This document shows, one piece after another, positions 1 through 64,000 of a stretch of 64,000 bases of DNA. The notes under the pieces were generated by a model that made no database searches, was not told the origin of the DNA, and saw only the letters and a program-made list of their open reading frames with translations. Source of the DNA: Campylobacterales bacterium. Lineage in GTDB: Bacteria > Campylobacterota > Campylobacteria > Campylobacterales > Sulfurospirillaceae. Numbering within the stretch: position 1 is the stretch's first letter; each line of letters begins with the position of its first letter. Position numbers and translations under genes: made by a program. The stretch is from positions 10,081-74,080 of the forward strand of contig JAFGFU010000009.1 of the NCBI GenBank assembly GCA_016930915.1, read 5' to 3'.

Positions 1-433
1 AAAGGTGTTACTCCTTTTAGGGGACGATGTTCTTTCTCACCCAAGAGCTTCTCATATTGCTAAATTAGCAGGATTGATTGCACGCTATGGTAAAGCTAAC
101 GTGATGGTAGTGGGTGCAAAAGAAGCCTATGTAAGCCTCAACGATAGTTTAGAGATGATGGATGAGGTTGCGGATATTAAGAGTTTTGATGGGGTCGTTG
201 TGTATGAATGTCCTTTAAAAGCGGGTGAAAAAGAGGGCTTACTGATTGGCTCGACGCAATTTCAAATGGCGGCTAAAGTGAAAGAGAATGAAAACATTGG
301 CGTGAAAATAGGCGAAGAAGTACATGCGTGTACCTTTGTTAAAGATGAAACGCTCAAAGGGGTTATTGGATTAATGCCCTGTGCGAAACTCAGTGGGGCG
401 TATCCCTACCATGTTGTCAAAATAGTGAAGTGA
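1..433 (+). CDS. NuoG-like protein, C-terminal fragment (5' end lies upstream of the window)
   Basis: The open frame runs off the left edge. Residues LGDDVLSHPRASHIAKLAGLI resemble IVGEDVYAHPRAQNIAKLLGLI in the C-terminal half of the downstream NuoG. The gene sits directly before nuoG-nuoN. Confidence 0.5.
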   Translation, partial: KVLLLLGDDVLSHPRASHIAKLAGLIARYGKANVMVVGAKEAYVSLNDSLEMMDEVADIKSFDGVVVYECPLKAGEKEGLLIGSTQFQMAAKVKENENIGVKIGEEVHACTFVKDETLKGVIGLMPCAKLSGAYPYHVVKIVK

Positions 434-440
434 GGCTGTC

Positions 441-2918
441 ATGAACGATATTACGATAACGATTGATGGAAAAGCGTGTCTTGCCAAAGAGGGTGAATAC
501 GTTTTAGGCGTTGCACGCAGAAATAATATTTTTATCCCTGCACTGTGTTATGTGACCAATTGTTCACCTACTTTAGCGTGTCGTTTGTGTTTGGTGGATA
601 TTGATGGTAAGCGGGCGTATAGCTGTAACGCCAGAGCCAAAGAGGGGATGAATGTCATCACGAAGAGTGAAGAGATTGAAAAAGAGCGTCGTGCCATTAT
701 GGAAATCTACGATGTGAACCATCCTTTGGAGTGTGGCGTGTGTGATCAAAGTGGCGAGTGTGAGCTTCAAAATTACACCTTACACATGGGAGTGGATTCG
801 CAACACCACTGCATCGCAGACACACACCGTCCGACCAAACAGTGGGGGCGTATTCATTACGATGCCTCTTTGTGTATTGTCTGTGAGCGCTGTGTGACGG
901 TCTGTAAAGATATGATTGGTGAGTCTGCGCTGAAAACAGTACCTCGTGGTGGGGCAGAGTTGGATAAAACGTGGAAGGATAAAACCGAAAAAGATGCCTA
1001 TGCCATGTGGAATAAACTTCAAAAGTCCATTATTGGCATTGCCAGTGGGGCGGAGAGTTTAGACTGTACGCAGTGTGGTGAGTGTACGGCAGTTTGTCCT
1101 GTGGGTGCGCTTGTAGGGAGTGATTTTCAGTATAGCTCCAATGCGTGGGAGCTTAAAAAAATCCCAGCTTCCAATCCTCACAGCAGTGACTGTTCTCTTC
1201 TTTTTTACGATGTCAAACAGACCAGCATCAGCAATCCTGAGCCAAAAATTTACCGTGTGAGCAGTGAGCACAACTACGCACCGCTTCACGCAGCAGCTCG
1301 TTATGGGTTTGACTTTCAAAATGAGGTTACATGTAAAGATGAAAGTGCCTTTGAAAGGGTGGTAGAGAGCTTAAAAACGAAGGTGGATACCCTTGCGTTT
1401 GAGAGTTACATTACCAACGAAGAAGCACTCGTTTTACAAAAGCTTAAAGAAAAATATGGTTATAAACTCATTAATCCTGAGGCAAAACGATACCAAGAAT
1501 TTCTTAAACACTACGCAAGTACTTCAGGTAAAAGCCTTTACAGTAGTGATTTGGAGAGTATTCGCTCCAGTAATTTTGTGGTGAGTTTTGGGGGTGCCAT
1601 AAAAACGGATAGTCCTAATGCAGGCTACGCCATGAACAATGCCTTAGGCATGAACAAAGGAGCAGGGCTTTACTTTCATCCTATTGCAGACCCTGTGGTT
1701 TCAGCGTATTCGAAAAACCTTCTTTCTATTACGCACAAAGTGGGGGCTGAAGAGGCGATTGCTTACTTTCTTTTAGACCTTTTTGGCGATAAAGAGGCAA
1801 TACCAAAAGCGCTTAAAGACTATTTAGCCACGTTTCATACAATTGAGAAAAAAACCATCCAAGAGAGCATTAAAGAAGATGTGAAAGAGATGGTCAAAGA
1901 TGAAGAAAGTGGTGAAGAAAAAGAGGTTATCACCAGTGTGAACAAAGTGGTCGAGAAAGAGATAGAAATTGATACCAACGCTTTGGTTTTCCTCATGGGC
2001 GCTGAAGCGGATGTAGTAGAGAAAATTACGAAACTGCTTGATAAAAAAGATAGCTTTAGCCTTATCGTGGGCGAAGATGTTTATGCCCATCCACGTGCAC
2101 AAAATATCGCAAAACTTTTAGGCTTAATAGAGCGCTTTACGCCGTTTAACCTCGTCATGATTCCTTCACGCACCAACACCTTAGGTGTTGCGCTGATTTG
2201 TGATTTGGATGAAGAAAAAGGCAACTACGTCCTAGGCTATAACACCACAGGCGATGTAACCTTGAGTGCCTTAGGCAAGGGTGATTTGGCGATGCCTGCC
2301 TTGAACCAGCAAGAAGGAACTTTTACGTCTATGAACAAACGGGTGGTTCCGACCAATGCAGCCCTTCCTTTTAAAGGCTATTGTCTCAATGACCTTGCCA
2401 ACGCATTAGGGCTTGAAGCGGAGTGGACGATTGATTACACACCTCTTTTACCACTCCAAAAAGGATTTAAAGCTCAAAAATTTGATGACCTGCCTAACCA
2501 ATACGAAAACGATGGCAGGGAAAATCGAGGCTATCTTTTAGAGGAGCAAAGCCTTACATGTAACGATGAGGTTGAACCCTTGGCAAGCTTTACATGTAAA
2601 GAGGGGGATATGGTTTATCTTGCCAATCCTGTGCATCAGTTTAGCCCTTTTACCAACAAAGCCCATCAGCTCAATGAAGCGGGTGCTTTGTATGTCTCCA
2701 AAGATTTCTTAGAGGCTAAAAATCTTAAAAGTGGTGACATGGTTACCCTTGAAAATGAAGCGGGAGCGAAGTTGGTTATTGCACTTAAAGAAGAGCCAAT
2801 GATAGGGGGCATGATTCCTTATTTGCCTGATTTTGATACCAAAATCGATGTCACACCGTTTTTTAAAGAGGGGTATCGCTTTGCGAGTGTAACGATTAAA
2901 GGAGTTGCGCATGTTTGA
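441..2918 (+). CDS. nuoG: NADH-quinone oxidoreductase subunit G
   Basis: 825 aa. N-terminal 2Fe-2S ferredoxin-like Cys pattern (CYVTNCSPTLACRLC), then HPLECGVCDQSGEC and CIVCERCVTVC / CTQCGECTAVCP Fe-S motifs. First gene of the H-N series. Confidence 0.9.
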   Translation: MNDITITIDGKACLAKEGEYVLGVARRNNIFIPALCYVTNCSPTLACRLCLVDIDGKRAYSCNARAKEGMNVITKSEEIEKERRAIMEIYDVNHPLECGVCDQSGECELQNYTLHMGVDSQHHCIADTHRPTKQWGRIHYDASLCIVCERCVTVCKDMIGESALKTVPRGGAELDKTWKDKTEKDAYAMWNKLQKSIIGIASGAESLDCTQCGECTAVCPVGALVGSDFQYSSNAWELKKIPASNPHSSDCSLLFYDVKQTSISNPEPKIYRVSSEHNYAPLHAAARYGFDFQNEVTCKDESAFERVVESLKTKVDTLAFESYITNEEALVLQKLKEKYGYKLINPEAKRYQEFLKHYASTSGKSLYSSDLESIRSSNFVVSFGGAIKTDSPNAGYAMNNALGMNKGAGLYFHPIADPVVSAYSKNLLSITHKVGAEEAIAYFLLDLFGDKEAIPKALKDYLATFHTIEKKTIQESIKEDVKEMVKDEESGEEKEVITSVNKVVEKEIEIDTNALVFLMGAEADVVEKITKLLDKKDSFSLIVGEDVYAHPRAQNIAKLLGLIERFTPFNLVMIPSRTNTLGVALICDLDEEKGNYVLGYNTTGDVTLSALGKGDLAMPALNQQEGTFTSMNKRVVPTNAALPFKGYCLNDLANALGLEAEWTIDYTPLLPLQKGFKAQKFDDLPNQYENDGRENRGYLLEEQSLTCNDEVEPLASFTCKEGDMVYLANPVHQFSPFTNKAHQLNEAGALYVSKDFLEAKNLKSGDMVTLENEAGAKLVIALKEEPMIGGMIPYLPDFDTKIDVTPFFKEGYRFASVTIKGVAHV
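1326..1337. repeat. Iterated palindrome, 11/12 copy (gTTACATGTAAA)
   Basis: Inside nuoG, read as V-T-C-K. Confidence 0.8.
2589..2600. repeat. Iterated palindrome TTTACATGTAAA, perfect copy
   Basis: 12/12; inside nuoG, read as F-T-C-K. Confidence 0.95.
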
Positions 2919-3903
2919 AACAGCAGTGATTGTTGAAACCGTGGTTAAAGCGGTAATAGTCGTCTCTATTGTAGCGGCTATGGCGGGCTTTGCAACCTTT
3001 ATTGAGCGTAAAGTTTTGGCGTTTATGCAACGACGTCTAGGACCGATGCACGTAGGCCCTTATGGTTTGTTGCAACTCGCAGCCGATGGTATTAAGCTTT
3101 TTACCAAAGAAGATATTATCCCTCAAAATGCCATCAAACCTATTTTTATGATAGCGCCTGTGATTGCCGCAACCAGTGCGTTTGTCGCGATGGCGGCGGT
3201 GCCCTATTTTCCTGAGTTTACCCTTTTTGGTTACACGATTCACCCCATTATCTCAGACATTAACGTAGCCCTTTTGTATGTCATGGGGGTCGCTTCGGTT
3301 GGGATTTATGGTCCATTGTTAGCGGGTATGAGTAGTGCCAATAAATGGTCACTCCTAGGAGCGGCACGTGCGGTTGTGCAGATGCTCTCTTTTGAAGTGG
3401 TTTCAGGGCTTTCGATTTTAGCGCCTATTATGCTGATTGGTTCTCTCTCCTTGATTGATATTAACGACTACCAAAGTGGGGGAATTACCCAGTGGCTCAT
3501 TTGGAAACAGCCTTTGGCGTTTGTTTTATTTGCCATCGCAGGTTTTATGGAGACCAACCGTGCGCCTTTTGATACGGTTGAGTTTGAAGCTGAAGTGGTT
3601 GCAGGGTATGCGACGGAGTATTCAGGCATGCGTTGGGGACTCTTTTTTATTGGTGAATATGCCAATATGATTACCATTTCGGTACTCGTGAGCATCATTT
3701 TTATGGGCGGATATGCTCCTTTATGGTTTATCCCAGGTGCGGTAATGATGCTTTTAAAAGTTTCATTTTGGATATTTTTATTTTTATGGGTGAGGGCTGC
3801 ATGGCCACATGTAAGACCTGACCAACTGATGTGGGTCTGTTGGAAAGTCATGATGCCACTCTCTGTGGTCAATATTTTGATCACGGGCTTTGTGCTGATT
3901 TAG
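2911..3903 (+). CDS. nuoH: NADH-quinone oxidoreductase subunit H
   Basis: Polytopic membrane protein with ERKVLAFMQRRLGP and EYSGM motifs typical of NuoH/ND1. The ATG at 2911 follows AAAGGAG, and I prefer it to the TTG at 2905. It overlaps the nuoG stop by 8 nt. Confidence 0.93.
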   Translation: MFETAVIVETVVKAVIVVSIVAAMAGFATFIERKVLAFMQRRLGPMHVGPYGLLQLAADGIKLFTKEDIIPQNAIKPIFMIAPVIAATSAFVAMAAVPYFPEFTLFGYTIHPIISDINVALLYVMGVASVGIYGPLLAGMSSANKWSLLGAARAVVQMLSFEVVSGLSILAPIMLIGSLSLIDINDYQSGGITQWLIWKQPLAFVLFAIAGFMETNRAPFDTVEFEAEVVAGYATEYSGMRWGLFFIGEYANMITISVLVSIIFMGGYAPLWFIPGAVMMLLKVSFWIFLFLWVRAAWPHVRPDQLMWVCWKVMMPLSVVNILITGFVLI

Positions 3904-3912
3904 GAGGCTTTG

Positions 3913-4527
3913 ATGACACTCAATGATTTTAAAAAACGCGATTGTAGCGGGGATTATATCTTTTTTGACGGTGAGGAAAAGGCTGAAAATGGTTGGAAAG
4001 CCTTTCAAAGAGTGGTAAAGAGAACCCTAAAAGGGGAACTTTTTGTAGGGCTATGGGTCGTGCTTCGTGAGATGATTCGTTTTGATATTCACACCCTCAA
4101 ATACCCCAGTGAAAAAATGCAAATGGGACCACGCTATCGTGCCATTCATCGTTTGCTTCGTCTTTTTGAGAGTGGGAGTGAGCGTTGTATTGGGTGTGGA
4201 TTGTGTGAAAAAATTTGTATTGCAAACTGTATTCGCATGGAGACACGCATTGATGAGAAGAGTCGCAAAGAGGTTTCCCAATATAGCATTAACTTTGGGC
4301 GTTGTATCTTTTGTGGGTATTGTGCAGAAGTGTGTCCAGAACTTGCCATTGTGCATGGCATAGAGTATGAAAATGCGAGTGAACAGCGGGCTCATTTTGG
4401 ACTTAAAGAGGATATGTTAACGCCTCTTGATACCTTTAGAGCCAAAGAGCAAAAAGAGTTTTCAGGTTTTGGCGCTTTAAGTGACCATGCCGATGAAACT
4501 GTTAAAAAAACACCATTAGCGTATTGA
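3913..4527 (+). CDS. nuoI: NADH-quinone oxidoreductase subunit I (2x[4Fe-4S])
   Basis: Motifs CIGCGLCEKIC and CIFCGYCAEVCP. AGGAGG lies 5 nt upstream of the ATG at 3913. Operon position fits. Confidence 0.93.
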   Translation: MTLNDFKKRDCSGDYIFFDGEEKAENGWKAFQRVVKRTLKGELFVGLWVVLREMIRFDIHTLKYPSEKMQMGPRYRAIHRLLRLFESGSERCIGCGLCEKICIANCIRMETRIDEKSRKEVSQYSINFGRCIFCGYCAEVCPELAIVHGIEYENASEQRAHFGLKEDMLTPLDTFRAKEQKEFSGFGALSDHADETVKKTPLAY

Positions 4528-4534
4528 GGTTGCC

Positions 4535-5089
4535 ATGTATGAAGTGATAGCATTTTACATTTTTTCGATACTCACTGTGGGTATGTTTGGCATTGTGGTG
4601 ATGAGCAAAAACGCTTTGTATGCCATGAGTGCCTTAGCCGGTGGAATGATTTTTATCTCAGGGTTCTTTTTTATTTTAGATGCTGAGTTTTTGGGTGTGG
4701 TACAGATTGTAGTCTATTCAGGTGCGATTATGGCGTTGTATGCTTTTGGTATGATGTTTTTTGATACCACCCGTGATGTCAGCGAGAAGATGCGCTCTAA
4801 AAAAATTGCGTACACACTTTCGATCATCAGTGCTGTTTTGATTGTCGCCATTTTGTGTATGCCGTTGGTTTCAGAGAGCATTGAAGCCTCTTATCCTGCG
4901 ATGGAGAATGTGGGCAATATACAGATGGTCGGGCTGATTTTATTTACTAAATATTTAGTACCTTTTGAATTGGCGGCTATTATGCTTTTAGTGGCGATGA
5001 TTTCAGGTATTGTTTTGGCGAGTAAAAAAATGGATGAGCATTTAGCCATAGAAGAAGATGAATGTGAAATGCTAAAGGAGGGCAAATGA
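4535..5089 (+). CDS. nuoJ: NADH-quinone oxidoreductase subunit J
   Basis: Hydrophobic 184-aa protein in the J position of the operon; the stop overlaps the nuoK start. Confidence 0.88.
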   Translation: MYEVIAFYIFSILTVGMFGIVVMSKNALYAMSALAGGMIFISGFFFILDAEFLGVVQIVVYSGAIMALYAFGMMFFDTTRDVSEKMRSKKIAYTLSIISAVLIVAILCMPLVSESIEASYPAMENVGNIQMVGLILFTKYLVPFELAAIMLLVAMISGIVLASKKMDEHLAIEEDECEMLKEGK

Positions 5090-5388
5090 TTACGTTAACC
5101 CATTATCTCATTTTAACGGGATTGCTTTTTGCTATTGGTCTGGTTGGTGTTATGCGAAGAACCAATCTTTTGATGCTCTTCTTTTCCACAGAGATTTTAT
5201 TGAATGCCGTTAATATTGGTTTTGTTGCAGTCTCAAAGTATTATGGAGATTTTACAGGGCAGATGTTTGCTTTTTTTATTATTGCCGTGGCAGCCAGTGA
5301 AGTTGCTGTGGGTTTAGGACTTCTCATTTTGTGGTATAAACGCAATGGCTCTGTTGATTTAAATAGCCTCCAAATGATGAAAGGGTAA
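5086..5388 (+). CDS. nuoK: NADH-quinone oxidoreductase subunit K
   Basis: 100 aa with three TM segments and an AASEVAVGLGLL motif typical of NuoK/ND4L. Confidence 0.9.
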   Translation: MITLTHYLILTGLLFAIGLVGVMRRTNLLMLFFSTEILLNAVNIGFVAVSKYYGDFTGQMFAFFIIAVAASEVAVGLGLLILWYKRNGSVDLNSLQMMKG

Positions 5389-5391
5389 GCT

Positions 5392-7248
5392 ATGGAAAAA
5401 TACCTTTATACAGCGCTTTTTGCTCCGTTGGTCAGTTCACTCTTTGTAGCGCTCTTTGCTTCACGCCCTAAGATGCTTTTTACAGGTGTTATTGCATCCA
5501 TTTTGATTGCAATTTCAATGGTTTCATCCTTTGTTTTACTGATTGACGTGAATACGCATGGCGCTTTACATGTAAACATGATGGACTGGATTGTTGCGGG
5601 TAATTTGTATATTCCTTTTGGATTTGTTGTGGATGAAGTTTCGGTCATTATGATGGTAACTGTAACCCTAGTTTCAACGGTTGTTCATATTTATTCCATT
5701 GGGTATATGGATCATGATAAGAGCTTTAATCGCTTCTTCTCATACCTCTCTGCCTTTGTTTTTTCCATGATGATTTTGGTCATGAGCGATAACTTTGTAG
5801 GGCTTTTTATTGGATGGGAAGGTGTGGGACTTTGTTCTTGGTTACTCATTGGTTTTTGGTACCATAAACACTCCGCTTCTTGGGCCGCAAATGAAGCGTT
5901 TATTATGAATCGTATTGCTGACCTTGGTATGCTGATGGGACTCTTCTTGATTTACTGGAATGTGGGTTCTTTACAGTATGAAGAGGTTTTTGCAACACTG
6001 AAGGATTTAGATAGCGTGGTTGTCGCAACGATTGGAATATTTTTATTTATTGGAGCTATGGGAAAATCAGCGCAGTTTCCACTGCATACATGGCTTGCTG
6101 ATGCGATGGAAGGACCTACGCCTGTTTCAGCGCTGATTCATGCTGCAACCATGGTAACAGCGGGTGTTTATTTGGTGATTCGTTGTGGGGAGCTTTACAG
6201 TATGATTCCAGATGTTGGTTTTGCGATTGCTTCTTTGGGTGCGTTTGTGGCTCTTTTTGCCGCTTCTATGGCATTGGTTAATAATGATTTAAAACGTATT
6301 ATTGCCTATTCAACTCTTTCTCAATTAGGGTACATGTTCGTAGCTGCTGGTTTGGGTGCTTATTGGATTGCGCTTTTTCACTTGATGACCCATGCGTTTT
6401 TTAAATCCTTACTCTTTTTGGGGGCAGGTAATGTCATGCATGCGATGCACGATGAGTTGAACATTAAAAAAATGGGTGGGCTTTATGGGTCAATGAAAGC
6501 TACTGCTATTTTAATGAGTGTGGCGTCTGTGGCATTGGCTGGTATTTATCCTTTGGCTGGTTTCTTTTCAAAAGATAAAATTTTAGAAGTGGCGTTTAAT
6601 GAGGGGGCTTACTTTTTATGGTTTGCCTTATTTATAGGAGCAGGTTTGACTGCATTTTATAGTTTTCGTTTAGTGATGCTCGTTTTCTTTGGCGAGAAAG
6701 AGTATATTAAACATGGTTTTCATCCACACGAAGCGCAACCTTTTGTGATTTATGCTTTACTTCCTTTAGGTCTTTTGGCAGTGATTGCAGGATGGTTTGA
6801 ACACCAATTTGAAGGCTTTACAACACGTCTTTTGGCACGTTATGAAATTCACATTTCTCATGGTATAGAAATCGTTTTAATTGGTGCAACACTTTGTATT
6901 GCCGTTGGTGGTATAGCTTTTGCCATTTATAAGTATCAGCGTGGTGGATTTTCAAAAACATGGGAAGAAGGATTTTTCTATAAACTTCTAAGTAATCAAT
7001 ATTACATTCCAAAAGTGTATGAGCTTTATATTATGCGACCTTTTACAATGTTATCGCAGTTTGTATGGCAAAAAATCGATATGAAAGTGGTTGATTTTAC
7101 GGTAGATAGTATCGCAAGGACGATTTATAAAACGGGTGAAAAGAGTCGAAAAATGCAAAGTGGAAATCTCTCCGACATGCTACGTTGGATGGTTGTGGGA
7201 ATGGTTGTTTTACTTGTGTTAGCACTTTTTTATAGACCAATGGCTTAG
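5392..7248 (+). CDS. nuoL: NADH-quinone oxidoreductase subunit L
   Basis: 618-aa antiporter-like subunit with GWEGVGLCSWLLIGFW, KSAQFPLHTWLADAMEGPTPVSALIHAATMV motifs. Confidence 0.95.
   Translation: MEKYLYTALFAPLVSSLFVALFASRPKMLFTGVIASILIAISMVSSFVLLIDVNTHGALHVNMMDWIVAGNLYIPFGFVVDEVSVIMMVTVTLVSTVVHIYSIGYMDHDKSFNRFFSYLSAFVFSMMILVMSDNFVGLFIGWEGVGLCSWLLIGFWYHKHSASWAANEAFIMNRIADLGMLMGLFLIYWNVGSLQYEEVFATLKDLDSVVVATIGIFLFIGAMGKSAQFPLHTWLADAMEGPTPVSALIHAATMVTAGVYLVIRCGELYSMIPDVGFAIASLGAFVALFAASMALVNNDLKRIIAYSTLSQLGYMFVAAGLGAYWIALFHLMTHAFFKSLLFLGAGNVMHAMHDELNIKKMGGLYGSMKATAILMSVASVALAGIYPLAGFFSKDKILEVAFNEGAYFLWFALFIGAGLTAFYSFRLVMLVFFGEKEYIKHGFHPHEAQPFVIYALLPLGLLAVIAGWFEHQFEGFTTRLLARYEIHISHGIEIVLIGATLCIAVGGIAFAIYKYQRGGFSKTWEEGFFYKLLSNQYYIPKVYELYIMRPFTMLSQFVWQKIDMKVVDFTVDSIARTIYKTGEKSRKMQSGNLSDMLRWMVVGMVVLLVLALFYRPMA
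5565..5576. repeat. Iterated palindrome TTTACATGTAAA, perfect copy
   Basis: 12/12; inside nuoL, read as L-H-V-N. Confidence 0.95.
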
Positions 7249-7262
7249 GTAGGAGTTAGAGC

Positions 7263-8789
7263 ATGGAACATATTTTATCGCTTTTAGTCTTTTTCCCAGC
7301 AGTGGCAGGACTTTTAGGCTTTTTGGTCGCAAAAGAGAGTATTAGGGCGTATGGCATTAGTGTGAGTGTGATTGAATTTTGTCTCTCCTTAATTTTGTGG
7401 ATAGGTTTTGATAGTGCTAATGCAGGGTATCAATTTGTAGAATATTATGCGTTTATTCCAAGTTATGGCATGAGTTATTATTTGGGTGTGGATGGAATAT
7501 CACTCTTTTTAGTGATTTTATCAACCTTTATTACGATGATTGCCCTTATTGGTCTGAGCATTGAAAAAGATATTAAAAACCTAATTATTTCAGTTCTTTT
7601 TTTAGAAATGACGATGGTAGGTGTTTTCCTTATTTTAGATGTGATTTGGTTTTATGCTTTTTGGGAACTCTCTTTGGTACCAATGCTCTATATTATTGGT
7701 GGATGGGGTGGAGAAAGGCGTATGTATGCTGCCATTAAGTTTTTTCTCTATACGTTTGCGGGTTCAGTATTGATGTTAGTGGGTATTTTGTATATGGGCT
7801 TTTTGTATTATGAAGCGACAGGTATTTGGAGTTTTGCATTACCTGATTGGTATTTGTTGCAAGTACCGTTTAAAGCACAACTATGGCTTTTTGGTGCATT
7901 CTTCTTAGGATTTGCCATTAAAGTGCCTATGTTTCCTTTTCACACATGGCTTCCTTATGCGCATGGTCAAGCGCCAACTATTGGTTCTGTTATTCTAGCC
8001 GCAGTCCTTCTTAAAATGGGTAGTTATGGTTTTGTGCGTTTTTCATTACCACTTTTTCCTGATGCGACGGTTTACTTTCTGATTCCAGTGGCAATTATTT
8101 GTATCATTATGGTCATTTATGCAGCGATGATTGCTTATGCGCAAGAAGATATGAAACAAGTGATTGCGTATAGTTCTATTTCACATATGGGAATTGTTAT
8201 TTTAGGGACGTTTGCCATGAATGCAGAAGGCATTACAGGATCAATCTTTTTAATGCTGAGTCATGGTATTGTGAGTGGTGCTTTGTTTATGTTGGTCGGT
8301 GTTATTTATGACCGTCGCCATACTAAAATGATACGAGATTTTGGAGGTTTGGCGCAGGTTATGCCAAATTTTGCTACGGTCTATGGCATTATGCTTATGG
8401 CTTCTGTGGGTTTACCACTGACGGTTGGATTTGTAGGTGAGTTTTTATCTTTGGTTGGTTTTTATCGTATTAGTTGGATTTTGACACTTTTAGCTGGAAC
8501 AGGAATTATTTTAGGTGCCGTGTATATGCTGGTATTGTATAAAAAATCATTTTTTGGTCAGGTTGTGCATGAAGAGAATCGTAGCCTTAAAGATTTAAAT
8601 GCAAAAGAGTTAAGCGCATTAATTCCTTTGGTGTTATTGGTCGCAATTTTGGGTATTTATCCAAAGCCATTGCTTTCAACGATTGATATGAGTGTTCAAA
8701 AAATGCTTGTTTTAATGGATCAAAAAGCTATTGAACCTGCTACAAAAGAGCTTATTATGAAAGCGAATAGCATAGGAGGAACACACTAA
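7263..8789 (+). CDS. nuoM: NADH-quinone oxidoreductase subunit M
   Basis: 508-aa antiporter-like subunit with FAIKVPMFPFHTWLPYAHGQAPT motif; RBS GGAG upstream. Confidence 0.95.
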   Translation: MEHILSLLVFFPAVAGLLGFLVAKESIRAYGISVSVIEFCLSLILWIGFDSANAGYQFVEYYAFIPSYGMSYYLGVDGISLFLVILSTFITMIALIGLSIEKDIKNLIISVLFLEMTMVGVFLILDVIWFYAFWELSLVPMLYIIGGWGGERRMYAAIKFFLYTFAGSVLMLVGILYMGFLYYEATGIWSFALPDWYLLQVPFKAQLWLFGAFFLGFAIKVPMFPFHTWLPYAHGQAPTIGSVILAAVLLKMGSYGFVRFSLPLFPDATVYFLIPVAIICIIMVIYAAMIAYAQEDMKQVIAYSSISHMGIVILGTFAMNAEGITGSIFLMLSHGIVSGALFMLVGVIYDRRHTKMIRDFGGLAQVMPNFATVYGIMLMASVGLPLTVGFVGEFLSLVGFYRISWILTLLAGTGIILGAVYMLVLYKKSFFGQVVHEENRSLKDLNAKELSALIPLVLLVAILGIYPKPLLSTIDMSVQKMLVLMDQKAIEPATKELIMKANSIGGTH

Positions 8790-10273
8790 TGGAAACGATC
8801 TCAATTGATGTGGCAAGTCTCAATTTACCTGCTCTTCTTCCTATGGCAATTTTAGCACTAGGTGCGTTAGGGCTTATTTGTGTTGATTTAGTGGTCAAAG
8901 GGTTAAATCGTAGTTTTTTAACGATGATTACTATACTTTTTATTCTTCTGGATTTAGGTGCGGTTATTGGTTACAATGGTCCAAGCCGTGCTTTTTTTGA
9001 TGTTTTGTTAGTGGATGGCATTGCGCTTATTGCGCAGGTGATTATTTTGGTTGCTTCTGCCATCTTTTTACCGCTTTCATTAAGTCACCGCCATTTTAGA
9101 GAGTTTGAAATGGCAGAATTTTATGCCCTTTTTATGTTTATGATTGTTGGTTTTCAGTGTATGGTTGTGAGTGACAATCTTATTTTGATTTTTATAGGTT
9201 TAGAGACTTCAAGTCTTGCTTTATATACTATGATTGCTATGCACAATCGCGCTAAAGCGTTTGAAGCAGCAATTAAATACTTTACGATGGGTGCACTTGC
9301 TGCTGGATTTTATGCCCTCTCTGCGCTTATTTTTTACGCCATGACAGGGAGTGTGGAAATTTATCAGATTGAGCAAGCACTTCAAGCACGTAATTTTGAA
9401 CCTTTAGTGGGTATTTTAGCAGGTACTATTTTTATGTTGGGAGCCCTTGGATTTAAACTTTCATTGGTTCCATCACATACATGGACGCCTGATGTATATG
9501 AAGGAAGTTCTGCACCTCTTGCTGGGTATATGTCGGTTGTTCCCAAAATTGCAGGATTTGTCGTTGCTATGCGTCTGTTTGAAATGCTGGTGTATTCTGG
9601 GGTTGTTTGGTTAGAACATATTTTATACGCAGCTGTTGTTCTTACCATGACGTTAGCAAATATTACGGCTCTTGTGCAAGAGGATGTCAAACGTATGCTT
9701 GCTTTTAGTTCTATTTCGCATGCAGGTTTTATGATGGCGGCCATTTTAATTGGAACCACACAGTCTAATACAGCACTCTTTTTGTATTGGACACTGTTTA
9801 TGTTTACAAATTTAGGAGCATTTACGATGCTTTGGATTGTAAGACACCGTAAAAATCTTTGGGATGAGCGCTACCAGCACCCTTATACAAAATTTTCTGG
9901 ATTGGTTAAACTTATGCCAGCAACGGCAACGATTATGGGTATTTTTATGTTTGCACTCGCAGGCATGCCTCCTTTTTCCGTCTTTTGGGGTAAACTTTAC
10001 CTTATTAGCGCAGCGATTAACAGTGAGTATATCTATTTAGCAGTCATCATTGCGCTTAATAGCGCCATAGCAGTTTATTATTACATGAAGCTTGCTGTTT
10101 ATATGTTTTTAAAAGAACCCGTCATGTCAGATGCAACACTCTATGCCACCAACGCTTCCACTCCTTTAAAAGTTATTGTGGGTGTGTCAGTTATGATTAC
10201 GGTATTTGCAATTATTTTTGTTGAACCTCTTTTGAACATACTCACAAAATATGTTAGTGCCAGCGGTTTTTAA
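8789..10273 (+). CDS. nuoN: NADH-quinone oxidoreductase subunit N
   Basis: 494-aa antiporter-like subunit with PSHTWTPDVYEGSSAPLAGYMS motif; TAATG overlap with nuoM. Confidence 0.95.
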   Translation: METISIDVASLNLPALLPMAILALGALGLICVDLVVKGLNRSFLTMITILFILLDLGAVIGYNGPSRAFFDVLLVDGIALIAQVIILVASAIFLPLSLSHRHFREFEMAEFYALFMFMIVGFQCMVVSDNLILIFIGLETSSLALYTMIAMHNRAKAFEAAIKYFTMGALAAGFYALSALIFYAMTGSVEIYQIEQALQARNFEPLVGILAGTIFMLGALGFKLSLVPSHTWTPDVYEGSSAPLAGYMSVVPKIAGFVVAMRLFEMLVYSGVVWLEHILYAAVVLTMTLANITALVQEDVKRMLAFSSISHAGFMMAAILIGTTQSNTALFLYWTLFMFTNLGAFTMLWIVRHRKNLWDERYQHPYTKFSGLVKLMPATATIMGIFMFALAGMPPFSVFWGKLYLISAAINSEYIYLAVIIALNSAIAVYYYMKLAVYMFLKEPVMSDATLYATNASTPLKVIVGVSVMITVFAIIFVEPLLNILTKYVSASGF

Positions 10274-10298
10274 ATAAGGGGCGAAAATCCCCTTATTT
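10272..10298 (+). terminator. Rho-independent terminator after nuoN
   Basis: Stem AAATAAGGGG (10272-10281) pairs with CCCCTTATTT (10289-10298) around a 7-nt loop. The T-rich 3' side starts inside the nuoN stop codon. Confidence 0.6.
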
Positions 10299-10307
10299 TG
10301 CTATAAT
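10299..10307 (+). promoter_or_regulatory. Extended -10 promoter element TGcTATAAT for the TPR-like gene
   Basis: TGCTATAAT ends 6 nt before the ATG at 10314. No Shine-Dalgarno fits between them, which predicts a leaderless transcript. Confidence 0.45.
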
Positions 10308-10313
10308 GCAAGC

Positions 10314-12707
10314 ATGAAATCCCTATTTATTCTTCTTCTAATATCGGCACAACTTTTTTCGCTAGAACTTATTTTAAATAGTGGAAAAGAGAGTAAAACA
10401 GAGTATGCTATTTTGCATATTATGGATGCCACCCCTTTTGGTTGTGAAACAATTATCTCTGCTTTGGATAAAAAACATTATATTTGTCATATTAGTCGCC
10501 CGATTGATAAACGAATTGAAGCTAAAAAAATGAAATTTGTTCAGCTTGATTTTTATGAAAAAGAGGGTGAATTTTATATTGTGATTGAACCAAAGGTAGA
10601 TTCAAAACTTATCCCTGTTGAAGAGCGTTTGTACAATAGCTCTGAAGTTTCTGCTAAAGCAAAAGAGACGCTTTATACCCATTGGACAGTTTTATTGCAA
10701 GAAAAAGATTTGTTTGAAAAAGAGGTTGTTCACGATAATTTGGATTTTCCAGTAGCATTTCCAAAGTACCAGCGCCCTTATATTGGGGCACTTGATTTAA
10801 ATGGGGCACCTATTTCGTATGCACAAAGCAAGGATATTGGACTTTATTTGGAGATCAAAAAAGCATATCATGACGGGTATTATGAGAGTGTTATCAAGGA
10901 GGTCAAGCGGGTTTTAACACTCTATCCAAACTCTATTTTTCGTAGTGAATTAGAACTTTTTCATATGCGCTCTATGGATCAACTTTTGAGTGCAAGAAAC
11001 GATGAAAGCCCTGAACTAATATTTAATGAAAGCGATGTGGTGGATATTGCGAAGCGATGGAGTAAAGAGTTTACCAGCGATGAAAATTTGCCTGAAGTGT
11101 TGATGTTGATGGCAAAATCGTATTTGAAAATGGGCTCAAAATCGGATGCAAATTATATCATTGATATTTTAGTGGACGAGCATCCTCAAAGCCCTTTTAC
11201 TAAACGGGCTATTTTACTTTTTGCGGATAATTTATTTCTTAAAAAAGAGAAAGATAAGGCACTCAAACTCTACTTAGATGTGCTCTATAGTGCGCAAGAC
11301 CTTGATATCGCCTCAGAAGCAGCTATTCGTTTGGGTGACCACCAAATGGATGCAGGAAAAATGCAAGAAGCTAAAGAGTATCTTTTTAAAGTGCTTAATG
11401 TAAATGCACAATTTCTACTTAAAGATAAAGAGGCAAGTTATAAATTGGCACGAAGGTTGGCTGAGCATAAACTCTATGATTTGGCCGCTAAAGTGATAGA
11501 TGTCTTATTAGAGGGAAGTTCAACAAGGGATGAGAATAAAGAAGCATGGTTAAAAGAGAGTGGAGATTGGCATGCAAAAGCCAATGAAGTAGAAGCCGCG
11601 CACTTGCGCTATAAAGAGTATTTGGAAGCCTTCAAAACAACGGGTCAGTATGTTCAAGAGGTTACGGAGAGTTTAGATGCTCTTTTCTTTGAACGTCATG
11701 AAAGTAACGAAACAAAACTAGCAGCGTATTATGATAATTTGATTGAGAAATATACAAACAATGAAATAGGGCAAAGGGCTTTATTGGAAAAAGCCAATTT
11801 ACTCCTTAAACAAAAAGCCTTTACGAAGGTTTTGGAACTTGAAGAGGCGTTAAATAGAGTTCCTGATCAGTTTGAGCTTAAAGGCGCTGAATTAATTTAT
11901 ACGGCGGCAAAAGCACTGAGTGTAGAACATTTGGGTAAGAAAGAGTGTCAAAGCAGTGTTTATTTTATTGAGACGTATAAGCTTTTAATAGATGAGGCAA
12001 TTTATCAAGAGCCACTGTTTGAGTGTTTTATGGCAACCGCGCGTTATGAAAGAGCGCATGAAATAAGCAGTGCCCATTTGCAAGATAGTACATTACAGAG
12101 TCGTTATCAATGGGCACAAAAAGAGATTCAAGCCCTTTATAAAATGGGAAAATACCAAGAAGTGGTTGATTTTAAAGAGGATTTAAAAACGCTCTCTTTT
12201 TCCCTGAGAGAAAAAATTGGTTTAGAAACCATACGCACGCTTTTCTTTGCATTGGTGAAACTTAAAAACAATGATGGAGCGATTTCTTTAGCGGAGAGTA
12301 TTAAGATTTTATATCCAGATGAAGTAAATAATTTAGATATTTATGATGCTATTGTGAGTATTGCCAGTGAAATAAAAAATGATTTATTGCTTGTGACATA
12401 CGCGCAAACAATTAGAGATATACAAAAGAAATTTAATATTTCAGCCCTGAGTCCTCGCATAGAATTTAGTTATATCGAAGCATTGAAACGATTGGGTCGT
12501 GAAAAAGAGGCGTTAGTACTTGCAGAATCATTGATGAGCCTAGCACTTAAAAACGATGATAAAATTCGCCTTTTTTACCATGCAGGAGAATTGAGTCTTA
12601 AACTAAAAGAGAGTGAAAAAGCAAAAGGCTATTTTAAAGAGTGCGTTGAGAACAATGAGAGCAGTTCGTGGAAGAAAATTTGTGAGGAAAATTTAAAACT
12701 CTTTTGA
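10314..12707 (+). CDS. Large secreted TPR/helical-repeat protein, function unknown
   Basis: 797 aa with an N-terminal signal peptide (MKSLFILLLISAQLFS) and long alpha-helical repeat-like sequence rich in K/E/L/A. I recognise no enzymatic motif. Confidence 0.6.
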   Translation: MKSLFILLLISAQLFSLELILNSGKESKTEYAILHIMDATPFGCETIISALDKKHYICHISRPIDKRIEAKKMKFVQLDFYEKEGEFYIVIEPKVDSKLIPVEERLYNSSEVSAKAKETLYTHWTVLLQEKDLFEKEVVHDNLDFPVAFPKYQRPYIGALDLNGAPISYAQSKDIGLYLEIKKAYHDGYYESVIKEVKRVLTLYPNSIFRSELELFHMRSMDQLLSARNDESPELIFNESDVVDIAKRWSKEFTSDENLPEVLMLMAKSYLKMGSKSDANYIIDILVDEHPQSPFTKRAILLFADNLFLKKEKDKALKLYLDVLYSAQDLDIASEAAIRLGDHQMDAGKMQEAKEYLFKVLNVNAQFLLKDKEASYKLARRLAEHKLYDLAAKVIDVLLEGSSTRDENKEAWLKESGDWHAKANEVEAAHLRYKEYLEAFKTTGQYVQEVTESLDALFFERHESNETKLAAYYDNLIEKYTNNEIGQRALLEKANLLLKQKAFTKVLELEEALNRVPDQFELKGAELIYTAAKALSVEHLGKKECQSSVYFIETYKLLIDEAIYQEPLFECFMATARYERAHEISSAHLQDSTLQSRYQWAQKEIQALYKMGKYQEVVDFKEDLKTLSFSLREKIGLETIRTLFFALVKLKNNDGAISLAESIKILYPDEVNNLDIYDAIVSIASEIKNDLLLVTYAQTIRDIQKKFNISALSPRIEFSYIEALKRLGREKEALVLAESLMSLALKNDDKIRLFYHAGELSLKLKESEKAKGYFKECVENNESSSWKKICEENLKLF

Positions 12708-12740
12708 TCTTTACATGTAAAACTATTTCACATGTAAAGA
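12708..12740. terminator. Hairpin between convergent genes, built from 1.5 copies of the iterated palindrome
   Basis: TCTTTACATGT (12708-12718) is the exact reverse complement of ACATGTAAAGA (12730-12740), with an 11-nt loop. The hairpin spans the TPR-gene stop region and the miaA stop. Confidence 0.45.
12710..12721. repeat. Iterated palindrome TTTACATGTAAA, perfect copy
   Basis: 12/12; in the 15-bp spacer between the convergent TPR-like gene and miaA. A further half-copy ACATGTAAA lies at 12730-12738. Confidence 0.95.
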
Positions 12741-13622
12741 GGCTTCAATTAAAGGCTTGAGAGCATCAACATTACCTTTAGGATGTGCCTCAAATTGTGA
12801 GGCATTAAACGTGCGTTGGCGTTTGGCTAAATGCAAGGTATTTAAGCTAATGCGTTCTTCCAGCTGCGTGAGTGTGTATTTTCCATCAAAGTAATCCAAT
12901 ACCTCTTTAATCCCGATGGCTTTCATGCATTGAGGTGTTCGTGTGTAGCGTTTTTCCAGAGAAAAAACTTCATCAATCAATCCCATTTTAAGCATCATCT
13001 GTGTGCGTAAAGTAATTTTTTGAGCCAATACCTCTTTAGGCGTTTCAATTTCAAAAAGTTCAAGCTCTTGAATGAGAGGAGGTTGTTTGGTTTTCGCAAG
13101 GTAATCTGAGGGAATCTCGTGTGCGGATAAAAAAATTTCCAGCCATTTTTCAATGCGATAGCTATCGTTTCGTGCAATTTTTGTGGCATAAGCAGGATCG
13201 TGCGTTTCAATCAGCGCATACGAAGCCTCTAAATGATGTAATTTAGTCTCAATATCTTCTTTTACATGTAAAGGTATTTCAGGTTTTAAACTAAAGCCTT
13301 CCATCATCGCTTTAAGGTAAAATCCTGTTCCACCTACAATGATTAAATCTTTTTTATCTCTTGTGCATGCCTCTTTGGCTTCACGGTAACATTCAAAAAA
13401 CATGGTGACATCAAAATGCTCATTGGGGAAAAGTACATCCATACCAAAATGGACAATGCCTTGACGCTCCGCTCCGCTTGGTTTTGCAGAAGCAATATCA
13501 ATTTCTTTATAAATACTCAGTGAATCCAGTGATAAAATATATGCACTATGAATGCGTGCAAGTTCAATTGCAAGAGCTGTTTTTCCTGAAGCGGTTGGAC
13601 CTAAAATGGCGATAGTTTTCAA
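12723..13622 (-). CDS. miaA: tRNA dimethylallyltransferase
   Basis: P-loop GPTASGKTALAIELA, LDSLSIYKEIDIASAKP and IIVGGTGFYLKA motifs typical of MiaA. Confidence 0.9.
   Translation of the reverse strand: MKTIAILGPTASGKTALAIELARIHSAYILSLDSLSIYKEIDIASAKPSGAERQGIVHFGMDVLFPNEHFDVTMFFECYREAKEACTRDKKDLIIVGGTGFYLKAMMEGFSLKPEIPLHVKEDIETKLHHLEASYALIETHDPAYATKIARNDSYRIEKWLEIFLSAHEIPSDYLAKTKQPPLIQELELFEIETPKEVLAQKITLRTQMMLKMGLIDEVFSLEKRYTRTPQCMKAIGIKEVLDYFDGKYTLTQLEERISLNTLHLAKRQRTFNASQFEAHPKGNVDALKPLIEASLHVK
13261..13272. repeat. Iterated palindrome TTTACATGTAAA, perfect copy
   Basis: 12/12; inside miaA (minus strand), read as L-H-V-K. Confidence 0.95.
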
Positions 13623-13700
13623 TGATAGTCTCTTTGTTTTATGCGGTTTAATGGGGCAATTATAACACTTTTAAAGGGTTTTGTTGTAAAATCAGTCCAT

Positions 13701-13712
13701 CTTACATGTAAA
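13701..13712. repeat. Iterated palindrome, 11/12 copy (cTTACATGTAAA)
   Basis: In the spacer. Its 3' flank AAAGG doubles as the likely RBS for the TTG start at 13721. Confidence 0.8.
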
Positions 13713-13720
13713 GGTTTGTA

Positions 13721-14590
13721 TTGCAACAATTTTGGCAAAAGCTTAAAGATATTGGCGATTTAATCGTTTTTAAACACTCCGTTTTTGCGCTTCCTTTTAT
13801 TTTTATCGCAATGATTGTCTCTTCAAAAGCGCAAAATGGCACAATGTGGTTTGGTTTTAAACTTCTTTTTTTAGGGCTTTTAGCCGCCGTGAGTGCACGC
13901 AATTTTGCGATGGCATTTAATCGCTATGCAGATAGAGATATTGACAAGTACAATCCACGAACCGCCAATCGTCCCAGTGTAGATGGGCGCATAGGGGCTT
14001 CAAATTTGCTTTTTTTTATTGGTTTTAACGCATTGCTTTTTGTTGTTGTTGCTTATTTTATTAATGACCTTGCTTTTTATTTGAGCGTTCCTATTTTGAT
14101 TATTTTGGGTGGGTATTCACTCTTTAAGCGTTTTTCTCCCTATGCACATTTGGTTTTAGGTCTCTCTTTAGGGTTAGCACCTATTGCAGGAGCAGTTGCG
14201 GTAGAGGCTTTTATTCCTTTGTGGGCGGTACTGCTTTCTATTGGTGTGATGTATTGGGTCGCTGGATTTGACTTGCTCTACTCCTTGCAAGATATGGAGT
14301 ATGATAAAGCCAATGGACTTTTTTCTATTCCTTCTCGTTTTGGATGGGAAGCGACATTTTTTATCTCTAAATTATTTCATGCCCAAACGATTCTTTTTTG
14401 GTTACTTTTTGTGGTCACGGCAGACTTAGGATTTTTTGCCTACGCAGGCGTTTTTGTTTCGGCCATTGTTCTCTTTTTTGAACACCGCATTGTGGCAAAA
14501 GATTTTTCTAAAATTGATCGTGCTTTTTTTACGCTCAATGGTTATTTGGGGATTATCTTTTTTATACTCATCTTCTTAGATAGGATCTGA
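13721..14590 (+). CDS. UbiA-family aromatic prenyltransferase (4-hydroxybenzoate polyprenyltransferase-like; plausibly the menaquinone MqnP type)
   Basis: Polytopic protein with a NRYADRDIDKYNPRTANRP Asp-rich motif and a second DLLYSLQDMEYD motif. TTG start with AAAGG 6 nt upstream. Confidence 0.8.
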   Translation: MQQFWQKLKDIGDLIVFKHSVFALPFIFIAMIVSSKAQNGTMWFGFKLLFLGLLAAVSARNFAMAFNRYADRDIDKYNPRTANRPSVDGRIGASNLLFFIGFNALLFVVVAYFINDLAFYLSVPILIILGGYSLFKRFSPYAHLVLGLSLGLAPIAGAVAVEAFIPLWAVLLSIGVMYWVAGFDLLYSLQDMEYDKANGLFSIPSRFGWEATFFISKLFHAQTILFWLLFVVTADLGFFAYAGVFVSAIVLFFEHRIVAKDFSKIDRAFFTLNGYLGIIFFILIFLDRI

Positions 14591-14591
14591 A

Positions 14592-15122
14592 ATGGAAAAC
14601 ATTCGTTTTGTTCCTACGGTTTTAAATATTGTTTATGAAAAAGGTTCTCCCAAGGATGCCACTTTTTTGCAAGAGTACTATGCTCTAATGAAAATTAATG
14701 ATGATCCTTTAGGGCTATGGCTGAAATCTTCTCAAATTCGAAAAGCCTCAGAAGAGAGTGATCAGGTTCTTTTAACCCTTTTACTTGAATTGCACCGAAA
14801 AGTCGATAAATTAACCCACGTGCTCACTAGCGATAAACCGTTTTTATTAACACTGGGACATTCAGCGATTCTTGGTGCTATTGGTCATGGGTATGTTCGC
14901 TTTGACTCAGATGTATTGGTGATGAATGAAACATATTATGCCCGCATTGATATGCCCATATTTCCACAAAGGCAAATCCCCCTTTTTATTGAAGCTATAG
15001 ATGAGCGTGTAGGAAAAATTGTTTTGATGCATGAAGACGATGAAGAGGATTGGAGTGCTTATATGATGGCATGTGAACGTGCGATGATTCGCCAAATGAA
15101 AGGAAACGTAAGTGAATATTGA
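14592..15122 (+). CDS. Hypothetical cytoplasmic protein
   Basis: 176-aa ORF tightly packed after the UbiA-like gene, with coding-like composition. I recognise no motif. Confidence 0.5.
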   Translation: MENIRFVPTVLNIVYEKGSPKDATFLQEYYALMKINDDPLGLWLKSSQIRKASEESDQVLLTLLLELHRKVDKLTHVLTSDKPFLLTLGHSAILGAIGHGYVRFDSDVLVMNETYYARIDMPIFPQRQIPLFIEAIDERVGKIVLMHEDDEEDWSAYMMACERAMIRQMKGNVSEY

Positions 15123-15627
15123 AGTATTGGCATTTTGTGGCTTAGCCGCACTGGTCATTATTGTTTTTTTAATGGTCTATATTCGAGATATTGAAGTCAA
15201 TAAAAAACTCTCTATTTATGAAAAAAGTATAGAAGAACTTAACTACCAAAATCACGTTCTCAATAAAACCCTCAATGAACTGCGTAGTGTTGAAAAAAAA
15301 CCAGAATTTGATGCGCAGGAATTTGAAAAAAAGATAATGAATAGTGTGAATGAGGAGATTCGTAAAAGTGTTCTTCCTGTAGTAGGTTCACTTAAAGAGA
15401 TTGAATCTATTATTCAACATTTTAAGGATGAGCAAAGTACACGTATTGATAGGATTGAGAGTCGTACCAAAGAGATGAGTTTTGTCTCGTCTTCGCCTTC
15501 GAGTTCTAATGAAAAAATGATTATTACGCATTATTCAAAAGGCAAAAGTGAAGCTGAAATTGCCAAAGATTTGCGCATTGGCATTGGAGAAGTTGATTTG
15601 GTATTGAAGCTAGCTAATCTAAAATAA
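15112..15627 (+). CDS. Membrane-anchored coiled-coil protein with a C-terminal HTH-like tail (DUF2802-like architecture)
   Basis: N-terminal TM segment, central coiled coil, and C-terminal SKGKSEAEIAKDLRIGIGEVDLVLKLA resembling a small HTH. Overlaps the upstream ORF by 11 nt. Confidence 0.5.
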   Translation: MNIEVLAFCGLAALVIIVFLMVYIRDIEVNKKLSIYEKSIEELNYQNHVLNKTLNELRSVEKKPEFDAQEFEKKIMNSVNEEIRKSVLPVVGSLKEIESIIQHFKDEQSTRIDRIESRTKEMSFVSSSPSSSNEKMIITHYSKGKSEAEIAKDLRIGIGEVDLVLKLANLK

Positions 15628-15650
15628 CGGGTTTACATGTAAACCCGTTA
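15625..15650. terminator. Bidirectional terminator-like 26-bp perfect palindrome
   Basis: TAACGGGTTTACATGTAAACCCGTTA is followed by TTTTTATT on the plus strand and preceded by AAAA. It lies between the convergent genes ending at 15627 and 15661. Confidence 0.65.
15632..15643. repeat. Iterated palindrome TTTACATGTAAA, perfect copy
   Basis: 12/12; at the centre of the 26-bp perfect palindrome 15625-15650, between convergent genes. Confidence 0.95.
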
Positions 15651-15660
15651 TTTTTATTAA

Positions 15661-17106
15661 TTACTGATGCGTGCGAGAGAGTGATGCGGTTTCTTCAATC
15701 ATATTATCTAACAGTTTGAAGAGGGTATTACTTGCTTCTTCCATACGTTTAAAATTTTGAATGAAAAACGAAAGTGAATCGTGGGTATATCCCTCTTGTA
15801 AAGCGTTGATATTCTCGTGAACATATCCATGAACGTCTTTATGTGAACTCTCAAGTAATGGGTACGATTTTGTTAAGCTAAAGCGCTCTTTTGTCAACGT
15901 ATCATCATACCATTGACCCAATCGGCACTCATGATGGTTAGCAAATTTGGCATCTTTTTGTTCATTTAAAACTGCAGAATACGCTCTGGTTTTGTATACC
16001 ATGTGATCCACTTTAGCCAAAATGGTAAAGATTTTATTTTCAAGTCTAAAAGAAGTATCGGCAGTAATATTAGCATCTTCATTAAAGGCACGAAGCGCTT
16101 CTTCAAAATGCACGACATTCTCTCCACTATGATTTGCAATGACACTGATACGATCAGAGTTAGAATGAATGCCATTGGTTTCTTGCTGTAAGGTTTGAAT
16201 GGTCATGGCAATTTCTTGGGTTGCTTTTTGCGTGCGTTCTGCTAATTTTCGTACCTCATCGGCTACGACGGCAAATCCACGTCCATGTTCTCCTGCTCTT
16301 GCAGCTTCAATCGCAGCATTAAGAGCTAAGAGATTGGTTTGATCAGCAATATCTTTAATCAGATTGACCACAGATGAGATTTCAGAGGTGCGAAGACTTA
16401 ATGAATTAATGGCCTCATTGGTACTGTTTAAGAGTTCCAATAACTCTTTAATGCCCTCGGAGAGTTCGTTAAGCGTTTGGAGACTGTCATCAGATTTTTG
16501 TGCGGTTGTATTGGCAATGGTTGTAATATTTGACATCTCTTTAATGCTGTTTGTAAGATCAGATTGAATGCTCAAAACACCATTATTTCCATTTCCTAAG
16601 TCGGCAAAGGCAGAAGAGAGCACACCTTTGGCTTTTCCTTTTTGTCCTTCAACCACTCCACGAACACCTTCTGCAATATAACGAGCATTCATAGCAAAGA
16701 GACCACGAAAACCCTCGTTAAAAATATTACGATAGGTTTTACCTTGACCAGCTGATTCAATGGATGTTTTTGTTTCCCGCATTAAAGCTTCCATTTGGTC
16801 TAAGAGGTCATTGATACCTAGTGCAATTTTTGCCATAGGTTGATTGGGATCAATATTGACAACACGGGGTTCTAAATTGCCACGGACTGCTTCTTGAATC
16901 ACACGGAGTGTTTTTTCATATAATTCAACATCGCATTGCATTGTTTTGTGACTGCCAAAAAAAGAGCCCGCTGCTACACCAAAAAGAAGGGTTGAGGTTG
17001 CAAAGCTACCTTCAAAATCAATAAAATAACTCGCTGCAATGAGCACAAGCATTACACCTAAAAAAGGTATATTATAAGCGCTGTAACGTGTTTGAAAATT
17101 CTTCAT
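15661..17106 (-). CDS. Methyl-accepting chemotaxis protein, CetA-like topology, with C-terminal chemoreceptor zinc-binding (CZB) domain
   Basis: Two N-terminal TM segments without a periplasmic domain, and a HAMP-like linker. Signalling hairpin [39 protein letters not shown]-terminal [10 protein letters not shown]...H...H pattern typical of CZB. Confidence 0.88.
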
Positions 17107-17584
17107 AACTCATTCCTTTCTCTTCTAATACGCTGGTTAAATAATTCAAAGACGCATCTATGCTTCCTGTTTTTTCGAGCTCTAAAAGTTTGTCATACAA
17201 GGGATTGATAATTTCTAAAGCTTTTGGATTGGCTTTGCGTCTAATAGAGTAGTATCCAACGATTTGACCTGTTGCATCACTGGAGGCTGTAACGTTGGCA
17301 TACACCCAATAATATCCGCCATCAAAACTCAAGTTTTTAATATAAGCAAAAATCTCTTCTTTATTTTTTATTTTTTCCCATAAAAGTTTGAAAACAACAC
17401 GAGGCATTTGAGGATGACGAATAATGTTATGAGGTTTACCTAAAAGTTCTTGCTCACTGGCACCAACAATTTTCAAAAAAGGCTCGTTACAGTAGGTGAT
17501 TTTCCCATGTGTATCTGTTTTTGAAACTAAAAATGCATCCGCACTTACAGCGTGCTCTTTTTGATTAGGAATAGGTCTATTCAT
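17072..17584 (-). CDS. Stand-alone PAS-domain sensor protein (CetB/Aer2-like)
   Basis: 170 aa with [20 protein letters not shown]...[15 protein letters not shown]...[10 protein letters not shown], typical of the Aer-type PAS fold. Directly upstream of the MCP gene and overlapping it by 35 nt. Confidence 0.85.
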
Positions 17585-17698
17585 GCCTAAACTCCTTGGA
17601 AAGTTTGAAATCTAAAAGTAGTGTATCCTACTTCATTTTAGAAAGAGCTTCAAAATTCTGACGCTAAAAATCTCTCTTGCATACGTGTTATATTTATG

Positions 17699-17704
17699 TA
17701 TAAT
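17699..17704 (+). promoter_or_regulatory. Candidate -10 box (TATAAT) upstream of moaA
   Basis: TGTATAAT lies 59 nt upstream of the ATG; a GAGGAA RBS is at the start codon. Confidence 0.35.
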
Positions 17705-17762
17705 ATGCCTCACAAGCTTTTTATAAGTCTGTAAGAAGAGTATTTTACAAACGAGGAATCTG

Positions 17763-18731
17763 ATGCTTATTGATGGATTTGGAAGAAAAGTAACGTATTT
17801 AAGAATTTCAGTCACAGAACGATGCAACTTTAGATGCCAATATTGTATGCCAGAAAAACCCTTTTCGTGGGTGCCAAAAGAGAATTTACTCAATTTTGAA
17901 GAGCTATTTTTATTTGTGAAAGTGGCGATTGATGAAGGTATTACTAAAATTCGTATCACAGGCGGAGAACCTCTGCTCCGAACGGATTTGGACAAATTTA
18001 TTGGCATGATTAATGCGCATAAAAGTGGTTTGGATTTAGCTTTGACAACGAATGGTTTTTTGCTCAAAGGTGCGGCACAAAAACTCAAAGATGCGGGATT
18101 GCAACGGGTGAATATTTCACTCGATAGTATTAAGGCAGATGTGGCAGCAAAAATGGCACAAAAAGATGTCCTTAGTAAAGTGCAAGAGGGCATTGAAGAG
18201 GCGCTTCGTGTGGGACTTAAAGTCAAAATAAATATGGTACCCATCAAAGGTATTAATGCGGATGAAGTCCTAGATGTTCTTGAATATGCCAAGGCTAGGG
18301 GAATGTCGATTCGTTTTATTGAATATATGGAAAACACTCATGCTAAGGCACAACTCAAAGGATTAAGTGGGGAAGAAGTACAAGCAATTATTGCCCAAAA
18401 ATACCCGTTTAAAGCGATTGGGCGAGAAGGCCCTAGTCCTGCACATCTTTTTGAAATGGAAGATGGGTATGTTTTTGGGGTGATTGATCCTCATCAACAC
18501 GATTTTTGTGAAGATTGTAATCGTATCCGCTTAACCGCAGAAGGAATGTTGATACCCTGTTTATATTTTGATGAGGCAATGAGTATTAAAGAGGCAGTGC
18601 ATAAAGGTGATATTAAAGAAGCTTCTGACATTTTAAAAGAGGTCTTACGCAATAAGCCTGAAAAAAACAAGTGGAGCGATGATGACCACAATGAAGTCTC
18701 TAAGCGTGCTTTTTACGAAACAGGCGGATGA
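17763..18731 (+). CDS. moaA: GTP 3',8-cyclase (molybdenum cofactor biosynthesis protein A)
   Basis: Radical [13 protein letters not shown] motif, [11 protein letters not shown], and C-terminal [13 protein letters not shown] second-cluster motif. Confidence 0.92.
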
Positions 18732-19867
18732 GTAAAAAAGAAGAAGGGAATCTCTTCTCCTTCTTCAATAGATGTTCTTTTCTCAATTAAAGCATAACCA
18801 TTACACTGACTTAAAATATTGAGTCTTCCTGCCTCATAATGGGGCGCACTAACAAAATGATTTCCATCGCTGTATCCAGGAATTGCACTTATACAAGAAT
18901 CTTTACATGTAATTCTCTTTTGATTTACACAGCTGATAAAAGCGGGCAAAAGAGAAGAATGTGATTGCAGATGTCTAAGCAGAGGGACTCCTAGCATTTC
19001 AAAACCTAGGGTACAACTTAGCGGTAATCCTGGTAGATGCAAAATAGGTTTTTTATTAAATAGACTCAAAGCACTCGGTCTAGCAGGCGAAATAGAGACA
19101 TTATGAAAAAGAGGTGAGAGCGTCTTTTTTTCCAATAAGTGACACATACTATCGTTTTTGCTGAGCGCACCCGTGGTAATAATGGCATCTGACGTGTGCA
19201 TTAATGTATCCATAGCTTTTAAAATAGCATCTTCATTTTCATCGCAGAGATGAATGTCTCCAATTTTGCCTCCCAATTCTAGGATACGTGCGGCTAAACT
19301 CATGGCATTAGAATTGCAAATTTCTTTTTTAACCAATTGGGCACCAATACTCAAAAGGCTAATGGTTGGTTTTTTAAAAACGTGAATGTTTTGAATGCAT
19401 TGTGAAGCAAGGGCAGTTATTTTTTGGGCACTTAGATGCTCTCCTTTTTTAAGTAGTACTTCTCCTTGCGTAATGTCTTCTCCCTCTTTTTTCATATGTG
19501 CAAATAGCGTTACATGTAAAGATATCTGAATCTCATTTGCTCGTTCAACGAGTACGTCTTCTTCGGGAATAATGGCATTAATGCCTTCTGGAATGGGAGA
19601 GCCTGTGGAAAGTTTGACACCATAACCCAAAGGAATGAAAGAAGGATAAGGCGGTTGAAGTAGGGTGTAATGCGTCGTGTGGGATTTAAAAGCAATCCCA
19701 TAGCCTTCTTTTAAACTCATGGGGTATTTTGGGAGTGAAAAGTTTGCGTGAATATCTTGACTGGAAACACGATGCAAGGCGCTTAAAAGAGGTAAAGTCT
19801 GTTTTACATGTAAAGGTTTGATAGATGTTTGAATAATTTGAAGTGCTTCTTGATACGAAATAGGCAT
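18713..19867 (-). CDS. moeA: Molybdopterin molybdenumtransferase
   Basis: 384-aa MoeA-like protein (N-terminal YQEALQII, central MoCF-biosynthesis domain with [10 protein letters not shown]-like motif). Convergent with moaA, with a 19-bp overlap. Confidence 0.82.
18902..18913. repeat. Iterated palindrome, 11/12 copy (TTTACATGTAAt)
   Basis: Inside moeA (minus strand), read as I-T-C-K. Confidence 0.8.
19509..19520. repeat. Iterated palindrome, 11/12 copy (gTTACATGTAAA)
   Basis: Inside moeA (minus strand), read as L-H-V-T. Confidence 0.8.
19803..19814. repeat. Iterated palindrome TTTACATGTAAA, perfect copy
   Basis: 12/12; inside moeA (minus strand), read as L-H-V-K. Confidence 0.95.
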
Positions 19868-19947
19868 AGTATAACCTTATGATTTATGGGCAATATTATA
19901 CTAAGAATGGTAGACTTTTGAATTATTTTTGTGAAGGATTTTTCATT

Positions 19948-20358
19948 ATGGAAGAGTTAATACGCCTCTCAAGTCAGTTGCATCTCATTTTTATTGGTCT
20001 CTTAGGGGTACTGATTGCCTTTAATGTGTACTTGTTAAACAGTGATAAAACATTTCTCAAACTCTCTAAACGCTTAGAACTTATAGCACCACAATATTAC
20101 ATTGTCCTTTCGGTGATTTTTTTTACAGGTATTATTATTATGGCGATTCGTCAATTTCATTTTTCTCTTTCTGTTGTGGTCATGATTATTGTATGGATTG
20201 GCATTGTAGCTTTGGGTATTCGAGGGCATAAAATGTACAAAAAACTAGAACGCACAGAGGCTTCGCAAAAAGCTTATAAACAGTACGCAATCAAAAAATA
20301 TACACTCGATCTTCTTGCACTTTGTGCGACAAGTTTACTCTTTTATATGGGACATTAA
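19948..20358 (+). CDS. Small integral membrane protein, function unknown
   Basis: About four TM segments. I prefer the ATG at 19948 (GAAGGA upstream) to the ORF-track start at 19879. Confidence 0.5.
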   Translation: MEELIRLSSQLHLIFIGLLGVLIAFNVYLLNSDKTFLKLSKRLELIAPQYYIVLSVIFFTGIIIMAIRQFHFSLSVVVMIIVWIGIVALGIRGHKMYKKLERTEASQKAYKQYAIKKYTLDLLALCATSLLFYMGH

Positions 20359-20359
20359 G

Positions 20360-21028
20360 ATGCAGTTTGTTTATCACGAAAACGCAGGTAAACCTACTCT
20401 TTTACTAGAGACTAAAGCGTATGAACATATTTTTAAAGTCCGACGCATGGGCGTTGGAGAGAAGCTTTGTTGGCGAAATTTAGAAGATGATTTTGTCTAT
20501 TGGTATGAGATTTCTGATATAGGTAAAAAAGAAGCAACATTAACACTACTTTCTAAAGAGATATTGGCTTTGCTTCCTTCAAATATTTTACACATAGGCT
20601 GGAGTGTAATTGATCCAAAAATCATCGAAAAAACATTGCCAATGCTGAATGAATTAGGGGTGAGTAAAATCACCTTTTTTTATGCAGAATTTTCGCAAAA
20701 AAATCATAAACTCGATTTTGAACGTATGAAACGTATTCTTATCAACTCTTCTCAGCAATGTGGACGTAGTAAATGGATGGAGATTGAAATTCTGCCAACG
20801 TTGCAGAGTTACTTAGAACATTATTCAAAGAGTTATGTGCTGGATTTTTCAGAGACAAAACTTAAAGAGTATGAATCGGTTGAATCGATTTTGATTGGAC
20901 CTGAGGGTGGATTTAGTCAAAAAGAGCGAATTTTGCTTCAAAATCAGCCAACGGTTGGGCTTACATGTAAAACGATTTTGCGAAGTGAAACCGCTGTGAT
21001 TGCTGTTGCTTCGAAAATATTGGCATGA
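20360..21028 (+). CDS. rsmE: 16S rRNA (uracil1498-N3)-methyltransferase
   Basis: RsmE-like features: HIFKVRRM near the N-terminus and C-terminal GPEGGFSQKE...LRSETA motif. The ATG at 20360 lies just after the upstream stop. Confidence 0.8.
   Translation: MQFVYHENAGKPTLLLETKAYEHIFKVRRMGVGEKLCWRNLEDDFVYWYEISDIGKKEATLTLLSKEILALLPSNILHIGWSVIDPKIIEKTLPMLNELGVSKITFFYAEFSQKNHKLDFERMKRILINSSQQCGRSKWMEIEILPTLQSYLEHYSKSYVLDFSETKLKEYESVESILIGPEGGFSQKERILLQNQPTVGLTCKTILRSETAVIAVASKILA
20960..20971. repeat. Iterated palindrome, 11/12 copy (cTTACATGTAAA)
   Basis: Inside rsmE, read as L-T-C-K. Confidence 0.8.
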
Positions 21029-21049
21029 CTTGAAATAATGAATCTTTTG

Positions 21050-21058
21050 TGCTATAAT
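21050..21058 (+). promoter_or_regulatory. Extended -10 element TGcTATAAT upstream of rpmE
   Basis: Exact TGnTATAAT, about 70 nt upstream of the rpmE ATG. Confidence 0.45.
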
Positions 21059-21128
21059 TTGCACCCTTTGGCAGAACGCGCCAAATAATAGATTTTATTT
21101 TTATGATAAATAATTAAGGAAAAATAGT

Positions 21129-21329
21129 ATGAAAAAAGATATTCATCCAGAATATGTACCGTGTGTTGTAACGTGTGCGTGTGGCAATAGTTTTGAAACT
21201 ATGTCTAACAAAGCAGAGTTAAGAATTGATATTTGTAGTTCATGTCATCCCTTCTTTACGGGCAGTGAGAAGATTGTTGATGCTGCAGGTCGTGTTGAGA
21301 AATTTAAGAAAAAATATAACCTTAAATAA
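21129..21329 (+). CDS. rpmE: 50S ribosomal protein L31
   Basis: MKKDIHPEY...[10 protein letters not shown]...VEKFKKKY, a canonical L31. Confidence 0.96.
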
Positions 21330-21344
21330 TTTTTTTTAAATACT

Positions 21345-22157
21345 TTGGTTTACTTTATTCCTACTCCCATAGGAAATCTTGATGACATCTCCGTTAGAAG
21401 CTTAAAGCTTTTATCGGAGTGTCACACTCTTTTTTGTGAAGATACTCGCATTACTAAAAAACTTCTCTTGTTACTTTCTCAAAGACATCACATCGAATTT
21501 AATATTAAAAATTTTATTTCCATGCATTCGCATAACGAAGAGGCTGTTTTAAAAAGTGTCAATCGCGCTATTTTTGATGAAACCGTAGGGTATCTTAGTG
21601 ATGCTGGAATGCCTGGCGTTAGTGATCCAGGAAGTGCTTTGATTCGCTTTTGTCAAGAGAATAATCTTCCCTATGAAATTCTTCCTGGTGCCAATGCTGC
21701 ATTGCTTGCTTATGTGTGTAGCGGTTGCGAAACCCATCAGTTTTTATTTTATGGCTTTTTATCACACAAAGGGATGGAACGCCAAAATGAGCTTTTTGAA
21801 GCATTGAATGCTTCTTATGCTGTTATTTTGTATGAATCACCACACCGTATTGATAAATTGATTGAAGAACTTGCACAATTTGCACCTGATCGCAAGATTT
21901 TTGCGATTAAAGAAGCAACAAAATTACATGAAAAACGTTTTTTTGGTACCTCATTGGAAGTCAAAGAGGCTTTCCAGAGTGCAAATCTTAAAGGGGAATG
22001 GGTTGTGGTGATTACCCCTGAGGTGCATCAAGGAGGCGAAGCTATTACTAAAGAAGATCTTATAAGCTTAGATATTCCTCCAAAGCAAAAAGCAAAACTT
22101 CTCTCTAAGCTCACAGGAGAAAGCGTTAAAGAGTGGTATACCAAACTTCAAAATTAA
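21345..22157 (+). CDS. rsmI: 16S rRNA (cytidine1402-2'-O)-methyltransferase
   Basis: Tetrapyrrole-methylase fold motifs PTPIGNLDDIS, CEDTR, SDAGMPGVSDPG, YESPHR. Non-ATG (TTG) start. Confidence 0.85.
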   Translation: MVYFIPTPIGNLDDISVRSLKLLSECHTLFCEDTRITKKLLLLLSQRHHIEFNIKNFISMHSHNEEAVLKSVNRAIFDETVGYLSDAGMPGVSDPGSALIRFCQENNLPYEILPGANAALLAYVCSGCETHQFLFYGFLSHKGMERQNELFEALNASYAVILYESPHRIDKLIEELAQFAPDRKIFAIKEATKLHEKRFFGTSLEVKEAFQSANLKGEWVVVITPEVHQGGEAITKEDLISLDIPPKQKAKLLSKLTGESVKEWYTKLQN

Positions 22158-22169
22158 CGTCCCTCTTTT

Positions 22170-22181
22170 GTTACATGTAAA
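22170..22181. repeat. Iterated palindrome, 11/12 copy (gTTACATGTAAA)
   Basis: In the spacer 13 nt after the rsmI stop, flanked by CTCTTTT / AAAAGAG inverted arms (22163-22169 and 22188-22194). Confidence 0.8.
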
Positions 22182-22248
22182 GCTCCAAAAAGAGCATTTC
22201 ACTTTTAAGCTCGTATTATTTTAAGCCATTTTGGATACAATATTTACC

Positions 22249-22932
22249 ATGATAATCTATGGAAAACAACTCTTTTTACATTTGTTAAAGCACTATCCTT
22301 CAAGGATTGAGACGGTATTTTTACCCAAAAAGTGTGACCCAAAGCTTTTTTCACAAATTGCTCGTGTAACGCAAAATATTTGCACGATTGACGAACGAAA
22401 AGCACAATCACTCTGTCATGGTGGAAATCATCAAGGATTTATTGCTCAGATTAAAGATTTTGAGCTAACCCCTTTTACTGAAATTAAGCATGGCTCTTTT
22501 TTGGTGATTTTGGATGAAGTCACGGATGTTGGGAATATTGGTGCTATTGTTCGTAGTGTGTATGCTTTTGGTGCGGATGGACTCATTTTGAGTGGGATGA
22601 AAACCTGCAATTTAGAGGCAATTTTGCGTACCAGTAGTGCTGCTGCATTTGAACTACCCATTGCACTATGTCCTTCAACCAAAGATATGCTTAATGAACT
22701 GAAGCAGATGGGCTTTATGCTTTACGGTGCTGATATGGGTGGTACCGATGTAAGAGAGGTTTCGTTTGCTCCTAAACGTGCTTTAATTATGGGCAGTGAG
22801 GGCAAAGGGTTATCGCCTAAGGTAAAAGAGCGATTGGACACGATTGTGTCTATCAAAATGGCAAGAGCATTTGACTCTTTAAATGTGAGCGCAGCAGCTG
22901 CTGTACTGTGTGATAGGATTGCCAATGGATAA
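22249..22932 (+). CDS. TrmH/SpoU-family RNA 2'-O-methyltransferase (RlmB-like)
   Basis: MIIYGKQ substrate-binding N-terminus, DEVTDVGNIGAIVRS, and GSEGKGLS...SLNVSAAAAV knot motifs. The start is uncertain (22231 or 22249). Confidence 0.8.
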   Translation: MIIYGKQLFLHLLKHYPSRIETVFLPKKCDPKLFSQIARVTQNICTIDERKAQSLCHGGNHQGFIAQIKDFELTPFTEIKHGSFLVILDEVTDVGNIGAIVRSVYAFGADGLILSGMKTCNLEAILRTSSAAAFELPIALCPSTKDMLNELKQMGFMLYGADMGGTDVREVSFAPKRALIMGSEGKGLSPKVKERLDTIVSIKMARAFDSLNVSAAAAVLCDRIANG

Positions 22933-23839
22933 CGATGTTAAGGTGTTGGAGAAAATTGGGTTAAAAGAAGTTTCCACAAAGACGCATATTGAAGTAAAGC
23001 AGTTGGCTTATATACTTAATGCACAGTACGATAAGCTTAATAAAATTAATACTTTGGGATTTGTTAAAATTCTCTCTCGTGAATATGATATAGATTTTAC
23101 AGAGTGGCTTGAGGGCTATCACGATTACTGGGCAGAGCAAGATAACGAAGAAGATACACAGGGTAATAAAATTTTTATTTGCGCTAGAAGTGATAGAAGT
23201 TATAAAAAAGCCGCATGGTTCTTTTTATTGATGGTTTTAATTGCAGGTGCTTTTTTTGTTGTTTCAGTTTTTAAGATTGATGTAGGAATTCCAAGTATTA
23301 TTGATAAAGTAAAAACAGAGATTCCTCAAGCAAGTAATGCCTATCAAAGTGCTTCTGTTGTCAAAGAAGCCACTACTTCATTAGGTGTTAAAGTGGAAGA
23401 GCGCATCATCGAAACCAATAGTACGAACAGCAGTGTTGAAGCAGTCGTTGTGAGTATTGATGAAAATTTAACGCGTAAAGCAGAGTCTAACGAATCGAAT
23501 GCAACAGCTCCGATTCTTGAGATTCAAACAAATACTCCTGTGAAAAGTGATGTCAATACAAGCAAAGCTATGATTCTTCCTATGAAACGTATTTGGGTTG
23601 GTATTGTTAATTTGGAAACAAACACACGTAAAGAGAGTTCGAGTGACCATAACATTACAATTGACCTTCATCAAAAGCAGATTATTAAAACAGGACATGG
23701 TTTTTTTAAACTCTCTTATGATGGCAATGTAGAGGATTTTAAAGAACAAGGTTCTACTCGTTTCTTGGTCGAAAATGGAACCCTTCAAAAAATTTCTGAG
23801 GAGAAATTTGTAGAGCTGAATAGAGGTAAAAACTGGTGA
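22925..23839 (+). CDS. Membrane protein with an N-terminal HTH-like region and one TM segment (RodZ-like architecture)
   Basis: N-terminal cytoplasmic segment, single TM (WFFLLMVLIAGAFFVVSVF), Ser/Thr/Asn-rich linker and a C-terminal beta-rich domain. The annotation rests on architecture only. Confidence 0.45.
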   Translation: MDNDVKVLEKIGLKEVSTKTHIEVKQLAYILNAQYDKLNKINTLGFVKILSREYDIDFTEWLEGYHDYWAEQDNEEDTQGNKIFICARSDRSYKKAAWFFLLMVLIAGAFFVVSVFKIDVGIPSIIDKVKTEIPQASNAYQSASVVKEATTSLGVKVEERIIETNSTNSSVEAVVVSIDENLTRKAESNESNATAPILEIQTNTPVKSDVNTSKAMILPMKRIWVGIVNLETNTRKESSSDHNITIDLHQKQIIKTGHGFFKLSYDGNVEDFKEQGSTRFLVENGTLQKISEEKFVELNRGKNW

Positions 23840-24651
23840 AAAAACTTTTTCTCATTTTATGCTTAACCCTTTCACTTTTTGGCTCAACGGATCTTCATGA
23901 AAAAATAAGAAATTTTATTGGTACTTCAAAATATGAAACACAAAAAAATTTGATTCAAGTCCTTTTTGCACAAAATGCTCAGTTTATGAATCCAAACGGA
24001 GAGGTTAACAGTGTAAAAGTCATTTCGGTTTTGAAAAAAAATGGTTTACTTCAATTGCTGTATGCTAATCCTGTACAGTTACGCTTGGCATTTCGTACCA
24101 AACAAGATCCCTTTATTTTTCTTAAAATTATTAATGAATCTTTAGAATTAATGGGGTATAACTATTTTTTAACCAATAATGCATTACGAGATAGTGGTGG
24201 GTTTGTTTGGGAAATATATCTTCAAACAGAGCATATTCTTGACCCTGAAATTTTTGCGGGTATTTTGGAAGCTAGAGGGTGTGTCATTACAAATATTGTA
24301 AAAAATGAGAACCACTATTGGTTCTATGATATTAACTCAGATAATGCCTATTTAAGTGCCAAAAAAGTGGAAAGTGGTGTTACTACCTCTTTGGGGAAAC
24401 CTTTAAATCCGTATTGGATAGATATTAAAAATGCTCAAGAGGTTATTCTCTCAGTTCATGCAGGCGATCGATGGTTCCCTGATGTTGTCTTTTTTGATGA
24501 GAATCTAAATCTTCTAAGTAGTGTGAAAGCAGAAGAATCAACACGAACGCTGAAACTAAAAGTACCCCAAGGGGCTGTCTACCTTAAAATTAGTGATATG
24601 GTGATGCTTGATAATATTAGGCATGGATTATCTTTACATGTAAAAGAGTAA
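23836..24651 (+). CDS. Periplasmic protein of unknown function
   Basis: Signal peptide MKKLFLILCLTLSLFGS; ATGA-type overlap with the upstream gene. I recognise no catalytic motif. Confidence 0.5.
   Translation: MKKLFLILCLTLSLFGSTDLHEKIRNFIGTSKYETQKNLIQVLFAQNAQFMNPNGEVNSVKVISVLKKNGLLQLLYANPVQLRLAFRTKQDPFIFLKIINESLELMGYNYFLTNNALRDSGGFVWEIYLQTEHILDPEIFAGILEARGCVITNIVKNENHYWFYDINSDNAYLSAKKVESGVTTSLGKPLNPYWIDIKNAQEVILSVHAGDRWFPDVVFFDENLNLLSSVKAEESTRTLKLKVPQGAVYLKISDMVMLDNIRHGLSLHVKE
24633..24644. repeat. Iterated palindrome TTTACATGTAAA, perfect copy
   Basis: 12/12; in the last codons of the 23836-24651 gene (L-H-V-K-E-stop). Confidence 0.95.
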
Positions 24652-24662
24652 AAGGATTAAAA

Positions 24663-25874
24663 ATGTTTGATGAAATTCGATTTAATACAATTGATAGATT
24701 ACCTGGATATGTTTTTGCACAAATTAATGAATTGAAACTTGCGGCTCGTCATGCAGGCGATGATATTATTGACTTTTCCATGGGCAATCCAGATGGAAGA
24801 ACACCTCAACACATTATTGATAAATTGGTTGAATCGGCTCAAAAAGATGGAACACACGGTTACTCTGTGAGTAAGGGTATTTTTAAACTACGATTGGCAA
24901 TTTGTAACTGGTATGCACGCAAATATGGTGTTACCTTAGACCCCAATACGGAAGCGGTTGCAACACTCGGCAGTAAAGAGGGATTTGTGCATTTAGCACA
25001 AGCGATTATCAATCCTGGTGATGTGGCTGTTGTTCCAGATCCTGCATATCCTATTCATGCCTACGCTTTTATGATTGCAGGAGGCAATGTTCATAAGTTT
25101 GGGCTAGATTACAATGAAAAGTATGAACTTGATAAAGAGCAATTTTTTATTAAACTGAAAAAAGTATTTCGTGAGTCTGCTCCCAAACCTAAGTTTGTGG
25201 TTGTTAATTTTCCTCACAATCCAACGTGTGTTACCACAGACCTCTCCTTTTATGAAGAGTTGGTTGCCTACGCTAAAGAAGAGCGTTTTTATATCATCAG
25301 TGATATAGCCTATGCTGATCTCTCTTTTGACGGTTATGAAACACCTTCTATTTTACAAGTAGAAGGGGCTAAAGATGTAGCAGTAGAGTGCTATACCCTT
25401 TCAAAAAGCTATAATATGGCAGGTTGGCGTGTGGGTTTTGTTGTAGGTAATAAAAAACTTGTGGGCGCGCTTCAGAAAATTAAGTCATGGTTTGATTATG
25501 GCATGTTTACTCCTATTCAAGTAGCTTCCACCGTAGCGCTTGATGGTCCACAGGAGTGTGTGGATGAAATCAGAGAAAAATACCGCAAACGTCGAGATGT
25601 GTTAGTTGAAAGTTTTAACAATGCGGGATGGGAGATGGAAAAGCCTCAGTCAACCATGTTTGTGTGGGCAAAAATTCCTAAAGTAGCGGCACATTTAGGG
25701 AGTATGGAATTTGCAAAACAGCTCTTAAAAGAGGCAAAAATTGCAGTAAGTCCTGGCATTGGTTTTGGCGAAGCAGGAGATGGTTACGTTAGAATTGCTT
25801 TGATTGAAAATGAAAATAGAATCCGTCAAGCAGCACGTAATGTGAAGAAGTACTTGAAGAGTTTAGAAGGTTAA
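24663..25874 (+). CDS. Class I/II pyridoxal-phosphate aminotransferase (aspartate/alanine aminotransferase-like)
   Basis: 403 aa with NFPHNPT and the PLP-lysine motif LSKSYNMAGWRVGF. Confidence 0.85.
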   Translation: MFDEIRFNTIDRLPGYVFAQINELKLAARHAGDDIIDFSMGNPDGRTPQHIIDKLVESAQKDGTHGYSVSKGIFKLRLAICNWYARKYGVTLDPNTEAVATLGSKEGFVHLAQAIINPGDVAVVPDPAYPIHAYAFMIAGGNVHKFGLDYNEKYELDKEQFFIKLKKVFRESAPKPKFVVVNFPHNPTCVTTDLSFYEELVAYAKEERFYIISDIAYADLSFDGYETPSILQVEGAKDVAVECYTLSKSYNMAGWRVGFVVGNKKLVGALQKIKSWFDYGMFTPIQVASTVALDGPQECVDEIREKYRKRRDVLVESFNNAGWEMEKPQSTMFVWAKIPKVAAHLGSMEFAKQLLKEAKIAVSPGIGFGEAGDGYVRIALIENENRIRQAARNVKKYLKSLEG

Positions 25875-25877
25875 AAA

Positions 25878-27149
25878 ATGATCAAAGTTGGAATTATTGG
25901 TGTTGGAACGGTTGGAAGCCATGTGATAAAGATTCTACAAGAGAATGAAGATATTATTACCGCACGTAGTGGCAAAAAAATCGTTCCTGTTATAGGAATT
26001 GTAAGAGATATAACAAAAAAAAGAGATGTTACGATTCCTCTTAGCGTAAATGTCGATGACGTATTAGAAAATCCCGATATTGATATTGTCATCGAACTAA
26101 TGGGTGGCGTGGATGAAGCGTATAAAATTGTTACACGAGCACTTAAAAATAAAAAAGCCGTGGTAACTGCCAATAAAGCATTACTCGCTTATCATCGTTA
26201 TGAATTACGTGATTTAGCAGGATCTACTCCTATTGGATATGAAGCAAGTGTGGCTGGAGGAATTCCTATTATTAAGGCTCTTCGTGAAGGACTAAGTGCC
26301 AATCATATTGAAGCGATTAAAGGCATTATGAATGGTACATGTAACTTTATTCTTACCAAAATGATGAACGAAAAAGCTGAATTTGAAGATGTTCTTAAAG
26401 AGGCACAAGCGTTAGGCTATGCAGAAGCAGATCCAACGTTTGATGTAGGTGGATTTGATGCCGCACACAAATTACTGATTTTAGCCAGTATCGCATATGG
26501 TATTAATGTAAAGCCTGAAGAGATTTTAATTGAAGGCATTGATCATATTAACAGTGAAGATATCTATTTTGCAAAAGAGTTTGGGTACAACATTAAGCTC
26601 TTAACTATTGCCAAGAAAAGTGGAGAACAAGTAGAACTTCGTGTACATCCAGCGCTTGTTCCTATGAAACAAATGATTGCAAAAGTCGATGGTGTTATGA
26701 ATGGCATTAGTGTTATTGGTGATAGAGTAGGCGAGACCATGTATTATGGTCCAGGTGCGGGAGGAAGTGCGACTGCAAGTGCTGTCGTCTCTGATTTAAT
26801 TGATATTGCACGCCATGCTCAAAATTCACCTATGCTGGGATTTATCAAGCCATTAGAGAAAAGTGGTTTAACATTGATGAATCAAGATGACATTATCACG
26901 CAATATTATATTCGAGTAACGGTCGCAGATAAAATTGGAGTTTTATCAAAAATTTCACATATTTTAGGCAAGCATTCTATTTCTATTAGTAGTTTTTTAC
27001 AAAAACAAGATGGGAAAAGAGAAGAGAGTGCGGTATTGCTTTTTTCAACGCATACATGCAAAGAGAGTGATATTCAAAAAGCACTTCAAGAGATTAGTTC
27101 ACTAGATTTTGTTGAGAATAAACCCGCTATGATACGGATTGAAGCATAG
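25878..27149 (+). CDS. hom: Homoserine dehydrogenase
   Basis: N-terminal GIIGVGTVGS Rossmann motif, central GIMNGTCNFILT and EADPTFDVGGFDAAHKL motifs, C-terminal ACT-like region. Confidence 0.92.
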   Translation: MIKVGIIGVGTVGSHVIKILQENEDIITARSGKKIVPVIGIVRDITKKRDVTIPLSVNVDDVLENPDIDIVIELMGGVDEAYKIVTRALKNKKAVVTANKALLAYHRYELRDLAGSTPIGYEASVAGGIPIIKALREGLSANHIEAIKGIMNGTCNFILTKMMNEKAEFEDVLKEAQALGYAEADPTFDVGGFDAAHKLLILASIAYGINVKPEEILIEGIDHINSEDIYFAKEFGYNIKLLTIAKKSGEQVELRVHPALVPMKQMIAKVDGVMNGISVIGDRVGETMYYGPGAGGSATASAVVSDLIDIARHAQNSPMLGFIKPLEKSGLTLMNQDDIITQYYIRVTVADKIGVLSKISHILGKHSISISSFLQKQDGKREESAVLLFSTHTCKESDIQKALQEISSLDFVENKPAMIRIEA

Positions 27150-27152
27150 GGC

Positions 27153-27479
27153 ATGAGTCTTAAGATAGGTCAAGAGGCTGAAGAAAAAGCCTCTTTGTAT
27201 CTTCAAAGAAATGGTTACACTATTTTTGAGCGTAATTTTCATTCTAAATTTGGAGAGATTGACATCATTGCTTTAAAAGAGGGGGTTCTTCACTTCTTTG
27301 AAGTTAAATTTTCACAAAAATATGATCCTATTGTTCGTATTACTCCTTCTAAAATGAAAAAAATTATTACGACAATAAATTATTATTTTTTACTACACCC
27401 CATACAGTACGATTATCAAATTGATGCGATATTAATTAAAAATGAGCAAATTGAAATAATAAAAAATATTAGTTACTAA
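27153..27479 (+). CDS. YraN-family (UPF0102) endonuclease-like protein
   Basis: 108 aa; GQEAEEKASLYLQRNGYTIFERNFHSKFGEIDIIA...FFEVK matches the YraN pattern. Confidence 0.75.
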   Translation: MSLKIGQEAEEKASLYLQRNGYTIFERNFHSKFGEIDIIALKEGVLHFFEVKFSQKYDPIVRITPSKMKKIITTINYYFLLHPIQYDYQIDAILIKNEQIEIIKNISY

Positions 27480-27523
27480 AAAAATAACTTTATCTGCTAT
27501 GGAAATTTTAAAGTTAGAGTGAG

Positions 27524-27529
27524 TATAAT
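27524..27529 (+). promoter_or_regulatory. Candidate -10 box upstream of trxA
   Basis: TATAAT lies 35 nt upstream of the ATG, and an AGGGGAA RBS follows. Confidence 0.4.
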
Positions 27530-27564
27530 TGAGCATCTATAAAATAACGTTTTAGGGGAAAATA

Positions 27565-27882
27565 ATGGGAAAATATTTAGAGTTAAACGCATCAAATTTT
27601 GATAGTACAGTAGCTGAAGGTGTTGCTTTAGTAGATTTTTGGGCACCATGGTGTGGACCATGTCGAATGATTGCTCCAGTCATTGAAGAATTAGCCAATG
27701 ATTTTGATGGAAAAGCAAAAATTTGCAAAGTCAATACAGATGAAGAACAAGACGTTGCTATTAAATATGGTATTCGTTCTATTCCTACCATTCTTTTCTT
27801 TAAAAATGGTGAGTTAGTTGACCAAATGATTGGTGCATCATCAAAACAAGTTTTAGCGGATAAAGTTAATTCACTTCTTTAA
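27565..27882 (+). CDS. trxA: Thioredoxin
   Basis: 105 aa with the WAPWCGPC active site and GIRSIPT motif. Confidence 0.96.
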   Translation: MGKYLELNASNFDSTVAEGVALVDFWAPWCGPCRMIAPVIEELANDFDGKAKICKVNTDEEQDVAIKYGIRSIPTILFFKNGELVDQMIGASSKQVLADKVNSLL

Positions 27883-27890
27883 TTAAAATT

Positions 27891-27920
27891 TTTTGAGAAA
27901 GTCGTTAGGCTTTCTCAAAA
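27891..27920 (+). terminator. Hairpin downstream of trxA (weak terminator or attenuator candidate)
   Basis: TTTTGAGAAAG / CTTTCTCAAAA form an 11-bp stem with an 8-nt loop. There is no U-tract on the plus strand. Confidence 0.3.
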
Positions 27921-28011
27921 CTACACTACTTCTTTTGGGCTATATATGGCGTTATTTCTTTTTAATTTAAACTCTATTGTGTCAATAGTCTAAAAAAATA
28001 AGGAAAAAATC

Positions 28012-28944
28012 ATGTTAGATCTTGCAATTGTTGGTGGAGGTCCAGCTGGCTTAAGTGCTGGATTATATGCAACACGTGGCGGTTTAAAAAATGTTGTTAT
28101 GTTTGAAAAAGGGCTTCCTGGTGGTCAAATTACCAGTAGTAGTGAAATAGAAAATTATCCAGGATCAGCTCAAATTTTAAGTGGTTTAGATTTTATGGCT
28201 CCATGGGCAGAGCAGTGCATGCGTTTTGGTTTAAAACATGCTATGGATGAAGTAACACGAATTTCTAAAAATACAGATGGCAGTTTTCATATCGCATTAG
28301 CTGGTGGAAAAAGTGAAGATGCAAAAAGTGTTGTTATTGCAACTGGTAGTACACCAAAACGTGCAAATTTTGAAGGTGAAGCAGAATTTTTTGGTAAAGG
28401 GATTAGCACATGTGCAACATGTGATGGATTTTTTTATAAAAATAAAGAAGTCGTGGCATTAGGCGGTGGTGACACGGCTCTTGAAGAAGCACTCTATCTT
28501 TCACATATTTGCTCAAAAGTTTATTTGGTACATCGACGTGATACTTTTAGAGCAAGCCCAAGCACGATTGAAAAAGTTAAAAACAATCCAAAAATCGAAC
28601 TCGTACTTAATTCCAGTGTTAAAAATGCTTACGGTGATAAAATGGGACTCAATGGACTAATTGTTGTTGATAATGCTGGTAATGAACGTGATATTGCTGT
28701 TCCTGGTGTTTTTGTCTTTGTTGGGATGAATGTGAACAATAGTATTTTAAAACAAGAAGATGGCACATTTTTATGTGATATGGATGAAAATGGTAATGTT
28801 GTGGTTGATTTGAATATGCATACTTCTATCAAAGGATTATTTGCAGCAGGGGATATTCGAATAAAGGCTTCAAAACAAGTAGTCTGTGCAGCAGGTGATG
28901 GTGCGACAGCGGGCATTCAAGCTTTAGAATATGTGAATCATTAA
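28012..28944 (+). CDS. trxB: Thioredoxin-disulfide reductase
   Basis: GGGPAG FAD motif, CATCDG redox-active disulfide, [15 protein letters not shown] motif and GDG C-terminal motif. Confidence 0.96.
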
Positions 28945-28960
28945 AAAGGACATCGTACGA

Positions 28961-29728
28961 ATGATAAATGTTGGAATTCATGGCTCAACAGGTAGAGTGG
29001 GTAGATTATTAATTGATAATTTAGTCAAAGATAAAGATGCAAGACCTTATGCATTGCATGCCCTCGAGGAGTTTAGTTTTACTGCTCCTAAAGAAACGAT
29101 TGTAACAGATGATGTCATGATTCTTTTACAAAAGAGCAATGTTGTTATTGACTTTACAATTGCGATGGGGACAGAAACATTGCTTGAAAGCGCTTTAAAA
29201 CAACCAACTCCTTTAGTCATTGGAACAACAGGACTTAATGAGCACCAGCAAAATCTTCTTAAAGAAGCAGCAAATAATATGCCAATTCTTTATTCAACAA
29301 ATATGTCTTTGGGTGTAGCGGTTTTAAACCGTTTGGTTGAACTTGCTTCTAAAAGTTTAAGTGATTTTGATATTGAAATTGTAGAGCAACATCATCGCTT
29401 CAAAAAAGATGCACCCAGTGGTACAGCATTGACATTAGGTGAGCATGCTGCTCGTGGGCGTGGTTTGAATTTAGATGATGTCCGTGTGAGTGGACGTAAT
29501 GGTCTTATTGGCGAGCGTAGCAAAGATGAGATTGCTATTATGGCGCTTCGTGGAGGTGACATTGTAGGACGTCATACAGTAGGCTTTTACAATGACGGTG
29601 AATTTATTGAAATGAATCACACCGCAACCAGTCGTGATACCTTTGCAAAAGGGGCTATTAAAGCTGCAAAGTGGATCATCAATCAACCTAATGGTCTCTA
29701 TACAATTAGTGACTGTTTAGGTCTTTAA
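28961..29728 (+). CDS. dapB: 4-hydroxy-tetrahydrodipicolinate reductase
   Basis: GSTGRVG N-terminus and EQHHRFKKDAPSGTAL catalytic motif. Confidence 0.92.
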   Translation: MINVGIHGSTGRVGRLLIDNLVKDKDARPYALHALEEFSFTAPKETIVTDDVMILLQKSNVVIDFTIAMGTETLLESALKQPTPLVIGTTGLNEHQQNLLKEAANNMPILYSTNMSLGVAVLNRLVELASKSLSDFDIEIVEQHHRFKKDAPSGTALTLGEHAARGRGLNLDDVRVSGRNGLIGERSKDEIAIMALRGGDIVGRHTVGFYNDGEFIEMNHTATSRDTFAKGAIKAAKWIINQPNGLYTISDCLGL

Positions 29729-29746
29729 ATAAAGGTGATATAAACG

Positions 29747-31084
29747 ATGTGTGCGATTGTTGGTGTATTTGATGTAAAACATGCTTCTAAGATAGCTTAT
29801 TATGCCCTCTTTGCTATGCAACACCGTGGGCAAGAAGCAACAGGAATTAGTGCTAGTAATGGTAAAAAAATTCGTACGATTAAAGATAATGGCTTAGTAA
29901 CAGAAGTCTTTAACGAAGAAAAACTCTCTTTTTTAAATGGTGACATGGCGATTGGTCATAATCGCTATTCAACAGCAGGAAGTGATTCTGTGAGGGATGC
30001 TCAACCCGTAGCGGCGAGTTATAAACTTGGCGATATTTCTATTGTTCACAATGGAAACTTGATTAATAAACATGAAGTTAGAAGTAAATTGATTGAGCAA
30101 GGTGCTATTTTTCAATCGTCTATGGATACTGAAAATATTATTCATCTTATTGCAAGAAGTCAAAAAGGTAAACTTCAAGATCGCATTATTGAAGCTTTAC
30201 ATGTAATTAAAGGTGCTTATTGTCTTTTGATTCAAAGTCGCACAAAAATGTTTGCAATGCGTGATCGTTATGGTGTTCGTCCTTTGTCTATTGGAAAATT
30301 GAAAGAGGGTGGGTATATTGTTGCAAGTGAGACCTGTGCGCTTGATTTGGTTGATGCTGAATTTGTAAGGGATGTACGTCCTGGTGAAATGGTTGTTTTT
30401 CATCAAGGTGAAGACACGTTTGAGAGTATTCAACTCTTTGAGCCTGATCCACACATTTGTGCGTTTGAATTTATCTATTTTGCACGACCTGATAGTGTAA
30501 TTGAAGGTAAAAATGTGTATGCAACCCGTAAAAAAATGGGTATGAAATTAGCAGAACTTTCTCCTGTTGAAGCTGATTTTGTTGTTCCCGTTCCTGACAG
30601 TGGTGTGAGTGCGGCTTTGGGTTATGCACAAGCGAGTGGTATTCCTTTTGAAATGGCAATTGTAAGAAATCATTATGTAGGCAGAACCTTTATTGAGCCA
30701 ACGCAAGCAGTGCGTGATCTCAAAGTAAAACTCAAACTTTCTCCCATTCATAAAATTTTAGAGGGTAAAAAAATTGTTGTTATTGATGATAGTATTGTGA
30801 GAGGGACAACTTCCAGACAGATTGTTAAACTTCTCAAACGAGCAGGTGCAGCTGAAGTACACATGCGTATTGCTGCGCCAACCATTGAACATCCGTGTCT
30901 TTACGGTATTGATACCCCAAGTTATAAAGAGCTTATTAGTGCCAATAAAAGCGTTGAAGAGGTGTGCGAGTATATCGAAGCGGACTCTTTGGCATTTTTA
31001 AGCATAGAAGCACTTAAAGAGAGCATTGGGTCTGATATGAACTACTCATTGGTTAGCTTTGATGGAAATTATTTTATTAAATAA
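29747..31084 (+). CDS. purF: Amidophosphoribosyltransferase
   Basis: MCAIVG Ntn-Cys start, HNRYSTAG, VVIDDSIVRGTTS PRPP motif. Confidence 0.96.
   Translation: MCAIVGVFDVKHASKIAYYALFAMQHRGQEATGISASNGKKIRTIKDNGLVTEVFNEEKLSFLNGDMAIGHNRYSTAGSDSVRDAQPVAASYKLGDISIVHNGNLINKHEVRSKLIEQGAIFQSSMDTENIIHLIARSQKGKLQDRIIEALHVIKGAYCLLIQSRTKMFAMRDRYGVRPLSIGKLKEGGYIVASETCALDLVDAEFVRDVRPGEMVVFHQGEDTFESIQLFEPDPHICAFEFIYFARPDSVIEGKNVYATRKKMGMKLAELSPVEADFVVPVPDSGVSAALGYAQASGIPFEMAIVRNHYVGRTFIEPTQAVRDLKVKLKLSPIHKILEGKKIVVIDDSIVRGTTSRQIVKLLKRAGAAEVHMRIAAPTIEHPCLYGIDTPSYKELISANKSVEEVCEYIEADSLAFLSIEALKESIGSDMNYSLVSFDGNYFIK
30196..30207. repeat. Iterated palindrome, 11/12 copy (TTTACATGTAAt)
   Basis: Inside purF, read as L-H-V-I. 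Confidence 0.8.
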
Positions 31085-32037
31085 TGCGCAGAATTTTAAC
31101 CGCAGGACGGTATTTTAGAGAGAAATTTGGGGAGAGTGTTTATAAAATCCCCATTTCTATTTCTGGATTTACCTGTCCAAATATTGATGGTACAGTTGCA
31201 AGAGGTGGCTGTGTCTTCTGTGAAAATGAGTCCTTTAGTCCTAATTTAGAGCACAATCAATCAAAGCGTTTTTTTCTTCATCCTACTTCAGAAAATCCTT
31301 ATTTAGAGTTTCAATTAATTCAATTGGAAGCACAATATAAAAAAACAAAAACCATACTTTCAAAAAAATTTGGCGCACAAAAATTTATTATCTATTTTCA
31401 ATCATTTACGAATACTTATGCTCCTCTGGCGACTTTAAAAGCTTTGTATAGTAAAGCCTTGAGCTTTGAAGGGGTAATTGGACTGAGTATTGGCACACGT
31501 ACAGATAGTATTAGTGAAGAGGTGATTGCTTATTTGGCAGAACTTTCAAAGCATCATGAAATTTGGTTAGAATATGGAGTGCAATCTTCATCAGATGAAA
31601 CATTAAAACGTATTAATCGTGGACATGGTAGAGCAAATATTGAAAAATACATTGCATTGACGCATCAGTATAAGCTCAATATATGTGCGCATATTATTTT
31701 TGGACTCCCTGGTGAAACACCTGAAATGGCCTTGGAAAGTGTTAAATTTGCTTTAAATCTTGGAGTTCATTCTTTTAAATTTCATCCACTTTATGTCGTG
31801 AAGCGAACTGCATTGGCAAATGATTTTAAAAAAGGCGAATTTAGCCCCATATCAGAAGCGTGTTACATTGAAACATTGATTAAAGCAATTAAGCTTTTAC
31901 CAGAAGAAGTGATGGTACAACGTGTGAGCGCTGGTATTGAAGATGATACACTTTTATCACCTTCATGGTGTTATGTTAAACATCAACAAATGAAAGCAAT
32001 TCGAAAAGCATTTAAGAATGAGGGGTTACTCTATTAA
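31084..32037 (+). CDS. TIGR01212-type radical SAM protein
   Basis: FTCPNIDGTVARGGCVFC cluster motif and the overall pattern of the TIGR01212 family; TAATG overlap with purF. Confidence 0.78.
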   Translation: MRRILTAGRYFREKFGESVYKIPISISGFTCPNIDGTVARGGCVFCENESFSPNLEHNQSKRFFLHPTSENPYLEFQLIQLEAQYKKTKTILSKKFGAQKFIIYFQSFTNTYAPLATLKALYSKALSFEGVIGLSIGTRTDSISEEVIAYLAELSKHHEIWLEYGVQSSSDETLKRINRGHGRANIEKYIALTHQYKLNICAHIIFGLPGETPEMALESVKFALNLGVHSFKFHPLYVVKRTALANDFKKGEFSPISEACYIETLIKAIKLLPEEVMVQRVSAGIEDDTLLSPSWCYVKHQQMKAIRKAFKNEGLLY

Positions 32038-32040
32038 TTA

Positions 32041-32577
32041 TTAATGACATGAAAGCTCATAACGTGTATAAGGCTTTTCAAATGAAGATGGATAGGGCAT
32101 AAAGACAGTAAAATTACGTATCTCACCTTTGTGCAAATTCTCTGCAATAACAAATTTCTTCGTAGTTTCTATAATCGGGTTATTTTCTCTTTTAAATAAA
32201 TTTTGCAAAGCAGATTTTGGAACAAAAATAGCTGAATTCGCTCCTATTCTCTCCAATGAAGCGTTAAAGATTTTAACTTCTAGGGTACATTTTGCAATTT
32301 CAAATTTTCCAATATTGCGAATTTGACCAGAGATAGAAAATGACTCATTAATTAAAACTTTTTTTTGAACCATATTTTCTAAGCTCGCAACTTTTGTATA
32401 TTTATCCAGTGCATAAAAAATGAAAGAGGTAAAGAGAACAGTAATGAATAAATTTGCTAATATGGGAGCAAGGGAACTTTTCCCTTCGTTATTACGAATT
32501 GTAAGCCAAAGAATCAATGAACAAAGTAAAGCAATAATAACGATAGCAATCCAATGAAATAGGGTAAAATAGGTCAT
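32041..32577 (-). CDS. DUF2393-like membrane protein (paralog 1)
   Basis: 178 aa with two N-terminal TM segments and a beta-rich C-terminal domain. Same size and architecture as the adjacent gene. Confidence 0.5.
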   Translation of the reverse strand: MTYFTLFHWIAIVIIALLCSLILWLTIRNNEGKSSLAPILANLFITVLFTSFIFYALDKYTKVASLENMVQKKVLINESFSISGQIRNIGKFEIAKCTLEVKIFNASLERIGANSAIFVPKSALQNLFKRENNPIIETTKKFVIAENLHKGEIRNFTVFMPYPSSFEKPYTRYELSCH

Positions 32578-32586
32578 TCTCTTCCT

Positions 32587-33123
32587 TTAATAGCACTCAG
32601 CCTTTAGCGTTGCATTAAAATCACCTTCATACTCGAAATTATCAAAAACAATTTGATATTCTAGTGAGCCTTGTTGTGGTATGAACTCTGTAATCACAAT
32701 CGACTGATTTGCAAGAGGTTTTAATGTATTAAAATAGGCTTTGATTCCTGTTTGTTTTTTTTGTTTAAATATAGAAGTATTTAAAAAACAAATATGAAAA
32801 TCTTTATTTGATTTATTGTAAATGGTTGTTTCTAAAATAAGTGATGGTGAAAAGTTCAATTTTTTAAGCGATGTAATGTTTGTTTCTGTTTTGCGCAAAA
32901 CTTCATTGAGTTTTTTTTGAATAAAAAAAGGAGAAATAGATAATAAAAAAAGGGCAACTATAATAACAACTAATGAGAGAGTTGAAGATTTTTTGGCGAT
33001 AATGATCGCCAAAAAAATCAAAATTAAAAAAGTGATAATTAACCAAATATAGGCTAAATAATCATAGAGTTCAAGGTTTTGAAAATAGGTAAGTAATGAT
33101 AGTTTAAGAGCATTAGTGTTCAT
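32587..33123 (-). CDS. DUF2393-like membrane protein (paralog 2)
   Basis: 178 aa with the same architecture as 32041-32577; very AT-rich. Confidence 0.5.
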
Positions 33124-33796
33124 TGCGGCTATTTTTCTCTTCTATGCCACTAAGACCAAAACGTCTTTCGAGTTCTTTTGAAATTAAAGAAGGATGAATA
33201 TCCTTAGCTCCCAGTGCAACTAAAGTATGAAACACTAAATCAGCAGCTTCATAAATCATCTCTTTGTTATCATTATCTTTGCATGCAAAACAGAATTCAC
33301 CTGCTTCTTCTATAACTTTTTTCAAAATGGCATTATCTCCTTTTTGTAAAAGGGATGCAACATAAGAGTTTTTCGGATCAGCATATTTGCGTTCTTGAAT
33401 GATATGATAAATTTGATCACTAATAGAGTAAGCTGCAATTTCCTTTGCCTCTTCTTTAGGTGCTTCATTAATATCAATACGGTTAAAAAAACATGAGCTA
33501 CGGCCTGTATGGCAAGCAACCCCTTTTTGTTCTACTTTCAGTAAAATAGTATCACTATCGCAATCTAAATACGCCTCTTTTACATACTGTACATGGCCAC
33601 TGGTTTCACCTTTCTTCCAAAGCGTTTGACGACTTCTTGAATAGTAGTGAGCAAATCCAGTTTGAAGGGTTAATGTGAGCGCTTCTTTATTCATATAGGC
33701 TAACATTAGAACATCGCCACTTCCTACTTCCTGTGCAATAACAGGAAGTAGGGGTGTTTTATCCCAATCAATTGTATTTAATAATTCTGCACTCAT
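33113..33796 (-). CDS. hisIE: Bifunctional phosphoribosyl-AMP cyclohydrolase / phosphoribosyl-ATP diphosphatase
   Basis: LMLAYMN...[16 protein letters not shown]...DCDSDT..V.Q.G.ACHTG (HisI), followed by LLQKG...KKVIEEAGE...EAADL.FH (HisE). Confidence 0.92.
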
Positions 33797-34884
33797 TTGG
33801 TAATACTAACTGCTTTTTGACTATCTTTAGTATCCACCCAGATGTTTGGTACGGAACCTCCAGGTGTTAAGAAAATCTTAGCATCTTTATTTTCACGAAG
33901 TGCCTCATTAAATTTGCCTTGAACTTCTATTTGGCGAAGATTTAAGAGTGGCGTAGAGATACTATCACTAATTTTTTTGTTAGCATAAGCATCTGCTTCT
34001 GCTTCAATTTTAATGGCATTGGCTTGCCCTTGAGCGTTAATTTCACGTGCTCTGGCTTGACCTTCTGCTTCAGCAGCACGTTTTAGGGCTTGTTGATTAG
34101 CAATTTCAACCTCATAACGTGTTCGTTCCACTTCTTGTTTGGCAACTTGAACACGTTCAATTTGTTCTTTAATTTTAACAGGAAGAACAATTTCACGAAG
34201 CTGTACTGTTAAAAGTTCAACAGGTTGACCTGGCTGTGCGTCAATGGCTTTACGGATTCCTTCTTCGATATTAATAGCAATTTCATTACGTTTTTGGGGG
34301 AGTTCTTCGGCGTTAAATTTACCAATAACACTTCTGGTAACATCTCGAACAACAGGGTTGATAATTTTATCTTCCCATGACATACCCCATGTAGCAATGG
34401 TTTGAGGCGCTGTGGTTGGCTCAAGCTTGTATTGAACAGTTAGTTCAATAGAAACAGGAAGACCTCTTGCGTCAAGTACCGAAATAGCAGCATTTCGTTT
34501 AATGCCTGAACCTCTTTGAATAACTTCACCTAAATCTTCGCTGGAAGAGTAGTTCATAATACGTACTTTTGTATCCACAATAAACACTTGCTGAATAAAA
34601 GGAATAAAGAGGTGAAAACCTGGCTCCATTGGAGTTGACTCAAATTTACCTGCAGTTGCTTTAATACCCATCTCACCTGAATTAATAATCACAAATGGTT
34701 TTGCAACAACAAAAAGAACCACAATAGCAATTAAAACATAGAAAAAACCTGCTTTTTTCCCGAGGTTTTTCATAAAATCAGGAGGTTCAACATTAAAGGG
34801 CGTACGGTTATCATTGTCACCGCCACCACCAAAGCTTCCTCCACCGTTTTTCTTTTTAAAATAATCATTCAAATCTGCTGGCAT
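33793..34884 (-). CDS. SPFH/band-7 (prohibitin/HflC-like) membrane protein
   Basis: N-terminal Gly-rich tail, one TM, an SPFH core and a C-terminal A/E/Q-rich coiled coil ([33 protein letters not shown]). Confidence 0.85.
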
Positions 34885-34897
34885 AAATTTCCTTTGG

Positions 34898-35812
34898 TTA
34901 AATATACGTTAAAAGATGTTTGTATTTTGGATTACGTCCATAAACAACATCGAAATAGGCTTCTTGTAGTTGCTTTGTCATCGCACCTCGTTTTCCATCG
35001 CCAATAATGTAATTATCAATATCTTTGATAGGAGTCACTTCTGCGGCCGTACCTGTAAAAAATGCTTCATCTGCGATATAAGCTTCATCACGGCTAATAC
35101 GTCTACGCTCAATGGGAATTCCAGCCTCCTTAGCTAAATCAAGAACCGTTGCTTGGGTGATACTCTCAAGGGATGTATCATTTGGTGGTGTAATTAAAAC
35201 GCCATTTCTGACGATAAAGAAACACTCTCCACTTCCTTCTGCGATAAATCCTTCATCATCCAATAAAAGTGCTTCTTCGTATCCTGCTTCGATGGCTTCG
35301 TATTTTGCCATTTGAGAATTGAGATAATTTGCAGCTGCTTTTGCTTTTCCCATAACGGATTTTGCTGGGTTTCGCACAAAAGAGGAAATCTTAACACGAA
35401 TGCCGTTTTCTAAGCCTTCATCGCCTAAATAGCTTCCCCATTGCCATGCAGCAATTGCTGTGTTCACAGGTGCTTTAATGTGGTTTAAACCCATAACGCC
35501 GTATCCTAAATAAATAAGCGGTCTAATATAGACATTGGATTTAAAATTATTGGCTTTTAAGAGTTCAATATGTGCTTTTTCTAACTCTTCCAGTGAAAAA
35601 GTAGGTTTAATGCGCGTGATTTTTGCTGAATTGAGCAAACGTTGAGTATGTTCTCTAAGTTTAAAAATCGCTAAACCATTCTCAGTCATATAGGCACGGG
35701 TTCCTTCAAAAACGCCATTACCATAATGAAGCGTATGTGTTAAAATGTGTATTTTTGCATCATCCCATGCAACCAGTTTACCATCCATCCAAATGTAGTG
35801 TGCTTTATCCAT
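34898..35812 (-). CDS. ilvE: Branched-chain-amino-acid aminotransferase
   Basis: 304 aa of PLP fold type IV, with HYGNGVFEGTRAY, GKAKAAANY and FFTGTAAEVTP motifs. Confidence 0.92.
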   Translation of the reverse strand: MDKAHYIWMDGKLVAWDDAKIHILTHTLHYGNGVFEGTRAYMTENGLAIFKLREHTQRLLNSAKITRIKPTFSLEELEKAHIELLKANNFKSNVYIRPLIYLGYGVMGLNHIKAPVNTAIAAWQWGSYLGDEGLENGIRVKISSFVRNPAKSVMGKAKAAANYLNSQMAKYEAIEAGYEEALLLDDEGFIAEGSGECFFIVRNGVLITPPNDTSLESITQATVLDLAKEAGIPIERRRISRDEAYIADEAFFTGTAAEVTPIKDIDNYIIGDGKRGAMTKQLQEAYFDVVYGRNPKYKHLLTYI

Positions 35813-35899
35813 GTTTTTTACCTTCTTACATGTCGTTTTCTAAAGAGATACTATGTTAGCCAAAAATTAATTAAAGATAGTTTTAGTATGAAAATGCGT

Positions 35900-35905
35900 T
35901 ATAAT
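35900..35905 (+). promoter_or_regulatory. Candidate -10 box upstream of bcp
   Basis: TATAAT in the divergent ilvE-bcp spacer, about 60 nt upstream of the ATG. Confidence 0.35.
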
Positions 35906-35932
35906 TTTGTGACAAAGCTTTAGATTTTAATC

Positions 35933-35944
35933 TTTACATGTAAA
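35933..35944. repeat. Iterated palindrome TTTACATGTAAA, perfect copy
   Basis: 12/12; in the spacer, 22 nt upstream of the bcp start codon. Confidence 0.95.
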
Positions 35945-35965
35945 AAGAAAAAAAAGGAAAAACAA

Positions 35966-36442
35966 ATGTTAAAAATTGGCGATAAAGCCCCCTCTTTGAG
36001 TCTTCCTAATCAAGATTTTGTGGAAATTTCTTTGCGTGATTTAGAAGGAAAATGGGTCATTCTTTATTTTTATCCTAAAGATAATACCCCTGGATGCACG
36101 AGTGAAGCGTGTGATTTTACAGCAGCGCTCCCTATGTTTGAGGATTTAAATGCAGTTGTTTTAGGTATTAGCCCAGATAGTCCAAAATCACATCAAAATT
36201 TCATTCTAAAACAAAATTTAGAGATTACATTACTTTCAGATGAAACCAAAGAAGTAGCTCAAAATTATGGTGTTTGGCAGATGAAGAAAAATTATGGCAA
36301 AGAGTATATGGGCATTGTGCGTTCAACCTTTTTAATTGATCCAGCAGGAAATATTGCACAGATATGGACAAATGTAAAAGTGAAAGAGCATGCAAACGTT
36401 GTGCAAAAAGCGTTAGCATCTTTACAATCACCTAAGGCGTAA
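35966..36442 (+). CDS. bcp: Thioredoxin-dependent peroxiredoxin Bcp
   Basis: YFYPKDNTPGCTSEAC peroxidatic-Cys motif; 158 aa. Confidence 0.92.
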   Translation: MLKIGDKAPSLSLPNQDFVEISLRDLEGKWVILYFYPKDNTPGCTSEACDFTAALPMFEDLNAVVLGISPDSPKSHQNFILKQNLEITLLSDETKEVAQNYGVWQMKKNYGKEYMGIVRSTFLIDPAGNIAQIWTNVKVKEHANVVQKALASLQSPKA

Positions 36443-36452
36443 AAGCCTTAGG
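36431..36452. terminator. Hairpin between convergent bcp and the DUF748-like gene
   Basis: CCTAAGGC (36431-36438) / GCCTTAGG (36445-36452) form an 8-bp stem. The bcp stop codon sits in the loop, and TTAATT follows. Confidence 0.5.
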
Positions 36453-39308
36453 TTAATTACTCACAGAAATAGCACATCCTATCCATTGATCCCGTAAAGC
36501 TTCACTGGTTTGCACTTCTTGTTTAAGAAGACGCTCAGGAGCAATTTTGTGTTTTATAATAAGATTTTGCATAATTGCCTCTGCACGTTTGTGTGCGAGC
36601 GTGTTTAAATCATCGGTATTCACAGGAATCGTCTCAGCAATTTTATCAATCAAGCGTTCATTAATCACACCTCTTGCAAGATTTTCTTCTTTATAGGTTT
36701 TAAGAAGTTGGTTATACACTTCTTTAGAATATTTTTGGAGAAAGAGTTTTTGAATCGTTTTACTGTAGCTATCTTCTGTTTTGCTGTTTTTACGGCTTAG
36801 GATTTCAAGCTGTGCTGTGACATTTTGTTCTTTAAGAGCTTGGGTATCAATCATTTCATTAAAGCTAGGAGTAATAAGAAGTTTGAGTTCAGCTCTTTTT
36901 TCTAAAATTTGCTGATACTGTTCCATTTTTTCTTCTTCAGATTCAATCAAAGCATATTCACCTGCTGCAAAATCAACACTTTTAAGATTTTCGGTTTCTA
37001 TGCCGAGCATAGAGCCTAAAAGCTTAAATGGAGACGTGACAATGCTTCCAATTAAATTGCCAATAGCTCGCCATACAATACTTCCATAACGAAATTCTGG
37101 GCTATTCATGTCTCCACTTACGGGTAAATTGATGTCAATTTGTCCTTTTGAATCTTTTAAAATGGCAATGGCAAGTCCTAAGGGAAGATTGACAGCATCT
37201 TCACTTTCAATTTTTTCACCCAAAGTAAGCGAATCAAGATTTATTTTATTATCACCTTCCATTAGTCCTTTTCGAATTTTATAGGAAAGATCCATCGAGA
37301 GTTTTCCCTCTTTAATGGAATAGCCCACAAATTTTCCTGAATAAGGTGTAAAAGAGGTCATGTCAAGATTTTTAAAAATAATTTTAAGATTTGCACGGTT
37401 TTTAAAATCAAAAGGCAAGATGGAGCTATCAATTTTTGCGTAGCCGTATTTATCCACTTTTCCTTCTAGCTTAAGGATAGAGGGTTTAGAGTTTTTTGTA
37501 TCGAGTTTTGAAAAATTACCATTTAAACGGGTGATAAAGGTTGCAAAAGGAATAGGTAAAGAAGCATCTTTAAAATTTGCACTTCCTTCTTTCATGGCTA
37601 TACTGCCAATAACAATATGCATGGGCGTCTCTTTAGAAGTGGTCGTTTTGTGTGAAGATGCTTTTGGAGTTGGTTTTGTAAGATGAGAAAAATTGGTACT
37701 CTGATCTTTTTTAATATCTAAATTAACGTAGGGTTTGGTGATTAAAACATTCTTTACATGTAAAGAAGAAGGTGATGAAGAATAGCTGATAGAATCGATG
37801 TTTAGTTTCTCCCATGCCATAATGGTTTTTTTAAAACGATCCAAAAATGAAAGTTTTGAAATTTCCATATCACCATTAATTTTCATAAAAGGTTTTGTAC
37901 CAAAAGAGGCTTCCATGTTAGCATTTAAAGAGAGGAGCCCCTCTTTTAAAATAAGGGTGGTAAAAGGTATAAGATAAGGATGTGCTTTTGCTAAAGAGAG
38001 TGCTTTAGTATGCATATCTAGTGTAACGTGCATGGTTGAAGGAATAATAGAACCCTTAAGGGAAATATGTGCTGTTTTATCCAGCGTTGTGTTCATTTCA
38101 TACGAAATAGGCTGATTCATATCGTGCGTAATTGTGTTGGCTTTAAATGTGAATGAAGAAAAATGAGCAGGTTCACTTTTTACATTATGATCTGTTATGT
38201 CAATTGATGCGTTATTCACTCCTAAAGATTTAAGTGCAAATTTCCATGGATTTTTATTGGGCGTATTTTCATGCGCCGTGCTTTGATTTTTTTTCTCATT
38301 TTTAGGAATGAAGAGGTGTATGATATTGGGCATATAATTTTTGTCTAAATGCAGATCAACAAAAGGATCTAAAATAAGAGCACTGTCGATATCAATACGT
38401 GATTCTTGAAGGTCAAAATCTATGCCATTGACTTTAACAGAAGGGATGTTTATGACTTTTTTATTGCCATCCATTAAAACAATATTTGCTAAATCTGCAT
38501 TGGCTTTTTCAATGAATACCAGTGGAGTTTCTTTGCTTAAGTCGATTAAAAAAGGAATACGTAAAAAGAGTGTTCCTTCATCAAGTTTTGCAGGAATTGT
38601 GGGTAAAAGATAGCTCCAAAAAGTGTTTAAAGAAAGATTTTTTACTGTGAGTTCCCCATGAAATTTAAGTGGTTCAAGCGACATGCTACTAGCGAGTGAA
38701 ATTTTTTCTTCATTTTGTAGGGCAATTTGAAGCGCATGGACACTTAAATCGTCTTTATAAAAACTAAGATTATTGGCAGTGTAATGCATAGGACCGATAG
38801 CTATATGAAAAGGCTCTTGTGCACTTTGATCACTAAAATCGACAGTGGCATGTTGGATTTCAATGTGTCCGATAATGAAAGGCATTGTAAGGGATGTGTT
38901 GGATGTTTCATTATTTTCAGAAGAAGATGTGTTTGGAAAAAGTGTTAAAAGGTTCAATGTACCATTTTCATCGATTTTGAGGTCTGCAAACGGTTTACTA
39001 ATCAAGAGTGATTTAATAAAAAATTCTTTTTTAAATAATAGCAAAGGTTCGTAATTAAAGTAAAGATGCTCAATGAATGTCACATTGTTTTCTGCATGAT
39101 CTTTGAGCGCAAGATTGTTGACATGTAATTCAAATGTAAATGGATTAAAGGTAACTTTTTCAATGCTCATAGGAAGATTAATTTTTTCTTTTAAAAGAGA
39201 TGGTAATTGTGTGCGAGTCCACCATGGTAAAATAACAAAACCACTCAACGTGTAAAAGAGTAAAAGAGAAATAAGGCAAAATAACACGTTTTTAAGAGAT
39301 TTTTTCAT
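36453..39308 (-). CDS. DUF748/AsmA-family large envelope protein
   Basis: 951 aa with an N-terminal membrane anchor and long beta-rich repetitive body. The C-terminal part resembles DUF748-type proteins; the assignment rests on architecture. Confidence 0.55.
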   Translation of the reverse strand: MKKSLKNVLFCLISLLLFYTLSGFVILPWWTRTQLPSLLKEKINLPMSIEKVTFNPFTFELHVNNLALKDHAENNVTFIEHLYFNYEPLLLFKKEFFIKSLLISKPFADLKIDENGTLNLLTLFPNTSSSENNETSNTSLTMPFIIGHIEIQHATVDFSDQSAQEPFHIAIGPMHYTANNLSFYKDDLSVHALQIALQNEEKISLASSMSLEPLKFHGELTVKNLSLNTFWSYLLPTIPAKLDEGTLFLRIPFLIDLSKETPLVFIEKANADLANIVLMDGNKKVINIPSVKVNGIDFDLQESRIDIDSALILDPFVDLHLDKNYMPNIIHLFIPKNEKKNQSTAHENTPNKNPWKFALKSLGVNNASIDITDHNVKSEPAHFSSFTFKANTITHDMNQPISYEMNTTLDKTAHISLKGSIIPSTMHVTLDMHTKALSLAKAHPYLIPFTTLILKEGLLSLNANMEASFGTKPFMKINGDMEISKLSFLDRFKKTIMAWEKLNIDSISYSSSPSSLHVKNVLITKPYVNLDIKKDQSTNFSHLTKPTPKASSHKTTTSKETPMHIVIGSIAMKEGSANFKDASLPIPFATFITRLNGNFSKLDTKNSKPSILKLEGKVDKYGYAKIDSSILPFDFKNRANLKIIFKNLDMTSFTPYSGKFVGYSIKEGKLSMDLSYKIRKGLMEGDNKINLDSLTLGEKIESEDAVNLPLGLAIAILKDSKGQIDINLPVSGDMNSPEFRYGSIVWRAIGNLIGSIVTSPFKLLGSMLGIETENLKSVDFAAGEYALIESEEEKMEQYQQILEKRAELKLLITPSFNEMIDTQALKEQNVTAQLEILSRKNSKTEDSYSKTIQKLFLQKYSKEVYNQLLKTYKEENLARGVINERLIDKIAETIPVNTDDLNTLAHKRAEAIMQNLIIKHKIAPERLLKQEVQTSEALRDQWIGCAISVSN
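37753..37764. repeat. Iterated palindrome TTTACATGTAAA, perfect copy
   Basis: 12/12; inside the DUF748-like gene (minus strand), read as L-H-V-K. Confidence 0.95.
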
Positions 39309-39380
39309 AACAAATCCTCCTCTGCAGGGTTAAATTATTATACTACAAAATCAAATAAACTTTTTTGTAAAACAAGGGTG

Positions 39381-39389
39381 TGGTATAAT
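39381..39389 (+). promoter_or_regulatory. Extended -10 element TGgTATAAT upstream of queH
   Basis: Exact TGnTATAAT, 30 nt upstream of the ATG at 39420. Confidence 0.45.
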
Positions 39390-39419
39390 TTTTAAAAATT
39401 AACCTTATAAAGACACACA

Positions 39420-40505
39420 ATGCTCGTTCATATTTGCTGCTCTGTTGACAGCCACTTTTTTTTACAAAAATTACAAGAAACATATCCTTATGAGACTATA
39501 ATAGGATTTTTTTATGACCCCAATATTCACCCTTTTAGTGAGTATCAATTACGGCTTTTGGATGTGAAACGAAGTTGTCAAAAACTAGGAATTGTACTGC
39601 ATGAAGGCACGTACAATTATGAGGGATGGCTTGAGGCAATTCGCGGGTTTGAGAGTGAACCAGAAAAAGGCAAACGGTGTACTATTTGTTTTGATAACAG
39701 GTTAGAAGAAACAGCAAAAAAAGCCCTAGAATTAGGTGAAAAAGTAATAACAACGACTTTACTAACAAGTCCAAAAAAATCATTCTCTCAGTTAGAAGAA
39801 GCGTTAGCACTTATTGCCCAGAAATACCAGCTAGAAAGTATTGCGCCTGATTTTAGAAAAAAGGGTGGTACTCAAGAACAGTTTGCATTAGCAAAAAAAG
39901 ATATGCTTTATCATCAAGATTATTGTGGATGTTTTTTTGCCTTGAAGGTACAAAGAGAGCAACAAAACAGATGGCTAGATGAACTAAGCGCATCTTTAAG
40001 ACCACAAATGCTTCCTTCTTCTATTGAAGAGCGCATAGCGTTGTATGAAAAAGTAATGGAACATGAAGCAAAGCAGACTCCTTTTAGGTTAGTGCGCGAA
40101 AAATTTTTGAATTACAGAGTGTTGCGTGCGTGGGTCAAAAACAATCAAGAAGTGATTCCTAGTTACATACTGTTTTATTCTACATGTAAAAAAGAGTCCA
40201 TTAAAACACACGTCGAATTTATTTCACAAGGTATTGCTTATTTGGCAAAAGAAGAGGCTCGTTTTATTGCATTACAAACGTTTAATACTCAAGCAAACAC
40301 AGCATATAAAACTGTAAAAGAGATGTTACAAAATCCCCCAACTATTGAAACAGAATTAGGTTTCAGAAGAGCCTATCAAAGCTCAGAATGTGCCTCCCTA
40401 AGTCCATTGATTGTCTTAGATGAAATAAAAATTGAGACGTATGAACTCTTTATCCAAAGTAAAACATATCCTGACATTAGAGAAAATTTAGTATTAATTG
40501 GCTAA
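39420..40505 (+). CDS. queH: Epoxyqueuosine reductase QueH (DUF208) with a long C-terminal extension
   Basis: N-terminal MLVHICCSVDS, RCTICFDNRL and YCGC motifs are characteristic of QueH. About 170 further residues have no motif I recognise. Confidence 0.7.
   Translation: MLVHICCSVDSHFFLQKLQETYPYETIIGFFYDPNIHPFSEYQLRLLDVKRSCQKLGIVLHEGTYNYEGWLEAIRGFESEPEKGKRCTICFDNRLEETAKKALELGEKVITTTLLTSPKKSFSQLEEALALIAQKYQLESIAPDFRKKGGTQEQFALAKKDMLYHQDYCGCFFALKVQREQQNRWLDELSASLRPQMLPSSIEERIALYEKVMEHEAKQTPFRLVREKFLNYRVLRAWVKNNQEVIPSYILFYSTCKKESIKTHVEFISQGIAYLAKEEARFIALQTFNTQANTAYKTVKEMLQNPPTIETELGFRRAYQSSECASLSPLIVLDEIKIETYELFIQSKTYPDIRENLVLIG
40179..40190. repeat. Iterated palindrome, 11/12 copy (TcTACATGTAAA)
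   Basis: Inside the C-terminal extension of queH, read as S-T-C-K. Confidence 0.75.
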
Positions 40506-40536
40506 AATATTAGAATTTTGTTAGAAGGTTTTAAAG

Positions 40537-40986
40537 ATGTTAATTGATGTTGTAGAGATCCAAAAAATACTCCCTCACCGCTTCCCTTTTTTACTCATTG
40601 ATCGAGTAACAGCGTTGCATTCAGGCAGTTCTATAGAAGCGTATAAAAATGTTACGATTGGTGAACAGATTTTTCAAGGTCATTTCCCTGATCATCCGAT
40701 TTATCCAGGTGTTATGATTATTGAGGGAATGGCACAAGCAGGTGGCGTCTTAGCATTTAAAAGCATGGATGAAGAGGCTCAAGAAGGGACGAAAGAAAAA
40801 GTAGTTTATTTTATGAGCATTGATAATGCGAAATTTAGAAATCCTGTTCGACCAGGGGATAAATTGGTGTATCAATTGAATGTGTTGAAACACAGAGGCA
40901 ATATTTGGGTACTTGATGCGAAAGCCTATGTGGATGATAAGTTGGTTGCTGAAGCCGAACTTAAAGCTATGATTGTGGATAAATAA
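40537..40986 (+). CDS. fabZ: 3-hydroxyacyl-ACP dehydratase FabZ
   Basis: [32 protein letters not shown] motifs. Confidence 0.96.
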
Positions 40987-40987
40987 A

Positions 40988-41779
40988 ATGCCAAAAATTC
41001 ACCCAACCGCCGTTGTGGAAGAGGGAGCATTGCTTGAAGCTAATGTTGAGGTGGGTCCTTTTTGTTTTATCTCTAAAGAGGTAAAAATAGGAGAAGGAAC
41101 CAGAATTGCTCAAGGAGCACACATTTGTGGCAATACGACAATTGGTAAACATAATGAAATTTTTTCACATGCAGTATTGGGTTCGATTCCTCAGGATTTA
41201 AAATATGCAGGAGAAGAGGTAGAACTGATTATTGGCGATTATAATAAAATACGCGAATTTACCCTTTTTAATCCAGGCACACTAGGTGGCGGTAGCAAAA
41301 CAGTCATTGGAAACCACAATTTGTTTATGGGGTATGTGCATATTGGGCATGATGTTCATGTCGGTGATCATTGTATTTTAGCCAATGCAGCAACGCTTGC
41401 TGGACATGTTGAAATAGGAAATTATACCGTTATCGGCGGTATGACACCCGTGCATCAGTTTGTTAAAATTGGTGATTTTGCAATGATTGCAGGAGCCTCA
41501 GCACTTTCACAAGATATTCCACCTTTTTGTTTAGCAGAAGGAAATCGTGCGGTGCTTAGAGGATTAAATCTGAATGGTTTGCGTCGTCACTTTGAGCGTA
41601 CAGATATTGATGCTCTTCGTTTGGCGTATCGTAAATTGTTTGAATCAGGACAACCACTTCAAGAAACAGCAGCATCTCTTCTAGCCAATGAAAGCAATGA
41701 AAAAGTATTACAGATGTGTCGTTTTATTGTTGAATCAACCCGTGGGATTCCATTTGAGAGGAAAAATAATGGTGAATAG
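40988..41779 (+). CDS. lpxA: Acyl-ACP--UDP-N-acetylglucosamine O-acyltransferase
   Basis: IHPTAVV start and hexapeptide repeats, downstream of fabZ. The ATG at 40988 follows the fabZ stop. Confidence 0.95.
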
Positions 41780-43007
41780 AGAGTGTAGTTTTTGTGGAAC
41801 CAAAGAGAGTAATGATACCCGTTTAATTGCAGGCGATGATGTTTTTATTTGCGAACATTGTGTGATTTCAGCCTATAAGATTTTCTTTGGAGAGATTCCA
41901 GATGCGTCTGTTTCAGCGCAAATACAAGAAGAGACGTTCAATCCAACTTTGCTTACACCTAAAGAGTTAAAAAAAGTTTTAGATGATTTTGTGATTGGGC
42001 AAGACCAAGCAAAAAAGATTTTCTCAGTTGGCGTTTATAATCATTATAAACGTATTTTTAAACAAAGTACGATTTTTGATGATACGGAAATTTCAAAATC
42101 AAATATTTTGCTCATTGGACCAACAGGAAGTGGAAAAACTTTGATGGCACAGACGTTGGCGCGTTTTTTAGATGTGCCTATTGCGATTTCAGATGCAACA
42201 AGTCTTACAGAAGCGGGTTATGTGGGTGAAGATGTGGAGAATATTTTAACTAAGTTGCTTCAAGGTGCTAATGGTGATATTAAAAAAGCGGAGCAAGGTA
42301 TTGTCTTTATTGATGAGATTGATAAAATTGCACGTATGAGTGAAAATCGTTCCATCACCCGTGATGTTTCAGGAGAGGGCGTTCAACAAGCTTTGCTTAA
42401 AATCATCGAGGGTAGCGTAGTAAATATTCCACCTAAGGGTGGACGGAAACACCCTAATCAAGAATTTATTCAAATTGATACGACCAATATTTTATTTGTT
42501 TGTGCGGGTGCATTTGATGGTTTGGAAGAGATTATCAAGCGACGTATTGGCAAAAATGTTTTGGGCTTTGAGCAAGAAAAACGCACTAAGAGTCAAGATG
42601 AGGGACTGTTTGATATGGTAGAGCCTGATGATTTAGTGCATTATGGTTTGATTCCTGAATTGATTGGTCGTTTACATGTAACGGCAAAACTCTCTTCCAT
42701 CACAAAAGAAGATATGGTGCGCATCTTAACAGAGCCTAAAAATGCTATTTACAAACAATATCAAAAATTATTTGCGATTGATAATGTCGAGTTGACGTTT
42801 GAAAAAGAAGCATTAGAAGCAGTTGCAGAACTTGCAATTAAACGAAAAACGGGTGCACGTGGACTCCGAAGTATTATGGAAGAGCTTATGGTGGATGTGA
42901 TGTATGAACTTCCAGAATTAGAGGGATATGAAGTGATTGTCACTCAAGATGCTGTTTTAAAAGGCGAAAAACCTCTTTATATCAAAAAAGATAAAAAAAG
43001 CGCATAA
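41769..43007 (+). CDS. clpX: ATP-dependent Clp protease ATP-binding subunit ClpX
   Basis: N-terminal zinc-binding CSFCG...CEHC, Walker [28 protein letters not shown] prefer the ATG at 41769 to the long track ORF. Confidence 0.96.
42671..42682. repeat. Iterated palindrome, 11/12 copy (TTTACATGTAAc)
   Basis: Inside clpX, read as L-H-V-T. Confidence 0.8.
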
Positions 43008-43022
43008 AAAAGGATAGATGAG

Positions 43023-44057
43023 ATGATTTTAGATAAGTTGATAGGGTTTTTCTCAAGCGATATGAGTATTGATCTTGGAACAGCCAATACACTTGTGCTG
43101 GTAAAAGGTAAAGGAATTATTATTAATGAGCCTTCTGTTGTTGCCGTACAGCGTAATCGTTATGGTAAGCAAAATATTTTAGCAGTGGGTAAAGAAGCAA
43201 AAAATATGGTGGGAAAAACACCAGGTGATATTGAAGCGATTCGTCCTATGCGCGATGGCGTGATTGCTGATTTTGATATGACAGAGAAGATGATTCGTTA
43301 TTTCATTGAAAAAGCACATCGTAGAAAAAGCTTTTTGCGTCCACGTATTATTATTTGTGTGCCTTATGGTTTAACACAAGTAGAGCGAAAAGCAGTCCGT
43401 GAATCTGCTATGAGTGCCGGTGCACGTGAAGTCTTTTTGATTGAAGAACCTATGGCAGCAGCAATTGGCGCAGGGCTTCCAATTCGTGAGCCTCAAGGAA
43501 GTTTGGTAGTAGATATCGGTGGTGGTACGACAGAAATTGGTGTCGTCTCTTTAGGAGGATTGGTCATCAGCAAATCAATTCGTGTGGCTGGTGATAAGAT
43601 TGATATGGCGATCGTGGATTACGTTAAGAAAAAATACAATCTTCTCATTGGTGAGCGAACAGGTGAAGAGATTAAAATTTCGATTGGTACAGCTATTCCT
43701 ATTGAAGAGCCTCTCTCTATGGTCGTGAAAGGACGTGATCAGGTGAGTGGTCTTTTAAGTCGTATTGAACTCTCAAGTGAAGATGTGAGAGATGCGATTA
43801 AAGAGCCACTTAAAGAGGTTGCAGATGCACTCAAAGATGTCCTAGAAGTGATGCCTCCTGATTTAGCAGGCGATATTGTTGAAAATGGTATTGTTTTAAC
43901 GGGAGGTGGTGCTTTGATTCGTGGATTTGATAAGTATCTCTCAGACATTGTGAAATTGCCGGTATTTGTTGCAGATGAGCCTCTTTTAGCGGTTGCTAAA
44001 GGTACAGGTAAAGCACTCGAAGAGATTGACCTTTTACAGCAATTATCGAATGAATAA
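43023..44057 (+). CDS. mreB: Rod shape-determining protein MreB
   Basis: [29 protein letters not shown] actin-fold motifs. Confidence 0.96.
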
Positions 44058-44790
44058 ACTTAAAATTCTGATTTTGTGTGTCGCTTTTGTGTTTGTATCG
44101 TTTCGATACGGCACAGAAGCACGAAATATTATCGCAGGATTTCAAAATCAAATTTTGGCAATGTATGTTGAGATTAAACGAACCATTACGGAAAAGATTA
44201 CGGAGCATATTAGTCAACAAGAAGAGATTAAATGTTTGCGCATTGAAAATCAAACATTACAAAAATCAGCTGTTTTATCTATTGCCTTCGCAAGTAAGTT
44301 AAACGATTTATTAAAGGAACATAACACAACAGGGTATCATCCTAGCGTGACGTTGGTTCAATCTATTGGGTATGCTAATTTAAATGATTATGGAAAAGTA
44401 TGGCTTCGCTTTGATGATTTTAATCAAAGTAGAATTTATGGACTTTTGCAAAAAGGTTACGCAGCAGGTATTGTTGTTGCCAATGATGGCCATCCTCAGG
44501 CGTTGTTACTCAGTGACCCAAAATCTATTTTTGCTGTTTATGTCGGTGATAGTAAAATGCAAGGTATTGTACAAGGCAATCGTAAAGAGGTATTGGTCAG
44601 ATATATCTCACAATGGTTACAACCTCAAGTGGGTGATGAAGTTGTGACAAGTGGTCTTGATGGAATCTTTTTTGAAGGAATAAAAGTAGGTGTGGTTTCT
44701 AAAGTCATTGAAGAAGAGTCTTCAAAAACAGTGGTAATAACCCCTTATGTTACACCGCATGTACCGTCGTATATGCATGTGATTAAATAA
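44050..44790 (+). CDS. mreC: Rod shape-determining protein MreC
   Basis: Follows mreB with an 8-nt overlap (ATGAATAA). N-terminal TM, coiled coil and C-terminal beta domain ([17 protein letters not shown]). Confidence 0.82.
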
Positions 44791-44856
44791 AATGAATATT
44801 GAATCCAGTCTCTTCGGACATTGGCTTGAATATTACATGTAGATTAAAGGAAAAAG

Positions 44857-47800
44857 ATGCCAAAACGTCAAGATATTAAAACCATATTATTAATTGGATC
44901 AGGTCCAATTGTCATCGGACAGGCATGTGAATTTGACTATTCGGGAACGCAAGCAGCAAAAACACTTAAAGAGTTAGGCTATCGTGTTGTTTTGGTGAAT
45001 TCAAATCCTGCAACGATTATGACTGACCCTGAGTTTGCAGATAGAACGTATATCGAACCGATTACTCCTGAAGTGATTGCACGCATTATTGAAAAAGAGA
45101 GTGTTGATGCTGTACTTCCAACCATGGGTGGGCAAACAGCGCTGAATGTTGCCATGACCATGCATGAAAAAGGGATGCTCAACAATGTCACATTTTTAGG
45201 CGCAAATCCTGCGGCGATTAAAAAAGGTGAAGATAGACAAGCTTTTAAAGAGGCGATGTTAAAAATCGGGATGGATTTACCGATTAGTGCGTATGCTTAC
45301 AATATGGAAGATGCGTATGCAGCGGCTGAAAAAATTGGATTCCCGCTTATTATCCGTGCTTCTTATACCCTAGCAGGTGGCGGTAGTGGTGTTGCGTATA
45401 ACATTGATGAGTTTAAAGAGTTGGCGATGGCGGGATTGGATGCGAGCCCTATTAATGAGATTTTGATTGAAGAGTCACTCTTAGGATGGAAAGAGTATGA
45501 GATGGAAGTCATTCGAGATCGTGCAGATAACTGCATTATCGTCTGTTCCATTGAAAACCTAGACCCAATGGGTGTACATACGGGCGATTCGATTACCATT
45601 GCACCAGCGCTTACGTTAACGGATAAAGAGTACCAACGTATGCGAAATGCTTCGTTTGCTATTTTGCGTGAAATTGGCGTGGATACAGGTGGAAGTAACG
45701 TCCAATTTTCAATTTGTCCTAACACAGGTCGTATGACGGTGATTGAGATGAATCCTCGTGTAAGCCGAAGTTCTGCGCTTGCGTCAAAAGCAACAGGTTA
45801 TCCTATTGCCAAAGTGGCAACACTCTTGGCGGTTGGTTTTACGCTTGATGAGATTAAAAATGACATCACAGGTACAGCGGCAAGTTTTGAGCCTGTCATT
45901 GACTACATTGTGACAAAAGTTCCTCGTTTTACCTTTGAAAAATTTCCACTGGCGGATTCGACTTTGACCACTTCTATGAAGAGTGTGGGTGAAGTTATGG
46001 CGATTGGTCGTACGTTTAAAGAGTCATTTCAAAAAGCCCTCTGCTCACTTGAGACCAATTTAAGTGGTTTTGAGAGCATAAAAGTGGATGAAGAGAAACT
46101 CAAAAATGAGATTCGCCGACCTAATGCGGATAGAATGCTCTATGTGGGTGAGGCATTCCGTCGTGGATACAGCGTGGAAGATATTTTTGCATTAAGTAAA
46201 ATTGACCCATGGTTTTTAAATCAGTTTAAAGAGATTATTGATTTTGAAAAAAAGATTGATATGTTTATTTTAAATGATGAAAAGCTTTTACGTCAGGCAA
46301 AAACGATGGGCTTTTCGGATAAGATGATTGCAAAACTCATTAATCAAGAAGATAATTTAGAACTAACCTCAAATGACATTTATTTTGCACGAACCAAACT
46401 TGGGATTGATTTTGAGTACAATGAAGTCGATACGTGTGCAGCAGAGTTTAAAGCCTTAACACCGTACCTTTACTCCACAACCAATGTGACAAAACTTCCT
46501 TTACATGTAAAAGAAAAAGATGCGCAGAAAAAGGTGATGATTATTGGCGGTGGACCAAATCGTATTGGACAAGGTATCGAGTTTGATTACTGTTGTGTTC
46601 ATGCGGCGTATGCTCTTAATGACATGGGTGTGAAAACGATTATGTACAACTGTAATCCTGAGACGGTTTCAACCGATTATGACACCAGTGATATTCTTTA
46701 CTTTGAGCCGATTGATTTTGAACACGTAAGAAGTGTGGTTGAAAAAGAGAACCCCGATGGGATTATCGTTCATTTTGGTGGACAAACACCCCTTAAATTG
46801 GCGAAGAAATTAACCGTTATGGGTGCGAAAATCATTGGTACAACTGCCCGTGTGATTGATATGGCAGAAGATAGAGAGAAATTTTCAAAATTTATTACCG
46901 AAAATAACATTAAGCAACCTAACAATGCGACTGCAACCAGCGAAGAAGAGGCAATTGAAAAAGCTAAAGCGATTGGTTACCCTGTTTTAGTGCGTCCAAG
47001 TTATGTTCTAGGTGGACGTGCGATGCGTATCGTCTACAACGAGAGTGAGCTTAGAACCTATATGAACGAAGCGGTGAGTGTCAGCCACAATTCACCTGTT
47101 CTGATTGACCAGTTCTTAGACCGTGCGATTGAGGTGGATGTGGATGCTATTTGTGATGGCAAAGATGTTTACATTGGTGGCATTATGCAACATATCGAAG
47201 AAGCGGGTATTCACAGTGGCGATAGCGCATGTTCTTTGCCAAGCGTGAGTTTAAGTGATGCAATTCTTTCAAAAATTGAAGCGCAAACACAACAAATTGC
47301 TTTGAATTTAGGCGTTGTCGGTTTGATGAATATCCAATACGCTATCTATCAAGACGATGTCTATATGATTGAAGTCAATCCACGTGCAAGCCGTACGGTA
47401 CCATTTGTAAGTAAAGCAACGGGCATGCCAATGGCAAAAGTTGCAACCCGTGTCATGTTCCAAGGAAACCTTCGTGAAGCGCTTAAATTTTACGATAAAT
47501 TTGATGTAGTACGCGAAGAAAATGGGATTTTAAAACCTAAGAAGTTTGATCATGTTGCGGTTAAAGAAGCCGTATTTCCATTTAACAAGCTTCAAGGTGC
47601 TGATCTTATCTTAGGACCTGAAATGAAATCCACCGGTGAAGTTATGGGCATTAGTAAAAACTTCCCAGCCTCGTTTGCAAAAAGCCAAATTGCTTCCTCC
47701 AACGTGCTGCCAAAAAGTGGCGCGGTATTTATCTCATTAGTTGATATTGACAAAAGTTTTGCGAAACAAATTGGTGAGAAATTTGTTCAATTGGGATTTA

Positions 47801-48114
47801 AAGTGGTTGCCACAGGTGGTACACATAAAGCGCTTCAAGAAGCAGGTGTGGATGCAGAGTTTGTCTATAAAATCAGCGAGGGTCGTCCAAATATCGAAGA
47901 TAAACTTAAAAATGGGGATATTGCGCTTGTCATTAACACGAGTGATGCCAAATCAAGCAAAGACGATGCGAAGAAAATTCGCCAAGCCGTTCTTCGTTTT
48001 AAAATTCCTTATTTTACAACCGTAGCCGCTGCTGCTGCTGCGACAGAGTCTATTGAGTATATTCAAGATAAAAGCGCACTTGAGCCACGTGCGTTACAAG
48101 ACTATTTAAACTAA
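44857..48114 (+). CDS. carB: Carbamoyl-phosphate synthase large subunit
   Basis: 1085 aa with duplicated ATP-grasp halves ([17 protein letters not shown] / [16 protein letters not shown]) and a C-terminal MGS-like domain. Confidence 0.97.
46500..46511. repeat. Iterated palindrome TTTACATGTAAA, perfect copy
   Basis: 12/12; inside carB, in the linker between the two synthetase halves, read as L-H-V-K. Confidence 0.95.
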
Positions 48115-48119
48115 AAATT

Positions 48120-48560
48120 ATGAATTCCCAGCTGGTATATCTCGTACAAACAGAGACAACAGCGGGTTTTCTCTCTCAAAATGCGGACGCACTCATTCAA
48201 ACGAAAAACCGCCCAAGCGGTAAATCGTTTTTGATGAGTGTGGATTCGCTCTTTACCCTTCGTTCATTCATAAGAGTTCCAACGCTTCATAAAAATCTTG
48301 TACGACGCTCCAAAAAAACAACGTTTGCTTATCCGTGTGGCTTAGCGATTCGTGTGGTGAAAGATGAGGTGCATTTGGAATTTTTACGCAAACTAAAATG
48401 GAGTTATTCGACCTCTTCCAACCCTAGTGGAAAAGGTTTTAATGAAGCATTTGCCAAAGAAAAAGCTGACGTGATTGTTTTTACATGTAAAGGTTTTTAT
48501 GAAGATAAACCCTCAATGATTTACAGACTAGGCAGAGTGAAAAAGAATCGATTGCGATGA
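48120..48560 (+). CDS. Short Sua5/YciO/YrdC-family protein
   Basis: 146 aa. The N-terminal VYLVQTETTAGFLSQ resembles the YrdC-fold signature (PTDTVYGL-like position); the match is weak. Confidence 0.5.
   Translation: MNSQLVYLVQTETTAGFLSQNADALIQTKNRPSGKSFLMSVDSLFTLRSFIRVPTLHKNLVRRSKKTTFAYPCGLAIRVVKDEVHLEFLRKLKWSYSTSSNPSGKGFNEAFAKEKADVIVFTCKGFYEDKPSMIYRLGRVKKNRLR
48480..48491. repeat. Iterated palindrome TTTACATGTAAA, perfect copy
   Basis: 12/12; inside the YrdC-like gene, read as F-T-C-K. Confidence 0.95.
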
Positions 48561-49414
48561 GAATAACTATGAATCAGTACGATGCAACAGCTATCCTAAA
48601 AACATTCATGCAAGAGATTCATAAAGATAAATGGCTTATCCCTTTTGTCATAATATTTTATTTTAGTATGGTATTTGTCTTAATTCCTTGTGCATTATTT
48701 TGGGTGTTTTCAATGATGATGTATGCTGATTTACCTATAACAGATCATTATATGGCGTTTATTGCTTATAAGACTCCATTTGTATTGGTTCCTTTTTCGT
48801 TTGTTTTACTTTTTTATTTTTACAGTGTTTATCCTGAGATAGATAATAAAGACAAAAAGGTGTATCGAAAAGCAAGAAATTTCATGTTAATCACTATGAT
48901 AATGGGCTGTGTTCCCATATTTATCGCAGAGTATCGATTGGTGTGGATTATTCTTTATAGTTTTGTATTTATACTGACTCTTTATTTTCTTTCTCTTTCG
49001 TATCTGGATAGAGAGGAATATTATGGAAGGGTTTTACTCAATAGCTATGATGATTTGGGTGTTTATGGAATAATGGACAATCCTATCAGTGTGCAGGATG
49101 ATGTTAATAGAGCAAAATTAACTGTAGCTACAGCCTCAACAGGTTTTTTATTTGTGACCTTATTTGTAAAATCTTTTTTGAAATCTTTAATTTATTTTCT
49201 AGCGATTTGTGATAGAAAAAATATTTTTGAAGCGGTACGTTATTTGGATGAAGCTTTTGAAAACAACATGGAACCATTAAATGTATTGCAAAATTACTAT
49301 GTAAAATCTATTTTGAGTTATAAAGGATATATTGAATATTCAATGAATGGGTATGTTTTAACGGAAAAAAGCAGAGACTTAGCTTTAAAGGTGAAGAACA
49401 ATCCTCGCATATAA
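48557..49414 (+). CDS. Polytopic membrane protein, function unknown (AT-rich orphan)
   Basis: 285 aa with about 5 TM segments and a soluble C-terminal tail. ATGA overlap with the upstream gene; visibly lower G+C than its neighbours. Confidence 0.5.
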   Translation: MRITMNQYDATAILKTFMQEIHKDKWLIPFVIIFYFSMVFVLIPCALFWVFSMMMYADLPITDHYMAFIAYKTPFVLVPFSFVLLFYFYSVYPEIDNKDKKVYRKARNFMLITMIMGCVPIFIAEYRLVWIILYSFVFILTLYFLSLSYLDREEYYGRVLLNSYDDLGVYGIMDNPISVQDDVNRAKLTVATASTGFLFVTLFVKSFLKSLIYFLAICDRKNIFEAVRYLDEAFENNMEPLNVLQNYYVKSILSYKGYIEYSMNGYVLTEKSRDLALKVKNNPRI

Positions 49415-49435
49415 GGATTATTCTCCATTATTTTT

Positions 49436-49804
49436 TTATTTATGGCTACTGCAGGTGTGATTTGGGTCAATTTTAGCGACATTACCTGCTAAAAAAGCAC
49501 GTAAAGAGTCTTCTAAAATCTCATTTTTATCATCAAAATAGACATCAATACCAAGAGCTAGAAATTTTTTCAAAGGCTCTCCACCAATACCTCCAACAAT
49601 CAGAACATCTGCCCCAAGAGATTGAATATTAGTTACGGCATTTTGACATGCACCAGTGACATGTCCAGGATTTTTATGAACACTTACATCTTTTACGATG
49701 CCATCTTCAACGTTTACAACGGTATAAAAATTGGCTCGACCAAAGTGTGCACCACGTTTAGCACTTAGCCCATCATCTTTGGTTGTAGGAAATACAATAA
49801 TCAT
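49436..49804 (-). CDS. NifB/NifX-family (dinitrogenase Fe-Mo cofactor-binding fold) protein, ORP-like
   Basis: 122 aa; HFGRANFYTV...GADVLIVGGIGGEPLKKF pattern of the NifX/NifB/ORP fold. Confidence 0.75.
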   Translation of the reverse strand: MIIVFPTTKDDGLSAKRGAHFGRANFYTVVNVEDGIVKDVSVHKNPGHVTGACQNAVTNIQSLGADVLIVGGIGGEPLKKFLALGIDVYFDDKNEILEDSLRAFLAGNVAKIDPNHTCSSHK

Positions 49805-49854
49805 AACTTAACCTTTTATTTATTTTTTAGAATAGTTATTTTAACGCTTTTAAA

Positions 49855-50193
49855 CTAAAACTTTTCCAGTCTGCCATCTTGATAGGCTTTGTACGCTTCA
49901 GCCACGCTCATTTCACCAGCACCAACATAAATAACGGTATTCATTTGTGCCAACACCGCACGAGCATTTTCTCCAGGGCCATTTCCTGTAATAATGACAT
50001 CCACACCTAAATCTGCCATTACTTTTGCCATTTTAGGACCTGCACCGTGTTCTTGATTGACAATTTCACGATTGTCGTGAATGGTGATTTGCCCACTTTG
50101 TTCATCAAAAACAAGGACATAATAGGTACGTCCAAATCGTGCTTCCATCATTGATTCCCATGCAGGGTCTTTGGTTGTAAAGGCTATTTTCAT
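49855..50193 (-). CDS. NifB/NifX-family protein, ORP-like (second copy)
   Basis: 112 aa; RFGRTYYVLVFD...GVDVIITGNGPGENA pattern of the same fold. Confidence 0.75.
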   Translation of the reverse strand: MKIAFTTKDPAWESMMEARFGRTYYVLVFDEQSGQITIHDNREIVNQEHGAGPKMAKVMADLGVDVIITGNGPGENARAVLAQMNTVIYVGAGEMSVAEAYKAYQDGRLEKF

Positions 50194-50194
50194 T

Positions 50195-51073
50195 TTATAC
50201 TCCTAATGTATTTTTTATGGTTTCAAAACTTTCTTCAAGTAACTTTTTTAAAGGCTCATCGCTGTATTCGGTGATGGTTTTTGCTTCAACCATCGCTTGT
50301 GTAAAGGCTTTATTGTAAGGAATACTCTTTACATGTAAAATGGATTCTTCCCTCAAAAAGGCTTCAATCTGCGCACATACTTCAGGATTTAAATCTGCTT
50401 TGTTAATAATGCATCCCGCTTTAATACGAAATTTTTTCACGACTTCATAGACGCGTTTTAAATCGTGCAGACCTGAAAGGGTTGGCTCAGTTACGAGCAA
50501 GGCAAAATTGGCGCCACTGAGGGAAGAGACCACTGGACAGCCAATGCCAGGTGAACCATCCACAATCATCAAGGATTTATTTTTCGCCAAGGCAATGGCT
50601 TTGCCCTCTTTTTTGACTTTGGCGACCAATTTACCTGAATTTTCAGCGCCAATACCTAGTTTTGCGTGCACCATATCGCTTCCGTATTTGGTTTGAGATG
50701 TAAACCACGCTCCCGCCAAACGCTCATTCATCGAAATTGCTTTTGGACGGCACACTTTTTCACAGTATCCACACCCCTCGCACGAGAGTTCATCCACAAC
50801 ATAGCGACCATTTTGTAGGACAATCGCATCAAAACGGCACACCTGTGCACATCGTCCGCAATTACGGCAGGTATCTGGGTCAATGTGGGCTAAAACACCG
50901 CTGTAAAAATCCTCTTTGTGATCAAAATCGGGTTGAAGTAAAAGGTGCATATCTGCTGCGTCCACATCGCAATCCACAACCACACATGCATTTTTAGCTA
51001 AACTTGCTAGCGCTGCGGTAATCGACGTTTTTCCTGTACCGCCTTTGCCTGAAATGACGACAATCTCTTTCAT
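50195..51073 (-). CDS. MinD/ParA-type P-loop ATPase with inserted 2x[4Fe-4S] ferredoxin domain
   Basis: Deviant Walker A SGKGGTGKTS, inserted CRNCGRCAQVC and CEGCGYCEKVC motifs, and DGSPGIGCPV switch region. Confidence 0.85.
   Translation of the reverse strand: MKEIVVISGKGGTGKTSITAALASLAKNACVVVDCDVDAADMHLLLQPDFDHKEDFYSGVLAHIDPDTCRNCGRCAQVCRFDAIVLQNGRYVVDELSCEGCGYCEKVCRPKAISMNERLAGAWFTSQTKYGSDMVHAKLGIGAENSGKLVAKVKKEGKAIALAKNKSLMIVDGSPGIGCPVVSSLSGANFALLVTEPTLSGLHDLKRVYEVVKKFRIKAGCIINKADLNPEVCAQIEAFLREESILHVKSIPYNKAFTQAMVEAKTITEYSDEPLKKLLEESFETIKNTLGV
50328..50339. repeat. Iterated palindrome TTTACATGTAAA, perfect copy
   Basis: 12/12; inside the MinD-type Fe-S ATPase gene 50195-51073 (minus strand), read as L-H-V-K. 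Confidence 0.95.
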
Positions 51074-51936
51074 TGCGCGGCTCCTTCAAAACGTGTTTTT
51101 ACATGTAAAGCTATTTTTTCGATTTCATCTTTGAAAGATGGAATCTCTTTATAGATAAGTTTTCCCGCAGAATAGAGCTTTGCTGCTTCAATCAAATGAG
51201 GAATTTTCCCAATAACAGGGATGTTTTCTCTTTGGCAATACTCTACAACATCCTCATTTCCCATGCCATAACGGTTAATGACCACCCCAAACTCTTTTCC
51301 TAAAATGCGTGTCGTTTCTACCGCAAGGGTTAAATCGTGCAAACCAAAAGGAGTGGGTTCCGTGACTAAAATGACAAAATCAGCATCTTTAATCGCCTCA
51401 ATAACAGGGCAAGAAGTCCCTGGAGGTGAATCAAAAAGCTTAATGGTTTCATCATCAAAATGTTGATCAACATATTTTTTAGTCTGCGCAATTAATGAGA
51501 CGGCTTGTTCCTCTCCGATATTTAAACGTCCTTCTACAAACTCTATATCACCTGCAAGAAAATGGCTGAGTTCGCCCATTTTTTGAGGTTCCATCGGCAG
51601 TGAACCCATAGAGCAAAGTTCCGAACAGGCGTAGCAACTGTGGCAGAGATTGGGGAAGACTAAAATCTCATTAGCAATGCAAAGAAGGGCGTTGAAATTA
51701 CAATTTTGAACACAATCCGCACACAGCGTACATGACGTGCTATCCCAACGAGGAATCATCTTCATTTTATCCTCTTTGCGTAAGAGTTCACCTTGTAAAA
51801 AGAGATTGGAATTGGGTTCTTCTACATCTAAATCAACCAAAACGGTGCTTTGACTCTCCCCTAAAAATGTTGCAAGATTAGTGGAAAGGGTTGTTTTCCC
51901 TGTTCCACCTTTACCACTGGCTATGGCTATTTTCAT
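51070..51936 (-). CDS. MinD/ParA-type P-loop ATPase with inserted Cys-rich ferredoxin-like domain (paralog)
   Basis: SGKGGTGKTT Walker A, CTLCADCVQNC and CHSCYACSELC motifs, DSPPGTSCPV. The ATG at 51936 makes an ATGA overlap with the upstream small gene, and its stop makes an ATGA overlap with the 50195-51073 start. Confidence 0.85.
   Translation of the reverse strand: MKIAIASGKGGTGKTTLSTNLATFLGESQSTVLVDLDVEEPNSNLFLQGELLRKEDKMKMIPRWDSTSCTLCADCVQNCNFNALLCIANEILVFPNLCHSCYACSELCSMGSLPMEPQKMGELSHFLAGDIEFVEGRLNIGEEQAVSLIAQTKKYVDQHFDDETIKLFDSPPGTSCPVIEAIKDADFVILVTEPTPFGLHDLTLAVETTRILGKEFGVVINRYGMGNEDVVEYCQRENIPVIGKIPHLIEAAKLYSAGKLIYKEIPSFKDEIEKIALHVKTRFEGAAQ
51098..51109. repeat. Iterated palindrome TTTACATGTAAA, perfect copy
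   Basis: 12/12; inside the MinD-type ATPase gene 51070-51936 (minus strand), read as L-H-V-K. Confidence 0.95.
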
Positions 51937-52214
51937 TGTTGTACCGCATTGCTTTTTTGTTGGACGAGTTCTTCTCTCACAAGTGTATGACCACATACAG
52001 GGCATTTTTGTGTGGTGCATTTGACACCTCTTTCATGAGGTACTTTTTCACCGCATTTGGTGCAGATACAAAAACCACCCATGCCAAAAGCTCCACCGTT
52101 GTTTCGACCGCCACCTCTGTTTCCTTGATTGCCGTTACCTTGCATATGTGCACCACGTCCGCCATTTTGTTTCATACCGTTTCCACAACGGTTTTCTTTG
52201 TTTCTTCCAAACAT
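51933..52214 (-). CDS. Small Gly/Asn/Arg-rich protein with C-terminal zinc ribbon (DUF5320-like)
   Basis: 93 aa. A low-complexity GNG/GGRG N-terminal half is followed by CTKCGEKV...CPVCGH. AAAGGAAAC RBS. Confidence 0.6.
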   Translation of the reverse strand: MFGRNKENRCGNGMKQNGGRGAHMQGNGNQGNRGGGRNNGGAFGMGGFCICTKCGEKVPHERGVKCTTQKCPVCGHTLVREELVQQKSNAVQQ

Positions 52215-52238
52215 TTTGTTTCCTTTGTTATTAAGCGT

Positions 52239-52271
52239 ACCATTTTCATCCTATCAGCGGATAAAAATGGT
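52239..52271 (-). other. Intercistronic stem-loop between the DUF134 gene and the downstream small gene
   Basis: ACCATTTT.ATCC (52239-52251) pairs with GGAT.AAAATGGT (52259-52271), giving 12 bp with one mismatch and a 7-nt loop. There is no U-tract. Confidence 0.35.
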
Positions 52272-52302
52272 TTAAAATAAGGTTATTCCAAGCCTTTAGT
52301 AC

Positions 52303-52749
52303 TCATTTTTGAGCTCTTTCGTGGCAACATCGTCCATGTCCAAAGCCTCTGGCAAAATTGACCAAGTGGCTCGAGTGACATAAGGGACATTGCTCATGTT
52401 CTTCGTGCAGACTCGCTTTGAAAACATGGTGACACTCCACACATCGATAAAGATTTTCTTTAAAATGAATACTCCCACCGCCAATCGTTAGCTTTGATCC
52501 AGTAATTAGCATTGAAGCTACTTTTTTACGCGCACGTTCTACTAATCGTGTAAACGTTGAGCGTGAAATCCCCATTGCTTCAGATGCTTGTTCATGCTCA
52601 AATCCCTCATGATCTGCCAAGCGAATCGCTTCGTATTCATCGAGTTCAAGCACAATCGTTTCAAGTTTGTCTCCAATCACTCCTGCTGGTTTAAATGTTG
52701 TAAACAGTGGAGGATGACTGACCACTCTCTCTTTTGGATTTCTAGCCAT
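52303..52749 (-). CDS. DUF134 (UPF0251) family putative DNA-binding regulator with C-terminal zinc ribbon
   Basis: MARNPKERVV...FKPAGV...LELDEYEAIRLADHEGFEHEQASEAMGISRSTFTRLVERARKKVA is the DUF134 HTH pattern, and the C-terminus has CVECHH...CPLCHS. I prefer the ATG at 52749 (AAGGAAA RBS) to the track start at 52794. Confidence 0.75.
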   Translation of the reverse strand: MARNPKERVVSHPPLFTTFKPAGVIGDKLETIVLELDEYEAIRLADHEGFEHEQASEAMGISRSTFTRLVERARKKVASMLITGSKLTIGGGSIHFKENLYRCVECHHVFKASLHEEHEQCPLCHSSHLVNFARGFGHGRCCHERAQK

Positions 52750-52780
52750 GAAAGTTCCTATTTCCTTATAAGGTTTCGTC

Positions 52781-52810
52781 ATTATAATACACATATGTGC
52801 ATAATGTCAA
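52781..52810 (-). promoter_or_regulatory. Near-consensus sigma-70-type promoter of the DUF134 gene (TTGACA-18 nt-TATAAT on the minus strand)
   Basis: The minus strand reads TTGACA (plus coordinates 52805-52810), then 18 nt, then TATAAT (52781-52786). The predicted TSS is about 25 nt upstream of the ATG at 52749. Confidence 0.55.
52790..52801. promoter_or_regulatory. Candidate operator, copy 1 (CACATATGTGCA; palindromic core CACATATGTG)
   Basis: Lies entirely within the -35/-10 spacer of the DUF134 promoter. Identical 12-mer to 52822-52833. Confidence 0.5.
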
Positions 52811-52819
52811 GAGTAAATA

Positions 52820-52833
52820 TGCACATATGTGCA
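52820..52833. promoter_or_regulatory. Candidate operator, copy 2 (14-bp perfect palindrome TGCACATATGTGCA)
   Basis: Lies 32 bp (about three helical turns) from copy 1, just upstream of the -35 hexamer. Confidence 0.5.
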
Positions 52834-52873
52834 AAAAGTTCAAAGAGATTCTTCTGCCATTTGCATTTTTATC

Positions 52874-52885
52874 TTTACATGTAAA
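52874..52885. repeat. Iterated palindrome TTTACATGTAAA, perfect copy
   Basis: 12/12; in the divergent spacer, 3 bp upstream of a TATAAT (52889-52894) facing the MBL-fold gene. Confidence 0.95.
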
Positions 52886-52888
52886 GAG

Positions 52889-52894
52889 TATAAT
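52889..52894 (+). promoter_or_regulatory. Candidate -10 box upstream of the MBL-fold gene
   Basis: TATAAT lies 48 nt upstream of the ATG at 52943. Confidence 0.35.
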
Positions 52895-52942
52895 AACTCA
52901 CAAAACACCTGCATTTTAGTCGGGGCATAAGGAAAAAAAGAG

Positions 52943-53779
52943 ATGGAATTAAAAGTGTTAGTGGATAACAATACGATTATTGATCGTTATTTTTTGGCAG
53001 AACCTGCGGTTTCATATCTCATTAGCGAGGGCGACACCAAAGTCTTATTTGATGTGGGATATTCAGATATTTTTATTAAAAATGCGCAAAAAATGAATGA
53101 ATCCCTCAAAGATATTGACTATGTGGTCATTTCCCATGGGCATAACGATCATACGGGTGGGTTAATCTCTTTGGCTACATTTTACGCTGAGGCGAAAGCG
53201 GAAATGATTGACTATACGCAGCCGATTCTTATTGCTCATCCCGATGCTTTTTTGCACAAAGAAGAGAGCGGTCAGTGTATTGGTTCAATGTTAGATCAAA
53301 AAAATGTTAGCAAATATTTTAAAACACAATGGAGTAGCAAACCCTTGTGGATAACGCCTAAGCTAGTTTTTCTAGGAGAAATTGAAAGAACGAACACTTT
53401 TGAAAATCTTGAACCAATGGGGCAGTACGAAACGGCAGATGCAATGAAAGATGATTATGTTAAGGATGATTCTGCATTGGTTTATCAATCAGCCCAAGGA
53501 CTTGTTATCATCACGGGGTGTTCGCATTCAGGCATTTGCAATATCATTGAATATGCAAAAAAAGTGTGTAACGATAAGAGAATTGTTGATATTATTGGCG
53601 GTTTTCATTTGCTTCATCCCAGTGCAATTCAAGCAGAGGGAACGTTAAAGTATTTTCATGAAAAGCAGATAAAAACGATGCATCCTTGCCATTGCACCAG
53701 TTTAGAATATAAAATCAAATTATCCAGAACAAGTGAGGTTATAGATGTGGGGGTTGGACTCTCTCTTACGTACGAGTAA
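52943..53779 (+). CDS. MBL-fold metallo-hydrolase (COG1237-like)
   Basis: VISHGHNDHTGG metal-binding motif, later TGCSHSG and GGFHL motifs. Divergent from the DUF134 gene. Confidence 0.8.
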   Translation: MELKVLVDNNTIIDRYFLAEPAVSYLISEGDTKVLFDVGYSDIFIKNAQKMNESLKDIDYVVISHGHNDHTGGLISLATFYAEAKAEMIDYTQPILIAHPDAFLHKEESGQCIGSMLDQKNVSKYFKTQWSSKPLWITPKLVFLGEIERTNTFENLEPMGQYETADAMKDDYVKDDSALVYQSAQGLVIITGCSHSGICNIIEYAKKVCNDKRIVDIIGGFHLLHPSAIQAEGTLKYFHEKQIKTMHPCHCTSLEYKIKLSRTSEVIDVGVGLSLTYE

Positions 53780-53792
53780 AGATGGTTTTTAC

Positions 53793-53804
53793 TTTACATG
53801 TAAT
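53793..53804. repeat. Iterated palindrome, 11/12 copy (TTTACATGTAAt)
   Basis: In the spacer 14 nt after the MBL-fold gene stop. Confidence 0.8.
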
Positions 53805-53864
53805 ACTAAAATGAATTACCAATGGACCGTAAAAAACATATGTTTAAAATAAAGGGGTTTTACG

Positions 53865-54398
53865 ATGTTAAAAAAGCTCAGATTTGTGCTCGGATTTGCC
53901 ATTTTTGTGTTCTTAGCTTATGCCATCTACACGCAGGTTACAAAAACCAGTTGTCGCTCTTTACGCCTTGAATGCCAAAAAGAAACGGTGGTGTTTGAAC
54001 GTGTTTACTTCAAAGAAAAAGTACACGCCTTTCAAGAAGCCATCCGTACACAAGGGCTTGTCGTAGACCTTGAGACACAAAAATCGCACTATGCCCCCTC
54101 AAAGCTTTTTGAGCGTTTAGACCTTAACGAAGTCCGAAATATCTTAATAAGAGAGTTTGGAGAAACACCCTCCAAAGACTCGCTTCGTTTACATGTACTG
54201 ATATATGAAAACGACCCCCTAGACCCTGGGAAAAAAACCAAAGAAGCCAAACTTTATGCAGGGTATGTGGTGTTTAGTTTTTTCGAGGGAGCGGATTTGG
54301 TGTATAAAATTCAAATTGATTTTATGGATAAAAAGGGAGAAGATATTGCCAAACGCATTGCTTGTGCAAAAGCATCGTTGATGGCGTTGGAGGGGTAA
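53865..54398 (+). CDS. Membrane-anchored hypothetical protein
   Basis: 177 aa with an N-terminal TM/signal anchor and a good RBS (AAAGGGG). I recognise no motif. Confidence 0.45.
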   Translation: MLKKLRFVLGFAIFVFLAYAIYTQVTKTSCRSLRLECQKETVVFERVYFKEKVHAFQEAIRTQGLVVDLETQKSHYAPSKLFERLDLNEVRNILIREFGETPSKDSLRLHVLIYENDPLDPGKKTKEAKLYAGYVVFSFFEGADLVYKIQIDFMDKKGEDIAKRIACAKASLMALEG

Positions 54399-54458
54399 AT
54401 ATTTATTTTTTTTAATGTCACTTTAGTGTAAAATTAAGTATTACAAAAAGGATAAAAG

Positions 54459-54932
54459 ATGGCACTAGCAGATAAATTGGTTATGAGTGATGAGACAGCC
54501 AAAGGCTTGGTGAATGGTATTAAAGTGGGTGGTTTTTGGGGTAGAGTAGGGGTTTATTTGATGTTGTATGTGCCTATTGCCTTAGTATTTATCTTTATAT
54601 TATTAATGCAAACCAGCCCTAAAAATATACCTTTTTCTGGTAATGCAGATGTTAACTTCTTCGGAGTGATTTTTCTTGTTTTTCTCCCCTTTCTCCTTGT
54701 TGAACTTGGTGTTCGCTCTTGGAGACAAAAGAATGGGCTTAGTGTTTATAAAAATATTGCAGAAGAGTTAAGACAACGAGCGGTTGATGTGCAGGTTGCT
54801 CGTGAGGAAAAGGCTCGTGGTAAAATGGGTGGGGTTGGTAGTGTTAAAGATTTGGACTATTGGTTTGGCATGTTGGAAAAAGGTGCGATAACCAAAGAAG
54901 AGTATGAGAAGAAAAAAATAGAGTTGTTGTAA
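54459..54932 (+). CDS. Membrane protein with C-terminal SHOCT-like domain
   Basis: Two TM segments and a C-terminal LDYWFGMLEKGAITKEEYEKKKIELL that matches the SHOCT pattern. Confidence 0.55.
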   Translation: MALADKLVMSDETAKGLVNGIKVGGFWGRVGVYLMLYVPIALVFIFILLMQTSPKNIPFSGNADVNFFGVIFLVFLPFLLVELGVRSWRQKNGLSVYKNIAEELRQRAVDVQVAREEKARGKMGGVGSVKDLDYWFGMLEKGAITKEEYEKKKIELL

Positions 54933-54965
54933 GCGTTAGAGGTGTTAAAAGGAGAGTGTAAATTC

Positions 54966-55712
54966 ATGCAAATACCATCGTTTGAAGATCTTGTTGGGAC
55001 TATAATTATATCTTGTGCAATATATGTTTTTATAAGATACAGAAAGCTCAAAGAAGGTATTATTCTCATCCTCTTTGGAACAATTTTAATTGGATTATCA
55101 AGCTTTAAAAATATCAATGTTTCAATTGGTGGAATAAAAGGAATTAATGCAAACTTTACTACATTAATAGAAGAAGTACAAAAAACAAATCAAAATACAG
55201 AGAATTTAAATTTAAAATTGCTAAAACAACAAGTTTCTACAATAGAAACTCACAATGCTGAATTTGATGAAGAAAAAGCTAGAGAGGACATAGAGACTCT
55301 ATTGGATAGTTCAAAAATAACTATAGCTTATCAATGGAAAACGAAATGTGAGAAGCTAGTTAAGTATAGTGAAAGCTATCCACTGATTATTAAAAAATAT
55401 AAAGAGAATCAAGCAGAAAAAACAGTGGAAACTTGCATAAAAGCAAAAGAGTTTAATCTAGACAATTTAAAATATTCATTTTTATTAGCTATCGCTTATC
55501 ATAGAAATCAAGAATATTCAATGACAATTCAAATACTTAACGAATTAGCCAATAATAATTACTCAATCGCACAAAGAAAACTTGGAATAATGTATTTATT
55601 TGGTAATTTAGTGCAAAAAGATATTAAAAAAGCAGAAAATTGGTTAATTAAATCTGCAGAAAATGGAGATAAAGCAGCACAAGAGATACTTGATAAAGGC
55701 TTGCTTTACTGA
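54966..55712 (+). CDS. Membrane-anchored Sel1-like repeat protein
   Basis: N-terminal TM segments and a C-terminal AQRKLGIMYLFGNLVQKDIKKAENWLIKSAENGDKAAQ Sel1/SLR motif. AGGAG lies upstream of the ATG at 54966. Very AT-rich. Confidence 0.6.
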   Translation: MQIPSFEDLVGTIIISCAIYVFIRYRKLKEGIILILFGTILIGLSSFKNINVSIGGIKGINANFTTLIEEVQKTNQNTENLNLKLLKQQVSTIETHNAEFDEEKAREDIETLLDSSKITIAYQWKTKCEKLVKYSESYPLIIKKYKENQAEKTVETCIKAKEFNLDNLKYSFLLAIAYHRNQEYSMTIQILNELANNNYSIAQRKLGIMYLFGNLVQKDIKKAENWLIKSAENGDKAAQEILDKGLLY

Positions 55713-55910
55713 TGAAAGATAGAAATGAGCTAAACGTTTAACGTCTTGTTTGCCAATAGAGGTTTTATGAATAAACCTTATATGTAAAGAATTTCCAAAA
55801 AAGTAAAAATATATTTCAAAATGACATATCTTTTAATGAAAATACATTATTTTGCTAACATAGCTCAAATGAACATTTGGAACTTAACAAACTCATCACA
55901 TGTGGTTATC

Positions 55911-55916
55911 TATAAT
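55911..55916 (+). promoter_or_regulatory. Candidate -10 box upstream of the KilA-N gene
   Basis: TATAAT lies 44 nt upstream of the ATG, and an AAGGAAAA RBS follows. Confidence 0.35.
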
Positions 55917-55960
55917 TACGGCAAATTCGCCATAATTAACTCCAAATAAGGAAAATTAAA

Positions 55961-56776
55961 ATGGCAAAAATAATGGTACTAAGTAGAGATATTACAACAT
56001 TTAAGATTCAAGAAGAGGACTATATCTGTATAACAGACATAGCCAAACATAAAGATGATGCACTTGCAAATGATATTATCAAAAATTGGCTTCGCAACCG
56101 CAATACCATAGAGTTTTTGGGTATTTGGGAGCAACTGAATAATCCAGATTTTAAACCCGTCGAATTCGACGGGTTTAGAAAAGAAGCGGGACTTAACAGC
56201 TTTACAATGAGTCCTACAAAGTGGATAAATGGCACCAATGCTATTGGACTAGTAGCAAAATCTGGGAGATACGGCGGAACGTATGCACACAAAGATATAG
56301 CCTTTGAGTTTGCTTCTTGGGTGTCGGTTGAATTTAAAATCTATCTAATCAAAGAGTTTCAAAGGCTTAAAGAGGAGGAATTTAAGCAACTTGGTTGGGA
56401 TATAAGACGAAACCTAACGAAGCTAAACTATAAAATCCACACCGATGCCATCAAAGAAAACCTTATCCCAAAAGAACTTAGCCTTACTCAGATAAATTTT
56501 GTTTATGCCAGTGAAGCAGATATTTTAAATGTTGCACTTTTTGGCATGACGGCTAAAGAGTGGAGAGATAAAAATAGCGATAAAAAAGGCAATCTCAGGG
56601 ATGAAGCTGATGTTAACCAGTTGGTTTGTTTGGCAAATATGGAATCACTCAATGCCCACTTTATCAATGAAGGATTTTTGCAAAGCGATAGACTTCAAAA
56701 ACTCAATAAAATTGCCATAGAGCAAATGAAAATTTTGAGTCGCGAGGGTGTGAAAAAGCTTACATTCTCCCCGTAA
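55961..56776 (+). CDS. KilA-N domain-containing protein
   Basis: YICITDIAK...NWLRNRNTIEFLGIWEQLNNPDF...GRYGGTYAHKDIAFEFASWVS is typical of the KilA-N DNA-binding fold, followed by a helical C-terminal half. Confidence 0.75.
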   Translation: MAKIMVLSRDITTFKIQEEDYICITDIAKHKDDALANDIIKNWLRNRNTIEFLGIWEQLNNPDFKPVEFDGFRKEAGLNSFTMSPTKWINGTNAIGLVAKSGRYGGTYAHKDIAFEFASWVSVEFKIYLIKEFQRLKEEEFKQLGWDIRRNLTKLNYKIHTDAIKENLIPKELSLTQINFVYASEADILNVALFGMTAKEWRDKNSDKKGNLRDEADVNQLVCLANMESLNAHFINEGFLQSDRLQKLNKIAIEQMKILSREGVKKLTFSP

Positions 56777-57404
56777 TCTTCCGAATCGCCAACGATGCCA
56801 GTGCGAAACCAAAGGCTCCTGTGACACACATGAGGCTTCCTAGCTCTTTACATGTAGGTTCTTCATCGGAGAAAACCGTCACAAAATCTCCGCTAAAACC
56901 GCTCTTTTTAAGCTCATAACGCATCTTTTTCGCCAACGCATCGCCGTGGGTTTTCCAGATGGACGCAGTGCGAATGCGGGTAGGGTCAAGTTTTTTGGCA
57001 CTGCCGCTGGAACTTAAGAGTTTTTCGCTTGTTTTATGCGCAACGGCTATTTTGGCTGGCATATCATCAATGGCGTCAATCACCACATCGTAGGGTGAAA
57101 AATCAAACGCTTCGACCCACGTAGGGGTGATAAGGACGTGAAGGGGTGTGACATTAGGATACAAGGAAGCAAGGTGTGTGACTTTCACTTCGCCCACCGC
57201 CTCAGAGCCCAATTGGCGGTTTTGGTTGGTGATGTCATAGACATCATCATCAACGATGGTGACATGCCCAATGCCTGTGCGAAGGAGCGCATCTAAGCAG
57301 ACACTTCCCACACCTCCGACACCTAAAAGTAAAATGTGAGCGTTTTGGAGTTTTTCAAAATCATGCTCTAAAACAGAGCGAACTCTGGTAAAACGATCAT
57401 CCAT
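56760..57404 (-). CDS. tcdA: tRNA threonylcarbamoyladenosine dehydratase (ThiF/E1-like, TcdA/CsdL type)
   Basis: LLLGVGGVGSVCLDALLRTGIGHVTIVDDDVYDITNQNRQ Rossmann/E1 motif; 214 aa. Confidence 0.78.
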   Translation of the reverse strand: MDDRFTRVRSVLEHDFEKLQNAHILLLGVGGVGSVCLDALLRTGIGHVTIVDDDVYDITNQNRQLGSEAVGEVKVTHLASLYPNVTPLHVLITPTWVEAFDFSPYDVVIDAIDDMPAKIAVAHKTSEKLLSSSGSAKKLDPTRIRTASIWKTHGDALAKKMRYELKKSGFSGDFVTVFSDEEPTCKELGSLMCVTGAFGFALASLAIRKITGRM

Positions 57405-58188
57405 TCTCTATCCATTGGCTCAGGGTTTCTAATTCATCATGGGCAGTCATATCGAGTTGAATCGGTGTGATAGAAATAAATCCCGCTTCAATGGCACTGA
57501 GGTCACAGTCATTTTTTTCACTCTTTTTCCACTCAAGTGTGTGTACACCTAGCCAATAATACTCCTCACCTCTGGGATTTCTATGTAAGTGCGCATCATT
57601 GCCATACATGCGGTATCCTGCACGGGTAATTTTATACCCTTTGCATTCATCAGGCGTGAGTGGAGGAACATTGACATTTAAAAAGCGACGCTCTGTTAAT
57701 GGAAAAACACCTTCTAAAATGCGTTTAGATAAATCAAAAATGGTTTTCTCCGCCAAATCATAACCATGCGTGAGTTCAATGTTTTGAGGACCTCCCACAT
57801 ACACTTGTGAAATCGCAATCGAGGGAATACCATGAAGTGCGCCTTCCATGGCAGCACTAGCGGTTCCGCTGTAGGTAATATCTTCGCCTAAATTAGAACC
57901 CTTGTTAATACCACTAACAATGAGGTCAGGTTTGTTTTCACCTTCAAAAAGAGCGTTAAGTGAAAGGTAAACACAATCGGTTGGTGTGCCATCATCAAGT
58001 TTAAAAAAGTCATCTTCAAGGGAGATAAAACGAAGCGGACGGGTCAGGGTGAGGGAGTGTCCGCAGGCGGATTTTTCAGAACTGGGTGCGACAATCGTGA
58101 CATGCCCTAAAGGACGAAGAGCACGGGCAAGTGCGTGAAGCCCTGCGCTTTCAAAGCCATCATCATTGGTAATTAAAATGCGTTTCAT
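57397..58188 (-). CDS. surE: 5'/3'-nucleotidase SurE
   Basis: ILITNDDGFES, SGINKGSNLG, YSGTASAAMEG motifs. Confidence 0.95.
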   Translation of the reverse strand: MKRILITNDDGFESAGLHALARALRPLGHVTIVAPSSEKSACGHSLTLTRPLRFISLEDDFFKLDDGTPTDCVYLSLNALFEGENKPDLIVSGINKGSNLGEDITYSGTASAAMEGALHGIPSIAISQVYVGGPQNIELTHGYDLAEKTIFDLSKRILEGVFPLTERRFLNVNVPPLTPDECKGYKITRAGYRMYGNDAHLHRNPRGEEYYWLGVHTLEWKKSEKNDCDLSAIEAGFISITPIQLDMTAHDELETLSQWIENG

Positions 58189-58256
58189 GGAACCTACTTT
58201 TTGAGGTATTATAACGTAACAGACTTACATTTTTAAGAGAGTTTTGTATAGACTTC

Positions 58257-59315
58257 GTGATAAAGAAGATAAAAGGCATTAATTTGAAATTATTGATTTC
58301 AGCACTTGAGCCATCGGCAAATTTGCACTTAGAACCGATTTTAAATGCGCTTGATAGTTGTGAAATTTACGGAGTATTTGATGAGCGCTTTGGAAAACCT
58401 GTCATGCCAAGCAAGGCATTTTCAATTATGGGATTTTTAGACGCATTACCCAAGATTCGTAAAGCAAAAAAAGCCATTAAAGTTATGGCACGCATGAGTT
58501 TTTTCGTGGATAAAGTTATTTTAATCGATTCACCCGCATTTAATTTGCCTTTAGCCAAAGCGATTAAAACGATTAATCCTAATGTGCCGATTATTTATTA
58601 TATTTTGCCAAAAGTGTGGGCGTGGAAACCTAAACGTGTCAAAGCGATGGAGCGTTATTGCGATGTTTTAGCCTCTATTTTTCCTTTTGAAGATCAGTTT
58701 TACACCAAATCAACTTATGTGGGCAATCCTCTTTTGGACGAGATTCCGCTTTTTAAACTCCAATGTGATACCAGTGGGGTGGTTGCCTTTTTACCAGGAA
58801 GTCGTAAAAGTGAGATTAAAAAGCTCTTTCCTATTTATAAAGAAGTAGCGGCTAAATTGGTGGATAAAGAGAAAATTTTAGTGATTCCTCCCCATTTTGA
58901 TTATCGGGAAATTGCGGAGATTTATGGGGATATTCATGATTTTAAAATCTGCCGTAATACCTATGAGGCATTTGCCAAAAGCGAGTTTGCCTTTATCTGT
59001 TCGGGCACAGCCACGCTAGAAGCAGCGCTCGTGGGTGTGCCATTTGTATTAGCTTACAGGGCTAAAGCGATTGATTTTTGGATTGCAAAGCATTTTGTGA
59101 AATTAAGGCATGTGGGTTTGGCAAATATTTTATTTGATTTTGCCAATAAATCCTCTTTGCATGAAGAACTTTTGCAAGAAGAGGTCAGTGTTGAGGGCTT
59201 GCTCCATGCCTATAAAAGTGTCGATAAAGAGGTATTTTTTACGAAAGCAAAGGAGCTTCGAGGCATGTTAAAGCAAGGTTCCACAGAGGCAATGATAAGT
59301 ATTATTAAGGCATAA
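58257..59315 (+). CDS. lpxB: Lipid-A-disaccharide synthase
   Basis: LISALEPSANLH N-terminus, VAFLPGSRKSEI, SGTATLEAALVGVP motifs. The start is uncertain (GTG 58257, or TTG 58284 with an AAAGG RBS). Confidence 0.9.
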   Translation: MIKKIKGINLKLLISALEPSANLHLEPILNALDSCEIYGVFDERFGKPVMPSKAFSIMGFLDALPKIRKAKKAIKVMARMSFFVDKVILIDSPAFNLPLAKAIKTINPNVPIIYYILPKVWAWKPKRVKAMERYCDVLASIFPFEDQFYTKSTYVGNPLLDEIPLFKLQCDTSGVVAFLPGSRKSEIKKLFPIYKEVAAKLVDKEKILVIPPHFDYREIAEIYGDIHDFKICRNTYEAFAKSEFAFICSGTATLEAALVGVPFVLAYRAKAIDFWIAKHFVKLRHVGLANILFDFANKSSLHEELLQEEVSVEGLLHAYKSVDKEVFFTKAKELRGMLKQGSTEAMISIIKA

Positions 59316-59343
59316 TTGCCAGAAGGATATAAGGAGTAAAAGA

Positions 59344-59847
59344 ATGAATAATAAAGAACCAATGACCGAATATGGCTACAAAAAATTAACTGATGAACTG
59401 AGTGATCTCAAAAAAAGACAGCGTCCAGAGACTGTTATAGAGCTTGATATTGCACGAAGCCATGGTGATTTAAAAGAGAATGCTGAATACCATGCTGCCA
59501 AAGAGAAATTGGCATTTATTGATGCACGTATTGCGGAGCTAAGTGATTTTGTCTCACGCTCTCAAGTCATTGATCCGAGCAGTTACGAACACGACAAAGT
59601 ACGTTTTGGTTCAACCATTACCTTAGAGAATTTGGAAACCAATGAAGAGGTAACGTACAGCATCGTGGGAAGTACCGAGAGCAATCCTGATTTAGGGCTT
59701 ATCTCCTACCATTCGCCACTTTCAAAACAGTTGATGGGTCGTTGCGTGGATGAAGAAGTTGTGATTAAATTGCCTGTAGGAACGCAAGAGTATGCCATTT
59801 TAAACATTACGTATTGTGAAATAGACTTTGAGGTGAAGTTCAAATGA
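59344..59847 (+). CDS. greA: Transcription elongation factor GreA
   Basis: GDLKENAEYHAAKE coiled-coil tip and C-terminal FKBP-like domain (ISYHSPLSKQLMG). Confidence 0.95.
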   Translation: MNNKEPMTEYGYKKLTDELSDLKKRQRPETVIELDIARSHGDLKENAEYHAAKEKLAFIDARIAELSDFVSRSQVIDPSSYEHDKVRFGSTITLENLETNEEVTYSIVGSTESNPDLGLISYHSPLSKQLMGRCVDEEVVIKLPVGTQEYAILNITYCEIDFEVKFK

Positions 59848-60848
59848 GAGTAGCCATTATTGGAGCGAGTGGGTATACAGGTTTAGAGCTGATTAAAATG
59901 CTTATTTCCCATCCGCATTTTGAAATTACGTATATTGCAACCACTGAGGGTGGGGTGAAAGCCAGTGCATTGCATCCTAGTTTGGTAGGTGTGTTTGAAC
60001 AAGAGGTCCTAAAAGCCGATGCTAAAGAGGTGGCAAAACATGCGGATTTAGCTTTTTTAGCCCTTCCGCATCAAGCCGCTATGGGCTTTGCTAAAGAGCT
60101 TTTGGATTTACATGTAAAGGTGGTTGACCTCTCAGCAGATTATCGTTTGGAGCTTGAAGCGTATGAGAAACACTACTGCGAACATTTGGATAAAGAGCAC
60201 CTAAGCGAGGCAGTGTATGGATTGCCTGAAATTCACACTGCAAAAATTAAACAGGCTCGTTTAATTGCTAATCCTGGATGTTATCCAACCGCTTCGTTGT
60301 TGGCAGTTTTACCGTTTCTTCCTTACTTAAAAAAAGAAGCACCTATTTTTTTGGATGCGAAAAGTGGGGTTTCAGGTGCAGGTAAAAAACTTTCTCAAAC
60401 ATCACACTTTGTCACCATTAATGAAAATATTTTTGCTTACAATCCTTTAAAACACCGCCATGAACCAGAGATTGCGGAGAAAATTGCGCAGGTAAGTGGG
60501 CATGCATATGAAGTCAATTTTATTCCGCATCTTTTACCCGTGAGTCGAGGAATGTTGGTGAGCGCTTATTTGCAAACCACAGAGGTGCTTGATGCAAAAG
60601 CCCTGCTTGAGTCTTTTTATCAAGAGGCTCGTTTTGTGCGAGTCAGGGAAAATCCTGTGGATATTAAGTCAGTAGCAGGAACCAATTTTTGCGATATTTT
60701 TGTCACACAAAAAGGCACATCGCTTTTTGTCTCTTCCGCCATTGATAACCTTCTTAGAGGTGCTTCCTCTCAAGCAGTGGTCAATGCCAACTTAATGTGT
60801 GGGTTTGAAGAGAGTGCTGGAATTCCCATTATTGCGTATGTCCCCTAA
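59844..60848 (+). CDS. argC: N-acetyl-gamma-glutamyl-phosphate reductase
   Basis: IIGASGYTGLEL, NPGCYPT active-site Cys, DNLLRGASSQAV. Confidence 0.95.
   Translation: MRVAIIGASGYTGLELIKMLISHPHFEITYIATTEGGVKASALHPSLVGVFEQEVLKADAKEVAKHADLAFLALPHQAAMGFAKELLDLHVKVVDLSADYRLELEAYEKHYCEHLDKEHLSEAVYGLPEIHTAKIKQARLIANPGCYPTASLLAVLPFLPYLKKEAPIFLDAKSGVSGAGKKLSQTSHFVTINENIFAYNPLKHRHEPEIAEKIAQVSGHAYEVNFIPHLLPVSRGMLVSAYLQTTEVLDAKALLESFYQEARFVRVRENPVDIKSVAGTNFCDIFVTQKGTSLFVSSAIDNLLRGASSQAVVNANLMCGFEESAGIPIIAYVP
60107..60118. repeat. Iterated palindrome TTTACATGTAAA, perfect copy
   Basis: 12/12; inside argC, read as L-H-V-K. Confidence 0.95.
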
Positions 60849-61575
60849 TCTTTTAATTCACGAAGGAGCGCACTTTATCGCCGATGCGCATGATAGTTCT
60901 GAGCGCTCCTTCTTCTTTGAATACCTTTTACATGTAAAGAAAAATCCTCCACCCCAACTCTTTTTAATGGGTGATATGTTTGATTTGCTTGTGGGCGATG
61001 TGGTGTATGGGGTAAAAAAATATGAGCGCTATATTGCACTCATTGAAGAGATCGCGCAGGTGTGTGAGGTCTATTATTTTGAGGGAAATCACGACTTTCG
61101 TTTGGCTCAACTCTTTTTACATGTAAAGGTTATTCCCATTGAAGAACAACCTCTTACATGTAAGCTTCCCAGTGGAAAAACCTGCCTTTTATTGCACGGC
61201 GATAAATACGGTGATAGATTCAATCGTCTCTACACAAAACTCATACGAAACCCTTTCATTTTGAGCTTTTTAAATGGCTGTGATGTTTTAAGCGGTGGCG
61301 CTATTTCAAAGGCGATTGAAAAATCCCAATCTAAAAAAAATTTATGCAAACGCATTCCTCATTTTACAACGCTCATACAACGCAAGCTCTTTTTATACCC
61401 TAAAGCAGAGGTAATCGCAGAAGGGCATTACCATCAGAATCACGCATTTATGGTATCTGGCGTTCATTACATAAATTTTTCATCTTTTGCGTGCAATCAA
61501 AGCTACTTTAGTGTACAATCTTCCTCAGAGACAGAATTTGCACCAATGCAATTTAGGTCATGTCCAAGCACATAA
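60838..61575 (+). CDS. Calcineurin-like metallophosphoesterase (UDP-2,3-diacylglucosamine hydrolase LpxH-like)
   Basis: FIADAH, LMGDMFDL, FEGNHDF, LLHGD motifs. The ATG at 60838 overlaps the argC stop by 11 nt. Confidence 0.65.
   Translation: MSPNLLIHEGAHFIADAHDSSERSFFFEYLLHVKKNPPPQLFLMGDMFDLLVGDVVYGVKKYERYIALIEEIAQVCEVYYFEGNHDFRLAQLFLHVKVIPIEEQPLTCKLPSGKTCLLLHGDKYGDRFNRLYTKLIRNPFILSFLNGCDVLSGGAISKAIEKSQSKKNLCKRIPHFTTLIQRKLFLYPKAEVIAEGHYHQNHAFMVSGVHYINFSSFACNQSYFSVQSSSETEFAPMQFRSCPST
60927..60938. repeat. Iterated palindrome TTTACATGTAAA, perfect copy
   Basis: 12/12; inside the LpxH-like gene, read as L-H-V-K. Confidence 0.95.
61116..61127. repeat. Iterated palindrome TTTACATGTAAA, perfect copy
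   Basis: 12/12; inside the LpxH-like gene, read as L-H-V-K. A 10/12 copy follows at 61153-61164. Confidence 0.95.
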
Positions 61576-61584
61576 GGGGCAGAA

Positions 61585-62535
61585 ATGGCGAAAGAAAGTA
61601 TTTTAAAAGTAGGCTCCAATGAGATGGAGTTGGTGGACTTCCGTATTTTTAAAAAGGAAGCAAACGGTGTGTATGAGGGAATTTACGGTGTAAACGTTGC
61701 TAAAGTACGTGAAATCATTAAAATCCCAAATCTTACAGAACTTCCAGGTGTTCCTGATTATATTGAAGGAATTTTCGACTTACGGGGTATTGTTATTCCT
61801 GTGGTTAATCTTGCTAAATGGATGAACATTAAAGAACCCGATGATGGTTCGATTAAACCTCGCATTATTATTACCGAATTTAGCGATATCTTAATTGGTT
61901 TTGTCGTTCATGAAGCCAAACGCATTCGTCGTATTAGTTGGAAAGATATCGAACCAGCTTCTTTTGTCGCAGGTATGGGCTCTTTGGATAAGAGTCAAAT
62001 CACGGGTGTGACACGGATTGAAAATGATGAGGTTTTGTTGATTTTAGACCTTGAGAGTGTTGTCCAATCTTTGGGTATCTATCAGCCAAAAATTGATGTA
62101 GAAGATGATCAAATTCAAAAAATTGATGGTACGGCTCTGATTTTAGATGACAGTATGACCGCTCGAAAACTCGTCAGTGATGCGCTTCGTAAAATGGGTA
62201 TGCGTGTGGTCGAAGCCAAAGACGGCATGGAAGGTTTAGAAAGACTTAATGAGTTGTATGCAAACTACCATGAGGAGTTAACCGATGTGGTTAAAATTAT
62301 CATTAGTGATGTAGAAATGCCACAAATGGATGGTTTTCACTTTGCAGCCAATGTTAAAGAAGATCCTCGGTTTAAAAATATTCCGATTGTTTTTAACTCA
62401 TCTATTAGCGACCATTTTAGTGAGATTAGAGGTAAAGAGGCGGGCGGTGAAGCCTATTTAACCAAGTTTGATGCGGGTATCTTCTATAAAGAAGTCTCAA
62501 AAGTCATCAAAGCACATGTGAAAACAGCACAATAG
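61585..62535 (+). CDS. cheV: Chemotaxis coupling protein CheV (CheW domain + receiver domain)
   Basis: N-terminal CheW-like domain (GVNVAKVREI...IEGIFDLRG) and C-terminal receiver (LILDDS...SDVEMPQMDG...K). Confidence 0.9.
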   Translation: MAKESILKVGSNEMELVDFRIFKKEANGVYEGIYGVNVAKVREIIKIPNLTELPGVPDYIEGIFDLRGIVIPVVNLAKWMNIKEPDDGSIKPRIIITEFSDILIGFVVHEAKRIRRISWKDIEPASFVAGMGSLDKSQITGVTRIENDEVLLILDLESVVQSLGIYQPKIDVEDDQIQKIDGTALILDDSMTARKLVSDALRKMGMRVVEAKDGMEGLERLNELYANYHEELTDVVKIIISDVEMPQMDGFHFAANVKEDPRFKNIPIVFNSSISDHFSEIRGKEAGGEAYLTKFDAGIFYKEVSKVIKAHVKTAQ

Positions 62536-62545
62536 GGGTAGAACG

Positions 62546-64000
62546 ATGGAAGATATTCAAGAAATTTTAGAAGATTTTTTGGTTGAAGCGTTCGAACTTA
62601 TTGAACAACTTGATCAAAATTTGGTAGAGCTAGAGTCCAATCCTGATGATTTGGAACTGCTCAATAGCATTTTTAGGGTGGCACATACGATTAAAGGGTC
62701 ATCATCGTTTTTAAATTTTGATGTCCTAACAGGTCTTACACACCATATGGAAGATGTTTTAAATAAAGCACGTCATGGTGAACTTAAATTATCACATGAA
62801 GTGATGGATGTCGTTTTAGAGTCGATTGACTTAATGAAAAGTTTGCTGCATGCCATTCGAGACAATGGTAATGATACTTCTGTTGGTATTGATATTACTG
62901 ATATTTGTCGTCGTTTAGACATTATTTCTAATGGGGAAGAGGTGAGTGCACCAGTGACACCTGCTCAGATGGATCCTGTGGAAACACCGATGGATGAAGA
63001 TAATGTGGATTATTCAAAACTCAGTGATAAAGAGGTGGAAGAGGAGATTGAGAGACTTCTTAAAATGCGTAAAGAAGAAGACCGTCAACGTAAATCTCAA
63101 GCTGCAGTATCAACGCCTGCTAGCACAAATGTAGCATCTTCTGTACAGGAAGATAAATATGAAGAAGAAGAGCCAAAAGTTGCGGCAGCAAGTGTAAAAA
63201 GAGCTGCACCTGAGTCTTCTACCCCAGCTAAAAAAGATGCATCCAGCTCAATGGAGCAAACCATTCGTGTTGAAGTTAAACGACTTGACCACTTAATGAA
63301 TTTAATTGGCGAGTTGGTTTTAGGTAAAAATAGATTGCTTAAAATTTATGACGATGTTGAAGAGCGTTATGAGGGTGAAAAGTTCCTTGAAGAGCTTAAT
63401 CAAGTGGTTTCATCTATCTCTTTGGTCACAACAGATTTACAAATTGCGGTGATGAAGACCAGAATGCTTCCTATTGCCAAAGTGTTTAATAAATTTCCAC
63501 GAATGGTTCGCGATCTTTCTCGTGAATTGGGTAAACAAATTGAGCTTGAAATTTCAGGTGAAGAGACCGAGCTTGATAAGTCTATTGTGGAAGAGATTGG
63601 CGATCCTTTGGTTCACATTATTCGTAACTCATGCGACCATGGTATTGAAGATATTGCGACTAGACGTGCTAAGGGTAAACCAGAAACAGGTTTGATTCAG
63701 CTTAAAGCGTACAACGAGGGAAATAACATTGTCATTGAAATTACCGATGATGGTAAAGGTTTAGATCCTGATTTACTCCGTTCAAAAGCAATTGAAAAAG
63801 GAATGATTACCGAGCGAGAAGCCGATGGTATGAGTGACAAAGAGGCATATGCACTGATTTTTAAACCGTCTCTTTCAACGGCAAAAGTGGTTACCAATGT
63901 TTCAGGACGCGGTGTGGGAATGGATGTTGTAAAAACCAATATTGAAAAACTCAATGGTATTATTGATGTGGATAGTGAGTTAGGACAAGGAACGGTGATT
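62546..64000 (+). CDS. cheA: Chemotaxis histidine kinase CheA (3' end beyond the window)
   Basis: Not in the ORF track because no stop falls inside the window. MEDIQEILEDFLVEAFE...FRVAHTIKGSS HPt motif, later RMLPI...HIIRNSCDHGIE and GRGVGMDVV kinase boxes. The frame stays open to position 64000. Confidence 0.9.
   Translation, partial: MEDIQEILEDFLVEAFELIEQLDQNLVELESNPDDLELLNSIFRVAHTIKGSSSFLNFDVLTGLTHHMEDVLNKARHGELKLSHEVMDVVLESIDLMKSLLHAIRDNGNDTSVGIDITDICRRLDIISNGEEVSAPVTPAQMDPVETPMDEDNVDYSKLSDKEVEEEIERLLKMRKEEDRQRKSQAAVSTPASTNVASSVQEDKYEEEEPKVAAASVKRAAPESSTPAKKDASSSMEQTIRVEVKRLDHLMNLIGELVLGKNRLLKIYDDVEERYEGEKFLEELNQVVSSISLVTTDLQIAVMKTRMLPIAKVFNKFPRMVRDLSRELGKQIELEISGEETELDKSIVEEIGDPLVHIIRNSCDHGIEDIATRRAKGKPETGLIQLKAYNEGNNIVIEITDDGKGLDPDLLRSKAIEKGMITEREADGMSDKEAYALIFKPSLSTAKVVTNVSGRGVGMDVVKTNIEKLNGIIDVDSELGQGTVI

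Follow-up and report, generated by a model that had tools for sequence, protein, structure and literature searches.

The motif YTTTACATGTAAAR, with the 12-bp perfect palindrome TTTACATGTAAA and the core CATG/ACATGT, is over-represented approximately 180- to 850-fold, depending on the null model, in a 64-kb stretch of a Sulfurospirillum MAG (Campylobacterota), the whole of which is referred to here as the window. The motif is created and held at the DNA level, where it overrides synonymous codon choice and replaces amino acids, and it is a by-product of neither codon nor amino-acid usage, nor of a mobile element. The observations speak for a drive that acts on the DNA itself and stems from a trans-acting factor. 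We tentatively interpret the motif as a mark by which cells recognise their own DNA during uptake or transformation, perhaps by way of a methylated CATG core, and consider this reading well within reach although somewhat short of probable.

Seventeen perfect copies of TTTACATGTAAA were found in the window, each at exactly the coordinate given in an earlier note on this DNA. The ten one-mismatch copies listed in that note were all recovered, but their total was 11, the copy at position 12727 (TTCACATGTAAA) having been overlooked. The number of two-mismatch copies, previously put at eight or more, was 18 and included all eight that had been listed. Recounts of the 10-mer TTACATGTAA (28 occurrences) and of the flanking bases of the perfect copies (C at -1 in 9 of 17, G at +1 in 10 of 17) were identical to those reported before, while the G+C content, estimated by eye at approximately 40%, was computed to be 37.6%. 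The ACATGT hexamer occurs 44 times in the window; 33 of these (75%) lie within TACATGTA, in agreement with the three quarters claimed for the longer motif, and 28 (64%) lie within the 10-mer. The commonest 8-, 10- and 12-mers of the window all derive from the motif. The lineage suggested in the earlier note, Campylobacterota, agreed with the identity of the organism as a Sulfurospirillum.

The results of our null models showed that this abundance was far above expectation in every case. Dinucleotide-preserving shuffles gave a mean of 0.05 copies of TTTACATGTAAA and a maximum of 1, against the 17 observed, and Markov models of order 0 to 4 predicted 0.04-0.19 copies against 34 when both strands are counted. 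When synonymous codons were shuffled within each gene, 1.0 in-gene copies (maximum 4) were obtained against 13 observed, a number reached in 0 of 1000 shuffles. The high-order Markov and codon-shuffled nulls were among the checks named in the earlier note, and the enrichment in the window held against both. Copies with at most one mismatch numbered 28 when 0.68 were expected. Another five perfect copies are present in the 9.5 kb of the same genome beyond the window, and the density of perfect copies is approximately one per 3.3-3.8 kb. Extrapolating from the approximately 73 kb of the host genome that was covered, the whole genome would hold several hundred perfect copies. The perfect copies (exact matches; exact match and fold for the copy at 15632) and the one-mismatch copies are as follows.

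1326..1337: one-mismatch copy GTTACATGTAAA in nuoG, reads V-T-C-K
2589..2600: perfect copy in nuoG, reads F-T-C-K; FAAK/FLAK in orthologues of the motif-less subclade
5565..5576: perfect copy in nuoL, reads L-H-V-N
12710..12721: perfect copy; spacer of 15 bp that separates the convergent PflA-like DUF7494 gene from miaA
12727..12738: copy with one mismatch, TTCACATGTAAA, in the 3' end of miaA and 17 bp away from the 12710 copy
13261..13272: perfect copy in miaA (minus strand), reads L-H-V-K
13701..13712: intergenic one-mismatch copy CTTACATGTAAA
15632..15643: perfect copy at the apex of a hairpin between convergent genes
18902..18913: one-mismatch copy TTTACATGTAAT in moeA; perfect in S. arcachonense
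19509..19520: one-mismatch copy GTTACATGTAAA in moeA
19803..19814: perfect copy in moeA (minus strand), reads L-H-V-K
20960..20971: one-mismatch copy CTTACATGTAAA in a gene, reads L-T-C-K
22170..22181: intergenic one-mismatch copy GTTACATGTAAA
24633..24644: perfect copy in the final codons of gene 23836-24651 (LHVKE, then stop)
30196..30207: one-mismatch copy TTTACATGTAAT in purF
35933..35944: perfect copy in the spacer of divergent genes
37753..37764: perfect copy in an AsmA-family gene (minus strand), reads L-H-V-K
40179..40190: one-mismatch copy TCTACATGTAAA in queH
42671..42682: one-mismatch copy TTTACATGTAAC in clpX
46500..46511: perfect copy in carB, reads L-H-V-K
48480..48491: perfect copy in gene 48120-48560, reads F-T-C-K
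50328..50339: perfect copy in a MinD/ParA-like Fe-S ATPase gene (minus strand), reads L-H-V-K
51098..51109: perfect copy in a second MinD/ParA-like ATPase gene (minus strand), reads L-H-V-K
52874..52885: perfect copy in the spacer between a divergent DUF134 gene and a metallo-beta-lactamase-fold gene
53793..53804: intergenic one-mismatch copy TTTACATGTAAT
60107..60118: perfect copy in the aspartate-semialdehyde dehydrogenase gene, reads L-H-V-K
60927..60938: perfect copy in gene 60799-61575, reads L-H-V-K
61116..61127: second perfect copy in gene 60799-61575, reads L-H-V-K

Thirteen of the perfect copies are in genes and four in spacers, as had been claimed. Spacers make up 5.7% of the window yet contain 7 of the 28 copies with at most one mismatch, a significant enrichment (P = 8e-4). 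Along the 64 kb, the copies are spaced as a uniform distribution would place them (KS p = 0.46; the coefficient of variation is 0.87), and the irregularity described before is random-like. Information content around the motif falls to background more than 7 bp from its centre and the motif is therefore not part of a longer repeat; the absence of a conserved longer flank, also noted earlier, thus stands, and the copies are not pieces of one mobile element. Because no flank is conserved, the motif is neither a MITE nor a CRISPR array, both of which had been thought unlikely, and a MITE/REP-type repeat was likewise rejected, the information ending 7 bp from the centre and 13 of the 17 copies being in frame within genes. 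A transcription-factor regulon, previously judged improbable, was rejected because these 13 copies are inside unrelated housekeeping genes and only 2 of the 17 perfect copies are located in spacers between divergent genes. The window as a whole holds almost only core genes.

A hairpin with a 15-bp stem at positions 15621-15654, between convergent genes, has a folding energy of -17.8 kcal/mol (z = -4.9) and, with the motif at its apex, looks like a bidirectional terminator. An RNA hairpin as the role of the motif was rejected, since a strong hairpin is found only at the 15632 copy and the other copies are without extended symmetry. Rfam and tRNA scans of the window gave no match, and the motif is therefore not part of a structured RNA family.

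The motif leaves its imprint on the encoded proteins. The top tetrapeptide of the window is LHVK, observed 11 times when 0.23 are expected, and 15 of the 18 LHV tripeptides have TTACATGTA as their coding DNA; the motif inflates LHV approximately 6-fold and LHVK approximately 48-fold. The residues at the motif sites vary among the orthologues of motif-less relatives, and replacements that coincide with copies at such variable positions include FAAK to FTCK, VAGK to VTCK, SDSAQ to LHVK and PLRKT to PLHVK. The nuoG site at 1326 reads VAGK or AEGK in motif-less lineages, while the miaA site at 13261 reads SDSAQ in S. cavolei and SEETK in S. arcachonense. At the nuoL site, relatives have PLHVT with at least one mismatch to the motif, which is completed here by the replacements Pro to Ala and Thr to Asn. 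A protein imprint of a comparable kind is known for uptake sequences (PMC2817400).

Comparison of approximately 22 kb of each relative with the host genome showed that orthologous sites keep their copies across approximately 24% nucleotide divergence. With S. sp. SCADC (76.5% nucleotide identity), 8 of 9 sites differed by at most one base (baseline 0.23, P = 5e-5), and at 92.8% identity 10 of 13 motif sites were identical (baseline 0.46, P = 0.025); conservation at orthologous sites, a check proposed in the earlier note, was thus above background at both distances. In L005, a close relative, the site that has one mismatch at 12727 matches the motif perfectly. The motif is spread over the genus and is present, among others, in S. 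deleyianum DSM 6946, an S. diekertiae-like genome, S. oryzae and S. arcachonense. Clades A and B1 carry it, as does the deep-branching S. arcachonense. In subclade B2, which has the same genes and the same G+C content as its motif-bearing relatives, the motif is eroded or lost; one B2 genome has retained the PLHVK peptide while the DNA motif has disappeared through synonymous changes. S. cavolei carries the asymmetric variant TTACATGTCA in place of the motif, with 6 and 3 copies on the two strands in 22 kb and hence no clear skew. A polar chromosomal motif (Chi, KOPS) was rejected on this count and because the motif is its own reverse complement. Of the changes between UBA4058 and S. cavolei (91% identical), approximately 10 bring a site closer to the palindrome and 1 takes it further off. 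Between clades the ACATGT core is constant and the flanks are variable.

A single-gene NJ tree had suggested a parallel gain of the sites shared by A and B1. This was rejected, as a concatenation of six proteins favoured a sister relationship of A and B (160 of 200 bootstraps), and one ancestral origin therefore suffices. No copy of the motif was found in 835 kb from unrelated bacteria, used as a control; these loci came from a CarB metagenome scan (proteins 55-84% identical, with no close relatives among them). An exact-protein look-up of CarB gave no match. Since maintenance of the motif is lineage-specific, it is best ascribed to a trans-acting factor that works at the DNA level and whose specificity can shift, as in S. 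cavolei, or disappear, as in B2.

If the motif is a self-recognition signal for transformation, DNA fragments bearing it would be preferentially bound, taken up or recombined, and mutations improving a near-match would therefore be over-transmitted between the cells of a population. A molecular drive of this kind, as proposed for DUS and USS, would let copies build up in spacers and at any coding site where L-H-V-K or F-T-C-K is acceptable to the protein. The perfect palindromic symmetry of the motif and its CATG/ACATGT core would allow recognition by a symmetric dimer or by way of core methylation. Circumstantial support comes from a gene for a PilT/PilU-family type IV pilus retraction ATPase, located approximately 5 kb beyond the window on the same contig. 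It was the only pilus gene seen in the approximately 73 kb, in which no pilin, secretin, ComEA or ComEC gene was found, and pili serve other functions too. DUS and USS, the uptake signals established so far, are non-palindromic, and a perfect palindrome is no less natural a target for a dimeric DNA-binding protein or a methyltransferase than for a receptor carried on a pilus. No uptake, transformation or methylation data for any Sulfurospirillum were found in the literature searched. In C. jejuni, uptake is limited to DNA methylated at the palindrome RAATTY (PMC10046745), and cyanobacterial transformation is enhanced by methylated HIP1 (bioRxiv 10.1101/2024.09.10.611283; 10.64898/2026.06.24.733823). 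The fuller claim, that YTTTACATGTAAAR is the first sequence-specific self-recognition transformation signal in Campylobacterota, palindromic, probably methylation-read, as old as the genus, with dialects and secondary loss, is possible but rather doubtful.

Methylation-coupled biased repair would produce the conservation, protein imprint, dialects and loss described above just as well, a binding-site array would do so for the most part, and both explanations have to be weighed, although we consider each of them unlikely. In the case of biased repair, an orphan methyltransferase would mark the CATG/ACATGT core and sequence-directed mismatch or very-short-patch repair would turn imperfect sites into the full palindrome. 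Copies would thereby ratchet up without DNA passing from cell to cell, along the lines that Elhai modelled for HIP1. The perfect palindrome and a core typical of methyltransferase targets agree with this, as does the loss in B2 or the variant of S. cavolei, which would follow from one enzyme lost or changed. ACATGT is intact in 11 of 11 one-mismatch copies, which differ only in the outer three positions on each side, and ACATGT without a TAA flank occurs in 7 of 44 cases when approximately 20 are expected, as if cores had been converted into full motifs. Against this, no methyltransferase or Vsr-like gene was found in the 64 kb or the adjoining flanks, and very-short-patch effects shift word frequencies far less than the several-hundred-fold excess seen here. 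A repair enzyme would also have to recognise 12-14 bp, which is to our knowledge unprecedented. HIP1 shows the same bias toward outer positions (PMC4390886). The repair model of HIP1 is itself a hypothesis, and Xu et al., on the grounds that HIP1 sites are conserved, argued for upkeep by selection instead of repair and for a role in the nucleoid (PMC5861425). The same argument from orthologous sites can be made for a binding-site array, in which an abundant dimeric chromosomal protein, nucleoid-associated or chromosome-organising like Noc, SlmA and MatP but with far denser sites, would have each site kept by natural selection. A perfect palindrome of 12-14 bp is the classic footprint of a dimeric protein, and such a protein could be lost (B2) or shift its specificity (S. 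cavolei). The sites of Noc, SlmA and MatP are palindromes of similar length, but they number tens per genome as against the many hundreds extrapolated here. The selective value of every site would have to cover amino-acid replacements in housekeeping enzymes, the spacing over the 64 kb is random-like, neither regular nor regionally restricted, and no candidate for the protein emerged from the sequence covered.

An intracellular recombination or repair signal independent of uptake, Chi-like for a RecBCD/AddAB-type enzyme or serving as a crossover point, is more improbable still. The motif, at one per 2-4 kb, is about as dense as Chi in E. coli, and biased gene conversion would spread such a signal as well. 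Chi is over-represented only a few-fold, however, as against several-hundred-fold for the motif, and known Chi sites are asymmetric and strand-skewed whereas the motif is palindromic and even its asymmetric variant in S. cavolei lacks a clear skew (6 versus 3 in 22 kb). On the supporting side, a Chi-like component has been proposed for HIP1 by Kamoku and Nielsen (bioRxiv 10.1101/2024.09.10.611283). That the copies are an artefact, namely remnants of mobile elements or MITEs or a product of codon, amino-acid or oligonucleotide bias, is barely credible and was refuted by the tests run. Nothing beyond the general AT-richness of the genome speaks for it; the information content is at background more than 7 bp from the motif centre, copies are in frame within conserved housekeeping genes, the Markov and codon-shuffle nulls are exceeded 13-fold to several-hundred-fold, and the B2 relatives, of the same G+C content and gene set, are without the motif.

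The density had been placed in the range of DUS, USS and HIP1, and a dispersed hyper-abundant short palindrome of that kind was confirmed; likewise, no description of a signal with this sequence was found in the literature searched, as the earlier note had supposed. Direct sequence comparison showed that TTTACATGTAAA shares nothing with the known uptake words GCCGTCTGAA or AAGTGCGGT and, matching no DUS dialect or USS type, it can at most be a new, independent signal. The receptor of DUS is the minor pilin ComP. Like the motif, the DUS of Neisseriaceae is a hyper-abundant 10-12-mer, enriched in spacers and found in terminator hairpins; it is family-wide, with lineage dialects on a conserved core (PMC3630211), as ACATGT is constant here while its flanks vary. 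DUS differs in being non-palindromic, in having a demonstrated uptake bias and in lying within ORFs in approximately 35% of cases (PMC2817400), as against 76% for the motif. The USS of Pasteurellaceae (Hin and Apl types) comes closer in this respect, with 65% within genes in H. influenzae (PMC2817400), and also resembles the motif in its inflated peptides, its placement at poorly conserved residues and its subtypes per clade (PMC1626085). It differs by an asymmetric 9-bp core with AT-rich flanking segments, a density approximately three times higher, an uptake specificity shown by experiment, and a tripeptide inflation of only approximately 2-fold, compared with 6-fold (LHV) and 48-fold (LHVK) here. 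Dialects and losses occur in both DUS and USS (PMC3630211, PMC1626085).

HIP1 (GCGATCGC) is alike in being a perfect palindrome in 15- to 300-fold excess, a similar order, with copies in genes and spacers, conserved orthologous sites, one-base variants at the outer positions, a methyltransferase-target-like core and a lineage-wide distribution from which exceptional lineages depart by losing or replacing it (PMC5861425, PMC4390886). HIP1 is, in contrast, cyanobacterial, of another sequence and 8 bp long, whereas the motif is from Campylobacterota, AT-rich and 12-14 bp long; no cognate methyltransferase is known for the motif, and HIP1 reaches more than one copy per gene as against approximately one per 3.5 kb. 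HIP-type palindromes are also quasi-periodic along the chromosome, with periods of 10-90 kb; the 64 kb analysed here cover local spacing. RAATTY of C. jejuni, from the same phylum, is a short palindromic word that is recognised when its adenine is methylated (PMC10046745) and a precedent for a palindromic, possibly methylated uptake signal; it is a 6-mer common by composition with no described genomic drive, unlike the hyper-accumulated 12-mer. The sites of chromosomal proteins (Noc NBS, SlmA SBS, MatP matS, ParB parS) are likewise dimer-bound palindromes of 12-16 bp across genes and spacers, but they are regionally restricted and number tens per genome, while the motif shows no regional pattern in the window, is extrapolated to several hundred copies and, at one per 2-4 kb, is one to two orders denser than Noc, SlmA and MatP sites. 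We know of no Noc/SlmA/MatP/ParB-type protein for the motif in this lineage.

Hyper-abundant short words that rewrite coding sequence are known from very few lineages (DUS, USS, HIP1), each a model for how trans-acting DNA handling shapes a whole genome. The motif adds a new phylum to these, with a word that is AT-rich, palindromic and longer than HIP1. Cultured and sequenced type strains carry the motif or its variant (S. deleyianum DSM 6946, complete, CP001816; S. arcachonense; S. cavolei), and S. diekertiae and S. oryzae are further candidate strains. The motif-rich clades, the motif-losing subclade and the asymmetric-variant clade form a natural contrast, and a comparison of gene content across the motif-rich, motif-less and variant groups should identify the factor. 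If the factor is part of the competence machinery, environmental Campylobacterota would discriminate self DNA by sequence and the emerging view of HIP1 as an uptake signal would be supported. If the transformation reading is true, uptake sequences would have arisen independently for a third time, after those of Neisseriaceae and Pasteurellaceae, and DUS/USS, HIP1 and C. jejuni RAATTY would be tied under one mechanism. Inclusion of the motif, possibly methylated, in constructs could improve Sulfurospirillum genetics for organohalide-respiration research.

Two other words were scanned. AAAAAGAG, which is without strand bias, was rejected as a second over-represented word because its 42 occurrences, against 4.2 expected, are mostly accounted for by order-3 and order-4 Markov models (25-29 expected). 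In viral contigs scanned with CTTTACATGTAAAG, a scan that has no bearing on Sulfurospirillum phages, most of the matches listed were single chance matches. Contigs L034, L037, L027 and L030 contain local CTTTACATGTAAAG clusters embedded in arrays of CTTTACA half-sites, and these clusters resemble operator regions of phages and seem unconnected with the genome-wide motif.

The earlier note had counted 17 perfect copies of the palindrome TTTACATGTAAA in the 64-kb window, and this count and all of its coordinates were exact. Dinucleotide-preserving shuffles gave a mean of 0.05 perfect copies and a maximum of one, and Markov models of order 0 to 4, a null proposed in that note and trained here on the window itself, predicted 0.04-0.19 copies against 34 when both strands are counted. 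Copies with one mismatch numbered 11 rather than ten, the one at 12727 having been overlooked, and copies with at most one mismatch numbered 28 (0.68 expected); 18 copies with two mismatches were present, among them all eight of those previously listed as a minimum. The 10-mer TTACATGTAA was found 28 times, as had been claimed, and ACATGT 44 times, while the G+C content was measured at 37.6% instead of roughly 40%. Among 8-, 10- and 12-mers, the most frequent words of the window all derive from the motif. After these, the 8-mer with the strongest over-representation throughout the Sulfurospirillum loci was AAAAAGAG/CTCTTTTT (42 occurrences vs 4.2 under a zero-order model); it was rejected as a second signal, being mostly compositional, with 25-29 occurrences predicted by order-3 and order-4 Markov models and no strand or sense bias.

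The information content of the motif was profiled from its centre outward on the 28 copies with at most one mismatch, symmetrised. Positions 1 to 5 (TGTAA) carried 1.6-2.4 bits each, position 6 carried 0.9 bits and position 7, a purine that is mostly a guanine, carried 0.55 bits; no conserved signal was found beyond position 7 in these copies. The unit is therefore YTTTACATGTAAAR, of 12-14 bp, and with no longer conserved flank it can be neither a MITE nor a REP element nor a CRISPR repeat, in agreement with the first reading, which had seen no such flank and had thought MITEs and CRISPR arrays unlikely. ACATGT was intact in all of the one-mismatch copies, whose deviations all fell within the three outermost positions at each end. 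The spacing, already described as irregular, fitted a uniform scatter over the window (KS p = 0.46; coefficient of variation of the gaps, 0.87). A 7.2-kb stretch (52886-60106) is free of perfect copies, a gap that is not significant by itself.

Thirteen perfect copies lie in genes and four in spacers, as first counted. Non-coding DNA, 5.7% of the window, accounts for 4 of the 17 perfect copies (P = 0.014) and, once one mismatch is allowed, for 7 of 28 copies (P = 8e-4); the motif density is about five times higher in spacers than in genes. Perfect copies are hosted by nuoG, nuoL, miaA, moeA, an AsmA-family gene, carB, two MinD/ParA-like Fe-S ATPase genes and the aspartate-semialdehyde dehydrogenase gene, among others, and one-mismatch copies are found in clpX, purF, queH and others. 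Since the host genes are ordinary and mutually unrelated, the reading as a regulon, which had been considered unlikely from the start, was rejected. A perfect copy (12710) and a one-mismatch copy (12727) lie 17 bp apart at a convergent junction, and another copy is part of the following structure:

15621-15654, between convergent genes: hairpin with a perfect 15-bp stem, the motif copy at 15632 at its apex and a T-run after it

This hairpin (dG -17.8 kcal/mol, z = -4.9) looks like a bidirectional terminator. Its motif is perfect in two loci of relatives (L005 and L008), while the sequence of a third (L006) has diverged.

The palindrome gives the same three reading frames on either strand, one of which includes TAA. 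Within genes, 11 of the 13 copies are read as nnT TTA CAT GTA AAn (L-H-V-K/N) and two as TTT ACA TGT AAA (F-T-C-K). The codon-shuffled null suggested in the earlier note, with synonymous shuffling within each gene that preserved the proteins and the per-gene codon usage, gave 1.0 in-gene copies (maximum of 4) against 13, a number that none of 1000 shuffles reached; the null errs on the conservative side, since the peptides generated by the motif itself (LHVK and FTCK) are retained in the shuffles. LHVK was the most frequent tetrapeptide of the window proteins (11 vs 0.23 expected by composition), and 15 of the 18 LHV tripeptides were spelled TTACATGTA, for which codon usage predicts about 4%. 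The enrichment reflects a force acting at the level of DNA, and a by-product of coding is ruled out.

Comparison with relatives without the motif showed different residues at the orthologous positions: FAAK or FLAK instead of FTCK, VAGK or AEGK instead of VTCK, SDSAQ or SEETK instead of LHVK, and PLRKT instead of PLHVK. In nuoL, a conserved PLHVT became ALHVN in the window genome, which completed the 12-mer. These differences indicate that the motif was imposed on proteins at tolerant positions, as uptake sequences are (Findlay and Redfield, PMC2817400), although the tripeptide inflation caused by uptake sequences is about two-fold (PMC2817400) and thus weaker than the imprint seen in Sulfurospirillum.

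A contig of the same organism continues for 8.5 kb beyond the window on its 3' side, and this extension contains four perfect copies and one one-mismatch copy; the 956 bp upstream of the window contain one of each. Taken together, the 73.5 kb contain 22 perfect copies, or about one every 3.3 kb, which would extrapolate to several hundred in a genome of 2.3-2.7 Mb. One gene of this added sequence is of particular relevance:

L217 (same-organism contig) 11943-13142, some 5 kb outside the window on its 3' side: type IVa pilus retraction ATPase of the PilT/PilU family (TIGR01420, score of 412 bits, cut-off 319)

This gene carries a perfect copy of the motif itself, and it suggests that a pilus or competence-pseudopilus machinery may be present in this Sulfurospirillum.

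Exact protein matches located the window in a MAG (GCA_016938325.1) and in the Logan assemblies of three sequencing runs, and the nearest named relatives of the window organism are Sulfurospirillum species. We compared the syntenic 22-kb nuo/PflA-like region of 15 relatives, whose clades were supported by six concatenated proteins (3083 gap-free columns): clade A was placed as sister to B in 160 of 200 bootstraps, and B1 was grouped with B2 in 200 of 200.

Perfect copies and 10-mers by Sulfurospirillum clade
Clade A (window, L005 [94% relative], L221 [83% relative], S. deleyianum DSM 6946): perfect 3-6; 10-mer 9-13
Clade B1 (S. sp. SCADC, S. oryzae, S. diekertiae-like, WB_39_10): perfect 2-4; 10-mer 4-11
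Clade B2 (three MAGs: CTSoil_042, CTOTU26098, SRP167436_co1_15): perfect 0-2; 10-mer 0-2
Clade C (S. cavolei and the near-identical MAG Epsilon_01): perfect 0; 10-mer 1
Clade C (UBA4058): perfect 0; 10-mer 7
Clade O, deep-branching (S. arcachonense and a relative): perfect 4 and 2; 10-mer 5 and 3

The phenomenon extends to the whole genus, including S. arcachonense (48% identity of the PflA-like protein; G+C of 31%), and is as old as the genus; the enrichment is lineage-dependent. ACATGT occurred at chance frequency in subclade B2 and was three-fold enriched in S. cavolei (21 vs 6.4 expected in the 22-kb locus). The S. cavolei group (L010, L012) carried 8-9 copies per 22 kb of the asymmetric TTACATGTCA vs one palindromic 10-mer, and the flanks of its sites were paired as TAA/TCA in nine cases, TAA/TAA in one and TCA/TCA in none. 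UBA4058 (L011) is 91% identical to S. cavolei in nucleotide sequence, yet it has seven palindromic 10-mers; at shared ACATGT sites, about ten differences were toward the palindrome in UBA4058 and one was away from it. Neither the 12-mer nor the 10-mer was found in 835 kb around carB of unrelated bacteria. The 229 kb of Campylobacterota-like contigs (71-84% CarB identity) held two perfect copies, on the only motif-bearing contigs among these 22 controls, which may represent further lineages carrying the signal:

L140, 14.3-kb metagenome contig, CarB 74% identical: one perfect and three one-mismatch copies
L150, 16-kb metagenome contig, CarB 71% identical: one perfect copy

Comparison of orthologous sites, a check proposed in the earlier note, indicated that motif sites are kept in position. 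Eight of the nine sites alignable with S. sp. SCADC (76.5% nucleotide identity) showed no more than one base difference (for aligned 12-mers in general the baseline is 0.23; P = 5e-5), and 10 of 13 sites were identical in the 92.8% relative (baseline, 0.46; P = 0.025). The B2 genomes, at the same distance as SCADC, showed no excess conservation of the sites. One of them retained the peptide PLHVK but spelled it CCA TTG CAT GTC AAA, and others had ALDVK or SSPIK. These sites look like eroding motifs; the maintaining force has therefore stopped in B2, where the DNA motif is drifting off. Given the loss in B2 and the S. cavolei variant, the force must be a heritable trans-acting factor, open to loss or to a shift in specificity.

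Three known kinds of process yield such a signature, and what lies beyond the steps established here we infer from it; artefactual explanations were excluded. We tentatively prefer biased uptake or recombination during natural transformation, of the DUS/USS type, while holding it somewhat short of probable. It is consistent with the size of the enrichment, the imprint on proteins, the enrichment in spacers, the terminator hairpin and the nearby PilT/PilU-family gene; dialects and losses are likewise known for the uptake signals of Neisseriaceae and Pasteurellaceae (PMC3630211, PMC1626085), and the same phylum offers a precedent in C. jejuni, in which uptake is restricted to DNA methylated at the palindrome RAATTY (PMC10046745). 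However, DUS and USS are non-palindromic, competence in Sulfurospirillum is undocumented in the open-access literature and bioRxiv, and the sequence examined contains one pilus gene only.

Methylation-coupled biased repair, as in Elhai's model for HIP1 (PMC4390886), would account for the palindrome with its methyltransferase-like core, for the bias of the variants to the outer positions and for the deficit of bare ACATGT (7 of 44 without a TAA flank vs about 20 expected), but we consider it unlikely. The enzyme that it requires would have a specificity without precedent, and the accessible sequence of the genome showed no methyltransferase. We give a similarly low probability to an array of sites that are bound by a dimeric chromosomal protein and kept by selection; this reading fits the palindrome and the conservation of sites (the argument of PMC5861425) but is at odds with the high density, the cost in amino-acid replacements and a spacing that appears random. 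A Chi-like role within the cell, which fits poorly with a palindrome, is less probable still. The motif behaves like HIP1, DUS and USS but differs from each in sequence and lineage and is a member of none; the class proposed in the earlier note stood, which supports its interpretation in part. That note had named no described uptake or iterated signal of this sequence in the lineage, and open-access papers and bioRxiv describe neither the 12-mer nor the 10-mer in bacteria (an earlier mention elsewhere is possible), nor any iterated or uptake sequence in Sulfurospirillum; palindromes and this group are both absent from a survey of abundant bacterial oligonucleotides. Direct tests are feasible in cultured strains that carry the palindrome or its variant, S. 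deleyianum DSM 6946 (complete genome, CP001816), S. arcachonense and S. cavolei, and the motif-poor B2 and the S. cavolei variant form a ready comparative design for tracing the responsible factor.

Several other features were observed in the window and in the loci of relatives:

10314-12707 (+): 797-aa TPR/DUF7494 protein directly downstream of the nuo operon, its gene syntenic across the genus
L005 10001-12392: PflA-like gene of the 94% relative, 2392 nt, not divisible by 3
32041-33123 (-): two adjoining DUF2393 genes, 178 aa each
53865-55712: small unannotated genes beside the KilA-N gene
55961-56776 (+): KilA-N domain (phage-type DNA-binding) protein

A homologue of the 797-aa protein is named 'PflA domain protein' by one source, after a flagellar motor component, and the length of the gene in L005 reflects either a frameshift or a fault in the assembly of that MAG. 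The DUF2393 pair is apparently a tandem duplication. The KilA-N gene is preceded by two small ORFs without a Pfam hit and a Sel1-repeat gene (G+C of 27.5%), and this stretch may be a small accessory island. Clusters of the 12-mer were also seen in IMG/VR viral contigs (L037 356-548, L034 888-1513, L027 6969-6992 and L030 4101-4445), where they are embedded, in these few contigs, in arrays of CTTTACA/TGTAAAG half-sites with TTGACA boxes and appear to be the operator or promoter arrays of unrelated phages; the HIP1 site GCGATCGC is also present in L037.
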